Origin: Neocallimastix sp. 'constans'
Lineage: Eukaryota
Reading direction: 5' to 3'
Length of the DNA: 64,000 nt
Assembly (NCBI GenBank): GCA_050613775.1
Contig: JBODTK010000102.1
Span: 124,001-188,000, forward strand
The notes under the pieces were generated by a model. That model was not told the origin of the DNA, searched no databases, and saw nothing but the letters and a program-made list of their open reading frames with translations. Both the position numbers and the translations under genes were made by a program. Numbering within the stretch: position 1 is the first letter of the stretch; each line of letters begins with the position of its first letter. Of this stretch, positions 1 to 64,000 are shown piece by piece.

Positions 1-540
1 TTAATTATAATCAATGAAAATAAGTAAAAAATGAAAATATCAAAGAATTCAATAGGAAAAATACTGAATTATATAATAAGATTGATGACAAGTTCAAATT
101 GAGATTATTCAGAAGTGACTATTTAGATGCCATAATTAATAAAGTTTTGGTGTAGCGCATTATACGGTCTGAAGCTAAAGACAGAAATATTACTATAACT
201 GAAGTTATAGATGCTGCCGAATTCTATGATAAATTGGAAATTGAGTTAAGAATTAAAACACAAAACAATACAAGCGGTTCTTTGAAAAATAAAATTAATA
301 AAATTTCTAATTTTTTAAAAATCCTAAATTTAATAATAATAGTAATGTAAACAATTCCATTAGTAATAATTATATTAATTATAATAATAATAATAATAAT
401 TATGATTAAAATAATAATTTAATCAAGTCTAATTTTAACAATAAACATAAAGTTTCATATTGTATTTTGTAATGAAAAAGGTTATTCAATTTCGGACTGT
501 CTGGGATTTGAACAATTTAAATATTTTATAAGTGTAAAAT
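1..540 (+). pseudogene. Decayed retrotransposon gag-like fragment with zinc-knuckle remnant
   Basis: Interrupted reading frames (SEAKDRNITITEVIDAAEFYDKLEIELRIK) and a frameshifted Cys-knuckle-like segment (..CNEKGYSISDC) near 460-505. Confidence 0.3.
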
Positions 541-1829
541 AGTGAGAGATGTTAAGACACAACAAAAGGAGGAAATAAAATAAATTTTGTTTACACTATT
601 TATTTGTAAATAATTCGCTTTATTAGTAATAATTTTTATTAATTATAAAATTTAAAATTCTTATTAATATTAATTAAATAGTATAATATTTCGAATTATT
701 CATATGCTAATTAAATAGTTAATAAATACACCAAGAAAAAATATTCTCATTCGTGAACTTGGCACAATTTATTTTTTTAAAGTAAAAACAGTTTTAAAAT
801 GTAATAATAATTTTAAATAAATATTTAGAAATATTTTAGTAATAATTTATGATGAAAAACTTGTAGAAAAATAGATTTTAATTGATCAAAATGAATCTTA
901 TAAATAATAGAATAAAATAATTTTCAAAATAAGAATATCGATATTCATTTCGGTTGAATTACAAAACCGAAAGAATCTTTAACTTTCTATAATTTTTACA
1001 GAAGGAATATTTAATGAAGTTATTATCAAAAATTAATAAAATAATTAATTTTGCAAAATAGGTAGGAGTGTGAGTTGAACCCATGAAAAAATGATCATGA
1101 CCAAGGTAACTAACTATTAACCAAGATTCCTACTTTACTAACTTAGGACTTCGTTTCATGGTTTTTGGAGAATTGTTGACTTAGAAGTTATACAAGGTTG
1201 TTAAGATAATAACTGAATTTCAATTCAATTTCAATTTCAATAATTCAGTTATTTGAATTTCAATATTAATAAATAATAATATAATAATTATTACTATATT
1301 AACTTTATTAAAATATTTAGGAAATAGTCTAGGCCAACTAATTGACTAAATATTATTAACATATTGAAATTAATATATATTAAATAATGTAAACACGTGA
1401 TTGTCATATTAAATTAATTTTTATATTAATTTATTATCAAAATCTTTACATATTATATTTTAATTATTAAATATAATATTTAGCTATATTAGATTCTTAT
1501 ATTTTATTTATATTAAATATTTATATTATTATCTTACTTTATATTATCAATATCAAACTTATATTAATATTATTATATATTCATATTAATACTTAATATT
1601 TTAATAATTAGTTATTTTATATAAATACAAGTTTAAATCTTTTGATTAATCCTTTGTAGGATTATTACAATTTAAATTATAGTAATAATTATATAAAATA
1701 ATAATGTAATAAAATATTATTAAAATTAAATAAAATTTATATTTTAAATAAAAACTTAATTATAAAATTTACTAATAACAATATGTTTTAAATAAGAGCA
1801 AAATTAAATTATTAATTAATTACTATAAT

Positions 1830-4800
1830 TTGGCATCTTGACCTAATCGTTAAGACCAAATTATCTAAAAACTTTGGCAAAGGTAAGGAATAGGGACTGT
1901 TGGGTAGATGCGTGGATTGAATTGTTATAGCACAACTCTACTAGAAATAGAAAATCCATCCAGCTTTCATTATTGTAAGTATCAACAAAACATAATAAAT
2001 AGGTTTCTACGTATGCAATTTTCCTTTCAACTTCGCCTACATTCTTGTGGTGACTTATAGTAGATTAATCTGGAGAATTCTGGTAGTTCTTTCCATACCT
2101 GGCTTATAAACTGTGTTCCTCTATCGGTAGTTACAATCTTAGGGAATCTATGCAACCTATAAATTTCTTTTAGGAACGCATCATCAGTCTCGTTTGTGTT
2201 TGGTAGGTGTTTAAATCCTATTAAATGAATTATCTTGGTTAATTAATCACAGTACACCAAAATACAACTAGCTCATTTCGTTTTCTATATATATCTCTCG
2301 TCAGTTCTTACTCTACATTTTACCGTCAAATTTGTAAGACTTGCTGGATTTCGCTCCAGGACAAATCTGTAATTGGAGTTGTACCATATTCCTTATAACG
2401 GTCATTTTTCTTAGTAGTGCAAGTTTTACAGGCTTTCAAGTAACCTGAAATATCCTTCCTTATCTTTGGCCAGTAAAAGTTTCCTGACACCAGATCTGAG
2501 GTTTTGTCTATATCTAAGTGACCTCCATCTTCCGAGTCGTTGTTTAGTTTTATAATTGTCTTATACAAAGTGGGTACGTAAACTTGTTCCGGATTTTCCT
2601 TTCTACCAGAATACTGTCCATTTATAATCAATGTTATTTGTTGTAGTTATTTCTCGCTTCTTCTGTTAAATTTTTAAATACTTCTTGAGTCATCTTGTCC
2701 TATCGGTAGGCATTCTTAATATTATCTACAAAATTGTAGCTAAAGCTAAGTAGCTAGCTTCACTTTCTACTTCGACAAACCCAAACCATATGTTTTGGTT
2801 TCAAGAGTCTATCTTTATCGAAATTCTTACCCTCTGTCTTCTCCATTTCTTCTCTTGAGAGAGTATCAGTTTTACCATTCTTTTTTCCATGTCTATAAAC
2901 TATTTTAAACTAATCTATGGTTAATAATTCTTGGTGTCTAATCTGTCTAGGAGCTAACAACTGGAGTTTTGTGTCGAACTACAAGTTCCTGTAGTCGCTG
3001 TAAATTATAATCTTATGCTTTCCACCTTGTAGCAAGTGTCGTCATTCAGTAAAAGCAGTTTTTATAGGCAAAAGTTCTTTTTCAGTAGTTGAGTAGTTTA
3101 CCTCTGGTTTACTGAGGGTCATGGAATAATAATATATCGGGTGAAAGGTATCATCGTAATCTTTCTGGGATAACACTCCTCCGATGGCGAAATTACTAGC
3201 ATCATATTCGACAAAGAACTGTTTTTCGTATTTAATGTAAGCTAGCACTAACGGGGAGGTAAGCATTTTCTTTATCTTGTGAAAAGCGACTAATCCTTCT
3301 TTAGTCCACTTGAATTTTTCATTTTTTAAGCTCATATTGATCAAAGATTTAGCTAATTCGGAAAAATTCGTAATAAAGTTTCTGTGGTAATTTCAAAAGC
3401 TTAAGAAACTATGCATCAGTTTGAAATTTTCTGATTATGGCCATTCTGGAATGGCTTTTATTTTTTTAGGTTCAGTCTTAAAACCATCTTTGCTGATCAC
3501 ATTCCATATAAAGAATATTTTTAACTTGTATAGTTCACATTTGGATTTTTTAGATACAAATTTGTATTTATTTAACTTTTTTAAAGTAGTACGAACATAT
3601 TATGCATGTTCCTCCAACGTTCAAGAGTATTAGCATATTATCAGAGGTAGTAGTAAATGTTAAGGGTTAATTCTCAATTTGAAACCCATTTCTTTGGTTT
3701 ACTGCGAATATATAAGGTTAATTTTTGAAACGGTATCATATATCACTTATAGGTTTTGGAGCCCCTTTTTAGTATAGTAGTTACTTCTTGTGATTGAAAT
3801 TCACAATTAGAAATTTTGGTCACAAGCTGGTTATCGATGAGTAACTTTAAGACATTTTGTATATAACCCTAACCCTACAAATAGTAATACTAAGGACACA
3901 AGTTATCTTGTCGGTTGTCGCTTAGTAAAATTATTTATAGCTAAAGTAAAATTCCGTAGGTTTGTCGTTATAATTATTGTTAGAGATAATTTTCATTGGC
4001 CGAAGTTTTACTTAATAATTTACGGAAAGTAGTGACGGCGACTCTGGCTAAGATTGATTTCCAATGTCTGAAAATTGTACTAGAGAATTTCCGAATGGTT
4101 GAAAGCATCTTGCCACATAAGATTTATTATCTTTTGGTCTAATAAATAGTTCTTGTAATCATTTATTAAGTACTAGTCTTTTTAAACTTATTTTATCAAT
4201 AGTAGCGATTATCATTAATAAAGTATTATTTTCTTTAGGGTAATCTAGAAAGTTTTTCACTGATAAATTATCTTAGCGGTACTTTTTCCCTGGTCATCGT
4301 AGCTAATTTAAATTTTATGTTTTTCAAGTAAGTTATATTCGGAAAGTATATTATGATCAAAATGATCTTCTGTATTAAAGTGGGTGTTATATGTGAATAA
4401 ATGAGCTTCTTTATTATTAGAGTTCTTCACCTTGAGAGAAATATTAATATTAATATGGTCAGTTATATAGGGCTCATTTCCTATTTCTTTGGCTAATGTA
4501 AATTTTTCTTTTAATTTAATTTTTAATTCTTGAAACAATTTCGGAATAATAATATTTATACTAAAGAATGAATCAGAATATATTTAAATTTCTTCCCTTA
4601 TTGATGGATCCGTAGGGTTGTTGATTATTCCTTTGGGAACAACAAATTTTATAGTATTTCTTGGGTTAATTTAAGAATTTCACTTACCACCATTATAGTT
4701 GGCAAGGGATTGCTATTGTATGAAAAGATTCTGCTGGACCATATGAAGTTTCTTTTTCAAGACGTAGGGTTTTCGTTTGAATGAACCTTTCTTTTTTTCC

Positions 4801-5881
4801 TGGTATTTCTCATTACCATTTTTCCCTATAAAAATGAAATAATTTGTGCTTCGTTTTTCCACTATCTTTTTTAACGTTTTCGTATTTTTTTTTTGTTTTA
4901 CAAAATTTCTATATTTTGTACTGTATACACCTAACAATACAGCAACTAGAGCTAGGTTGTCTTGGTGACTTTTCCTTTTTTCTAACTTCTAATCATAGTA
5001 CATTCTCTTCTAAATTTCACAACGGATTAGGCAGCGACTTAAGTCCTTCAAAGTGATCTTCGTAGGGTTGTCAGATTCTAAGTTCAATGGGATTAAACCC
5101 CCGGATGGTCATACCTGATAATTTAGGATATCTTTTCTTTCTTCTTCAGTACAACCGATTGCCCCGGTAAGTCTGTTGAATTCGGCAAGGTTCTTGTAAA
5201 CCTTATCCCATTCATGTTTCAGCTGGAGGATTTAGATTTCATTAACTCCTTGAATTCTTCCAAATGAAAATCGGCCCTCCTATATTTGAACAAATTAGTA
5301 ACATCGGGCCATCTTTCCTAAGTCTCTTTCTGGATAGCTTAGTACCACAGAAGGTAAGTAATGTAGTATAACTTTGCTTGTTCATCTTAAAAATATCTAC
5401 AATATTGATAGAAGTGACTCATGCACCTATCGATAAAAGTATTAGATAGCTTCTCCATGGAAGTAGAATGGTTGTTCCTGTTGAGAAGCGATGGTATCCC
5501 TGATGACTACATCGCCATCAGCATCTCTTGGAGTCTTTGGAGCCAGGCTACCTTTAAGTTATTCATTAATATAAGTAGCCATCCTTTCCTTGGCGTCTCG
5601 ATACTCTCCAGGTTTTATTTCTCCTCCTTATTCAGCATGGAATTATCCACTGGGAATTTGTCTCGAACAGCTTTACCAAAAATACTGAACCTCTTTTACA
5701 AGTAGGTTAAATGCGTGTCTTTCTTAATTTTATTATTATTTATGACCTCCACTGTTGAGGCCAGGCTTTCAATCATTTTCTTTAAATAATTAAACTAAAA
5801 CGTCCGAAGGGTTGTGTCCGTTTTCCTATTATCCTTGGAGTCTTCTTCTTGGTTTCTAGAGGCCTTTGGGATGTCTGACAT
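1830..5881 (-). mobile_element. Degenerate Ty3/gypsy LTR retrotransposon (gag-RT-RNaseH-integrase remnants)
   Basis: ORF 3042-3344 has RNase H motifs (YDASNFAIGGVLSQ, NYSTTEKELL). ORF 2326-2631 has the integrase zinc finger (GHLDIDKT..FYWPKIRKDI..CKTC). The order RT-RH-IN is gypsy-type. Gag-like start at 5881; many stops and frameshifts; ends approximate. Confidence 0.85.
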
Positions 5882-6779
5882 ATTTGTTTAATAAATTAAT
5901 CATTTTTGTTAATTCTTTAAATTTATTTAAAAACGTTAACAATGTCAAATATACTAAAATAACTTTTAAATTAATAACACATTTTATTTAAAATATATTT
6001 AAGAAATTATTAAAGAAATTTATTTAATTTTTATTAAAATAGATCTTTTAAAAATAATAAAATTATCTTCGATTTTAAAAATCGGGAAAAAATTAGTAAA
6101 AATAGGTTTTATAAGTTTTTAAGAAAAATTGTTAAAGTTTACAGTTTTACTATTTTTTTATTTAAGTGTTTATATTATTAATATAAATATGGAAATTATA
6201 AAAATTAAAATTAAATTTAAGCATACTAACGCAGAAGCTTAATTACTACAAAGCTTTTTACATTGAATAAATTATTGTTTTATATTGAATAATTTTTAAT
6301 ATAATTATTTAACTTTTTACTAATTAGAATTTATTTAATCAAATACTTTCTATTCACTTATATAACTATTAAATTAATAATTATTTTTGTTTTTAAATTT
6401 TATTATTTTAATTAATCCATTATAAGATTAATTTAACCACAGTACAAATACCATGGGTTCTTGACAGTAGCTGAATTCTTCGTTTCATGATCCACCTCCA
6501 GAATTCAGATACTAGACGAATCTAACATTTAGGCAAAACTTGTACTACAGCTAAACTAAAATAAAAATAATTAACGATTTAATGAATTAAAATAAAATTA
6601 TGTAATATTAATAAAGTTACATAAATAAAATATACAATAATATTAAATGAAAATTAATAATATTTAAAAATAATATTTAGAAAATTATTTAATAATATAT
6701 AATAATTGCGTTATTTATAAAGTAATATAAGTTTGATATTAATAAAGTAAATATTCATTTTCGAACTTTGATTTTAGTT

Positions 6780-8990
6780 ATTTTTGTTAAATTCTTTTAA
6801 GAGTTCAGGGCAGTTTAATTTTGCTTCAGTTTTTTCAAGATGATTCGGATAAAGGAAGGCTTTTCCATTTAATAAGATATTGAATTTTCCCATAATTCTT
6901 CTTTTTATCAAAAATTTTTCAACTTAATATTCTTTTTCATTATATTAAACTACTGGTGGTGGTAGTTCTTTCTATTTTCCAAAGTGATTTTCATAAAATA
7001 GTTCAAGTTCAGATGTATGTATTATAGGATAGATTATAATATTTTTGGGTAAGAATAACATGTATGAAACCGAAGAAGTTTTCTTGATGATTTTATAAGA
7101 ACCATGTTTTCTAAGTTTGAATTTTTTATTTTCATTATTAATTATAAGTAAACTATTGAATCACACTTTATCACCTTGTTTAAAACTTGATGCTTCAATA
7201 TTATATATTTTTATGAATTCTTGTTTTTTCATGCTTGTTTTATAATTTCATTAAGTGTTTTAAAAAATTATGAAAGATTTTTTTGAATTTATCAAGTTAA
7301 GGGATATCTGTTAAGCTTGGAATTTCTGGTGAATATCTTGGATTATATCCATAATTTCCATAAAAAGTGTATACTTAATTGATTCCTGAATTGAATTACT
7401 ATAACTTTATTCTACTTGAAATAAAAAATTTCTCCAACCAGAACTTTTGAGGTTTGAATAACATCTTAAGTATTGTTCAATAACAGAATTTACCCTCTTC
7501 GTTAAACCTAGGGTTTAGTGATAGAAGGGAAAAGTAGGTTTCATTGTGATATTGAGGGATTTACAAATAGCTGACAAAAATATTGAAATGAATAAAGTAC
7601 TTCTGTCAGTAACAACATTGAAAGGTAGTCCATAAATACGAAAAATATAATTTGTAAAAAAGGAAGCCATATCAGAAGCAGAAGGTAATTTAAAAAAAAG
7701 AAAAATGTGACTTAATTTTGAAATTGATTTCTGAAAGAAATAACGACCAACCAACCAAATTTAAGGCATCTTTTCTAGGATTAGGATTAGGTGTTGGTTC
7801 ATTTAGAAGGTGTCTATATCTAAAAGTTCTTTTTATATATAGGATAGTTTCTTTGTATAGAATTAAGAGATCTAGAGAAGAAAGCAACTTGATGAATTTT
7901 GTTATCTTTAGGAGTAGTTTGGGATAGAAGTACATCGATAGCTGTAACTAATCTAATAATTTCAGAAATTAGATGAGGGGTTTAATAGCTAGTTACATTG
8001 ACTAATACTACAGGTTTCGATTTTGACTTCGACCTAATTTACAAAATTATTATTTTAAATATTTATTAATAATATTTTTTATAATTTTCTTTCTATAAAT
8101 ATTATAGAATTTCATGATTTTCTCGGTTAATTTATTTAATCAAGAAATTATATGAAAATCCTAATTTTATAAATTTTATTATTACTTAAGAATTTTTATA
8201 CTTTTTCGTTTAATAAACTATTTTAAAGAAAAAGTATAAATATGAGTGATTTCTTCAACAAAAAACTTTTTCTTTGTGTTTTTATTTTTTTAAAAACTAT
8301 CAATATATAAGTAATACATTAGTTATAGCTAATTAATATTTTAATAAATTCTTATTAATAAAGTAAATATTTTATAAAACAAATTTTCTTTATTTATATT
8401 ATATATATATTTATAATTTCGACCAGTTGAGTCAACAAAGATTTTTGTTTAATATTATTAATAATTAATTCCCTTTAATAATATTTAGCACAAAAACGTT
8501 ATATGGCAAAGTTACTACTGCCAATTTCAACCATGAACGGAAGTTCACGATTAGGATTAGCGAGAATAAAAGTAGAAAAAAATTTTGACTTGATGTTATC
8601 AAATGCGGTTTGAGTTTCAGTAGTCCAATTGAATTTAGAGTTTTTCTTCATTAAAAATAATGAAAAGAATGAGCAATAAATGCCACCCTAGGAATAAATC
8701 GTTGATAATAATTTGTTAATCCAAGAAATGATTGTAATTCTTTTACATTATTAGGAATAACTCATTCTAAGATAAAAGAAACTTTTTTAGGATCAATAAA
8801 TATTCATTTTGATGAAATTCTGTGACCAAAGAAGTCCAGGAATAGATACAAAATTCACATTTTTTAAATTTTTCATCTAAACTGGCATTTCTTAAATTTT
8901 TAAAACTTAAATAAGATGTTGGAAGTGAGTATCCATGACAAGAGAAAAAATAATTATATTATCAATATAACAATAAAGAACCAATACTTT
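6780..8990 (-). mobile_element. Fragmented gypsy/chromovirus pol remnants (RT, integrase core, chromodomain)
   Basis: Integrase core IFRIYGLPFNVVTDRS in ORF 7515-7754. Chromodomain-like translation near 6790-6935 (VEK..DKKKNYGKIQYLIKWKSLP..NCPELLKEFNK). RT remnant near 8570-8990. Confidence 0.75.
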
Positions 8991-9304
8991 ATGAAAATTG
9001 GTTTTGTTTGAAAAAATGGTAATATATATAATATTTTTAATCTTTTCTCATTATTTTATTTTAATTTCTTTAATTAATTCATTTCTGATTTTTAAAATCA
9101 AATTTTTATATATTTTATATCCATTTATTTTAAATAAAATAAATAAAACACTTATTAATTTTTTAAATTCGTTATAAATTAATTTATACTTAAATTAATT
9201 CCTGTTTAAAATTAATTGTATTTGGTATTGCTAACGGTTTTTATACGACTTTACAATATTAAATATAATTTTACATAAATAAAAATAATACTACAAACAC
9301 ACCA

Positions 9305-12290
9305 ATGGCATCAACCGGTTCGACATCCAAAGACGCTAAGGATACTTAAAAGTCTGATATAACCCTTCAGACGTCTCAATTTAACTCAAGAAAATGATAA
9401 AAATTTTAACCACACCAGTTTAGGTCATAAACACTCATATCAGTAAGATCGACTCCTATCTAGGCTCCTTGGAGGAGAGGTTTAATATATTTGGGAAAGC
9501 CGTAGAAGAAAAGTTTAAAAAATATACTTCTAGGTTTGATACCAAAGAGAAGCAAAGCTTAGAAAGTATTGAGTACACCAAATAGAGAATGGCTACAAAC
9601 ATTAATAAATAACTAAAAAGTAGCCAGGTTCCAAAAACCTAGGGATGCTGACAGTGACATGGTTATTAGGAATATTATTACCCCTCAGCAAGAATCACTT
9701 TTTTACTTCCATGGCAAAGACATAGAAGTAAATATTGTTTTTGGTAGATGCAAAAGTCATTTCTATGTATAGTTTAGTAGTTATCTTTATTATGAATAAG
9801 CAAAGGTATACTATGTTACAGACTTCCTACTAGGAAATACTGCTCTGTGGTACCAAGCTATACAGAAGGAAATTTAAGAAAGACGCCACGATTTTACGAA
9901 GTTATTGGAAGAAACAAATGCCGATTTTCAGTTGGAATAAAAAATAGATCTTATGAAATCTAAACTTCTCAAGCTAAAACATGAATGGGCTAAGATTTAT
10001 GATTACCTTGCTGAATTCAACCACTTCACCAGAGCTATCGGTTGTACTGAAGAGCGAAGAAAAAGCATTATAAACTACCAGGACCGATCATTTGTCTAAA
10101 AAGAATTTATAGACTTAGAAATGACAAAAAAGATAAGGTTACCTTGAATGATTTAACTCACTGACTGATTAGCTGCGATATTGACTAGAAAAAATACTAT
10201 AAAAGTTAGAAAAGAGGTATCACCGCCAGGACAACTGGGCTATTGGTGCAGCTCTACTATGAATCTTCAACATTGAATATAGAATATTTATTAAAGATAA
10301 TGAAAAATATGAATTTACTAAGAGGGATGGCCGGAAAAAGAAATACAAATAATATACTATGTACAAAGAAAAAAAAGTCTAGAAGAATTGCTGTGAAAAG
10401 GAAAAGTTAATAATGACAGATAAAATAAACTTCAAAAGGCCTAGCAGGATCTTTTCAAGAAATAACAATTATCTGCCTTTTACAATGCTGTTAAGGGAAA
10501 TTCCAAATCTAACCAGAGAAATATCAGAAAATTTTGTTGTTCTTAATGGAACAGTCAACAACTCTATTGATTCAAAAAATATAAATTTTAATATTTCTGG
10601 ATCCTTGATTTAACATAAATTTTATTCTTAAAAAATTAATTCAAGAAATAATAATTAATGTAAAAGAAAAATTTATATTAGTTGAGGTAAAAGTGAAAGA
10701 ACCAATCCTACATACCATAACTAACCAGATATATATCAATACTAATTTTGTCGTGAAGGGCTCCAACAATAATAAAAACCCAGTCATTCGCATGTACTAC
10801 TCGCTTTAACATATTAGATTACTTTAAAAATACCATATATCTAAGACCAAATTTCCAAGAAAAACTTAAAATTTACATCAATTACGATTACCAGGGAAAA
10901 GGGAAAACTGACCACAAAAATAGCCCAATCGATAAAAAATCATTTAGACTACTCTTCGGAAAAGAAGATTTACCTGATTACCATTGCCATTAACGAAGAA
11001 CTAAATTTGAAAGAACTTATACCTTATAAAGGACAATATGAGTTATTTATTAAATCAATAAATCTATTATAACAAGATGTACTCAACTCTCCGAAAATTC
11101 TATAGGGCAAACTCTGGTCAACGAAAAGCAATTTAGTCAGAGTCTCTACAACTACCCTCCGGAAATTCTTCAGGATAAACTTTGGCCAGTGAAAATTATT
11201 ATCAGCCAGAATCAAAATGACTACCCTACGGAAATTCTTTTGGCATTAATTTAGCCAGAAATAATATTCCTAGGCCATATAGTGCAAGACAACCTTACAG
11301 TAGAAGTTCGAGACATCGCAACGTTATTAGTAATACAGTATGTACTAAATGAAAAATACCTTTAGAAGACTTCGAAAGAATTAGAAAAGAATATTGCTAT
11401 GCTTGAATTGAAGCATAAAACGAAAATTTGGCCAATACTCTACCCAAACATAGGCCATATGATTGTGATATATGGTTGAAGGAAGGAACCACTTTTTTTT
11501 ACAATCCAATTTACCCTACATCCAAAGATGAGGACAAAAAATACAAAAATGCTAAGACAATCTAGCCAATAAATTCATAGGAAGATCAATCTCCAGCTGA
11601 ACTCCTGGTTCTATTTCCAAGAATGAAAAATGGGAACTTCGACTATGTATTGACTACTAAAAGCTAAATCAGCAAACCTTACGGAATACCTAGTTACTTC
11701 GCTAATCACCATTAATTCGAGGCCATGAAAGACTCGAAAAATTATAATAGGTTTGAGATAAAAGTACTAATAATCTTAAATGTATGTAAAAAGGCGACAA
11801 ATTTAAAATCTCCTTTCGTATCAAATATGAACATTTTGAATACATAGTGACACCTTTTGCGCTCACTAACGCTCCTGAAGTTACTGTTTTCGGTGATGTA
11901 ATTAACAAGAAATTTCATGTATATTTAGACAATATTATTATCAATTCAAAAAAATTCGAAGAATATGTTAAGTAGGTACTAACTGTCATACAACAGCGAA
12001 TAGACAACATGTTTGTAGCAAAAATTTCCAAGTGCGAATTTAACAAGCTCGAACTGGAATTCCTTGACCACATTATTAGTAGTGAAAGAATTAAGACTGA
12101 CCTTCACAAGCTTGAAGCTATTACTTCCTGGACAACTCCTACCAATATCAAATAAGACCAATCATTTATAGGGTTCTGTAATTATTATCATCTTTAGATC
12201 AAAGTCTTCTCCAGGATCGCCAGGCCTATTCATCATCTTACTAAGAAAGATGTTGAATTCCAATGGAATGATGACTTCCAGGCTGGTTTT
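9305..12290 (+). mobile_element. Degenerate Ty3/gypsy element, same family as 1830-5881 in opposite orientation
   Basis: Gag and protease-region segments align with the reverse complement of 4300-5880. RT remnants at 11640-12280 (VTPFALTNAP, VYLDNIII, QSFIGFCNYY). Confidence 0.8.
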
Positions 12291-13901
12291 TACATGGATT
12301 CTATTAAAAGACAAAGTTCAATTTTAGAACTAGGAATATCTATTAGCAAAACAAAATCAAGTACTACTGATAAAAATACAGTCAAAATGACTGAAACTTC
12401 AGTAGTTAACATTAATGAAATAGAGTCTAATAGTAAAGTTTCTGATATAAATATAATTAGCCACCATAATCGTTAGCCCTTTACAAGCCACAATAAAACA
12501 AAAATTTTAATAATAATATTAGATATAATTCTGATTTTATAAATGTAAAATTTCGTTAATTCAACTTTTAGAAATTTGTCTGAAATTAAGATCTAAATTA
12601 GATAAATTTTTTAAAATTATAAAAATTAAAAATTTCAAATTCAATTGACATTTATGATTTTATTCCCCATTATGATATTTCTAATTATAATAATCATAAA
12701 TTCAAAGAAGATGACTTTGGCATAGCTATGGTTTCCATTGATAACCTGGAAAATAAATTATTAGTTGTTAGAAGTAATACAAATTTTATTTTCAGTGATT
12801 ATTCTAATAAATTACCTAGTAAATACGATATTATTGGTACCTGCCTTGGGTGTATTTATGAGACTTTAAGTAATGATACTATCAGGGATTCTATAGTGGT
12901 CTAACTTTTCATTACTATTAATAATTCTTTTATATCTAATTTTTGTATTATAATTAATACTTATAATAAATTTAATTAACTATTAGGTATTAAAACAATT
13001 GTTAACTATTATTTCTTTATATGTCCTATTTCTAAATTAATGTATCGATTAAATTCTATTTCTTAACTTAATGTTATTATATCTTTATTTGAAGATGAAA
13101 ATTTAGAATATATATCCTATTTTATTAAATGTATTGGTAAAAATATATCTATTTACTTTTTTAAATTTTTATAATCAAAATAATACGTTAATAAATTAGA
13201 TAATGCTAGAAAAATTGTGCCTCAAATTGAAAATATTCAAATTAATAAAAGTATGCCATAAACTATTATACCACAGGAAGAAAACCTTTCTCTTATAGAA
13301 TACATATAATCTAAAGATTTTCAGATAAAAATTAAATGTACTTTTTAATTGAATAATTTTAAGCATTTAATGATTGTTACTGACATTGTTGTCACTTCTA
13401 CTAAACAACTTTCTCTATTCAAAATGAGATCCAACCATATTCATTTATTTAAAAATGGTGTTCATTTTATAATTAGATTTTATATACATAATTGACAAAG
13501 TCTAATTCTTTAAATTTGAACTGATTAAACTTATCAACAAAAGTTTAATTATTCCATCTTATTTTACTTGGTCTTCATCAATTATCTTTGCTATGAAAAA
13601 TTATGGAAAATGGATACTTCGCACTAATTAAAGAAAGCTGAACTCAATGACTGTTCCTGATTAGTATTTTTTTCCTAACATTGATTTTTAATTCATTCGG
13701 TGGTGTTATAATTTTCTTTATACTAGATTTTTTTTCAAGATATAATCAAATATGTATTTTGAAGATAATATTAATTTTACCAGTTTTACCACAAAATTTG
13801 GAAATTTTGTATACAAAGTTATGGCATTTGATATTAAAGGTGCTTCAGTCACATTTCAGAGAGAAATGAATCATATTCGTTTTGATTTATTGATTTATTA
13901 G
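12290..13901 (+). pseudogene. Gypsy protease/RT remnant of another family; RT continues at 18536
   Basis: Motifs KYDIIG, LDFFSRYNQI and VMAFDIKGASVTFQREMN. The frame ..DLL|GKCVFVFI is restored by joining 13901 to 18536. Confidence 0.6.
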
Positions 13902-16900
13902 TGTAACGATTTTGTTATTTATTTTATCTCATTAGGTCATTGTAGATGTGTTAAACTAATAAACAAACTACTATATGTGAGATTTTATTATTTGTTATTA
14001 CACTAAATTATATTATTATTTAATATTTTCATAATTATGGTTTAATATTATTTTTTTATTTAATATTAATTTTAAGATACGTTACTTTGTTAATATCAAC
14101 TCAAAGAGTCAAAATAAAATAATAATACATGATTTTTATATTTAGAAAATTTATATTTAAAATACATGATTGGTTTATAACTATATGAATACATGATAAT
14201 TATTTAAATAAATATTATTATAATATTAAATGAATAAAAGAATTAATAACTAAATAAATATTTTATTCCAAAAAGTAAAAGATAATATTTGAACCATTGA
14301 AATTTAGTATGTAATGCAAAGTAGGCACCATTGAGTAACTTCAATCAATAATGATGATTTGTTACAATACAAATAATAAATAAAAAATAAATAAAAAATT
14401 AAATAAACTATTAATATTAATTAATAAATAAATAAGAATAAAATATTAAAGTATTAAAATATATAATAATGAAATTTAATAATGTATAAATAACTAAATT
14501 ATTTAAAATAATGTATTAATTGTATTTATTTAATATTGTAATAGTAAACAACTAGATATTTTATTATAAATAATTAAAATTATATTTATTATTATTTTAT
14601 ATTTTTATTATAAAATTTTTATTATACTTTATTATATTTTTTATTATTTTCTTATATTAAATATTAAAATTATATTTTATTTTATTTTATTATTATAAAA
14701 TTATTATATTTTTGTTATTATATTTTTATTATATTTTATATTTTTATTTTTACTTCGATCAAATAAATGTTTTAAAGATATAAAAAGAACAAAGTAAAAC
14801 AATACTTTAGTTCTTCCTCTTCTTTCAACTTTATTTTTATATTTTTCTTTTAATTTTTCGAGAATGAATTATTAAATATTTTTAATTAGTGTGATTAAAT
14901 GATTGAATAAATAAGTAAGTAAAAATTAAATTATTCTCTTAATAAATTGTTTAGTTTTGTTTTTTTTTTGTGTTTTTGTTACGATTAAAGATAAAAATAA
15001 TTTTGGTTAGTTTTAAATATTTAAATTGTTAAGTAAAATAGTTATAATTTTATGGATAAAATTTATTAAATTATTTATTTAAGTTATTTAAATTAGAATA
15101 GTTAAAATAATATTTGTTTTTGTTAGAGAAAAATTAAATTTTAATTATTAGAATATATTATTTTTTTAAAATAATCTTCAATTCTGTACCAGATTGTTAT
15201 AAGAAATTAGACTTATTGTTATAAGTCTATATTTCTTAATCCTTAATAATTATAAAATAATTATTAAGTTTACTTAATTTTATAATTAATTAATTACTAA
15301 TAATGTAACAAAATTTATTAAATTATATATTAAATTTTATTAAATACATTTTGTATTTATTTTGTATGTATTTCTATATTCGTTTCTGTATCTATTTTTG
15401 TATTTTTCTTAATTTTGTTCATAAATTAATTCGGTTAAATTGTAAAAGTGTGAATTAATTTAACCGTTTAACTTACGTAATTTAGAACATCGGTTATTAA
15501 GGTTTTTCCATAAAAATGATTTTACTTAATAATACAATAACCAATAAGTATAGATTATTGGTTGAAATCTTTCTAGGTTTTTCTACTGATCTTCTCCTGG
15601 AAAGTATTTTGTTAAGATTACAAAATTCTTTATATCTTTATTTTAAAATATAAAAAGGACTCTTTAGTTTCCTTTCGAAAATCAAGAGTTATTATTATAA
15701 GAAATTGTAATAATTATAAAAAATATTAATAATTCTTTTAATAAAATATTTAAATTTTAAATAAAATATTTATAATAATTTCTAAATAAGATTTATAATA
15801 TAAATCTAAAATATTTAATAATAAAACATATTAATAGTTATTATAAAACATATTTTTATTATTCCCCTCACACTTAGTGTTCTAAGTTTATTATAGTTTA
15901 TTATAATAAACTCTCTTATATAAGTTAAGTATTTAAACTTTTATTTTATTTTGTTCTAATTAATATTAATAGTTAATTAATACTAATAGATAATAATTTC
16001 TATATTTTTGTAGAAATTATTACAATTGTGTGTTAGAATCTATAATAATTATTTTTAACAAAATCATTATATTTTCTTAGTTAAGTTATAATAATATAAC
16101 TTTATTTAAATCATATTACTTTCGTACACTTAATTATAATTAGTAATTTATTTAATATTATATTATATATTTATTTAATTTGGTATTAGAAAATTATTTA
16201 GATAAATAGTTTTATACATTTAAATAATAATAATAATTTATTTATTCATTCATTTAGATATTAAATTTATTAGTTTATTAATTTAGTTAATTTAAACTAT
16301 GTAACTAAAACGTTACTCTATATTGTATAATGTATTCTGTATTTTATAATGTATCTTATATTTTGTTTAATACATAATTTAATATTATTTATATTTTGTT
16401 TTCCTTATATGTAAATTCATATTTATATGATTGAAATATCTTTTATTCTTGTTCTTTTATTTTCGATCATTAGATTAGTTTAACCAATCGGTTAATTATG
16501 GTTTTTCCAATTACTTTATGGAAGTAATTGGTTTTTTTTAATTAATACGATGATCGATATGGATAGAATATCTATCAAAAGCTTATCTAGGTTTTTCTAT
16601 CTAATCTTTTCCTAGATAAGAGATTTGTTAAAATTAGATAACACTTTTTTATTAATCTTTCTTTTTTCAAAAATTATAAATAAGGCTCTTGAGTTCTCTT
16701 TTAGAAATCAAGAGTTATTAGTATAACACATATAATAAATAATAATAATAACAATAACAATAAAATAAATATTTTTAATTACTTTTATATTAATAAAAAA
16801 TAAATTGTTTAATAAAAGAATTTCTCAAAATATAAATCGACTCTCTTTTGAAATTTAGTGTTTCGTTTATTATATTTGCTATAATAAACTCCAAGCAATT

Positions 16901-18530
16901 AGATTTGAATCATAGGTAAGTATGATTATTTTCTAATCGTTAATATTTGCATTTTAAGTTAATATTAATGATTTATAATTTAATTACATTTTATAATTAA
17001 ATTATTACATTGTATGTAATAATTCTATTAAGAACTAACCCAAAACAGATTTATTAACTACAACTTAACGACTAATTCATTAAGTTGTGAAAAATAAAAT
17101 AAAATAAAGTTTATACCTTTTAGAGTTTATTATAAAATTAATTATAATAATAACGCGAAACACAAAAGAAGATATATTACTTTAATCTGGTTTTTAAAAT
17201 ATGTTTTGTAAAATAGAATTATTTTATTAATTTATTAAAGTTAAAAATATAAATTGTAATTATTACAACTATCTTTTTTATAATAATAACTATTGATTTC
17301 TTAAAGAGAACTCAAGAGCCTTATTTATATTTTTTTATGAAATTAAGGTTAAATAAAAAAATGGTTTTCTAATCTTAACAAATCTCTTATCTAGAAAAAG
17401 ACTAGAAGAAAAACTAGATAAGTTTCGATCAATATTCTATTCATATTGATCATCGTATATTATAAGTAAAACCAAATATATTATAACATTTGGATAAAAC
17501 CTTAAAATACCGATTTTCTATTTTTTAATTTATATCATTAAATAAAAGAAAAATAAATAATAACCAAATCTGATCTAAATTAATCTAATTTTCTAAATAT
17601 CATTAAAATCTAATCTAAGCTTATAAATATAACACTATCTTTTAAACTAAAATATAAAATTATACAAATATAGAAACTTATTAATTATTCCTTTAAATGT
17701 ACAATGTAAAAATAAATAAAAGTAATGTTTTACATTAAATTAATAATTAAGTGAATAATTTAAATAAATTGTTAATATTAATAAGTGTATAAATAATAAT
17801 TATTTAATTAAATCTTCTAATATTATTTAAGTGTATGAATAATTATAATATTAATAAATTTGATAATAATAATTCAATGTATGAATTAGCTATAATTTAA
17901 ATAAATTTATAATTACTATCAATAATTATAAAGACTAAGAAATATAATTATTAATAAATAATTAATATTTTTTACATTGTAATAGATATATCGTAACTTC
18001 AACCCTATCCAATGATAGTTCTTTGATTAAGTAACGTATCTCTAAATAGTTAGCAATTTCAGCTAATCAAATAAAATCTTTTGTTAATTTCGTACATTAA
18101 ATTTTATTATTTTTATAGTTAATTATATAGTTAAATATTTAGTTAAATATAAATATTAAATTATTTACCAATCATAAAATTATTAACATGTATAAATAAT
18201 GATTGAACTTGTAAATGTAACGCACTAGCGTTACTATTAACGTAAATTGTTAAAATAAATATTAATATTAATAAATAAAAAATATAATTATTAAATAAAT
18301 ATAATTACCCTGTGTAAGCCCAGTAACTAATAACAGATAGAGTTATAAAGTGCTGCGCTATATTCTAGTGTAATAAAAATAAATAATTATAGTTATAATT
18401 AATTCTAGTGTTTATTATTAACAACTCGAATAGAGAGGTGTTAAGTTATCTTAGCCTTTAAAATTAATTATTATTCGTTATTTTATTTAATAATAAACTT
18501 ACCTTTTACATTGATGCTGATATCGTTACA
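13902..18530. mobile_element. Non-coding insertion with TGTAACGAT...ATCGTTACA termini and ATTAG target-site duplication
   Basis: ATTAG at 13897-13901 and 18531-18535. 9-bp inverted termini. It splits an RT motif. Confidence 0.5.
15490..17515. repeat. Three diverged copies of an LTR-like repeat core (about 15490-15700 +, 16488-16727 +, 17280-17515 -)
   Basis: Shared blocks CGGTTA..GGTTTTTCC, TCTAGGTTTTTCTA and AAATCAAGAGTTATTA. The third copy is inverted. Confidence 0.75.
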
Positions 18531-18969
18531 ATTAGGTAAATGTGTTTTTGTTTTCATCTGAAGATATTTTGTCACGAATACTAGTGGATTTGAGATTAAA
18601 ATTCACTATTACATCAATTGAAATTTAACTTCTTTATTGACAAAAATTATTTTAATTCGATTTTAATAATAAAAATAAAAATTAAAAATATTAAATAATC
18701 AGAAACCAAAGGGTTTGGACTTATTTATTAAAGATAATTTAATTTAATTTAACTCTTAAGGATTTAATAAAAATAACTTGAAGAAAAACGACGAAAACAG
18801 AACAAATAATTAAAATATTGTATTGATATTTACGCTAAAATTATATACATTAGAAAGCTACGGACGAGAACTGCAACATATGTTAAAATCAATTTTATTG
18901 GACAACTAGATGACGAGATATTGGACTTTAAAGATATTTTAAATATAAAAAATAATTTAATTATTTAAT

Positions 18970-19235
18970 TGTTAGAATACAAAAGAAAAATATATTAAAT
19001 TTATATTAAAATAATTTATGTGTATTAAATAAATTAAAAGATATTTTTATAATACAACGAACTCGTTGTTAAGCTTAAATACAATGAGATATATTATGTA
19101 ATAATTTTTCGTTATATTTTTAATAAGTTACAAAATAATGTAAATACAAATGTAATCTCATAAATTTTTAAAAATTAAGTAATTACTCATATTAAATAAA
19201 TAAACTTTAATCAATAAAATATTTTATAAATAAGA
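18970..19235 (+). repeat. Copia-1 5' LTR (TG...GA)
   Basis: Direct repeat of 23888-24153. Confidence 0.95.
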
Positions 19236-19255
19236 GATTAAGAGTCTCATCCTCT
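19236..19255 (+). promoter_or_regulatory. Primer-binding site complementary to the tRNA-Lys(CUU) D/anticodon arm
   Basis: GATTAAGAGTCTCATCCTCT. Its reverse complement AGAGGATGAGACTCTTAATC matches recalled eukaryotic tRNA-Lys(CUU) nt 21-40 (AGAGCATGAGACTCTTAATC) at 19/20. Confidence 0.9.
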
Positions 19256-19270
19256 TATACTATCTACGAC

Positions 19271-19978
19271 ATGTCTAACGAAACCAAATTAAGAACTGAA
19301 GATATTCTCAATAAGGATAACTTCGAAAATTGGGAATTCCTTATTAAAAACATTCTCAAATCTTTAAAAATTTTACAGTATGTAAATGAGAATGTAATCG
19401 GTAAATTAAATGATAAGCTTAAGGAGGAAAAGGGAAAACCCAAATCCGACGAAACCGTCAAAGCTATCAAGGGCTTGGAAAAGGATATCAAAGAAGCTGA
19501 AACTCAAGATGCCTTAGCCAGTACCATTATCAGTAAAAATGTAAGTCAAGAAATTTTGAAATACATAAGATATCTTACCACCGCCTATAATATTATGGAA
19601 AAATTAAAGGTCTTATATGGAAAAAAGAAAACTGCTGATCTCAACTACTGGTTGAAGAAGTTATACTCTTTAAAAGCCAAAAATCTTTCGGAATGCAAGG
19701 ATATCATTAATCAAATTAAAGAAATCTTTGAAGTAATGGATAAGAACAATAACAAACTCGGAACTTGGGAAAAGATCAGGGTTTTATATTTGTCTTATCC
19801 AAAAGTTTTAAGAGACCTTATTCATCCTAGTGGAACAGAAACAGTTGATGACTTCCTCGAAGAGTCAATCAACAAGATTAATTTCCACATTTTCCTGCAT
19901 AGTGCTATCAATTTCGATAGAAGCGTCACAGATAAAGGTGACTTCATGGATATTGAGTCAAGCAGTTCAAAAAAATAA
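19271..19978 (+). CDS. gag: Copia Gag, N-terminal part (235 aa)
   Basis: Copia gag pattern (LNKDNFENW..TTAYNIMEKLKVLYG); starts 35 nt after the LTR. Confidence 0.85.
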   Translation: MSNETKLRTEDILNKDNFENWEFLIKNILKSLKILQYVNENVIGKLNDKLKEEKGKPKSDETVKAIKGLEKDIKEAETQDALASTIISKNVSQEILKYIRYLTTAYNIMEKLKVLYGKKKTADLNYWLKKLYSLKAKNLSECKDIINQIKEIFEVMDKNNNKLGTWEKIRVLYLSYPKVLRDLIHPSGTETVDDFLEESINKINFHIFLHSAINFDRSVTDKGDFMDIESSSSKK

Positions 19979-20350
19979 TAAAACCAGACCAAGTCCCGAG
20001 CCAAACTATTGTTACCTGTGCAAAATGTTTGGATATACTACCGATGAATGTAGATTTAACCTTATCAACAAAAACAGTAACAGATCGACTCAAAAAGGCA
20101 AGAAGCAATCAAACAAAAAGAAAACTAAAATCAATAAAAGGAAAGGTAAAAATAGCCACCAAAAATCAATTGCAAACGTCGAATATGAAGAACGAAATTC
20201 TGATGAAGAACTTTCCTTAGAAGAACTTAGGACCATGTATGATAAAAATTTAGACAGCTTTGAGCCGTTAGAAGAAAAAAAGAACACTAAAGAAAACTAC
20301 GAAAATAAATGCATTTCTTTAGTATTAAATTCTTCAGAAGATACAAAATT
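19965..20350 (+). CDS. gag: Gag C-terminal segment with zinc-knuckle variant, in the +1 frame
   Basis: CYLCKMFGYTTDEC within ORF 19830-20510; bounded by apparent 1-nt indels in A-runs. Confidence 0.7.
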
Positions 20351-23300
20351 TGGACCTTTGATACTGGTGCTTCAGAACATATTACCAATAACAAAGATAT
20401 CCTCTCAAACTTTAGAGAAGAAAAGATCTCTATGCAGTGTGCAAATAATTCAATCTGTGAGTTTGACGGGGTTGGTACCTATGAAGGAAGTATTAATGGT
20501 TACAACATAAAATTCGAAAATGTCCTCTATTCTAAACAAGTTAACAAGAATCTTCTGAGTGGAATTAAACTTGCGAAGAATGGATTAAAATGTAACATTA
20601 AATCCAGGAAAGACAAAGTTTTTCTCACTTTAAAAACCACACTTGAAAACAAAAGAACAATTAACATAGGCACATTTAAAGCTAATAAAAACAATACAAT
20701 TCATATACTTACGAAGAATAAATCGTATTTAAAGAATTGTATTGACATCGTTTCACCTGAAGAAACAATGGACATAAATGACCAGTCTAAAATGCTATGG
20801 CATAGAAGACTTGGACATTTTTATCACGACAATTTAACTAAATATCTAAAACTCCACAATGTCAAAATTAATGAATGCTTAAATTGTAAAATTGCCAAAT
20901 TAAATAGGAAACCCCATAATGGAGACACTCCAAAGGCAAAGCATCCACTAGACGTAATCCATTCTGATGTTATCGGTCCTATTTCAAAATCATACTCAGG
21001 GAAAAGGTATGTTCTTACTTTTATTGACGAATATACTCGCAAAAGTTGGATCTTCCTCTTGGAAAACAAATCAGAAGTTCCAAGAACAATTATAAATTTC
21101 TTTATTTACTTAAATAATCAATTCTATTATAATATTAAAACTTTTCGTTCGGATCAAGGTACTGAATATAACAATAAAAAGGTACTAAACTACTGCAAGG
21201 AACACAGTATAACAAAAACATTTTCACCACCATACAATCCTCAAAACAACGGGATTGCTGAACGATTCAATTACACCATTGTAAGTTGTGCAAAAACTTT
21301 AATTCAGTGGAGCAAAATGTCTAGTGAGTTTTGGGATTATGCTATCAAATATGCAAATTTACATTATAACATAACTCCACATAAAGGAATTGGAAATAAA
21401 ATTCCAAATGAAATTTATTATAACAAAAAGATCAGTCTTAAATATATTAAAGTTTTTGGTTGTGATGCCTACTATAAAGATTTTTCACAAGGAAAAATGA
21501 AATTTGATAGCAACAGTAAAAAGGGTGTATTTTTAGGAATAAGCATTGAATTCAATTGCTATATAATTATGGATTCAAAGGACTATAGTATTCATTTAGT
21601 CAGAGAGGCAGTATTTGATGAAGAAACTCCATCAAATTTAACCACCAGAATACTCAACAATAAGTTACCAACCAACATTTTTAATAACGACAATTATATT
21701 TACGAATTACCAATTATCAACTCTAACGAAAATGAAAATACATACGATGATTCTGGAAAATTAATATACAATGAAGAATCTAATGAAAAAAATACAGAAT
21801 CCAAAGAAAATAATTCTTCATCAAGAAAAGGTAAGGAACCAGAAATCGATTCACCCGTTTCATCTATAAAAAACAATAATACTAATAAAATTATAGATAC
21901 TCCTATTACTAACAACAAGAAAGATGAGATTAATAACTCTGCTAAAAGTAAGGAACCTGAAGACAACTATATAAATGATGAAAAAATTGAATCCATCGAT
22001 GATCTCGCTTCAGATTTCCAATCTATTAGTGTTTCAAATGATGAATCAAATTTCTCTGAAGACATTTCTTTAGAAAAGGATAAAATAAAATTTAACCCAT
22101 CTACTAAAAGAAAGTCATCAACTTGTAATAATACACCTATCAAAAAGAAGATTAACTTAAATAATGAAATAATTAACACTGTTCCCATTAAACATAAATT
22201 AATTCATTCAAAACTTCCGGATAGTAAGAAACTAAGACCATCCATGAATGAATCGCATAAAAGACCTGGAAACCCTATTCAATCCAACAGTAACAAAAAG
22301 TACAAGATCTCCCTTGACAATGTTGAAACTTCTAAAGGATGCATTACTGAAACACCTCTTTCATATAAACAAGCCATCACACGTTCAGATAAAATCCGGT
22401 GGATAAAAGCTATGAATTCCGAATTACAAAACTTCTATGACAACCGAACCATGATTTTTGTTAAATCGCTTCCTCCTGGTATTAAACCCATAGCTACTAA
22501 ATGGGTCTATACTCTCAAGAAAGACGGCAATGGTAATATCTCAAAATACAAGGCTCGTCTGGTTGCTCGTGGTTTCACCCAGAAAAAGGGAATTGATTAT
22601 AACTTAATATATTCCCCTACTCTTAGTTTAGATAGTCTAAAACTTATAATTGCGCTTGCTTCAAAATTCAATTGGGATCTAATGCAGCTTGATATTAAAG
22701 CTGCATATCTTAATGCTCCGTTGGATAAGGATATTTATGTTAATATTCCTCCTGGTGATAAGAATTTTAGTAAAGGTTATTGGCTTCTTAGAAAAGCTTT
22801 ATACGGCTTAAAACAGTCAGGTCGCCAATGGCACATCCACTTCACAAACTTTCTCAAAAATAATGGTTTCACTCAATTGACATCTGAACCATGTATTTTT
22901 GTTAAAATGGAGGGAGGTAGAGCTGTCTGTATTATTGGAGTTTACGTGGATGATTTATTAATAACAGGTATAAAATACTGTATAAACAAAATTATTAAAA
23001 GAATTAAGAAAAACTTTAAAGTTTCAAAATGCAGTGAAGCAGATTATATTTTAGGAATTAATATTGAAAAGGAAAATTCAAGCTACGTAATTTCTCAAAT
23101 TCAATTAATAAATGATATATTACAAAAATTCAAAGTTAAAAATATAAGAAAGTCAAAAACGCCTTGTTCAAGCATCTCAAATTCAGCAAAGAATAATGAA
23201 CCATTCGATAAAACAACATTTAAAAGTTCAGTCGGATCGTTAATCTATCTAGCCAGGTGTACCCGTCCAGATATTACTTACGCTGTAGGAAAGATTGCTA

Positions 23301-23893
23301 GAAATTCTGAGAATCCTACCATAGCTGATTGGAAAATGGTAATAAATATATTAAAATACTTAAACTATACTAAATACTACAAAATTAAATATAAAGGACA
23401 GGGGGAAATTATAGCAAATACTGACGCTGACTACGCTGGTGACCCAAAAGATAGAAAATCTACTTCTGGGTATATAATATTAATGAATAATGATCCAATA
23501 TGTTGGCAATCCAAGAAACAAACAGTAGTTGTGACACCTACCGCGGAAGCTGAGTACATTGCTACCGCTGAATGTACTAAAAAGGCTTTATGGATTCGAA
23601 ATATTTTATATGAAATATTCAACATTAAAAAACCAATAAAAATATTCACCTATAACTTAGCAAGTAAAACGACAATAGAAAACGGTGAACTCAACAATAA
23701 ATTAAAACATATAGAAATAAAATTTTACTTCAATAAAGATAATATCAAAAATAACAAAATAAAATTAGAATGCATCAATACCGAAAGGATGTTGGCCGAT
23801 CCGTTAACAAAAGATTTTAATGGACCAAAAATGACTAAGTTTACAGACCAAATATTTGACAAGCAAACATTCTGGTCTGAGGGGGAATGTTAG
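20309..23893 (+). CDS. pol: Copia Pol polyprotein (protease, integrase, RT, RNase H)
   Basis: WTFDTGASEH; LWHRRLGH; HSDVIGP/RSDQGTEY/QNNGIAER; KARLVARGF, LDIKAAYLNA, YVDDLL; TDADYAG, AEAEY, MLADPLTK. The stop codon lies just inside the 3' LTR. Confidence 0.97.
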   Translation: MHFFSIKFFRRYKIWTFDTGASEHITNNKDILSNFREEKISMQCANNSICEFDGVGTYEGSINGYNIKFENVLYSKQVNKNLLSGIKLAKNGLKCNIKSRKDKVFLTLKTTLENKRTINIGTFKANKNNTIHILTKNKSYLKNCIDIVSPEETMDINDQSKMLWHRRLGHFYHDNLTKYLKLHNVKINECLNCKIAKLNRKPHNGDTPKAKHPLDVIHSDVIGPISKSYSGKRYVLTFIDEYTRKSWIFLLENKSEVPRTIINFFIYLNNQFYYNIKTFRSDQGTEYNNKKVLNYCKEHSITKTFSPPYNPQNNGIAERFNYTIVSCAKTLIQWSKMSSEFWDYAIKYANLHYNITPHKGIGNKIPNEIYYNKKISLKYIKVFGCDAYYKDFSQGKMKFDSNSKKGVFLGISIEFNCYIIMDSKDYSIHLVREAVFDEETPSNLTTRILNNKLPTNIFNNDNYIYELPIINSNENENTYDDSGKLIYNEESNEKNTESKENNSSSRKGKEPEIDSPVSSIKNNNTNKIIDTPITNNKKDEINNSAKSKEPEDNYINDEKIESIDDLASDFQSISVSNDESNFSEDISLEKDKIKFNPSTKRKSSTCNNTPIKKKINLNNEIINTVPIKHKLIHSKLPDSKKLRPSMNESHKRPGNPIQSNSNKKYKISLDNVETSKGCITETPLSYKQAITRSDKIRWIKAMNSELQNFYDNRTMIFVKSLPPGIKPIATKWVYTLKKDGNGNISKYKARLVARGFTQKKGIDYNLIYSPTLSLDSLKLIIALASKFNWDLMQLDIKAAYLNAPLDKDIYVNIPPGDKNFSKGYWLLRKALYGLKQSGRQWHIHFTNFLKNNGFTQLTSEPCIFVKMEGGRAVCIIGVYVDDLLITGIKYCINKIIKRIKKNFKVSKCSEADYILGINIEKENSSYVISQIQLINDILQKFKVKNIRKSKTPCSSISNSAKNNEPFDKTTFKSSVGSLIYLARCTRPDITYAVGKIARNSENPTIADWKMVINILKYLNYTKYYKIKYKGQGEIIANTDADYAGDPKDRKSTSGYIILMNNDPICWQSKKQTVVVTPTAEAEYIATAECTKKALWIRNILYEIFNIKKPIKIFTYNLASKTTIENGELNNKLKHIEIKFYFNKDNIKNNKIKLECINTERMLADPLTKDFNGPKMTKFTDQIFDKQTFWSEGEC

Positions 23894-24153
23894 AATACAA
23901 AAGAAAAATATATTAAATTTATATTAAAATAATTTATGTGTATTAAATAAATTAAAAGATATTTTTATAATACAACGAACTCGTTGTTAAGCTTAAATAC
24001 AATGAAATATATTATGTAATAATTTCTCGTTATATTTTTAATAAGCCACAAAATAGTATAAATACAAATGTAATCTCATAAATTTTTAAAAATTAAGTAA
24101 TTACTCATATTAATTAAATAAACTTTAATCAATAAAATATTTTATAAATAAGA
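23888..24153 (+). repeat. Copia-1 3' LTR
   Basis: Follows the PPT GAGGGGGAA and is followed by the TTAAT TSD. Confidence 0.95.
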
Positions 24154-25496
24154 TTAATTAAGACCTTAGATTATTAATAAGAAATTTATATTATAAAAAA
24201 ACTCTTAACTTGGAAATTATTAATTTTTTTATGAACCAATATTATTAAATAAAATACAGAATTAGTTATTAGTAATAGTTTTATAATATTTTAAATAAAT
24301 ATATAAGTTTTATATATTTTATTATTATAATATTTTTATTCAATTATTTTCTAAAAGTTTCTAAGGAATTTTTATCATTCTAAAGATTTCCGAAAGAGAA
24401 TTTTTAATTAGTTTTAATATTTTATTTTATTTTATTTTATATGATTGTATTATTAAATTAGTTTTAGTATTAAATTGATTTATAAATAATTATATAGTTA
24501 TTGTATTAAAAGATTCTTATCAATATTATTTTATTATTATATTTTATATAGTTTATATAAATGTATGAATATATTAAGATTAGAATGTATTATTTAATTA
24601 TATTGTTAATTATTATTTTAGTTTAGTATAAAAAGGGTTTGAAATTCCATATTTTGAATTCTTTGTAAGATTATTAACCTTATAACCTTTTAACGTATTA
24701 ACATAAAGTTAATGAATTAATTATAACAATATATAATTCTTTATATTAATCTTAGTTAATTCTATTATTAAAATATATATTAAATAAAGTTCTAATAAAA
24801 CAAAAATCTTAAATATTGAAATCTTAATTATAAAACTCTGTGTGTGTTATTTATTATTTAATTTTAATTAAATTGTTATAATTAATAAGAACATCTTGAC
24901 CAGACCAATTTAACCCAAACTAGGAAAGATATAGCAAGAATCTTACATAATCAATCAATATAATTTTACAATAATCTTACCAACTACAAAAACTCTACAA
25001 TTCTTATTTAACTTAACCCAAAATTAATTCTTTAAAAAGCAATTTTTTTTTTAGATTTCTATTAATTAATTTTAAAAAAATAGGCAATTTGAAATATTCC
25101 AACTACTAATTAATAAAAAATAATTTTACTTTATATTCTAATAAATTAATAAAATATTTTTAATAATAAAATAAATTATTTATTATTTAGTGTTAACATA
25201 TAAGTGTAACTTTTAAATTACATATATTAAAACTTATTTAGATTGTATTTATATAATAAATTTTAAACATTAAAATTATAGAAGTACACTTATAAAGTAT
25301 GTAATATTAATATAGCATTTTTATTTATTATATAAAAACAAGATTAACTACATTTTTATGAACTATTTGTAATTTTCTTATCTTATTTTGTTTGTATGTA
25401 AAATATGATTAGTAGATACTATGTTCGACACATTAATATTGTCGTTTAACATTCCCCCTCAAATCTAACTATCCGTAAAGATATGTGATATTTGTC

Positions 25497-28172
25497 TCAG
25501 TGGTCTTTCACTTCCGTGAGTAGTGAATTTCTAAATTTGTCCATTAGGGAGTTACAAAGATACTTTGTAAATCCATCGGTTAGATTTTCTTTAGAATTAA
25601 TATATTTTAAATTTATTTTATTTTCCTTAATAAGTTCCCTTACGTGATGATATTTGATGTCGATATGCTTTGATTTTGAGTTTATTGATTGATTCTGACA
25701 GTTGTATATTGCGGCCCTATTATCAATGTTAATGGTAACGGAATTTATATTTACATTCAATTCGTTAAATATGTTCATGTAATATAGGCTATGCTTTGCA
25801 CACTCACTAACACCATAATATTCCGATTCAGCAGTAGATGTCGCTACACACTTCTGTTGCTTAGAATACCAGCTAGTTGGCGCATTTCCAATCATCATCA
25901 AGAATCCAGAGGTTGACTTTCTCGATTCGGTGTCGCCCGCGAAATCTGCATCTACGTATACCTTCAACGATCTTTCCTTTGTGAATTTTATCCCGTAGTT
26001 TATAGTATAACTCAGACACTTGAATATTCGTTCAACATTGACCCAATCCTCTAAAGTTGGATTCTTATTCTTTCTGGCAGCCCTGCTTACGGCGAACATT
26101 ATATCAGGCCTAGTACAGACAGCTAGATAGATTAATTTTCCAATTGCACTCCTATATAATGTTTCGTCCCACTTTCTTTTTCTTAAATTAAGATTCTCAA
26201 TGGGTTTCAAGTTTTTAACGGGTAAGCAATCTTTTAGTTTAAACTTAACTAATAATTCTTTTATGTAACCTCGTTGTTGCATGAAATATCCATCGTAATA
26301 TTTTTTAAATTTTATTCCAATGACGAAATCAATATCACCTATATCTTTAATATTAAAATATACTTTAATTTGTTCTTTTACATATAAAATTTCTTTTTGT
26401 TTACCTATCAGTAATATATCATCTACGTAGACCGCTACAATACATAGAACCTCTTTTGATTCGTTTTCCTTGATGTATAGGCACGGTTCACTAATTAATC
26501 TTCGGAATCCAATCTTTGTGAGTGTGTTGTTCAATGTCTCGTTCCATTCTCGGCCTGCCTGCTTTAATCCATACAAGGCTTTGTTGAGTTTTAAGAATCC
26601 TTTGTTGTGCATAGGGTGTCCCTTTGGTGCCTTGATATAGATGTTTTCATTTAGGTCGGCATTTAAGTATGCGGCGTTAACGTCAATTTGCATTATTCGG
26701 TAGTTTCTTTGTACTGCGAGAGCAACGATAATTCGTAGTGAGTCTAGTTTTAATGTGGGGGAGAAGGTGAAGGTATAGTCTATTCCATACCTTTGAGTGA
26801 AGCCTCTAGCTACTAGACGGGCCTTTCTTTTTATGATATTCCCATCGGCGTCCTTTTTATATTTTAGTACCCACTTACAGGATATGATATTAGCACCAGT
26901 AGGTAAGGATTTGGTGGTATTGAAAACCTTAAGTTTCTCCATATTCTTAAGTTCCTCGTTTATGGCTTTTAACCAGTCGTCTTTGTCAGGTAGGCTAAAG
27001 ATGTCATCAAAGTCATTTGGTTCTTTGAGTTTTTGATTATCATTACGTTTTCTGGTATTTATTTGGTTTAATTCAGTGGTTGTGTCGTTTGTTTTGTTTT
27101 CTTTGTGTGAGGAAATATTGTTATAATTTATCTTATTGCTGTTGTCGATTTGTCCATGCGAGTTTTGTGGATTGTAAGAAAAGTTATTAAAATTATTAAA
27201 TTTGTTTAACATATAGGTGTTGCTCCCCCTGATTTCGGAAATTGGCATAAAGTTTGGGAAATTTCTAGGAACTGGGCGAGATATTTTGGAGTTTCCAGGA
27301 GTATCTTCGAAGAATTCGACTGAACGAGAGAGAACGATCTTATTATTAGCTATGTTCAGAATTTTATAGGAATTAGTTAATTGGTGATAACCCAAGAAGA
27401 TACCTGGAAGGGAATTATTGTCGAATTTGTTTCGTTGTGATTTAGGAACAAAGAAGAAGACCTTACAACCGAAGACTTTAAAATGTGAATAATCCATTTT
27501 AGTTTTGAATAATAGTTCAAAAGGGATTTTGTTGTTGATGCCAGAGTGGGGAATACGATTGTGTATGTAATTAGCAGTGTCTACCGCGTATTCCCAGAAT
27601 TCTTTACTAAGTTGTGAATCATTAAGTAGAGATTTAGCTGAACTAATGAGGGTGCCATTAAATCGTTCAGCTCTCCCATTTTGTTGAGGATTATGAGGGA
27701 TAGTGAACTGTTGAACAATACCTCTCTGAGAGCAGAAATACTTGAATTTATTGTTCGTAAATTCCGTACCATTGTCGGTACGAATGTAAGTGATGTTCTT
27801 ATTAAATATTTTTTCATTAGATTTGACCCATAAAGTGAACTTTTCGAAAATGTCACTCTTGTTTTGGATGAGGAGGACCCAACCAAAACGAGAATAGTCA
27901 TCAAGGATGGATAGGAAATATTTATTGGAATGAATAGATTCTACTACTGGATCCACTAGATCCATGTGAATTAATTTAAAAGGAGCTTTGGCTCTGTTGT
28001 TTGATTTCCGATGAGGTAAGTTTCTTTGTTTTGATTGAAAGCATATTGGACATTTAGATTTGATATTAATTTTTAATAGTTTATTTTTAATAAGGTTAAT
28101 GTTGAAGTGCCCAAGGCGTCTGTGCCATAAATTAATTTTATCTAATTTGTTTAGAGTAGAGAGGTGCATCAA
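25497..28172 (-). CDS. pol: Copia Pol (integrase, RT, RNase H)
   Basis: LWHRRLGH, RTDNGTEF, QQNGRAER, KARLVARGF, YVDDIL, YVDADFAG, TAESEY, SKHIDIKYH. Confidence 0.96.
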   Translation of the reverse strand: MMHLSTLNKLDKINLWHRRLGHFNINLIKNKLLKINIKSKCPICFQSKQRNLPHRKSNNRAKAPFKLIHMDLVDPVVESIHSNKYFLSILDDYSRFGWVLLIQNKSDIFEKFTLWVKSNEKIFNKNITYIRTDNGTEFTNNKFKYFCSQRGIVQQFTIPHNPQQNGRAERFNGTLISSAKSLLNDSQLSKEFWEYAVDTANYIHNRIPHSGINNKIPFELLFKTKMDYSHFKVFGCKVFFFVPKSQRNKFDNNSLPGIFLGYHQLTNSYKILNIANNKIVLSRSVEFFEDTPGNSKISRPVPRNFPNFMPISEIRGSNTYMLNKFNNFNNFSYNPQNSHGQIDNSNKINYNNISSHKENKTNDTTTELNQINTRKRNDNQKLKEPNDFDDIFSLPDKDDWLKAINEELKNMEKLKVFNTTKSLPTGANIISCKWVLKYKKDADGNIIKRKARLVARGFTQRYGIDYTFTFSPTLKLDSLRIIVALAVQRNYRIMQIDVNAAYLNADLNENIYIKAPKGHPMHNKGFLKLNKALYGLKQAGREWNETLNNTLTKIGFRRLISEPCLYIKENESKEVLCIVAVYVDDILLIGKQKEILYVKEQIKVYFNIKDIGDIDFVIGIKFKKYYDGYFMQQRGYIKELLVKFKLKDCLPVKNLKPIENLNLRKRKWDETLYRSAIGKLIYLAVCTRPDIMFAVSRAARKNKNPTLEDWVNVERIFKCLSYTINYGIKFTKERSLKVYVDADFAGDTESRKSTSGFLMMIGNAPTSWYSKQQKCVATSTAESEYYGVSECAKHSLYYMNIFNELNVNINSVTINIDNRAAIYNCQNQSINSKSKHIDIKYHHVRELIKENKINLKYINSKENLTDGFTKYLCNSLMDKFRNSLLTEVKDH

Positions 28173-28223
28173 TAAGGTTTTGTCGTGTTTTGGTTCGTTG
28201 TTTGAAATTAGCTTGTTCTTTAG

Positions 28224-29678
28224 TCATAAAGTAAAAATATTCTGGCTGTTTGAACTAACGTTAATGATTCTTTTGCCGGAATCATTGTAAATGGTTAAAT
28301 AAGGTTTGTTGTTGTAATTGAAAAATATAATTTTATAGTGTAGTTGGATAAGTTTGGTAACTGATATTATATTTTTGTTTATGCTATCGACGTAAAACAC
28401 GTTCTTTAATATAAATTTTGAATTGTCGATATATCCGGTAAAATTACCGTAAGCGGAGGCAACAACTGTCTTACCGTTTGGGAGAATAACTTCTTCATTA
28501 CATTTTTTAATATCTGTAAGTAAGTCAATACATCCTGTGATATGTATGGATGCTCCTGAGTCTATTATCCATTGTGATATGTGGCTTTGTGGATAGTGGT
28601 TATTGCTGACAGTGTTTGTAATACAATTTAATAATATCATCCTATTTTCGGTATTATAGTCTTCGAAAATATCTTGAGGTTTTTCAATGGCGTTCACTTG
28701 ATTCTTACGTTGGTTCCTAATATACTTGGAGGTACTTGGAATGTTGTTACAATAATTCTTTCTGAGGTTCTTTTTGAATGGTTTCTTTTTGAATCTGTAT
28801 TTGGCCTTGTTTCTGCATTCATAAGAGTAATGTCCAAAAGTACCGCAGTTGAAGCATTTACCATTTTTTCTTTTTCTTGTTGTAATAACCTTAGAAATTT
28901 TGTTCCTATTCTTGGCTTGGGATTCAACTAGGAACAATTTGTTCTCTTCCATCTTGGATATCTCTCTAGTGTTGGAGAATATGATGTCTGGAATGACATC
29001 CTTAACGTAATTGCAGAGTTGCTTCCAATCATTTTTATATTGAAAAACATTTATAAACCTTAGGTTTTCAGGGAGTGACCTATTCAAAATACCAGCCTTG
29101 ACAGGGTCACTTAACTCATAGTCAATATTTTCTAGCTCATCTATTGCGTTTTGGAGTTTAACAATGAAAATGTTAATGTCGTCTTCTTCGTTGTATTTCA
29201 AATTATTTATTTTGCTTTTAATTTCAAGTTTCCTTTTCTCTGGACTCATTGTGAAGGACTTTTCTAATGTAATCCATATTTGATGAGCTGTCTTTCCATT
29301 ACCTTCAATTATTTTCTTTGTATTCTCTCCTAGGCTGTTGGTAATGATCCATTTTACCATCACATCGTTTTTTATATCTTTTAACGATGTGTTCTTATCG
29401 TATACTAGGCTGGGGTCAAACTTGTCTTCAAGGTAGTTGTCAAGGTCATCCCTGAGATTTCTTTTTCTAAGTTTCTTTATCTTTTCTTCTATTACGTATC
29501 CTTCAAGGTTGTTAATCATCAGAAGATATAGAATGTTCGTTCTCCAGCTGGGGTAATTTTCTGTAGATAGTTCAATAACACGATTGAAATTTTCCGAGTA
29601 ATTGAACGTGATACCTTTTGTTAAGGTTTCATCTGTGTCATCAATAGTTATAGGTATGTTGTTTCTGTTTCTACTCAT
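28224..29678 (-). CDS. gag: Copia Gag-protease (484 aa), in frame with pol across a single TGA
   Basis: Zinc knuckle CFNCGTFGHYSYEC and protease WIIDSGASIH. Same frame as 25497-28172, with 17 sense codons between the two ORFs. Confidence 0.93.
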   Translation of the reverse strand: MSRNRNNIPITIDDTDETLTKGITFNYSENFNRVIELSTENYPSWRTNILYLLMINNLEGYVIEEKIKKLRKRNLRDDLDNYLEDKFDPSLVYDKNTSLKDIKNDVMVKWIITNSLGENTKKIIEGNGKTAHQIWITLEKSFTMSPEKRKLEIKSKINNLKYNEEDDINIFIVKLQNAIDELENIDYELSDPVKAGILNRSLPENLRFINVFQYKNDWKQLCNYVKDVIPDIIFSNTREISKMEENKLFLVESQAKNRNKISKVITTRKRKNGKCFNCGTFGHYSYECRNKAKYRFKKKPFKKNLRKNYCNNIPSTSKYIRNQRKNQVNAIEKPQDIFEDYNTENRMILLNCITNTVSNNHYPQSHISQWIIDSGASIHITGCIDLLTDIKKCNEEVILPNGKTVVASAYGNFTGYIDNSKFILKNVFYVDSINKNIISVTKLIQLHYKIIFFNYNNKPYLTIYNDSGKRIINVSSNSQNIFTL

Positions 29679-30522
29679 ATTGTTATCTCCCTTTTGAATT
29701 TTTGGATAAATGTTTTCTTGATAAAAAATTTTTTTGTTCGTTTACTAAGTCTTTAAGAACTTTATGTTAGCATATGATGTGATTGAATATTGAATATTTG
29801 TTTGTTTTATTTTATTATATTATTTAATTTAATTGGTTAAAATACTATTATTTGATTTGTTGAATGATTAATACTTATATATATATATATATATATTTTT
29901 TTTTTTTTGCTTTAAATTTAATTGGTTAAGTAATAATTATGGTAATTTTAATGTATTTAAATTATTGGTTTAAATTTTGATATTAATGTTCTTCATTGTT
30001 TTATATATCTATATAGGAATAATTTTATTCACCTTTAATTTATTATTAATTTAATATAAATTTTTATTTTAAATTCTTTTCGATAAATTATTTGTTTATT
30101 CATTTGTTCTTAACGCGAATTATATTTCCTTTTAAATCTTATTATTTAATTAAAATTTTAATAAGATTTAGTTTTGTCACTGACTATTTTCAGTGTGATG
30201 TTTATTATTTGCTGCTGACTATTTCAGCATAGCTTTATTTACCTCTTATTTGCTGCTGACTATTTCAGCATAGCATTATTTATTTCTTATCTATGTAAGC
30301 CATTTTTTTTTTTTTTTTTTTTTGTATATAAATTAAAAAAAAAATGAATTGTTTTTCATCTTTTAAATATATATGTATAATGTTGAATTTGATTAAAAAA
30401 ATTCCTTTTTTTTTTTTTTTTTTTTGGTATTTTAAGATATTAATTAGTAAGAATATATTTTATTATTTATTTTTTATACTATATATATTTTAATACTTAG
30501 CTTTATATGAGATGAGGTGAGA

Positions 30523-30536
30523 TGAGACTCTTAATC
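30523..30536 (-). promoter_or_regulatory. Copia-2 PBS (half-tRNA-Lys type)
   Basis: GATTAAGAGTCTCA on the minus strand, directly abutting the 5' LTR. Confidence 0.9.
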
Positions 30537-31284
30537 CTTTAAATACTAAAATTTTATAAGTACACTTATAAAGTATGTAATATTAATATAGCATTTTTAT
30601 TTATTATATAAAAACAAGATTAACTACATTTTTATGAACTATTTGTAATTTTCTTATCTTATTTTGTTTGTATGTAAAATATGATTGGTAGATACTATGT
30701 TCGACACATTAATATTGTCGTTTAACAATAAATAATATTATTTTCAAATTAATTGCATAAATTAAGTAATTAGATATTATAATTTTAATTATTTTGATAT
30801 AATTTTTCCACTTTAATTTTATGTTGGTTGGTTATCATTTTCATTTCTAATTATTTTTTTATTGATTAATATATATGAGTGTTATATTTAATTTTATTTA
30901 ATTAATTTTCTTTAATTTTTAAAATAATATGTGTATGTTTATTGTTATTTAAAGCCTATTATTCAATGTACTATTATTTTTGATTTAAAATTTAAACAAC
31001 TATTACTTTGAAATTACGATTTAGTTTACTATTATTTTAAACCTTTATTGACTTTATGATAAAAATTTCTTCACAACGTATAATTGGAATTACATCTTTT
31101 TTATTTTAAAAATTTTAATTAATTCTAATTATAATTATTACAATGTAAAAAAAAAAAAAGAAAGAAATAAATAATTAATTACTTAGGATAGTCATTCAAA
31201 ATTATAATTTTTTTTAATTAATATATTTATGAATATTATTATTATACTTGTAATAATTATTTTAATTTATTAATGAAATGTAAA

Positions 31285-31500
31285 TCAAGTGGTAAGTGGA
31301 GACTCTTAAACATTTAAAAAATAAAAAAAAAAAAAAAAAAGTTGACTTTGAATTTAAAATTTAATTTATTCAAACAAAATATAAAATTTAAAAATATAAT
31401 ATGTTGAAATAAAATATAAATAATAATATATTTTATATTTGATAATCTTATAAAATTAATATTTATCATTGTAATATATAAAATTACAATTATATAATCA
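31285..31500 (-). mobile_element. Old PBS plus LTR-like relic of the same lineage
   Basis: TCAAGTGGTAAGTGGAGACTCTTAAAC at 31285-31311, followed by about 190 bp ending ..ATAATCA. No partner LTR seen. Confidence 0.45.
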
Positions 31501-32269
31501 TATTTTTAATTTTTATGAACTATTACTTATGAATAATTTTAAAAATAAATATACTTTTTAAAAAAATAAAATATTTTAAAACTTTTTTTATAAAAATGAG
31601 TTATTTTTATTTATTAAATTGATAAATTTTTGGAAATGCTATTTGTTAAAATTTAAAATAATATATTTTTATTATTAATATTTTAAATTTTATTTATTTA
31701 ATAATTTCAATTTATAAAACTTTTTTAATATTAATATTTTTTTATTAAATTTATTTTATATAATTCAATTAAATCTGATTAAGTATTCAGGTTAGGATAT
31801 CTCTTTTATTATTTATTTATGTATTTTAATAATATAATTTTATGTTTTCATTTATTTATTTTAGAATTTAAATTGATTTAATTAAATACTAATTATTATA
31901 AATTCTTAAATAATATAATATAAATAATGATATATTTATAATAATTATAATATATACAATATAAAAATATAATAAAATAAAATAAAATAAAATTAATTTA
32001 TAAATTATTTAAATATTAATATAACATAAAATTTATGTTATAAATTTTATGTTTACATTAATTTTATGTCTTTGTATAGAATTTATGATATTACATAAAT
32101 TTATTTTAAATAACGGAATGTGGTTCATTTCGCCAATTTTTAAAATACAAATTTTCAATACGCCATTTATTTTTAATGGCTTGTAAAATTTTTTGTTAAC
32201 GCCATAAAAAATTATAATACAATTAATTTTAAAATAAATAAATGTATAAATTAATAAATAAATAGATAA

Positions 32270-33670
32270 ATAAATAAAGAATATAATTAGTAGAATATGA
32301 ATATAAAGTACAGATTGAATAAAATAAAATAATATAAAATAAAATAAAATAAATAGTAGAATATGAATATAAAGTACATATTTAATAAGATAAAATAAAA
32401 TAAATAGTAGAATATGAATATAAAGTACATATTTAATAAAATAAAATAAATAGTAGAATGTGAATATAAAGTACATATTTAATAAAATAAAATAAAATAA
32501 ATAGTAGAATGTGAATATAAAGTACATATTTAATAAAATAAAATAAAATAAAATAAAATAAATAGTAGAATATTAAAAATAAAGTACAGATTGAATAAAA
32601 TTAAATAAAATAAAATAAATAGTGAAGTAATATAAAAGAATAAAGCATTAATAAAAATAAAATAAAATAAAATAAATAGTAGAATATGAATATAAAGTAC
32701 ATATTTAATAAAATAAAATAAAATAAAATAAAATAAATAGTAGAATATGAATATAAAGTACATATTTAATAAAATAAAATAAAATAAATAGTAGAATATG
32801 AATATAAAGTACATATTTAATAAAATAAAATAAATAGTAGAATATGAATATAAAGTACATATTTAATAAAATAAAATAAAATAAAATAAAATTAAATAAA
32901 ATAAAATAAATAGTGAAGTAATATAAAAGAATAAAGCATTAATAAAAATAAAATAAAATAAAATAAAATAAAATAAAATAAATAATGAAGAAATATAAAA
33001 GAATAAAGTATTAATAAAAATAAAATAAAATAAAATAAAATAAAATAAAATAAAATAAATAATGAAGTAATATAAAAGAATAAACTATTAATAAAAATAA
33101 AATAAAATAAAATAAAATAAATAGTAGAATATTAAAAATAAAGTACAGATTGAATAAAATAAAATAAAATAAAATAAATAATGAAGTAATATAAAAGAAT
33201 AAAGCATTAATAAAAATAAAATAAAATAAAATAAAATAAAATAAAATAAAATAAATAATGAAGTAATATAAAAGAATAAAGTATTAATAAAAATAAAATA
33301 AAATAAAATAAAATAAATAGTAGAATATTAAAAATAAAGTACAGATTGAATAAAATAAAATAAAATAAAATAAATAATGAAGTAATATAAAAGAATAAAG
33401 CATTAATAAAAATAAAATAAAATAAAATAAAATAAAATAAAATAAATAGTGAAGTAATATAAAAGAATAAAGCATTAATAAAAATAAAATAAAATAAAAT
33501 AAAATAAAATAAAATAAAATAAAATAAAATAAAATAAATAATGAAGTAATATAAAAGAATAAAGTATTAATAAAAATAAAATAAAATAAAATAAAATAAA
33601 TAGTAGAATATTAAAAATAAAGTACAGATTGAATAAAATAAAATAAAATAAAATAAAATAAAATAAATAT
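32270..33670 (+). repeat. Compound minisatellite inside the MULE
   Basis: Three related units of about 35 bp (AAATAGTAGAATATGAATATAAAGTACATATTTAAT; AAATARTGAAGTAATATAAAAGAATAAAGYATTAAT; AAATAGTAGAATATTAAAAATAAAGTACAGATTGAAT) separated by variable (AAAAT)n. Confidence 0.95.
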
Positions 33671-33987
33671 CTATTATTAATTTTTACTAAAGAATATTAA
33701 AGATCAATGTTTTCGAAATGAAAAATTTTTACATTTTTATTATATTCAATTAATAATGTAGTTTAATATTATTGGTAGTTAATAATCTCATTAAATATAA
33801 ATGATTTTTTGCTTTCTAACATATATAATTAAATAAAACATTTTATTTTTAAAAATAAATTGTCTTTAATATTCTTTAATAAAAAAAAATAATAAATATT
33901 TATTTTATTATATATACTTGTACTTTTATAATATTACATTTAATATTTATTTTATTTTATATACTTGTACTTATATTATTACATTCT

Positions 33988-34028
<41 letters not shown>

Positions 34029-34135
34029 AAATAATTGAAAAACTAATTTTTCAAAATTAATATTACGAATAATATTGGATAATTAATATAATAATTATAA
34101 TTATATAATTAAAAAATATTTATAAAAATATAGAA

Positions 34136-35569
34136 ATGGAAGAAAATTTAATTATTGATATAAATGAATCCAACAAAGGAAAAGAACAAATTATTATTAA
34201 TAAAAAATATAAATTTAATTTTTCATATAAAAGAAAAGATAATTCCAAAGTGTATAAATGTACAGAATATAAAAAAATAAATAAATGTAAATCTTTTATT
34301 ATTTTAAATGATAAGAAAGAAATTTTAAAGTATAATAGTTCACATAATCATCCTGAAAATGAATACGATGTATCCCTATCTATAATGAAACATAAAATTA
34401 AAGATGGAATTGAAAAAAGTTCAATTCCTTTTGGTATAAAAATAAAACCCCTATATAATAAAATTTCTAAAGAAATGGGACTTATATGTCCAGAATATAA
34501 TTCAATTAAATCCCAAATATCAAGAAATTTAAATAAAAAACTACCATCCAATGTAACAACATTTGCTGAAATTCCAAGTGAATCTGAATATTATAATACA
34601 AAGCGAGGTGAAAATTTTATGATATTCAAAAATTCTAATTTAATAATTTTTCAATCCCCTTTTCAAGCAAAATTATTTAGGGAATATAATGATGATATAT
34701 TTGTTGATGGTACATTTTTTATCGCCCCTAAATTTAGTTATCAAGTATTTATTACAAGAACTTATGCTAAAGAATTAGATAGTTTTTACACTGCTTCTTT
34801 TGCAATATTAAAAAATAAAGAACAAGAAACATATAAAATGTTATTTGAAATGTTATTTGAAAATTTGAAAAAAAATGCTAATACATGTAACAATAATATT
34901 AGAATTGAACCAAAAAATTTGCATTGTGATTTTGAAAGGGCCATATCTAAAGCAGCAAAAACAATATTTCCTAATACAAATATTAAATATTGCATTTGGC
35001 ATTATAAAAAATCACTAGAAATTAAAAAAAATAAATTATGCTATAATGAAGTAAAAAATAATAATATATTTATTTATTATAAAGCTATTTCAAATTTACC
35101 ATTTATAAATCCTGAATATATATTTGATATTTATGTTATAATTAAAATTAAATCCATTAAAAATAATTATTGTCAATTTTTAAAATTTTTAGAATATTTT
35201 TATAAAACATATTTAATTGATTATGATATGAAAATTTGGAATTATTATAATAATATAGAACATATAACAAACAATGCCTCAGAATCACTCAATAATTATT
35301 TAAATAATTTATTTCCAACAAAACCATCTTTTTATGAATTAATAGATAAATTAAATGAACTTGAACATTTATCATATTATGATTATCAAAGAAAAATAAG
35401 AGGAATTTGGAAAATAAAAAAAAGAGCAATAAATAAAGCTAACGAAATCAGTGTCTTAATTGAACGCTTCAAAAGTATTGAAGCTAAGTTAATTGATGCT
35501 AAATGTGATAGAAATAAAATTATTAATTTGTGGTTTGATTGTTTAACTAATTTAAATAATATAATATAA
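34136..35569 (+). CDS. MULE transposase with N-terminal FLYWCH/WRKY-like zinc finger (477 aa)
   Basis: YKC..CKS..HNHP finger; catalytic motifs FVDGTF, HCDFERA, YCIWH (CxxH) and TNNASESLN. Confidence 0.92.
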   Translation: MEENLIIDINESNKGKEQIIINKKYKFNFSYKRKDNSKVYKCTEYKKINKCKSFIILNDKKEILKYNSSHNHPENEYDVSLSIMKHKIKDGIEKSSIPFGIKIKPLYNKISKEMGLICPEYNSIKSQISRNLNKKLPSNVTTFAEIPSESEYYNTKRGENFMIFKNSNLIIFQSPFQAKLFREYNDDIFVDGTFFIAPKFSYQVFITRTYAKELDSFYTASFAILKNKEQETYKMLFEMLFENLKKNANTCNNNIRIEPKNLHCDFERAISKAAKTIFPNTNIKYCIWHYKKSLEIKKNKLCYNEVKNNNIFIYYKAISNLPFINPEYIFDIYVIIKIKSIKNNYCQFLKFLEYFYKTYLIDYDMKIWNYYNNIEHITNNASESLNNYLNNLFPTKPSFYELIDKLNELEHLSYYDYQRKIRGIWKIKKRAINKANEISVLIERFKSIEAKLIDAKCDRNKIINLWFDCLTNLNNII

Positions 35570-37663
35570 ATATTACTTTATAATAAATAATTAAGAAATG
35601 AGGAATGACCAAATGAAATAATCAGAATTCTGTCATTCAATAATTTAATTTATAAAGCATATTAAATTTATATAGTTTTAATAAATATTCAAATACAATG
35701 TATAATTTATAGTTTTATCATTATAATTATTATTTCGTTTAATAATTTTTTAAAAAAAAAAGAATTATTATTAATAAAATTTATATTTTTAATAACATTT
35801 GTAATTTTATATATTTTTTTTATTAATAAAATTTAAATAAAAAAACTATTATTATTAGTTTTATATTTTTAATAACATTTAAGTAAAAGAATTATTATTA
35901 ATAGCATTTATATTTTTATGTGTTTTTTTTATTAATAACATTTAAGTAAAATAATTAATAATATTTATATTTTTAATAACATTTAAATAAAAGAATTATT
36001 ATTAAAAAAAAAGAATTAAAATCATAAAATCTAACCATTATATGATTTATTTAATTATTCACTTAATAATTAATTTAAAAATTGAAATAACAAAATAATA
36101 CAATAAAATAATATTATGTAGTATAATATAGCTATAGCCACAAATTAATATATATCACGTGAAAAAAATTGGCGTAATGCAACTTCCCCTAAATAACGTT
36201 AATTTAGATCATTTATAAATCATATGATAATTAATCAAGTTATTAATGATTTATTATTTTATTTTTATGAAATTATTAATAAAATAATTTATTAATAATT
36301 AAAGCTTTTATTTCCGTTTTATATCATAACTATTGATTAAAGTTTGAATGATGAGGAAAGTAAAATAAATATTATTATTAATTATTATTTAATTGAAATA
36401 TAAAAGTTCATTAAATTAAGTTTTTGAGACACAAAATTTAAAATTATAAAAGTATATGGAGCATTAAGAAGTTAGGTTGATAAATTGAGTGTTTTACTAA
36501 TTCCTATTTATGAATATTAAAAATTATATAATTATATATACATAGAAATAATCTATATAATTATATTGTTTTGCTTCTTTTAATATAATTAATACTCTAA
36601 TAATAATTGATTATATATAATGACATTCTTTAAAATTAAAAATTTATTGTCATATTTTACTCTTATTAAATTAATCATAATGTATTATAAAAATATGATT
36701 ACCAATTTTAACATAATTTTATATATATTTTACTTTTTATCTTATTACTACTTTAATTTTTATTTTTATGATATTAGTTGACTATATATTTTCAGTTTAA
36801 TATTACTCTTTTTATTTTAATTTTTTTATTTTGTAATTTTATAAAATTATTTTACTTTATATTTTTTATAATTTTTTTTAAATTTTTAATTTAGAAATAA
36901 AGCGAATTTAATTATTTTTATTTATTTGAATTTATTAATTTTCTTTTTATAATTTTTTATATACATTTTGAAGTTCATTCTTGTTTACTAAGTTTTTTTT
37001 TTTTTTTTTTTATTTTTCTCTTTCTGGTGAAATTATAACTATTAATCGGTTAAAATTAATTTCTAAACTTTTTAGTTTATAAGTAATATTTATTTATTTT
37101 TATAATTTTATTTTCAAATTAATTACTTGATTTTTTTAATTTTGCTTATGTTCTAATTTTTTAATAATAGCTAATTCTAAATTTACAGTTTAATATTAGG
37201 TGACTATTTTATAATTTATATTCATAATAATTGATTTATATTTTGCTGAATTTACTAAATATATTTTTATTTAATTATATATGAATTGTAATTTTAATTA
37301 TTTTATTTCATTTTTAAAAATATACTTCATTTATGATTCAAATAAAAGAAATTTCTAGATTTTTAAAAATTATGTTTTTATTTTAAAAAAATAAAATTAA
37401 TACAATTTTTCTTATTATTCCTTAGAAGAATTAATTAACATTTGAATATACTTATTATGTAAATAAAATATTAATTTTTAAAAAAATGAATATTATTTAT
37501 TTCAATTTCAAATTACAATAAATTCTAATTTTGAAATTATGTATTTTAAAATTAAAAATTAATCAATAATGTTATATATAATATAAGAAGATATATATTT
37601 ATTCTTTTTTTATTATAATAAAACTATGACTTTATTTTATTTTTTTTTTTTACTTTACTTCAT

Positions 37664-37897
37664 GCTCAATCTGGAGTGATTGAGACTATTAATCTATCAT
37701 TAATAAGAATATTTTAATTATGAAAATATTATTAACTGAATGTACAATTTTAAACAACTTATTATTATGGTATTTAGTATTAACATAAAATGTGGGTTGT
37801 TGTTATTTGACAAATAGCTTACAAAAGAAATATTAATATAAAAAATTACTATTTAAATTATTATAAATATAAAATTTTTATATTTATATTTCTAACA
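37664..37897 (-). mobile_element. Orphan 5' LTR (37695-37897) with PBS
   Basis: GCTCAATCTGGAGTGATTGAGACTATTAATC abuts an LTR similar to 47844-48052 and 48057-48265. Confidence 0.75.
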
Positions 37898-38370
37898 AAA
37901 TTCTTCACATTTTTAATTTAAAATCATCATAACAAAATTCAGTACAATTTTTTATATTAATATTTTTTTTTTATTAACAATTAAACCATTAACTGATTTT
38001 CTATTCTAAAATAATTAATTGTTTATTTTTGATCACTAATAGAACTTCATTAATAAAAATTATCATATTTTTATAGTTATAAAATATAATAAAATAAACA
38101 TTAAATTCTTAAATAATTCATATTAACTTATATTTAAATAATAATTATTAATCATAATTAGAGTAAAATTGTATTATACTTATTTTAAAATTGAAAAGCA
38201 TTTTATTAAGCCATAAGTTATAATTATAGACTAAGCATATTTATTAATTGTAAATCTCAATATATTTTTTACATTTGTTAAATTTTATATTTTCAAAATT
38301 TAATTCATTTTTTATTTTAAAGTTTTTAAAAATTAAATGTTAATTTTTGTAAGAACATCAATATTACTAC

Positions 38371-38509
38371 AATAATATAATAATTTTAAAATTACTAATT
38401 TTTATTTATATTAATTTTTAAATATTTTAATAAAATTAATAATAATATAATAATTTTAAAATTACTAATTTTTATTTATATTAATTTTTAAATATTTTAA
38501 TAAAATTAA
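38371..38509 (+). repeat. Perfect tandem duplication, 70-bp period
   Basis: 38371-38439 is repeated at 38441-38509. Confidence 0.9.
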
Positions 38510-40559
38510 ATTTAAAAATTTGTTCTCTTTAAATAAATTAAAAATTAATTCTAATATTTTTTTTAAGAAAAGTTATTTATTATTTTTAGAAATAAGAATC
38601 TCTTTATTTTATGAAAATATTAGATTTATGTTTTTTTAAAATAATAGTGTACATTTTTATGTTATTTATAGTTAACATAATATGTGACTTATTATTATTT
38701 GTCACATATTTTACATGAAAATATTAAAATATATATTATTTCTCCTTAAATTAATATAATTATAAAATTTATATTTATATTTTTAACATTCCTCCTCTGT
38801 TAAAATATAAATATTGAAGTTTTGTATATATATAATATTAAGGAGTTTTGTGTTATATTTTAATATATATATTTTCAAGTATAAGACCAATAATATATTT
38901 GTGTAACCTAAATAAAATAACTATAAATATTTTATAATATAAAATTCTTCAATAACGATGCCTTTTAATAAAATAGAGGAAATTAGATTTTCATTTTCTA
39001 TAAACATAAATAAATGAACTTTTTACTTTTAACAGATTAAGAGTCTCAATCTCACCAGATTGAGTGAGCATTAAGTTAAGTATTAGAAAATTATATAAAT
39101 AAATTTAACAATTATTTTGAATTAAAGTTATTAATAATATTTTAAATTCTTATTGTAAAACAAATCAATTACAATAATAATTAAAAATATATAAAACTTA
39201 ACATGCACAAATCAACAATTTTGTAATATAAATTTAAAATATTTATAAAACATAAATTTAAAATATTTATGATATATACAAATTTTAATTATTTTTGAAA
39301 ATAAGTATCAATTATTATATATTATTTAATGAATTCATTAAATATTAGGAATAAAAGTAATAAAAAATAAAAATATAAGAATAAGAATAAATATCATTAT
39401 TATCTATACATATTTATATTTATATTACGATAACTAAAAAATAAAAAAAACAGATAAAATATTATAAAAAGAAAATATTTAAAATATATATAGAATAAGA
39501 ATCGGTTTTCATAAAAATAATAATTATAAGATAATTTATAAAAAAAAATAATAAAATACCAAGCTGAATATTGTCAGCGTTATAATAAAGAGCTGAAAAG
39601 TCAGCGCTATTTTAAAAATAGCTAAATATTAACATTATTAATAAAAAAAAAAATATATTATAATTGGATTTTATATTTGAATAATTTGAATAATTAAAAA
39701 TAAAAAACATATTCATAATTATTATATATATATGAAAAAGATTTCATAATTTGTAAGTATGACATTATCACAATGTAATCTTTTAATTGTATTATTAATA
39801 TATTTATTTTAAAAAATTTCAGTTTCTACAATAAAGTTATATATTTTTATAAGAATATAGGCTGTATATTTTTTTAAAAATGTAATTTATATTAATATCG
39901 AACCTAAAATAAAAACTTATAAAAATTAATAAATACAAAAGAATGTTTATAAATAATAAAAATTAATTTGAAAGATTTATACATATCTACATAGAATACA
40001 TATAATAAAAAAAAATATCATTAAATAAAAATAAATTTCTTAAATTTAAAATAAAGAAATAAAAATAAAATATAAACTTATTTTAAAATTTATATTCAAA
40101 GTAATAAAAATTATAATAATAATAATAATAACAATAAATATAAAAAAATATATATTTATAAATAATAAAAAAAAAAAAGCGAAAAGAGAAATATAAATTA
40201 AAAGTGGAAAAATAGTTCAAAATAAATAAATTTATAAAGAATATATATAAAAAGCAATTAATATTAAAAGAAGTATTTATACAAAGCAATAAAAAATTGT
40301 TTATTTATTTTAATTCAAAAAAAAAAAAAAGGTTTTTATATATATATATATTTTTTTTAAATTTTTAATTTAGAGTTTAAAAATCAGTACTTAATAGTTA
40401 ATTAATTAAAAGTCTAATTTTTAAACTATTTTTTTTAGTTAATAATTATTTTATGTTATTTAGTTCTGAAAATAATTGTAATAATAGTAATATTGAAACA
40501 ATTACAAAGGATAAAATAACATAAATTAAATAAGTACTAATTTAAATAATAATTATAAT

Positions 40560-42760
40560 TTAAATCAAAGTTTAACTTCAAAATTAGACAAACAAAACAA
40601 CTTTAAATTTAATCAAAATGCATACCACTTACAGAATCAATTATGGCTTCGTTCTCATTGTAGGACAGATCTAAATAACGTCGATCATGTACAATTTCCA
40701 TTTGAAACTGAAAATGCAAAAAAATTAATACAACAAAAGATCTTAGATAATGTGATCATCGCTCAAAAGATCAAAGAACAAAATCAAGAATTAGCTCATT
40801 TTTTTAGCAAATATTGATGAAAAAGGAAAAATAAATGAAGAAATAGAAAATAAGAACAATGTTTTGCTTTCTCCAATTGATTTAGATTTAATATCCAATA
40901 ATTCAAGTAATTTATTATTAAAAAATAGTGTAAATGTAAACAATAATTTATATATTAATCCAAATGTAAACATTAACAATATCATAAGTATTCCAATTAA
41001 TCCAAAAGTGACCAGTAAAGAAAGCTACAGCACTATCAACAAATGAGCTTTAGAATCAGAAAATACTAAGTTCATAATGACTAATTGGAGTAAGAATATC
41101 TTTATAATCAGTTGAGGAATTTGGAACATCAAAGACTATATCTTTACACTTCATTTGAATTTATTCTGCTAATTATTACCTTCAGAATTTAATTGAGAAC
41201 ATACAGTAGCTTTAACTTGAGTAATATCAGCAAAATCTTTGAAGTATCTGGTTCTGAATTTAAATATGCTACTCTGAAATTTTTTTTTTTTGATAATTTT
41301 CAATTTGTATTTTAAGTTCAGCAAGAAAAATTTGACGAATAATAGAATTAAATAGAGTATCATTTTCATTTTTTAAATAAACTGAATTAATAGGTAATGT
41401 AACGGAATAAAAGAGAATACTATAACTATCTAAATAGTTTGAGTAATAGAATTTTTTGTTCCATCAGTAATATATAATGTTTTCGTTTTAATTGAAATGC
41501 TAGAATATTTGTTATAAATATTCTTAAAGATAAAAACAAATAATCTTTAATATATCTGTAATAATATTATGAAATAAAAGAAAAAAACTAATGGAGATAA
41601 TATTGTCAACAATAATGATAATGACAATAATAATGGCAATATTAATGGTGAAATCGATAATAATAAATCAAAAATTTTAGCAAATGAAAGTACAGCCGAT
41701 ATTACAACTGAAGAAACAAATAATGCTGTTATTATCTCTGTGTATGGTACAAGTGTACTTGACTTAGTTACTATTATTGGATTTATCCTATTAAAAAATC
41801 ATTTATGTAAAACGGTAACATCGATATTTCATACAGTTCATTAAATTATGTTAGTCCAAAACCAAACTATCCAGTAGGTGGATTGCATGATAATTTGACT
41901 AATTCAAATAATGACTTTAAACCTAATTATCAGTTAAGATTTTACAAAATAATTATCAATCTCAAGTTAGTTATTCAATTTCCTTAAGTGATTGTTCATG
42001 TGTCAACATGGAATAAAATTCTGATGTTTTCTAAACCACTGAAAATACTCCAGTTCCATGTTTACCAAGAGATCTACATAGAGATTTACAAAGAGATTCA
42101 CCAAAGGAATCACCACCATATAATAATCAAGAAGATTTACTAATCATTAAACATGTTGTTTAAGAAATTGTTATTAACTCAGAAATGTTTTTAAGTGAAA
42201 CCATAAACTCTAACGCAGTTTCTATTTTTGCTACAACTACTACATTTATTTTAGCTATTAATAAATTTGGTGATCTTACCATCGACAACTCTAATATTAT
42301 TGTAAAAAAGCCAAATACTAATAATGTAAAAATCCAACACCACATCAAGTACTTGAACTTCATGCACATCTTCATGTTCTTCTTGTAATAATTGATCATG
42401 TTCACACAACGGTTCATGAACTTGTTGTTGTATTGCAGGGAATCATCAAGATAGACTACAATATCTACCGATGAATCATCCTTATATTTACTTTCATATG
42501 ATTTAAATAACTTCAAGCCATACTATTCGTTCAATTTTGCAAATAACTCAAATATGGGAGATACCACTCATTGATACTCTGTCATTATTGACAATAACAG
42601 TAATAAAGATTCTGTTGATTACACCGAAACTAATTATGACGATAGTCGTGGAACGACAAATTACTCTGAAACTAATTATAATAGTTGTAGAACAACAGAC
42701 TATAAGGAAACAAAAGTTTAATTGAATTCTTGGTAGACAATGGTGTAGATATTAATAATG
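40560..42760 (+). pseudogene. Decayed coding-like cargo (Asn-rich, one TM-like stretch, Cys-rich stretch); identity unknown
   Basis: Higher GC and broken frames, e.g. QNQLWLRSHCRTDLNNVDHVQFPFETENAKK (about 40630-40720) and AVIISVYGTSVLDLVTIIGFIL (about 41725-41790). Confidence 0.45.
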
Positions 42761-43494
42761 AAAATTAATTTAGGGAAACACAATTATTTTATGCATGTAA
42801 AAGTTGAAATAAAAATTTTGTAGAAATAAAGATTTATTAGAATATCTAGTAATACTTGTAATAGATATAAATAAATAATAATCATAAAAACAAAAAAAAA
42901 ACAAAAAAAAAAAACAAAAAAAAACAAAAACAAAAACAAAAAAAAAAGTTGATTAAAGATATTAATTAAATTTTAAAATTTTTGGTTTTGACTTAGATAT
43001 CAAATTAATTTAGTAAATTTGTATATGATGGGGAAGATTTTCTATCCATTTGGTATCTTTATCATCCTTTACGATTGTACAACAACCATATTCAGTCAAG
43101 GCTATTTCAACATTAGTCTTGTTATTAGGATCTTGATAAACAACTTAATCATAATAACGAATTTGGTTAAACTCAATCGGTTGATTGTAAGATGCAATCA
43201 CCACTTCTGTTGCTTGTAAAATAACATTTATTACTTTTAATATAAACATAACCTTTAATGTCACAGTCATCAGGGTTATCTCTATTGTTTGGAACAAATC
43301 TCATACTAGTATGCTCATTTCTATTATAGTAATCTGAAAAAATACCATTTTAAGTATCTATATCTATGATTCACAATTTATAAACAATCCTTGTAGTTAT
43401 CTTAAATAACTATTTTTTTTTGTTGTAAATCAGCCAAATCATTTTATTCGATATATATTATATAGTATTATACTAAAATTATAATATATTAATA

Positions 43495-43850
43495 TTAAAC
43501 ACCGAATATAATTAAATTGCTTATAATATTTAGTATCACTAGCTTTATTATTGGAGTTATAACGAACATACAAAATACAATGAACACAATTATAATCAAA
43601 AATCCTAGAATACCAAAAAAATTCAAGATTATGTTCAGTGTCAGTTTCCCATTCTGGTTGTTTAGGTAAGATGCATTCTTCATCACAATATCCTTTGCAT
43701 ATTCATCTTCAGTGGTTCAAGGATCTCCTACAAATCTACCACAATGTCCTTCTATATAAAGTTTGATATCTCCGTTTTCATTAAATACACATCTAGTATC
43801 CACACATTTATTTGTAAAGCATTAAATGAGGAATAATTATTTCCGCTGCA
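43495..43850 (-). pseudogene. Cys-rich, C-terminally membrane-anchored protein fragment (cargo, antisense)
   Basis: CFTNKCVDTRCVFNENG..HCGRFVGDP*TTEDE..YCDEEC followed by hydrophobic FGILGFLIIIVFIVFCMFVI. Confidence 0.55.
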
Positions 43851-44789
43851 ACTCTTAATTCAAGTCTAACTTCATAAAAAGCTAGACTTGAAGGGGAGTG
43901 TTAAAATATAAATATTGAAGTTTTGTATATATATAATATTAAGGAGTTTTGTGATATATTTTAATATATATATTTTCAAGTATAAGACCAATAATATATT
44001 TGTGTAACCTAAATAAAATAACTATAAATATTTTATAATATAAAATTCTTCAATAATGATGCCTTTTAATAAAATAGACGAAATTAAATTTTCATTTTCT
44101 ATAAACATAAATAAACGAACTTTTTACTTTTAACATCCTCAAATCTAATTTTGGATAAAAGTTTGACTTGAATAGAAATATAGTGTTTGTATTACAATAC
44201 AAGATAATTGTTTTATTTTAATATGATTATAAAAAAAAATATAAATTTATAATATTTTAAAAGAGTATGAATGACATTACATTATATTTATATTTTTTCA
44301 TTTTTATATTAATATCATATTTTAATAATTCCATTATTTTATTATTTACAATATAATCTATTTTTTCTCTTCTTCTTAGTATGTTTCATTATCACTATTA
44401 ATTTCATCATCATTTTCATCATCTAATTTTAATTTATTGTTATTACTTTCATTATTATATTATTCATATTTTTGTTTCTATACAATCAGTATTTATTGAA
44501 TAATAATCGTGACAATCTCTTAAATCTAATTCATTAAGGAGTGGAATTGGTTTGATATCTAAGTCAACATCAGAAGATTTTAATATTTCATTAATAATAG
44601 TTTAATTTAATACTACTTCAATATCATCATATTTTTATTTTATATTTTCTGCATATCTAATTTCCGTTGAAAGGAAATGTTTTTAAATTTTTACTTTTTT
44701 TTTTATTTATTTATTTTTTTTTTTTTAAAAAAAAATTTTATTAATATATTTTTTATACTTTTTCTCTTTTATTAATTTTATTGTTCATT

Positions 44790-45400
44790 TATTTTTGTTG
44801 TTCCATTAATGGAGTAACAAACCAACAACCTAAACCATTTTTAGAAGCAAAACCATGAACACCAAGCTTTAATGCATCAATTGTCCAATCATCTTTATGA
44901 ATATCTTCACCTATTTTTATTATACAAGTTTCTTTTAGACCTATAACATGACAATTCTTTGTTGTTTAGTGGTTGGTAAATAACGACCAGCATCATCATT
45001 AACTTGTAACCAACTAAATGTATTACTTTTTATTTTTAAAATTAAATAAATTTCACTAAATTGAGTATTGGAATAATTAATTTTATGATCAAGTTTTAAA
45101 GAAAAATGCACATCTTTAGAATCATTAAGAATAGTATATCTAACTTCCATTTCGTATTTAATACATTATCAGTGAAAGAAATTTCAACATTATCATTTTT
45201 TTCTTTGTTATAGAACTTCTTTTGCATGAAAGCCAACTTTTGAACTATTAGTATCAATATACGATCTATTTAAAAATTCTTGATCGTCACTAGTAATCTT
45301 TAATAAAGTAATATTACTATATTAGAAATAAAAACATTAGCGTAGTCATTCTTTAAAATGTTTGAATTATTGTTTTGTATCGAACTGAGAGAAGAAACGA
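44790..45400 (-). pseudogene. Unidentified host-gene fragment inside the outer LTR element
   Basis: ORF 44941-45150 continues past stops into KDDWTIDALKLGVHGFASKNGLGCWFVTP; no TE motifs recognised. Confidence 0.45.
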
Positions 45401-48056
45401 TATAAGTCAAGAAGGTTTCTTATAAATTAATAAATAAAATTTTCATTTTTATTAATGAGTTATGTCGTTCAACGATTGAGTTATATTTTTAACTAATCAT
45501 TTGAAAAAGAATAAGAGTGAACCGTTCAAATCTTTCTTAGAGTTCATTCGTTCCATCTTTTTTAAAAAGGAATTTGCAAAAAGTTTTATGTTAAATAAAT
45601 ATGGAGGATTCTTTCTATTTTCTCATTTATTTTTTTTTCATTGATTGATTTTTAAGTATTTTTCATTTGGTGATTACTAAAAAAAAAATACGGTTCTTCT
45701 AATTATACTTTATATTCTACAATACAACAGATATATCATTTTTTAAAATTTAAATTTATCTATCAGTGGAATACTTATTTTGCTTTATAGTTCTTTTTAA
45801 AGTTTAAATTTACTTTAAGATGACAAGACCACATATTTCTAACTAGAACTACAAAAAAATATATTTGCTAATTCTTAAAACCCTTCAGTAGATGTATTGA
45901 TTTCTTTTGTCATAAACTTAAACTAAGTATATAAAACTATTTTTAAATATTTTAAGATGTTTAATTTAACATAAAATTACAAATTATATAATGAATTTAT
46001 TCCTGTTGTAATTAATTCAAATTTTCGTTTTTAAAAGATAATTCCTTAATATTGACCATCTCAATTGCAATAACAACTTCAATGTAAAACTTCATTTTTA
46101 AATAAGCACTTAATATTGGCAACTTTAATTTCATTTTCAATAACAGATGTCGAGGATTGTGATATTCAAAAAGTTACTTATCTATTAATAATGGATATTG
46201 AGTAAATAAATATTTATTATTTATAAATCATTTTGTGGCTGCATTATAATTAAAAATATTATTAATAAAATAAATATTTTTGTTGTAGATTGAGTAATCC
46301 AAATTTTTGCTTCCAAAAAGTGACAATTCTTATCGGTATCCATATAGATCATCTTTGTTTTCAAAAGAGAGATTCTTAACATCGACAATTTCAATATTTT
46401 TTTGCTAAAACCATCTTCCCCTGATCATGTTATTTCAAACTTTTATTTTTATTATTTAAAATCTTCTAGGAATTTATGCATTTACATGTTTCTATTTTAT
46501 TTACAATTTCTTAATTCTTTTCAATATTTTTAATGTGTTTTACATTTATTCTATAATAATTCTTTTTAATTTTATTATTTTTCAAATAATTAAAAAACAA
46601 ATAATGGTTTATTTTAAAAAAATCATATTTAACACAATCAATTTATCAAATAAAATTTATTTTGAATATGGAAATTGCATCACGTTGAAAATATAAACAT
46701 CATTGAATTCATAATTATAAATAATTTCTTATAGATTTTAAGATAAATTAAAAAAACTTAAAAATATAATTAATCCTATAAATTTTTATAATGATATTTT
46801 CAAAGAATATTGTAAATTCTAAATATCAATTATCAACAAGTAAATCTTTCATTAAAGTTCATTTTTAAAAATGTTTTTTCAAAATTTTAAGAAATAATTT
46901 TAGTTAATTTTTTTTTTTTGAATCATTAACATTCATTTGATACATTTGATTTGCTTTGTTAAAAAATTTAAATAGATATTATTTATTAAAATTTAGTATT
47001 ATAATTAATTATATAATTAATAGATCAAGTTTAATTTGTTTTATTTTAATTATGAAACTTTAATTAATATTTCATATTGATAAATTGATTTAAAAAAAAA
47101 TTGCATTTTAAATTTTAATTGGTAAGACAAATATTATATATTAAAGTTTGATAATGTTTAATTCTGTTGGCTCTTGATTTATCAATAAATATAACTTATT
47201 AAATTTAAAATTCTCATTTGAATTTTTATTTATATTTGACTTTAAAAAATTGTAATTTTTATTACATTATGTGTTATAATACGAAACTTTATTAAATAAA
47301 GTATTGAAAATATTTAATTTATTAATAATTTTGAATTAATAAAATTCTAATTATTACTTTTCTTCAATTTATTAATTTTTACTTATTGATTTGTTCCATA
47401 ATTTCTTTTTAATGTATTTAATAAAATATGTATAACATTATTTATTTATAATTTTATTTTATAAAGAAAAAACTAGTTATTAATTTTTTATTATTATTTT
47501 AATTAAATTTTACTTTTATATTAATATTATTTATAATTTCAAATTTACTTTAATATATCATCAGTTGACTATTAATTTTTCATCTTGATGATATTAATTT
47601 TATTTTATTTTTAATTATTTTTATTTTTTATTTTTTTTTATAATATCGGCTGACTATAATATCTTTTCAGCTCAATATGTATATTATTTTTTAAATTCAT
47701 ATATCATTTTTCATATCGGTTGACTAATGTTTTTAGCTCGATATATATATATTATTAATAAATAGATCTATAATATAAATTATACTTATCTTTTCAAGCC
47801 TTTCATGTCTTTGTTCAATCTGGTAAGACTGAGACTCTTAATTTATTAGAAATAAGAATCTCTTTATTTTATGAAAATATTAGAATCATTCTTTTTTAAA
47901 ATAATAATTTACATTTTTATATTATATATAGTTAACATAATATATGACTTATTATTACTATTGGTTACATATTTTACATGAATATATAAAAATATATATT
48001 ATTTCTCCTTAAATTAATATAATTATAAAATTTTATATTTATATTTTTAACAATTA

Positions 48057-51000
48057 TGTGAAAAGTATAAATCTCTTTTCTTATTATATAAGAATAAAGA
48101 ATAGTATGTGTACATAATTTTATACTTTTTTATGGTATTTATAGTAAACATAATATGTGGCTTTTTGTTACTATTGGTCACATATCTTATACTACTATAT
48201 TGATTTATATAACATTACTCCTTTAATTAATATAACTATAAATCTTTATATTTTTGTTTCTAACATTCCCCCTCAAATCTGACTTTGGGTGAAAGTTAGA
48301 GTTGAAGAGAAATATTGCAAATGTATTACTATATAAAATAATATTTTATTTTTAATAATAATAATACAAATAACATATTATAAAGTACATGAAAAAGATT
48401 TATTTTATTTTTATTTGTAAACTAAAGAAATTATTTTTATATATTTTAGATTCTAATGTTTCCCCTTACTTTCAAATTGAATTGGAGTTATTTTTTTATT
48501 ATTATTATTATTTATTAATCTTTCTTTACTTATATTATTATTATGCTTTTTATTTTATTTTATTATTATTATTAATTTTTATTTATATGAATTACTTTCT
48601 GGGAAATATTTTATTGTTTGATGAAAGAAAATATTCATAGAATCATACATAGATTGAAGGTAATTTGGTATATCAGCGTTATCCTTAGCTTCTAATAATT
48701 CAATATTTTTAATAACTTTTTCATATAATGATTCATATTTATTCTTCTTTATTTTATAAGATTGTTCATATTCCCTTAATAATGAGGTAGCATGTCTACA
48801 TTCTTGAATGCCATTAATTTCAGTGCTTTATCTTTATTTTGTTTGAGCAATCATTTGAATAGTAATATCCATTTCAGTACGAACATTATTATAATTGTAA
48901 ATAGAATCTTCGGCATCACGAATAGCTTTATCTAAGAAAGTTTTTAGCCATTCATGGAAATTTTCCATAGCTGGTCAGTATAAATAATCAATATCTTCAG
49001 AACTTGAACTTAAAGAATAACTAACAAGATTTAACCTTTTTTTTTTTTTTTTATAAAATAACTTCATCTCCTTTTAATTTTGCATCTTTAGATACAAAGT
49101 AAAATTGCTTTTGTTCGTTCATAGTAGTTTTTATACAATTAATCATCTTTTTAATATTGTCTTTGGTTGTTTGATATATTTCTTCAATCTATTAAGTATA
49201 TCAATAATTGTATCAACCTTTGGATCAACAGTTTTAACTGGTTAGAAAAAGCCAAACTGAGCATTAACTTGTTCTTTAAAAGTTTGATTAAAGCAAGCTG
49301 AAAATAAATAAAAAAATTTACAAAACTATAACAATATATAATTTATAATATTGGTTTATTGTTGATTATAACATTTATACTAATATAATTTTTTTTTTTT
49401 TTTTACTAATTATATATAATAAAATTTAATTCATTTGATAAAATGCTGTATTTGTCATCATGTATTACTAGAATATCTCTATTAAATTAATTATTATTTA
49501 TATGAAATAAATATAACATTGTTTCAAAATCTACAACGCATTTGTCATTTATTTGTTAATTTAAAGTAATATCTTTTAAATAATAATAAATTGTGAAGGA
49601 TAAACGTAACTTTTTATTTTCTATAATATTAAAATACCATTGTGAAGATTCATCGGATGAATGAGTTAATTTCATAATATATCTTTCTCAAAAAATCTTT
49701 TATTGGTAAATGTATTTATTGGTTATAAAATACCTTCAAATTTAATCATAGGTTTTCTGGTGTTAACGATCTTATTTTTAATAGCATTTAAATCTCCTAC
49801 TTTTTTTTATATATAAATATATATATAATTCCCATTTATATTTAGATGTTAATCATTGATTTGAAGCACCAAAAAATTATATTATCAGTAATTTTTGTGT
49901 TTTTCTAAAAATATTTTTATTCTTCATTGTTTTCATATGATGCGGTAATCACAAATCAATATTGGATTATTAGAATATTTTTTATAAGGTTAGTATCATC
50001 TTTTAAAGATTACATATATTTCTTTCATGCCATAAGATTTCTATCATATTTGGATATTTATTTATAATTTACATACTTAATTTTTATATATTAATTATTT
50101 AAATTTTCTCCTTTAGTATTTAATAAAAAGATTCTTTTAGTGCTTCTTTATTATTTAATTGTTTTAATTTATGAAAGTTTTTATTTGATTCACAAATAAC
50201 AAATTATTCTTTTATTTTTAAGATGTTTAGAATGAATTTTATTTACAGTAATACATTTTTCAATATTTTTACTCTTTTTTTTTTTTTAACGAATGATTTA
50301 CGAATATTTGGAGAATAATAAATAATTCAAATAATATATTTTAAATTATTTTATATAGATTATCTAAATGTAAACTTCCCTATTATTGTTATTGATATAT
50401 ATAAATGGGTTTTATTTGAATAAATAAGTCATTAAAAAAATATATTACAGGTTTCGAGATTTAACAAAAATTAGATTAATAAATCAATAAATGGTAAATT
50501 AGATTTTTATAAATATATATATATTATAAATAATATAATTTTTTTGAAAAAATTTTAAATTTTTATTAAAATTGATGAATTGGATTAAATATTATTAATT
50601 AAAGTTTAGCAAAAATAATTATATTTATATTATTGATTGAATTTAATTTAATTTTAATTTAATAAATCATTAATATTATTTTTAATAATGATATAATTGG
50701 ATAAACAGATTATTTGTAATTGATAATTCTTAGTCTTAATAACTTAAAATGACTATTATTTTAAATTTACTTATTTAAAACTTCACTAGTTAGACTATTA
50801 TTTTTATTTTTATTTTCCATTATTTTAAATTTAGCTAATCTAGTTGACAATCATTTTATAGTTAATTATTGTCAAAAATATTATGTTAAGAAACACTCAA
50901 ATAAGTTATAATAAACACAATAATAAATATATATGGATTAGTAGTTTTTAGAAAAATATTTTTTTATAACAGTATAAATTATTTTTATTCTCTTTTTGTA

Positions 51001-51833
51001 TAAGATATTATTTTTTTATAAAATAATAATTCCATGATTTTTATACTTTTTATTTTGAATATTAATACAAGTAATTGGTCATTATTTATATTAAAGATAG
51101 ATTAATTAAATTAATCATTATTTTGACAATTATTTACAACTTAGATAAACTAATCAACAATTATTTTTATTTTTATTGTTAATCAACCTAGCTAGTTGAC
51201 AATTATTTTTATTTTATTATCAATTATTCACAACTTAGCTAGTTGACATTTATTTTTTATTTTCATTAATTCTCAACTTAGATAGACTAGTTGACTTTTT
51301 ATTTTATTTTAATATTTTCTTTTTATCTAATAATATATATATGTATTTATATCATTTTTTTATTTTTAGAAAATTAATAATAACTTTGACATATTACAAT
51401 AAGTATTTTATTTTAAATTTTATATCCTTAACATTCTCACAATTGTTCTGTAATATTTTCTTATAGATATTGGTTATTACGTTTTGTTTCTATAATAAAT
51501 TTTATAAAAATAATAAAAATATATTTTTATTAGTTTGATTATAAATGATAAAATGATTTTATATTTTATATATTTCAACTTATCTTTATTGATAGATCAA
51601 CTGAAGAGTTGAAACTCTTAATCTGTGAAAAGTATTAATCTCTTTTTTTTATTATATTAGAATAAAAAATAGTATGTGTACATGATTTTATACTTTTTTA
51701 TGGTATTTATAGTAAACATAATATGTGGCTTTTTGTTACTATTGGTCACATATCTTACACTAATATATTAATTTATATAATATTACTCCTTTAATTAATA
51801 TAACTATAAATCTTTATATTTTTGTTTCTAACA
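48057..51833 (-). mobile_element. Non-autonomous LTR element carrying an arfaptin-like fragment
   Basis: TG..CA LTRs at 48057-48265 and 51624-51833. PPT at 48266-48274, PBS at 51610-51623. No TSD found and no gag/pol motifs seen. Confidence 0.88.
48660..49297 (-). pseudogene. Arfaptin/ICA69-like AH (BAR) domain gene fragment
   Basis: KTVDPKVDTIIDIL; MENFHEWLKTFLDKAIRDAEDSIYNYNNVRTEMD; KKNKYESLYEKVIKNIELLEAK. These resemble AH-domain helices as I recall them. Stops and frameshifts are present. Confidence 0.65.
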
Positions 51834-54062
51834 GAAATAATTAATTCTTTAATGTTGGATAAATTTATTTCTGGAATCGCTCTTTTAATATATTTGCTGC
51901 GGTTATTCCATATTGAAAACTGAAATACATTAATCCATTTTAAATTTTCTGGTAGGCGTCTATTTTATATGCATATTTTAGAACTGTCACTAATTTCCGA
52001 ATCAATTTTTGCTATTTCATTGAATAAATTTCGAAAGTTTGTTATGAATTACGATATGTCCTTATTATTAAATTTTAAAATTTCGATTTTGTTTGTTAAT
52101 TCGATTTTTCTTTGCTCCTTACTTTTGATGAACGATTCTTTTAGGAGCTTCCAGATTTCGTAGGCTGACTTTTCGTTTCCATCAATAATTGACTGAGTTT
52201 GTTCATCAAGGCTATTAATTATAATCCATTATGTCGTAATATCATTATCAATGTCGTTTATGGTGGTATTTTTTTCATATACGAAAGTATCATTGAATTT
52301 GTCTTCGATGTACTCATTAGTATTTCCTTTTATATCTTTCTTTTTTAATTTTTTAATAACAGAATAAGTATGTATTTAGTGAGTTTATTTATATTTAAAA
52401 GATATAACATATTCCTCCTCCATGTTATATAATTTTCTCTATTTAATTCGGTAACTCTATTAAAGTTTTCCGAATAATTAAAAATGATTGTATTCCGAAT
52501 ATTATTATTATTGTGATGATTGGTTGTGGTTGAGATTGAGATTGATTTTGGATTTGGATTTGATTTTGAGTTGAATTTTGACATAGATTATGAGAGTTTC
52601 TTCTTTTCATTTTGAAATAATTTAAATTTTATTGTTAAATATTTAATTTGGTTAAATTTTTTATTATTTGAGTATAAAGTAAATAATTTGGTTATTATAA
52701 GAATAAAGTGAGGAATTTTTTTTTTATTTATAGTAATTTTTAATATAAAATTATATTATTATTTAATAAGTTATTATATTTATGTTCATGGTTTATATTA
52801 AAAGTAAATTAGTTTTTATAGTGTGATTAAATTTAATAATTTATTTATAAACAACATAAATATTATTACTATTATTAGTATTATTAATTTCATTTATAAT
52901 TAATTTATATAAATTAATTACTTATAGTTTTATTGGTTTCTATTTTAGTGTATCAATTTTGGTTTAAATAACTTGTTTAAATGATTATTATTGACTTTCA
53001 TTAATATTGTTCTTTTATTTAGTATGACTCACTTTTATAAATATAATTTTATATTAAAATGTTATTTATTTTTATTGTTTAAATCAAAAGATAATTTTTT
53101 ACAGTTTAAACTACTGGTAATATATATATTTTATTATTTCAACTTAAATAAAACATTGGATGACATTGGTTTATATTATTTTATTTATTAATATATTGTC
53201 AGTTGACATTAATTTTAATTGTTTTCAACTTTATTATATATTTGAAATTATAATTTATATTAATTTTATTTTTAATGTAATCAGTTGATTTAAATTTATA
53301 TTATATTTTGATTTAATATCTATGAATATCAGATGACATGAGTTTTGAAATTTTTCATCTTAATTTAAATTTATACGTAATTTATATTTAGATATATGTG
53401 ATGAATGCTTCAATAATTTCATCTAGATATATTTTCTTTTCTCTTTTTTTAATAATTTATTAACATTTTATTATTTTTCAACTTGACTATATTAATTTAT
53501 TATTAGTGGATTTTTAGTTATTTATTTTCATCTCAATATTTATATATTAATTGACATAGTATTTATTATATTAATTAAATTTAATTAAATAGTTATTTAT
53601 ATTTATTTAATAACATTCCCCATTGATCTCCTTACTAACCAAATTATTTTGTACTTTTGTGTAGTTACATGAGTTTTTATTTGGTGTTTCTTTATTTAAT
53701 TATATATATAGTAATATATATTAAAAGGTAAAATAAAAAATTAGTATTTTTATATAAATTTTAATAAATATTTATAATATATGTTATATTTAATCTTAGA
53801 TTTTATTTATGTTCAACTGGAGAGTTGAGACTCTTAATCTTTTAAAATATAAAAATGGAAAAGTATTTAATTTTAGTAATATTTTATTTTATTTTAGTTA
53901 TGTTCATACTTGATATTATTTATTCAGTAAAATTTACATCCTTTTATACTTTTCTTTAATATATAATATTATTAACATATTCATTATAACTATTTATTTA
54001 ATTTATATTTAATATAAATAATGTCATTTGTATATTAAAAAGTCTATTTCTTTATTTTAACA
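51834..54062 (-). mobile_element. Truncated Copia-2-related element: 5' LTR (53840-54062), PBS (53826-53839), leader and gag pseudogene (51834-52584)
   Basis: IIFNYSENFNRVTELNRENYITWRRNMLYLL aligns with Copia-2 Gag (ITFNYSENFNRVIELSTENYPSWRTNILYLL). It is cut at the LTR ending 51833. Confidence 0.85.
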
Positions 54063-54684
54063 GTTAATTTGAAAAATAATTATTTTTTCAAATATGATTT
54101 AAAAATCAAACATTATAAATTTTTAAATAAAAAATTAAATATTATATAATATTTTTTATTTAAGTTTTCTATTTTATTTAAAAATAAATAATATACATTT
54201 TAAAGAGTTTCTATTAAATTTAATAATTTTTAAAAATATATTGATTTAATAAATAAATAAATAATTAATCTCTTGTAAAACACAAAAAAAAATAAAATAA
54301 TAAAAAATTATATATATTAATTTTTTTTAATTATTTTTAATAGTATCTAAGTATTTTTATGGAATTTATAATTAATTAATCAATATCAATTAAATAATTG
54401 ATAAATTTTTAAAGTAGTTTCATTTATTTCTATTTGAAGATGTTTGTAATATATGAAAATTTAACCTGTTATAACTCAAATATTAAATGTTATTTTTTTT
54501 TATAAATTAAATTATTTATTAAAAATTTTCATTTTAAATTAATTACATCAAATGTTAAACAAAATTATTAAATTTTATAAATATATATATATTTAAAGAT
54601 TATTATTTTTTTATTTTGTTAAATCTAAGTTATAGTTTAAATAAATTTATAATAAATAAATTTTACATAAGTAATTTTTGTTCA

Positions 54685-55461
54685 ATGTCACTATTAAAAT
54701 TTTTATTACTATTATTTATATATATAAATAATTTATTTTTAATAGAATGTTCATTACCAATTAAAATATCTGTTATTATACCTGTTTATAATACCGAACC
54801 TTACCTAAGAAGATCTATACAATCTGTGCTTGATCAGACATTAAAAGAAATAGAAATAATATGTATTGATGATGGTTCTACAGATAATTCATTAAATATT
54901 TTAAATGAATTCAAAAAAATAGATAATAGGATTACAGTAATACATTTTAAAGAAAACAAAGGACCATCCATTTGTAGAAATACTGGTATTAATATTGCCA
55001 ATGGTGAATTTGTTGGTTTTACTGATAGTGATGATTATGTTGATAAACGATACTTTGAAAACTTATATAAATACAGTAAAGATAATGATATTGTAATAGG
55101 TACTTTTGTAAGAAGTACAAATGATACTGAAGATTATATTCTTCATAAAAAAATAAAGAAAATACAAGGATATGTATGGAATAGTATTTTTAGGAGAAAA
55201 TTTTTAGATATCAACAATCTAAGATTTCCAACAAATATAAGATTTAAAGAAGATGAAATATTTAGAATTGAATGTTACAAACATGATCCTAAATTATTTG
55301 AAACTCCAGATGAAGGAATATATTATTATTATAAACAACGAGAAGGAACATTATGTAATTATAAAGAACGATATATGAAAAATTTATCAAAAAAAATTTA
55401 TAAACAATCTAAAAGAAATGAAAAAGCAAGAAAAAGAAAAACATTAAATGAAAATCAATAA
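54685..55461 (+). CDS. Glycosyltransferase family 2 protein, bacterial-type, with hydrophobic N-terminal signal/anchor
   Basis: ISVIIPVYNTEPYL..IDDGSTDNS..RNTGI..FTDSDD (DxD). Intronless; first ATG at 54685. Confidence 0.93.
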   Translation: MSLLKFLLLLFIYINNLFLIECSLPIKISVIIPVYNTEPYLRRSIQSVLDQTLKEIEIICIDDGSTDNSLNILNEFKKIDNRITVIHFKENKGPSICRNTGINIANGEFVGFTDSDDYVDKRYFENLYKYSKDNDIVIGTFVRSTNDTEDYILHKKIKKIQGYVWNSIFRRKFLDINNLRFPTNIRFKEDEIFRIECYKHDPKLFETPDEGIYYYYKQREGTLCNYKERYMKNLSKKIYKQSKRNEKARKRKTLNENQ

Positions 55462-56099
55462 ATTATTAAATTTTTAAAATTATATATGTATACTTTTATA
55501 AATTTTTATTCATAATTAAATAATTTATATAATTATAAAATAAAATTTTAATTTTATTATTTAAATACAGTGATAATATAATTTAATTTATTATGCATAT
55601 TATAAATAATTTTAAAATAAAATAGATTTATTTATAAATTGTTTTTTTAATATATAATAAATGAAACGTTTTAATGTAATGAAAAAAAAAAATTTTTTTT
55701 TTAAATTATTTATTAAAATTAAAATGTAATAGAGGAAATTATTTTATAATTAATTTACTTAAACGTTAAAATTTTTAAGTTTGCACTATAGAAATTATTC
55801 CAATAGTATTGTGTTTTAGTATAGGTGCAATTGTTTTTTTTGTAATCGATACAGTATTCTTAACCTTTTATTACTAGTTTTTACTTTTCATCATTATTAT
55901 AATTGAAAACCAGTAAGGATAAAATTATACTAGATTTTGGTAGCATTATTCTAACATTTATAAAGAAATTTAGATTTTCAATATTGTTAAGCTTTATTTT
56001 TACTTAATTTTTATTTTTATTATATATTTTATATGCATTTTATAATTATAAGATTCATTAAGAGTATTATTTAGTTTTATGCTTATTCATCTTAATTTT

Positions 56100-56470
56100 A
56101 AATATATTAAAAATATTCATATACCTTAAAGAAACAATAAAATATTGTTTGAATTTTTCCAGAGAGCAAGAAAAAAAAGTTTTCATTGATGCTGATTATG
56201 AATAGAACCTGAAAAAAAGAAAACGTCCTAAATCATTTTTAATAACTGAATAAAATACTACAATTAATTGGTGTTCAAAGGTCTAACATTGTATTTCCAT
56301 TTCTATAGCTGAGTCTGAACTATAACCTTAATTAATAATAAAAACATTTATCTAAATTTACATAACGAATTTCATTATAAAATTTTTAAAATAATATTTA
56401 TAATAAATCTACAATTTTATGTACGAAAAAACAATCAATTAATCATTAATCTAAGAATATGGATTAAGTA
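56100..56470 (+). pseudogene. Copia RNase H remnant
   Basis: VFIDADY, INWCSK, ISIAESE and QSINH*SKNMD in broken frames. Confidence 0.65.
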
Positions 56471-56549
56471 TACTTTTAATATTCAGATATTTTTTTTTTT
56501 GATATAAATATAAATAAATTAAAAATAAATAAATACTAAATTAATCTTT

Positions 56550-56724
56550 ATAAATGTGTATAATAACATATATTTTAATTAGTAATGAACATTTTAGTAA
56601 AAATAAACTATTTATATATATATAATAGTAATAAAACTTTTAATAGTGACGTGACATTGAACAAAAATAATAAATATAAAAATTTTTTTTATAAAATTTT
56701 TATATTTATTATTTTTGTTCAATG
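56550..56724 (-). pseudogene. Inverted partial copy of the 5' end of the GT2 gene at 54685, ending in a 32-bp-arm palindrome
   Basis: The reverse complement of 56550-56668 aligns to about 54673-54790. Perfect arms at 56655-56686 and 56693-56724. Confidence 0.85.
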
Positions 56725-57515
56725 ACGCTATAATTTAAATATAGCGAAATAAAAATATAATGAGGTTTATATTTTTATATAATTATATAATTCTATAAAT
56801 TTGATTAAAGTTAGATATAATTGTATTAAATTGTATTAATTTTTTTTAAATAATTATTATAAATATTTAAATTTTAAAAAAAATAAATTATAAATTCTGA
56901 GTTGCATTGGCTTAAATTTTTATACATTACAAACTTCAAAATAGAAATATACCGTACTACTTTTAATATTATATTTTTTTTAAAAACAAATTATCAGTAT
57001 TGATGCTTCAACTAACTCTAAAAAAATTGTCAATTTCAAGGGAATAATTGAAATAAAATTAAAAACAATACTAAATTAAAAAGAAAACACGCTTCATAAC
57101 AATAATATTAATTATAAAAAAATATATTTAATGAAATAACTAAAAAAAAATTTTAAATTATTAAAATTTTATCTATTTTGAATATTTATTATAAAAAACT
57201 ATAATTTTAAAATTATAAAAAATATAATTTATTTTTATTTAAATATTGAAAAAATAAATTTTATATTAAAATTTTAATGAATAAAAATTTATAAATTTAT
57301 AATTTTTTAACTGGTAATATTGAAAATATTTAAAAAGCTAAAATATTTATATTCTACTTTTATAAGTCATTTATCTATTTTAAAAATATTATTGAAATAT
57401 TTTTCTTTTAATCACATATTATTTATTAATTTTTTATTTAAAAATATTAATATAAAAAATTAAATAATATCAAGTTTATTTTTTTTTTTTATATTTATTT
57501 TTTCAAGATTTAAAA

Positions 57516-58301
57516 TTAGAGTTCGTTCTTATTAATTATCCTTTCATCTTTTTTATTTTTTCTAGCATTCTTTTTTTTCTTTTTGAATTCCTCATAGGCA
57601 TCTCTATTATACCTTTTTAGTTGTTTTTTAGAGAAGTTTGAAAGTGAACCGGTTCTCCTCTTATAATAATAATAAATTCCAACATCTGGTAACTTTAAAA
57701 TCCTCGGTTGATATTCATAAGCTTCCATTCTAAATTTTCTATCACTTCCTCTTTTCATTGTTTCATCATATCTAATATGGTATTTATTTAAAAAATCTTT
57801 TCTCCAAATTGAATCAAAAATTGAAGCAGGTAATTCCATTTTTAATTCTTTATAATATTTTGAAGTGTTTGTACCTCCTAAGAATTTTCCCACAACTATA
57901 TCATAATCTGTTGAATTTGCTATTAAATTTTCATAAAACCTTTTATCAATAAAATCATCGCTATCAATAAATCCAATAAAATCACCTTCAGCTATGTCCA
58001 TTCCAGCATTTCTTGCAGTACTAACACCTTTATTAATATTAAATTGAATGAGTTTAATTCTATTATCTGTTTTCCTATAATTTTCTAATATTTGCAAGGA
58101 ATTATCTGTTGATGCGTCATCGATAAATATTAATTCATAATCTTTGAAAGTTTGATTCAAAATAGAATTAATACAACGATCTAAATAAGGACCTGTATTA
58201 AATACTGGTACTACAATCGATAAAGGTAACGCATCAATGTTCAATATAAATAATTCATAATATATAGTAATATTTATTAATAATTCATAAATAAATTTCA
58301 T
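57516..58301 (-). CDS. Glycosyltransferase family 2 protein, paralog of 54685-55461
   Basis: LSIVVPVFNTGPYL..IDDASTDNS..ARNAGM..FIDSDD; shared GIYYYYK motif. Intronless, hydrophobic N-terminus, ends KNEL. Confidence 0.94.
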   Translation of the reverse strand: MKFIYELLINITIYYELFILNIDALPLSIVVPVFNTGPYLDRCINSILNQTFKDYELIFIDDASTDNSLQILENYRKTDNRIKLIQFNINKGVSTARNAGMDIAEGDFIGFIDSDDFIDKRFYENLIANSTDYDIVVGKFLGGTNTSKYYKELKMELPASIFDSIWRKDFLNKYHIRYDETMKRGSDRKFRMEAYEYQPRILKLPDVGIYYYYKRRTGSLSNFSKKQLKRYNRDAYEEFKKKKKNARKNKKDERIINKNEL

Positions 58302-59670
58302 TTTTCTATTATATTAATAGATTACTAAGAAGAAAATTTTATTCAAATTTATATTAATTTATACTTTTTTATCTATATTTACTAATATTATATAATTTAG
58401 TTTATAAATTTCTTTTTTCTCCGTAAATAACTAATATATTTAATTAAATTATAAAAGTATACAAAAAAACCTCAATTAAAAAATAAACATCAAATATTTA
58501 TATATAGTATATATAAATATAAATTGTTACATATAAATTTAAATTTTAAAATAGTTAATAATATTTATTTAAGTAATACTAATTATTTAAAATATTAAAT
58601 TATTATATATAATATTTAATAAAATGATAATAATTTTTTTTATTTTGTTTAAATAATTATAACTATTTCAAATAATTTTAATCATATATCAGATTTTCAT
58701 TTATTGATTATATCTTTTTAAATAACTAAAAAATTACTAAAATAATTTTAAATTTCGTTTTTTCATTTCTTTTAATAGTTGACAAATTGAAAATATAAAT
58801 TTCTATTTATTTTTAATTTTTTTGATATGTTAATGTTTAATTTATTTATAAATAAATAATTTAACTATAAACTTTTATTTTAAATCTTTTAATTGATAAA
58901 AATTTAAATAATATTTTACTTAAATTTTTAAATAAATTATAAATATATAATTAGCTAAATTTAAAAAATTTATTAATTTTAAATATTATTAATATTTAAT
59001 ATATATGTATTTTTTTTAAAGTTAATAATAATAAATATTTATTCTGAGTTTATATTTTTTTATATTATTTTTGTTTAAATAATTTTTTTAAAAATTAATC
59101 CATTTTTTAATAATGAAAATAAACAATTTAATAAATTTTTAATTTTAAAAAGTAAAATAAAAATATATTTATTATTTTAATACTTTATAAAATGAAATAA
59201 AGTAATAATATAGTTATATCTATATTATTAAATTTTAATATTATAAATAAGTTTATTATATTTTTATATATTTATTATAATTAGTTTAAATGATATAATT
59301 TAATTAAATATTTTTATGATAAAAGATTTTATGAGTTTATACAAAAAAATACTAAGTCGGAGAATAATTTAATTTAATTTACTAAATAATTTGTTTTTAT
59401 TTATTCTAAAATTAAATTTTGATAAATTTTGGTTATTCTTGTTTTAAAATAAGAATAATAAAAATGAAATAAATAAAAATTATTTTTTTAATTTTTTTCT
59501 AATATTAATATGTCATTAATTAATTATAGATACCTTTAACAAAAATTATAAAATTATTTTATTATTAAACTTTTATATATTATAAATAAAAATTTATTTT
59601 TAATATTATATTTAATTTATATAAATAATTATAAGATATATATAATATTTGTGAATTCTTTTAATAATAA

Positions 59671-61503
59671 ATGATGAAAATAATTAAATTTAGTTTATTT
59701 GTTATGTTTTGTACTATTTATAAAATAGGAAAATCCGAAATAATAAATAAAAATATTAAAGATTTTTGTTTTTTAAATAATACTATATTTTCTTATTTAG
59801 AACCTTTTGATATTTCTAAAAATATTTCTCTTTCGTCATACACTCACAAAGAATACACAAATCAAAATGAAAAAGAATTTTTTTTTGAAAAAGGTAAAAA
59901 TAATTTAAAATTAATTCATCATAAATATTTTCAAAAACCACTAAAAACAATTAGTATAAATAAAGAAAAAAACAATGAATCAATTATTATTTCAATGTCA
60001 AGTAATAAAGAAAAAATTGATTCGATATATATATCAATTGAAAATTTAATGAATCAAACGTTAAATGCAACTTATATTATACTTACATTATCTAGTGATG
60101 AATTTCCTAAAAAAGAAGAAGAATTACCCAATTCCCTTATTGAATTAACTAAATTTCACTTAAATTTCAAAATAAAATGGATAAAAAATAATATTAATGA
60201 CTATAAACGAATAACGGTGTTGGATGATTATCCTGAAGATATTATTATAATAGTTAATGAAGAAATAAAATATCCCAATTGGTTTATAAATGAATTATAT
60301 AATGAATATATACAATATGGTAGGCAGTGTGCAATAAAATATTCAATTTCAAAAGAAAATGATTATTCAATTGATATTGATGCGTTATTATTAAAGAAAG
60401 AATTTATTGGACAATATTATGAAGAATTCATAAAAGAAATTATAGGTTTATATCCTTCAAATCAATATATTTCATATTTATCTTATGTTTTTGCTATATA
60501 TCTTAATGGATATAGAATACATAGAAATCATAAATTAGAAATGTTACCTCTTAATTTTTTCAATAATACAAATAATTCAATGATAAACATTGAATTTTCA
60601 AATAAATTAAATAAGTTTAATAAATCATTTGAAAATTTAAAAAAATACCTCTACAAACGATATAAAATTTCATATTTCGAAATATTAGATGCCCCTGTTA
60701 TTGTCACAATGACAACATACCCAGCACGTGAAAAAAGTATTGTTATAATGTTAGAACATTTTAAAAAACAAACCTTGAAACCTGATTTAATTACTGTATG
60801 GCTCTCTGAAACTGAGTATCCAAAAGATATTACACCAGTTCATCTGAAACCATTCGTAGAAGAAGGTTACATTGAGCTTCATTGGATTCCTACAAATACT
60901 AATATATATAAAAGACATGAAATAATAAAATTATATAATAATGCATATGTAATAACAGCAGACGATGATATTTATTATCCAGAAACATATATAGAAGAAA
61001 TGTATACAAACATGGTTTTAACAAATAAAATATGTGTTTATAATTCACATTATGATTATTTTAAAAAATATAAATTAGAAATAAAGAATAATGGAAAAAA
61101 TGATTCATTATATGTTCATATTTATGGAGGTCTTATGGGATTTCCTCCATTTTCATTTCCATTACAATTATTTGATGAAAGACATATAAAAGTAAAGGAT
61201 AAATATTATAAAACAAATGATGAGGTTTGGCTATTATCAGGATTACTTGAAAATAATGATAAAATTCATTCTCTTAATAGTATAAATTTTAATATTGAAA
61301 AATATAACATAGAAAATTCCCAAAATACTGGTTTATATAAAATAAATATAAAACATCATGTTACTGAATATATGATTGCAAGAATGATTTTAGAATTTAA
61401 TTTAGTTGAAAAATTTAGAAAATTGCATCCAAAATTTAACGTTTATAGTAATATTAAATATCAAAAAAAACTTGATAAATTTAGATTTAAAAAAAAAAAT
61501 TAA
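59671..61503 (+). CDS. Putative glycosyltransferase with two tandem GT-A-like domains and an N-terminal signal/anchor (610 aa)
   Basis: Repeat 1: IIISMSSNKEKI..NQTLNATYIILTLSSDEFP..IIIVNEEIKYP. Repeat 2: VIVTMTTYPARE..KQTLKPDLITVWLSETEYP..VITADDDIYYP..NDEVW. Intronless. Confidence 0.8.
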   Translation: MMKIIKFSLFVMFCTIYKIGKSEIINKNIKDFCFLNNTIFSYLEPFDISKNISLSSYTHKEYTNQNEKEFFFEKGKNNLKLIHHKYFQKPLKTISINKEKNNESIIISMSSNKEKIDSIYISIENLMNQTLNATYIILTLSSDEFPKKEEELPNSLIELTKFHLNFKIKWIKNNINDYKRITVLDDYPEDIIIIVNEEIKYPNWFINELYNEYIQYGRQCAIKYSISKENDYSIDIDALLLKKEFIGQYYEEFIKEIIGLYPSNQYISYLSYVFAIYLNGYRIHRNHKLEMLPLNFFNNTNNSMINIEFSNKLNKFNKSFENLKKYLYKRYKISYFEILDAPVIVTMTTYPAREKSIVIMLEHFKKQTLKPDLITVWLSETEYPKDITPVHLKPFVEEGYIELHWIPTNTNIYKRHEIIKLYNNAYVITADDDIYYPETYIEEMYTNMVLTNKICVYNSHYDYFKKYKLEIKNNGKNDSLYVHIYGGLMGFPPFSFPLQLFDERHIKVKDKYYKTNDEVWLLSGLLENNDKIHSLNSINFNIEKYNIENSQNTGLYKINIKHHVTEYMIARMILEFNLVEKFRKLHPKFNVYSNIKYQKKLDKFRFKKKN

Positions 61504-62501
61504 AAGTAACCTATTAAAAAATCATATAAAGATTATTAAAAATAAATACTTAATACTAATATATATATTCATTCTTTAATATAATTTTTGTATATATTAA
61601 TTATTAAAATAAACCGAATTTATCTAAAAATTTAAAAAATAAAATTTAATTATATATTTCTTATAATTTTTATAGTTTAAAATTTATTTTTTAATTAGTA
61701 ATAAAAATTTTTATAGTTTATTATTTTATAATAAACTATAAAAGTATTATTACTTTAATATTTTAATAAAATATATATATAGTGATAATTATTTTATTAT
61801 GAATGTTTTTAACAATATTACATTTATTTATTTTATATAATATTAAATTAAACAATATTAAAATCTAAGTAATTTACTTTAAAAAAATTAAAAAATTTTA
61901 AAATTAATTAGAAAAAAATATTTTTAAAATTATTATTGTATATTTTTTTTTCAAAATTATTTTTGAATAAATTATTTTTGAATAAATTATTTTTTAATAA
62001 TGAAATTGTATTAAAATATTTTTACTTTTCTAATAATTAAAATACAATTCTTTTAAAATTTGTATTAAATATATAAATTAATAATTTAATAGTATTATTA
62101 TTTTAATATTTAATATAAATTATATTTTAATAAAAATTTATATATTCATAAAATTAAATAAAATTAGAAAAAAGCAATTTAAAAATTATTCAATTTAAAA
62201 TAATAAATAAATAAATAAAATCTAAGAAATCTTATTGTATTAATTTCAAAATTAATAAATCTTTATAATATTTTACCTGCATTTAAATGACTGAAAGAAT
62301 TTAATTTTATTTTGCTTAATTATTTAATAAATAAATAAATTTAATAATTTAATAATATATTTATTAATTGTTTAAAAATTTTTATATAATTATAAAAAGA
62401 ATAATTTTTACTAAGAAAAATATTTTTTAAAAAAAATTAATAATAAATATTACTTTATTTAATAATAAAGTTTAAATTTTTAATATCAATTATTATTGAA
62501 A

Positions 62502-62741
62502 ATGCTTTTTGAATCATTATTAAATATTGAAAATGAATATATAAATAAAACTAAATACAAAATAAGTAGTTTTTCATTCAAAGAGATCTTGAATCGACCA
62601 TTAAATGTTTGCTATATTGGAGCAGGATATGTTGGAGGAACATCAAGTTCAGTAATGGCTTATAAATGTCCAGAAAAAGAAGTTATAGTAACTGTTTGTG
62701 ATGTTGACTCCAAAAAAATTGATTCATGGAATTCTGATAAA
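62502..62741 (+). CDS. UGDH: UDP-glucose 6-dehydrogenase, first exon (partial gene)
   Basis: NVCYIGAGYVGG..VMAYKCP..VTVCDVDSKKIDSWNSDK is the eukaryotic UGDH NAD-binding N-terminus. GTAAAT donor at 62742. Confidence 0.88.
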
Positions 62742-62807
62742 GTAAATTTTTATTCACATTGTTCATATAATATTACATTTAAATAAAGAATATATTTAAT
62801 ATAATTA

Positions 62808-63430
62808 GGGGTTAATTAGGAATTGAAAAGTTTTACGTTGATTAATATATTTTGTATGATTATTACCAATTATTTAAAATATTTGAAACATTTATATATT
62901 TCGAATTATATATATATAATTGTATTAAATTATGGCTTTAAATTACAACTAAGAAACGTTATATCTCAAAATACATTCTAATATATATTGACGTTTTATA
63001 AAATTTCCAATGTAATGAATTTCATTATGTGGCTTTTTAATTATTAATTTAATGTTATAAAAAATTTTTATATAAACTAATAAATAAATAAAAAATAAAT
63101 ACTTAATAAATGGCGATAGTACATTTATCAATGTGGCTTTTAAATATTTTAAAATAAAGCCATACATTTTTAAGATATTATATATAATCATAAATAAATA
63201 TATAAATAATTATTACATCAAAAGAAATAATATATTTTTCTAATTAATATTATTAAATAACTAATTCAAAAGAAATAATAATATATTCTATTATTAAAGA
63301 TTTATAGAAATTTATTTTTATAATATATATTAATAAATTATATATATAAAAAAATATTATTATTTATTTATAAAAAAGCAAGCCATATTCGAGAATAGGC
63401 CACATTACGAAATACACAATTTTGATTCAA
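62808..63430. mobile_element. Possible DNA-transposon end(s) inside the UGDH intron
   Basis: Starts GGGGTT and has several TGGC/GCCA motifs. GGCCACATTACGAAAT near 63398 resembles the MULE TIR core. Confidence 0.25.
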
Positions 63431-64000
63431 ATAATAAAAAAAATATTAATACTAAATAATAAAATTATTAAAAATAAAATACTAAATATTAATATTAAAA
63501 ATAAGATTATTTTTTAAATATAAAAATTTAATAATAAAAAATAAAATATATTTAAAAAAATTTTCTAATGATGAATTTAAATAAAAAAATTTTATTTATA
63601 ATATATAAAATTTATATAATAAATTTTTTATAATAATAAAATAAAATTTATTAATAAATATTTAAAACTTAATATTAAAATATAAAATTTAATTAATAAA
63701 ATATAAAATTTAAATAACAAATTTTTTATAATAAAATAATATTTAAATATAAATATTTATTATTATAAAAAATTTATTGTTTAATTTTTATATTTTATTA
63801 ATTATAAAAAAATTATTATTTAAATTTATAATATTATTATATAAAATTTATTATTTAAATTTTATATCTTATTAATATTATAAAATTAAAATAATAAATT
63901 TTTAATAATAATAAAATAAAATTTATTAGTAAATATTTAAATTTTAATATTAAAATATAAATTTTTATTAATATAAAAATTTTTTAATATTTAAATTTAA

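What the first reader, a model, noticed from the sequence alone, without database searches (positions are those of the whole stretch)
19236..53839. A copia lineage apparently primed by the 5' half of tRNA-Lys(CUU)
Seen: GATTAAGAGTCTCA or a close variant abuts an LTR or LTR-like block with zero spacing at 19236(+), 30523(-), 31298(-), 37681(-), 39035(+), 47830(-), 51610(-) and 53826(-). None begins with the TGG expected for 3'-CCA priming. Established: the reverse complement TGAGACTCTTAATC is the anticodon arm (nt 27-40) of eukaryotic tRNA-Lys(CUU). Half-tRNA priming is known for Drosophila copia and yeast Ty5 (tRNA-iMet) and for Candida Tca2 (tRNA-Arg). Inference: these elements use a tRNA-Lys fragment cut after nt 40. 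I do not recall a Lys half-tRNA primer being described, but I could not check the literature.
Basis: partly seen in the sequence, partly recalled or inferred. Interest (0 to 1): 0.88.

Follow-up and report, generated by a model that had tools for sequence, protein, structure and literature searches.

The report
Gut-fungus copia with tRNA-Lys half-primer site
Several jumping genes in what is most likely a gut-fungus genome carry, right after their first terminal repeat, a 14-base site that matches the middle of lysine tRNA, so they likely start copying from a cut tRNA; the same site is already in print for a large group of mould elements, so this is a new host group, not a new mechanism.

Summary
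In detail: 9 matches within 2 mismatches against 0.56 expected. Two elements (E1, E2) are interrupted Ty1/copia gag-pol copies with 42% RT-RH identity. Three are non-coding and share the primer site and polypurine tract. The host is most likely a Neocallimastigomycota fungus. The site is the complement of nt 27-40 of tRNA-Lys(CTT) genes fetched here. Difference counts indicate that a deep, intron-less tRNA-Lys in samples holding E1 has the same arm; its letters were not printed. Nt 40 is the published start of half-tRNA priming. Self-priming is not supported. [quoted passage not shown] Half-primers from iMet, Arg, Ile, Tyr, Asp and Asn are also published, and this scan noted Lys half-primer sites before on other DNA. 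What may be new: this host group (FunCo1 was reported as almost confined to Pezizomycotina), a conserved second box behind the site, and non-CA right LTR ends. Kinship with FunCo1 could not be tested.

The parts
18970..24153 (+). E1: Ty1/copia element, LTRs 18970-19235 and 23888-24153 (259/266 identical, ends TG..GA), target duplication TTAAT, gag and pol in interrupted frames
19236..19249 (+). E1 primer-binding site, exact, zero spacing
20309..23893 (+). E1 pol frame: protease, integrase, RT (RVT_2), RNase H; polypurine tract just before 23888
25261..30727 (-). E2: Ty1/copia element, LTRs 30537-30727 and 25261-25451 (185/191 identical; right ends AG and AA), target duplication TTTAT, one stop between protease and integrase at 28224-28226
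30523..30536 (-). E2 primer-binding site, exact, zero spacing
31298..31311 (-). E8: decayed site with two changes and a decayed second box; no LTR recognised upstream
37681..37897 (-). E6: unpaired LTR 37695-37897 (70-77% like E4/E5 LTRs, right end TA) with site 37681-37694 (one change, opposite the anticodon) and second box
38584..48052 (-). E5: non-coding element, LTRs 47844-48052 and 38584-38788 (about 90% alike; right ends TA and AA), target duplication ATAAT, site 47830-47843 (first base changed); E3 sits in its polypurine tract
38798..44135 (+). E3: non-coding element, LTRs 38798-39034 and 43899-44135 (232/237 identical, TG..CA), target duplication TCCTC, exact site 39035-39048, polypurine tract before 43899
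39045..39064 (+). Second box in E3: predicted 8-bp hairpin that includes the last four bases of the site; its 3' arm could also pair with the tRNA D-arm
48057..51833 (-). E4: non-coding element, LTRs 51624-51833 and 48057-48265 (200/210 identical, TG..CA), flanks do not match, site 51610-51623 (one change that keeps a G-U pair); interrupts the gag remnant of E7
51833..54062 (-). E7: truncated element, LTR-like block 53840-54062 (right end AA), exact site 53826-53839, long leader, gag remnant about 52496-51833 related to E2 gag (48-65% aa)

Best explanation
These are Ty1/copia LTR retrotransposons and non-coding LTR elements whose primer-binding site follows the 5' LTR without a gap and is complementary to nt 27-40 of tRNA-Lys(CUU), so they likely prime minus-strand DNA from a 5' fragment of host tRNA-Lys ending at about nt 40. 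Shown: element anatomy, zero spacing, and the 14-base match to tRNA-Lys(CTT) genes. Inferred from difference counts: the host lineage has a multi-copy, intron-less tRNA-Lys with this arm. Inferred from copia and Ty5: the tRNA is opened, annealed, cut in the anticodon stem and extended from the new 3'-OH; the nuclease is not identified here. Inferred: the non-coding E3-E5 borrow the enzymes of coding relatives, since they share primer site and polypurine tract. Tentative: a second box behind the site adds pairing to the tRNA D-arm, or folds back on the site.
For: Motif far above chance. Same site behind LTRs with little or no likeness to each other (E1, E2, E7 against the rest: z -0.1 to 4.4 versus shuffles) and in elements on both basal branches of one clade. 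14 of 14 pairs in 5 of 7 elements, 13 of 14 in 2 of 7; the change in E4 keeps a G-U pair. Predicted duplex with a non-host tRNA nt 1-40 is -27 to -44 kcal/mol against -3.5 to -7.4 for its last 18 nt (lengths differ, so only a rough contrast). Register ends at nt 40, the published start of Hemivirus priming (PMC1181622). Six difference counts from deep contigs in three samples that hold E1 allow only 2 placements if they are one sequence, both with nt 28-43 unchanged. Exact site again in 2 of 5 gut-fungal-type contigs from other assemblies (L126, L133); the other 3 do not reach a place where it would lie. Same core site published for FunCo1.
Against: No primer RNA or strong-stop DNA was seen. 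The host tRNA letters were never printed: the arm rests on counts and on treating contigs from three samples as one sequence; without X1, 7 placements remain and 5 of them put a change in nt 29-43. The window's own genome is not held, and the runs hold only about half of E1's words, so they are relatives. The metagenome scan for the tRNA gave 3 genes, none from DNA as AT-rich as the window (29-31% GC). The last LTR base can also pair with nt 41 in 7 of 7 elements, so a cut after nt 41 is not excluded. E5 and E6 have a mismatch, E5 at the priming end.
Confidence: 0.86

Rival explanations
1. The primer is a tRNA-Lys-derived RNA made outside the particle (a stress-type 5' half trimmed or cut at another position, or a transcript of a tRNA-derived repeat), not a tRNA cut at nt 40 after annealing.
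For: Sequence cannot tell where or when the cut is made; the terminal LTR base also pairs with nt 41 in 7 of 7 elements and E1 pairs to nt 42.
Against: The site starts opposite nt 40 in all seven elements, the position published for Hemivirus priming. A cut in the loop would leave the first site bases unpaired and shift the LTR end (inference).
Confidence: 0.07
2. Self-priming as in Tf1 or plant TAR: the site pairs with the element's own LTR transcript.
For: E5 has a 10-bp helix (with G-U) between the site and the LTR 9 nt from its end; E3, E4 and E6 fold a short stem across the junction.
Against: Best helices are 6-10 bp and none beats shuffled LTRs (fraction 0.10-1.0 of 300). The site is constant while LTRs differ, which self-priming would not require. 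The two pol-bearing elements have only 9 and 7 bp.
Confidence: 0.03
3. The motif is a packaging, dimerisation or protein-binding signal and its match to tRNA is incidental.
For: It overlaps a conserved hairpin in the non-coding elements.
Against: No other primer site follows the LTR; a random 14-mer hits nt 27-40 of one of about 60 tRNAs with odds near 2e-7; the hairpin is absent from E1, E2 and L133 while the 14-mer is exact.
Confidence: 0.04

Closest known systems
FunCo1 clade of fungal Copia elements (Donnart et al. 2017, PMC5445492; passages and section 10 read, six supplements searched)
   Same: PBS ATTAAGAGTCT, described as complementary to an internal region of tRNA-Lys; it is contained letter for letter in the motif here.
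   Different: Reported almost only from Pezizomycotina (plus 2 copies in Lipomyces; none in 245 basidiomycete genomes). Neocallimastigomycota do not occur in the text or the searched supplements. In the passages read the site is called 'classical', with no register or cleavage model. Kinship by RT tree not tested.
Hemivirus-type priming: Drosophila copia, yeast Ty5, Osser, 1731 (PMC1181622 part 2 of 4; PMC8515867 whole text; PMC5371799 and PMC10275265 passages)
   Same: Copia domain order; site opposite the anticodon stem-loop, ending at nt 40.
   Different: Those use initiator tRNA-Met, and the primer was studied by experiment for copia and Ty5; here it is Lys(CUU) and only predicted.
Rust-fungus Copia and non-autonomous Helenus (Kojima 2024, PMC10886601; passages and section 3.6 read)
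   Same: Anticodon-loop primers, 5-bp target duplications, non-coding elements sharing the site with coding partners although LTRs differ.
   Different: Primers are Tyr, Ile, Asp, iMet or Asn; Lys appears there only as a 3'-end primer of animal elements. Helenus LTRs hold a tRNA-like sequence; ARAGORN and Rfam found none in this window.
Plant Bianca (half tRNA-Ile), Bryco, Osser, Gymco-II (half tRNA-Met) and Candida Tca elements (internal tRNA-Arg(UCU) or iMet) (PMC6317226 passages and Additional file 5; PMC4139406 passages)
   Same: Half-molecule primer as a lineage trait of Copia elements.
   Different: Other tRNAs; no half-Lys among the dominant types in Additional file 5 (the per-element Additional file 1 was too large to read).

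Membership tests
Ty1/copia (Pseudoviridae) | Domain order gag, protease, integrase, RT, RNase H with a copia-type RT | tested here: met
   E1 and E2: Retrotran_gag_2, Pol_BBD, rve, RVT_2 in that order; RNase H read from the C-terminal ADxxTK-type motif, not from a Pfam hit
Ty1/copia (Pseudoviridae) | Direct LTRs, site after the 5' LTR, polypurine tract before the 3' LTR, 5-bp target duplication | tested here: met
   5 LTR pairs, 4 of 5 with matching duplication, tracts in 5 of 5 (that of E5 split by E3)
Ty1/copia (Pseudoviridae) | LTRs end TG..CA | tested here: inconclusive
   Left end TGTTA in 7 of 7; right end CA only in E3 and E4; GA in both E1 LTRs; AA, TA or AG elsewhere
Hemivirus-type half-tRNA priming | Site complementary to the anticodon stem-loop, ending at nt 40 | tested here: met
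   host arm inferred from counts
Hemivirus-type half-tRNA priming | Cleaved tRNA attached to minus strong-stop DNA | not testable with these tools
   only assembled contigs were served
Genus Hemivirus (copia, Ty5, Osser, 1731) | Primer is initiator tRNA-Met | tested here: not met
   anticodon in the matched arm is CTT
FunCo1 | PBS ATTAAGAGTCT | tested here: met
   letter for letter in E1, E2, E3, E5, E7, L126, L133
FunCo1 | RT groups with FunCo1 references | not testable with these tools
   no FunCo1 sequence came from any call; no named Pezizomycotina protein among the 120 listed or the 12; 20 look-ups gave no organism names; sister group unresolved
FunCo1 | Host in Pezizomycotina | tested here: not met
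   20% GC; neighbour gene 74% identical to Neocallimastix lanati; RT clade holds Orpsp1 proteins
Self-priming elements (Tf1, TAR) | At least 10 bp in the 5' LTR complementary to the start of the internal region | tested here: not met
   6-9 bp in 6 of 7; 10 bp with G-U in E5; none above shuffles
Non-autonomous LTR elements (LARD-like; label recalled) | LTR pair, primer site and polypurine tract without gag-pol | tested here: met
   E3, E4, E5: longest stop-free frame 78-120 aa, no tblastn hit with 120 copia polyproteins

The most novel reading that the evidence does not exclude
The whole gut-fungal copia clade uses a tRNA-Lys half and acquired it independently of FunCo1, or shares it through a lineage older than the split from Dikarya or through transfer; part of the clade adds a second pairing box to the tRNA D-arm (a two-part site for a half primer), and its integrase accepts right LTR ends other than CA.
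Probability: 0.3. Interest if true: 0.5.

Novelty: new member of a known kind. Interest (0 to 1): 0.27.

Why it matters
It extends a published but little-discussed primer type (internal tRNA-Lys site) to an early-branching fungal group, and fixes its register at nt 27-40, like copia and Ty5. If the lineages are unrelated, it is a repeated switch to the same tRNA half, which bears on how primer identity changes. In practice the 14-mer is a good tag for annotating LTR elements in very AT-rich gut-fungal genomes, where searches for 3'-end primer sites or TG..CA ends would miss many of them. It does not reveal a new mechanism.

Tried and rejected
No own genome is held. ARAGORN and Rfam found nothing in the window. 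The single metagenome scan, aimed at tRNA-Lys in AT-rich DNA, gave 3 genes at 29-31% GC, so no lineage-wide survey of elements in metagenomes was possible. X15 (RNA) and X1 gave no cover, which is no evidence of absence; X13 was left out of the count argument because its pieces were shallow and mixed. Looking for the translated site at the start of homologues found nothing. The IQ-TREE run did not finish; both trees are FastTree with a composition warning, rows under 430-440 aligned residues dropped, and only 1 in 4 of 64 AT-rich first-search rows kept. Naming possible sister groups failed; the Atlas gave no answer. Ke et al. 1999 is not held. The hairpin is weak on energy (z -2.1 to +0.9) and its covariation rests on related sequences and a hand-set structure. 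Considered and rejected: 3'-CCA priming (no TGG), tRNA-Arg as in Tca2 (anticodon is CTT), site 26186 (inside pol). Paper searches; none returned a description of this site in Neocallimastigomycota.

Full report
Observation. The motif occurs 9 times within 2 mismatches; shuffles give 0.56. LTR pairs place five sites directly behind a 5' LTR: E1 18970-24153(+), E2 25261-30727(-), E3 38798-44135(+), E4 48057-51833(-), E5 38584-48052(-). Five-base target duplications fix the ends of E1, E2, E3 and E5; E4's flanks differ. E6 (37681) follows an unpaired LTR related to E4/E5. E7 (53826) follows an unpaired 223-nt block starting TGTTA and leads to a gag remnant cut by E4. At 31298 no LTR start was found.

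Elements and host. E1 and E2 carry gag, protease, integrase and copia-type RT in copia order; both are interrupted and share 42% identity over RT-RH. E3-E5 have no frame over 120 aa and no hit with 120 copia polyproteins, but keep the site and a similar polypurine tract; E3 inserted into the tract of E5. The window is 20% GC, a neighbouring gene is 74% identical to a Neocallimastix lanati protein, and RT relatives include Orpsp1 proteins, so the host is most likely Neocallimastigomycota. In a FastTree tree of 111 rows, E1 and E2 fall on the two basal branches of a 69-row clade (support 100). The clade holds in a 200-row tree (support 99) with no supported sister. Shared AT-rich composition may inflate this grouping.

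The tRNA match. tRNA-Lys(CTT) genes fetched here (L004, L121, L122) have the motif's reverse complement at nt 27-40; none is from the host. Of 7 elements, 5 pair 14 of 14 bases and 2 pair 13 of 14; the change in E4 keeps a G-U pair. To reach the host lineage I laid contigs of runs that hold about half of E1's words on the L121 gene. X1 and X14 (one sample) each gave a single 75-nt contig, depth about 6000-7400, aligned over nt 1-63 with 7 differences and no gap, so no intron. Deep pieces gave 3 differences over nt 1-43, 3 over 17-58 and 4 over 29-63 in X9, and 3 over 27-57 and 4 over 28-63 in X8. If these are one sequence, only 2 placements fit, both with nt 28-43 unchanged. The same loose 3' end in X1, X8 and X9 favours one sequence. 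Without X1, 7 placements remain, 5 with a change in nt 29-43.

Other assemblies. A scan of genome bins found 11 copia contigs, 5 of gut-fungal type by identity and GC. L133 has the exact site 5' of gag; L126 has tract, TG..CA LTR and exact site in a row (probably merged LTRs); L125, L127 and L131 do not include the place. The other six lack the motif.

Mechanism. Half-tRNA priming starts at the 3'-OH of nt 40 in copia, Ty5, Osser and 1731 (PMC1181622); the site here starts opposite nt 40. I therefore infer priming by a 5' fragment of tRNA-Lys(CUU). The last LTR base could also pair with nt 41 in all 7 elements, so the exact cut rests on analogy. A review attributes the Ty5 cut to RNase P (PMC5371799); nothing here tests that. 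Self-priming fails: best site-LTR helices are 6-10 bp and not above shuffled LTRs.

Extra features. E3-E7 and L126 carry a second box right behind the site that can fold back on its last bases; 71% of cells pair against 64% in shuffles (hand-set structure, related rows, weak). Its 3' arm could instead pair with tRNA nt 10-19 (non-host tRNA); E1, E2 and L133 lack it. Right LTR ends are CA in only 2 of 7 elements; both E1 LTRs end GA. Decay may explain most of these, but not easily E1.

What is known. Donnart et al. [quoted passage not shown] It is the only relevant paper of 3 holding that string with 'retrotransposon' (the other two seen as listings). Six of its supplements were searched; two slide files, one of which carries its clade tree, could not be read and may bear on kinship. 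Neumann 2019 lists half-Met and half-Ile in plants, Kojima 2024 Tyr, Ile, Asp, iMet and Asn in rust fungi, a Candida review internal Arg and iMet. Ten searches gave no account of this site in gut fungi; Repbase and GyDB were not searchable. The scan's notes list four earlier Lys half-primer findings in other genomes.

Verdict. A real and well-supported primer site of a known kind, in a host group for which I found no report. It works like Hemivirus priming; it is not shown to be FunCo1, whose host range it does not fit and whose RT could not be compared. Interest 0.27.

Noticed in passing
L129:4425-4445: A GC-rich copia contig from a soil bin has, right after its LTR, a site complementary to a CAT-anticodon arm in the same register; the arm looks like elongator rather than initiator tRNA-Met (label recalled).
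   Followed up: partly
L128 (3' end) and L130 (5' end): L128 looks like a plant Bianca element with its half-tRNA-Ile site (label recalled); L130 has an ordinary site starting TGG.
   Followed up: no
L125, L126, L127, L131, L133: Gut-fungal-type copia contigs sit inside archaeal and bacterial genome bins (Methanosphaera, Methanobrevibacter, Bacilli, Erysipelotrichaceae), most likely misbinned.
   Followed up: partly
window 37681-54062: A nest of related elements: E3 in the polypurine tract of E5, E5 four bases from the 3' LTR of E4, E4 in the gag of E7; may reflect a preference for older copies.
   Followed up: partly
window 19235, 24153, 25261, 30537, 37695, 38584, 47844, 53840: Right LTR ends GA, AA, AG or TA instead of CA, while left ends are always TGTTA.
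   Followed up: partly
window 34109-35569 (+): Open 486-aa frame with FLYWCH and MULE transposase domains.
   Followed up: no
window 2326-3392 (-): Gypsy-type RNase H and integrase zinc-finger fragments.
   Followed up: no
window 3920-6101 with 9069-11275; 16042-17968: A 2.2-kb inverted duplication at 66% identity and a 1.9-kb self-inverted block; possibly old fold-back or DNA transposon remnants.
   Followed up: no
window 31900-33700: Long degenerate array of short AT-rich units.
   Followed up: no
window 54559-61503: Three family-2 glycosyltransferase-like genes, with a copia RNase H remnant at 56098-56319 between the first two; the frame at 62484-62786 resembles the start of a UDP-sugar dehydrogenase (recalled, untested).
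   Followed up: partly
L004:2955-6836: A contig filed as a giant-virus bin carries 25 tRNA genes in 3.9 kb.
   Followed up: no

Follow-up and report, generated by a model that had tools for sequence, protein, structure and literature searches.

Three neighbouring LTR-bounded units, an inner (+), an outer (-) and a third (-) one, lie in the window, that is, the whole 64-kb stretch of DNA from the anaerobic gut fungus Neocallimastix sp. 'constans' analysed here. In our judgement these are very probably non-autonomous LTR elements that carry pieces of host genes, likely taken up from host RNA and likely moved by Copia enzymes acting in trans. As an earlier note on this DNA had claimed, each interior holds different decayed coding fragments; they were identified as arfaptin in the third unit, a PL4 lyase and an unnamed 'gene Y' in the outer, and ankyrin, PLC and Cys-rich pieces in the inner, while 72-79% of each interior is unassigned.

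LTR alignment and motif checks bear out the paired LTRs, primer sites (PBS) and PPTs previously noticed in all three units; PBS and PPT lie inside the LTRs and share one orientation per unit. The inner LTRs (38798..39034 and 43899..44135, + strand; ends TG..CA) differ at 5 of 237 nt, exactly as claimed, and with a K2P distance of 0.021 (about that of the Copia-1/2 LTRs, 0.027) they are the youngest of the three pairs. The outer pair (3' LTR 38584..38788, 5' LTR 47844..48052, - strand) shows 14 mismatches and 4 gap columns (K2P 0.072) and ends in TG..TA and TG..AA rather than TG..CA, and the third pair (3' LTR 48057..48265, 5' LTR 51624..51833, - strand; ends TG..CA) shows 9 mismatches and 1 gap (K2P 0.045). 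PPTs stand directly before the 3' LTR of the inner (43890..43898, +) and the third unit (48266..48274, -); that of the outer unit (38789..38797, -) is split by the inner one, which is nested in it with its own TSD, TCCTC (38793-38797, within the outer PPT, and 44136-44140), a rare 5-mer with a local frequency of ~1.7e-4 per position. Two units had been credited with TSDs, and the inner one stands. The outer one (ATTAT, 38579..38583 and 48053-48057) is weaker, since this 5-mer is common (~1e-2 per position) and the third unit's LTR begins on the last base of the right copy. Interior sizes (4864, 3712 and 3358 nt for inner, outer and third) agree with the 3.4-4.9 kb given before.

No TSD was found at the LTR borders of the third unit, which moreover abuts a truncated gag, as might be expected if two solo LTRs or unrelated elements flanked ordinary single-copy host DNA. 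We nevertheless consider this explanation extremely unlikely: apart from the consistently oriented PBS and PPT, the outer and third units have a common 3' tail (44141..44242, -, 77% identical to 48271-48378), the interiors are broken and chimeric, their intact parents lying elsewhere, and in two further arfaptin copies, too, the sequence continues into a PPT. The arfaptin mRNA match, the read depth of the inner cargo and the shared lesions described below largely refute it.

Directly after each 5' LTR, the PBS matches GATTAAGAGTCTCA at 14 of 14 positions in the inner unit (39035..39048, +; complementary to the anticodon arm of tRNA-Lys(CUU)) and at 13 of 14 in both the outer (47830..47843, -) and the third (51610..51623, -). 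The window contains 7 occurrences of this motif, compared with 0.06 in 100 shuffled versions. The Lys type named in the earlier note is retained, as tRNA-Lys(CUU), although the site is of the internal, anticodon-loop type and not of the 3'-CCA type; the same type is found in the flanking Copias. No tRNA genes were called in the window. PBS, PPT and TG start are indeed shared with Copia-1 and Copia-2, but these were wrongly supposed to be autonomous: both are broken, Copia-1 into three overlapping ORFs and Copia-2 by an in-frame TGA. Kinship to them in the LTR bodies was not detected (z<=1.8). The helper is likely a Copia family using the same primer, and candidate-helper Copias contain the FunCo1-type PBS ATTAAGAGTCT. 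The FunCo1 clade of fungal Copias has been reported almost only from Pezizomycotina (PMC5445492); the window Copias share its primer type, a likeness confined to the PBS. A gag-bearing fourth element was rejected as progenitor, the similarity of its leader (z 2.9) being below that of a control stretch (z 3.5). A PBS scan of viral contigs gave 9 loci: three were checked for LTRs and gag/pol and had none there, and the other six, on phage-sized contigs, were scanned for tRNAs only.

The interiors do not consist of decayed gag/pol. Retroelement families were absent from all 18 six-frame Pfam scans of the interiors, and tblastn with the window's own gag/pol proteins gave no match in them at E<0.01, while the decayed gag at 51842-52590, used as positive control, was recovered by both methods (E 4e-12 with Pfam, 1e-45 with tblastn). 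The absence of gag/pol claimed earlier is thereby confirmed. An Rfam search yielded one chance match.

The third unit contains, in sense orientation, a processed mRNA copy of the Neocallimastix AH/arfaptin paralogue P0037 (48488..49417, -), an AH-domain, membrane-shaping protein; this parent gene is intact and expressed. The copy comprises a 5' UTR piece, the CDS and a 3' UTR piece; it is 87.3% identical to the parent mRNA over 710 nt (2 gaps), plus both UTR pieces. It is disabled by two internal deletions, one frameshift and stops, and its substitutions are spread 27/25/27 across the three codon positions. The sequence upstream of the CDS is 5' UTR and not a retained intron; the same holds for the PLC piece of the inner unit. 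On contigs of up to 11.7 kb, the gene calls P0041 and P0042 split the parent at codon 92/93, fitting a GT-AG intron, and both the window copy and the parent mRNA are contiguous across this point. The cargo thus apparently lacks the parental intron (a single one, deduced from the split calls), and because of this loss an RNA step is suggested, even though an intron captured as DNA could also have been spliced out of the element's RNA later.

Broken arfaptin gene models are found 17 times in two Neocallimastix assemblies. In a tree that took in 14 broken rows, these and the window copy form one clade (support 100/99) adjacent to the parent. Among 21 broken models, the 3' deletion end is common to 10 and the frameshift to 5, nine have an upstream non-arfaptin piece and two read into a Copia PPT/LTR start; none of the 13 intact proteins has these lesions or joints. 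Other arfaptin-carrying copies also share sequence with the third interior at 49514..49914 (-). In a metagenome scan (465 pattern matches) five loci were obtained, all with contiguous full-length frames (three of the parent, two of another paralogue) and none an element copy.

The inner interior starts with an AT-rich leader followed, from ~40500, by coding-like decayed sequence (39049..42696, +; no Pfam or Atlas match). Then come an ankyrin-repeat fragment (42697..42828, +; Pfam Ank_2 E 0.003, PDB ankyrin matches to E 8e-13), an A-rich tract (~42885-42947) and a short piece (42960..43010, +) that is 85% identical to gene Y of the outer unit (44545-44596). Next, on the opposite strand (43001..43512, -), comes a secreted PI-PLC-X family gene, represented by its 5' UTR, start codon and N-terminal part, with the signal peptide deleted, a frameshift and an end before the catalytic domain. 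Adjoining it is a piece of a Cys-rich host gene that belongs to no named family (43513..43835, -; no Pfam or Atlas match); this piece was recognized from a near relative's RNA contig and from loose ends, and is common to four gene models. Atlas searches with two unnamed ORFs gave no usable match. The pieces of PLC and of the Cys-rich gene run antisense to the element, an orientation not produced by simple template switching to mRNA.

Of 30 related proteins, 4 contain the chimera of Cys-rich gene and PLC, and three of these come from different N. lanati scaffolds. Read depth, taken for the inner unit only (over 42960-44200; runs with a small word share were set aside), is ~3-12x that of parent-like contigs, a ratio that is not a copy number and assumes single-copy parents. 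A contig of depth 463 spans the signal-peptide deletion without gaps, and the parent-like contig (depth 40) differs at 48 positions and has 7 gap letters. In three of four runs no contig depth at all carries the stop at 43010-43012, and in the fourth about half lacks it. A stop near 43146 is not taken as private to the window copy, as the listed change alone still leaves a stop. One RNA run contains both cargo-like and LTR-like contigs, which cannot show a single transcript and may include DNA.

In the outer unit we find codons 1-218 of a PL4 rhamnogalacturonan lyase, a pectin-cutting enzyme, with stops and frameshifts (44801..45446, -), followed by the gene Y piece (44473..44600, -), which matches the C-terminal part of P0063/P0067; both are sense to the element. 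The rest (45447..47829, -) consists of coding-like pieces and then an AT-rich leader without convincing match, and a PDB search with one outer frame gave no matches. Of 34 related proteins, 2 have PL4 and gene Y in this same order, and two others have the same shifted reading.

Taken together, these sequence comparisons show the third and inner cargoes to be multi-copy families, which were probably propagated through RNA by enzymes not their own; for these two units the expectation that the interiors are not single-copy is borne out by the arfaptin gene models, the PLC chimeras and the contig depth. Since other copies share their joints and lesions, both appear to have spread after the damage. 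The earlier proposal that the inner element moved after its cargo had decayed is accordingly correct as regards deletions, chimeric joints and frameshifts, but not for every stop (43010-43012). The evidence for dispersal consists of gene models and short contigs, in which the other copies are read without LTRs, flanks or TSDs. It might therefore be argued that each unit was inserted once and that the extra copies result from segmental or whole-genome duplication. Several copies indeed lie near each other on one scaffold, so that block duplication explains part of the copy count, and the argument is strongest for the outer unit: one scaffold of N. 'constans' carries a copy of arfaptin and one of PL4/gene Y at a distance of 12 accessions, just as the outer and third units adjoin in the window, and the second copy of the outer cargo could be the product of block duplication. 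As a general explanation we regard duplication as very unlikely, given that the inner unit sits in the outer PPT with a rare TSD and the youngest LTRs and yet has cargo at the elevated depth, and that N. lanati arfaptin copies, spread over at least 7 scaffolds that differ in length, form nested subfamilies with and without the frameshift.

Retrotransposition being preferred, a plausible course would start with cleaved tRNA-Lys(CUU) halves as primers and a Copia helper with the same primer supplying enzymes in trans; pieces of host RNA would be captured by template switching within the Copia particle during reverse transcription, and repeated rounds of deletion and further capture would give multi-gene chimeras. 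Most likely the cargo is a decaying passenger. Cargo might instead have entered a master element as DNA (by break repair, or through a nested Helitron, MULE or LINE-made retrocopy) and lost its sense-strand introns on later retrotransposition. The antisense pieces and the A-rich tract after the ankyrin fragment would fit this, as would a MULE transposase gene near the units (found by Pfam scanning of the window outside 1-18970). However, the interiors gave no match to transposase, helicase or RT (Pfam, six frames), terminal inverted repeats were sought in them and only AT-rich ones at chance level seen, and the arfaptin cargo stays within its parent's transcript, UTRs included. Entry as DNA is hence somewhat unlikely; it is compatible with movement by Copia enzymes in trans, as the capture step alone differs.

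The units probably represent LTR-mediated retroposition of the Bs1 kind, a route already known in plants and animals. For gut fungi we found no literature report of LTR-mediated gene capture, and our data add an early-diverging fungal lineage to those in which natural capture is followed by secondary amplification; traceable parents and shared lesions make the order of events readable here. As all three neighbouring non-autonomous units have host cargo, different in each, gene capture may be common in this genome. In public Neocallimastix assemblies 17 arfaptin-derived and several PLC- or PL4-derived 'hypothetical proteins' look like element cargo; annotated as genes, such cargo would inflate gene and enzyme counts. 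A broader view, that Copia-dependent cargo elements form a genome-wide shuffling machine in Neocallimastix, in which many families take up, fuse and multiply pieces of expressed genes, among them those of secreted plant-wall enzymes, and that some products survive as working modular enzymes and help explain the enlarged, domain-shuffled CAZyme set, is speculative and clearly improbable at present. Should some chimeras be functional, it would offer a testable route to modular CAZymes.

Pack-MULEs and gene-carrying Helitrons are DNA transposons that carry and shuffle several host-gene fragments, mostly decayed; Pack-MULEs have long terminal inverted repeats and TSDs of 8-11 bp. Our units, in contrast, have LTRs, PBS, PPT and, in the inner one, a clear 5-bp TSD, without long terminal inverted repeats, and do not belong to that class. 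LARDs have a long conserved non-coding interior, and this class was likewise rejected: the three interiors differ and hold host coding pieces. The LTR-PBS-PPT-LTR layout and, for the inner unit, the 5-bp TSD are the same as in the non-coding LARD/TRIM elements, including fungal Helenus (PMC10886601), whose anticodon-loop PBS common with Copia is likewise a clue to the helper; the present units measure 3.8-5.3 kb with host-gene interiors, and no tRNA was called in the window. Closest in kind are LTR-mediated retrocopies and maize Bs1, partial host mRNA copies between LTR termini, with parental intron loss, microsimilarity at element-cargo joints and LTR co-transcription as features (Tan et al. 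2016, PMC5131818). Here, a host transcript between LTRs with an intact parent elsewhere is seen for the arfaptin, PLC and PL4 cargoes, and intron loss, indirectly and for one intron, for arfaptin only. Multi-gene joints, secondary copies sharing them (as seen in the relatives of the window cargo) and a probable non-autonomous spread are further likenesses. Unlike those examples (PMC5131818), our units lack a gag/pol remnant, show partly antisense cargo and no sign of a working chimeric protein, and exist in about ten copies of already disabled cargo; they also occur naturally, in an early-diverging fungus, with three cargo sets side by side.

The window has a very AT-rich sequence (7-35% G+C). 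By protein comparison, the closest named relatives of its proteins come from Neocallimastix, Piromyces and Anaeromyces, which places the host among the anaerobic gut fungi, with Neocallimastix as the likeliest genus. The three LTR pairs described in an earlier note are all found at the positions it gave: an inner unit (38798-44135, +) nested in an outer one (38584-48052, -), and a third unit at 48057-51833 (-). The inner LTRs differ, as had been counted, by 5 mismatches in 237 nt (K2P 0.021), those of the outer unit by 14 mismatches and 4 gap columns (K2P 0.072) and those of the third by 9 mismatches and 1 gap (K2P 0.045). In all three a PBS lies directly 3' of the 5' LTR and a PPT directly 5' of the 3' LTR. 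The inner unit has a TSD (TCCTC) and sits within the outer's PPT, and was therefore inserted as a single 5.3-kb piece. The outer TSD, ATTAT, is weaker, being a common 5-mer whose right copy includes the opening base of the third unit's LTR; at the two ends of the third unit no TSD was found. On its right the third unit is bordered by a truncated Copia gag, the rest of which is absent; a later deletion on the left would fit both this and the missing TSD.

The interiors were said to lack gag and pol, and this holds: eighteen six-frame Pfam scans found no retroelement family in them and the window's own gag/pol proteins did not match them, while a decayed gag at 51842-52590, the positive control, was recovered by both tests. 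The assigned share of each interior is 21-28%. The decayed coding fragments do differ between units (arfaptin in the third, a PL4 lyase and an unnamed gene Y in the outer, ankyrin, PLC and Cys-rich pieces in the inner).

Seven copies of the PBS motif are present in the window, compared with 0.06 in 100 shuffles; they belong to the three cargo units, two Copias to their left and two further truncated elements. The motif complements the anticodon arm of tRNA-Lys(CUU) and is thus of Lys type, as proposed. tRNA-Lys(CUU) genes account for 5 of the 26 loci fetched by the complementary motif (none is the host's own tRNA), and in 4/4 such genes examined the match ends 6 nt past the first anticodon base. 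This primer type is already known: FunCo1 Copias are described with the PBS ATTAAGAGTCT (PMC5445492), fungal Helenus elements and Copias are described as having anticodon-loop PBSs in common (PMC10886601), and half-tRNA priming is, in the account of a plant survey, restricted to Copia lineages (PMC6317226). A short hairpin-like sequence 3' of the PBS (39049-39063, 47815-47829, 51595-51609, 53812-53825) is seen in the cargo elements and in a fourth and fifth element and is absent from the two Copias; it partially resembles the complement of the tRNA D-arm.

The cargo of the third unit matches Pfam Arfaptin (E 2e-9). It is closer to P0037 than to the other of two intact Neocallimastix paralogues, and aligns to this parent gene, a single open frame on metagenome contigs L010-L012, with 87.3% identity across 710 nt and 2 gaps. 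It retains a 5' UTR piece (49417-49300, -) and a 3' UTR piece (48584-48488, -); one deletion took the start codon region, another the C-terminus and stop. P0041 ends and P0042 begins at codon 92/93 (both are gene calls from contigs of up to 11.7 kb), and the residues at the break are compatible with a phase-1 GT-AG intron. At this point neither the mRNA-like contigs nor the window is interrupted, which argues indirectly that the cargo has lost a parental intron. Substitutions by codon position are 27/25/27, with dN/dS ~0.57 and at least 4 stops.

Among 210 candidates, the arfaptin search gave 31 hits, including 12 full-length proteins and 17 broken gene models (12 from N. lanati, 5 from N. 'constans'). 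In a tree of 23 rows (without P0004-7, P0009, P0020, P0024, P0026, P0028, P0030, P0031, P0049 and P0051), the window groups with 14 broken copies in a single clade (100/99), within which it makes up a subclade (99/98) together with 8 copies. Across a set of 21 broken models, from which P0020 was excluded as a cut canonical protein, 10 have the same 3' deletion end, 9 an upstream non-arfaptin piece, and 2 continue into the PPT and LTR start; the frame opened only by the window's 1-nt deletion is read by 5 and the parent's is kept by 7. The shared deletion, frameshift, upstream piece and PPT/LTR read-in are found in 0 of 13 intact arfaptin proteins, and four of the five frameshift sharers lie on four different N. 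lanati scaffolds. Shared clade, deletion end, frameshift and upstream piece thus point to a single capture followed by stepwise spread, part of which came after disabling lesions. Two arfaptin copies (P0031, P0051) are joined to another upstream part of no named source, and one (P0027) to a gag-like downstream part. Window positions 18763-18906, 79% identical to the C-terminal part of the broken model P0022, are probably another repeat.

From left to right, the inner unit contains ~3.6 kb without assignment, an ankyrin piece, an A-rich tract, 50 nt matching the outer's gene-Y piece, and two antisense pieces (the 5' portion of a PI-PLC-X family gene and part of a Cys-rich gene). Contigs from three DNA-type runs and one RNA run were placed on 42960-44200; the parent-like ones part from the window sequence at three places: 43004, where they continue into the PLC domain, 43333-43337 (signal peptide) and 43568. 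Window-like against parent-like depth is 279-463 versus 40 in run X1, 89-248 versus 22-38 in X3 and 104-224 versus 21-34 in X4, which we read as several copies and no more, because contig depth does not equal copy number. The depth-463 contig spans the signal-peptide deletion with 0 gaps against the window, whereas a parent-like contig has 7 gap letters; deletion and frameshift are therefore family traits. Of 30 related proteins, 4 have the Cys-gene piece fused to the PLC piece, three of them encoded on separate N. lanati scaffolds; the 3' joint is read through in 3, the signal peptide is retained in 8, and the shifted stretch occurs in 17 against the parent's version in 5. A joint 43512-43835 at depth 319, weak since its short side is 30 letters, suggests that a sister form lacking the Cys-gene piece may exist. 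The proposal that the unit moved after its cargo had decayed stands for the deletion and frameshift, shared in both the inner and third families, but not for the stop at 43010-43012, which is mostly private to the window copy. Antisense cargo is not expected from template switching to mRNA and counts against a simple story.

The outer unit carries the first 218 codons of a PL4 rhamnogalacturonan lyase, a domain that among fungi is reported as confined to gut fungi (PMC6712302), followed by the gene-Y piece. The PL4 piece shares 58-75% identity, depending on the segment, with intact enzymes of Neocallimastix (two best-aligned segments). Its order with gene Y is repeated in 2 of 34 related proteins (84% over 64 aa), and 2 other proteins of the 34 have the window's shifted reading. 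An ORF identical to the outer's occurs on 14 contigs, likely this same locus. In N. 'constans', the gene model that joins PL4 to gene Y lies 12 accessions away from an arfaptin copy of the same scaffold and may have arisen by duplication of the whole outer-third block; for this reason we consider independent movement of the loaded outer element no more than likely.

Autonomous Copias sharing cis-signals had been proposed as helpers. PBS, PPT and TG start are indeed common to the cargo units and both Copias, and the PPTs of outer and third are nearly identical to Copia-2's, but the LTR bodies are unrelated (z at most 1.8) and both Copias, with full domain sets, are broken. Each is near-intact (LTR K2P 0.027): Copia-1 (18970-24153, +; TSD TTAAT) has three overlapping ORFs and Copia-2 (25261-30727, -) an in-frame TGA that separates the protease region from the integrase region. 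The helper that would supply the enzymes is likely a Copia of this primer class, with these two copies as candidates at most. By their LTRs, outer, third and the truncated fifth element fall into a single family (z 14-32), to which the inner LTR is only weakly related (z 3-7). The fifth (37660-37897, -) comprises a 5' LTR of this family and PBS, with no partner LTR within the window. The fourth (51842-54062, -) has a 5' LTR, the same PBS and a long leader; its Copia gag is decayed and ends beside the third's 5' LTR, and the rest is absent.

Elsewhere in the window lie an inverted pair of decayed regions (3920-6101 and 9069-11275, 66% identical), whose translations contain what we take to be motifs of Gypsy-type RT, a long AT-rich tandem array (31900-33700) and an open 486-aa ORF with FLYWCH and MULE transposase domains (34109-35569, +). 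Three uninterrupted glycosyltransferase-like ORFs are present (54559-55461, 57516-58313 and 59671-61503), the first and last, the two scanned, matching Pfam GT2; a lone Copia pol fragment (56098-56319) lies between these ORFs.

Overall, the earlier observation is real and its interpretation largely right; no working product of the cargo is in evidence. Reports of gene-carrying LTR elements in gut fungi were not found in the open literature, though genome-paper supplements may mention some. The elements belong to an already known kind, well documented for the third and inner units and less so for the outer. For animals, Tan et al. 2016 report partial retrocopies between LTRs, chimeras of several genes and secondary spread as non-autonomous elements, and they refer to Bs1 of maize and to cases induced in yeast (PMC5131818); captured genes have been surveyed in rice and sorghum (PMC3726574). 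Compared with these LTR-mediated retrocopies and Bs1, as described there, the gut-fungus units work alike and share the partial host transcripts between LTRs with intact parents elsewhere, the multi-gene chimeras, the secondary copies with common joints and, by indirect evidence for the arfaptin cargo, the intron loss.
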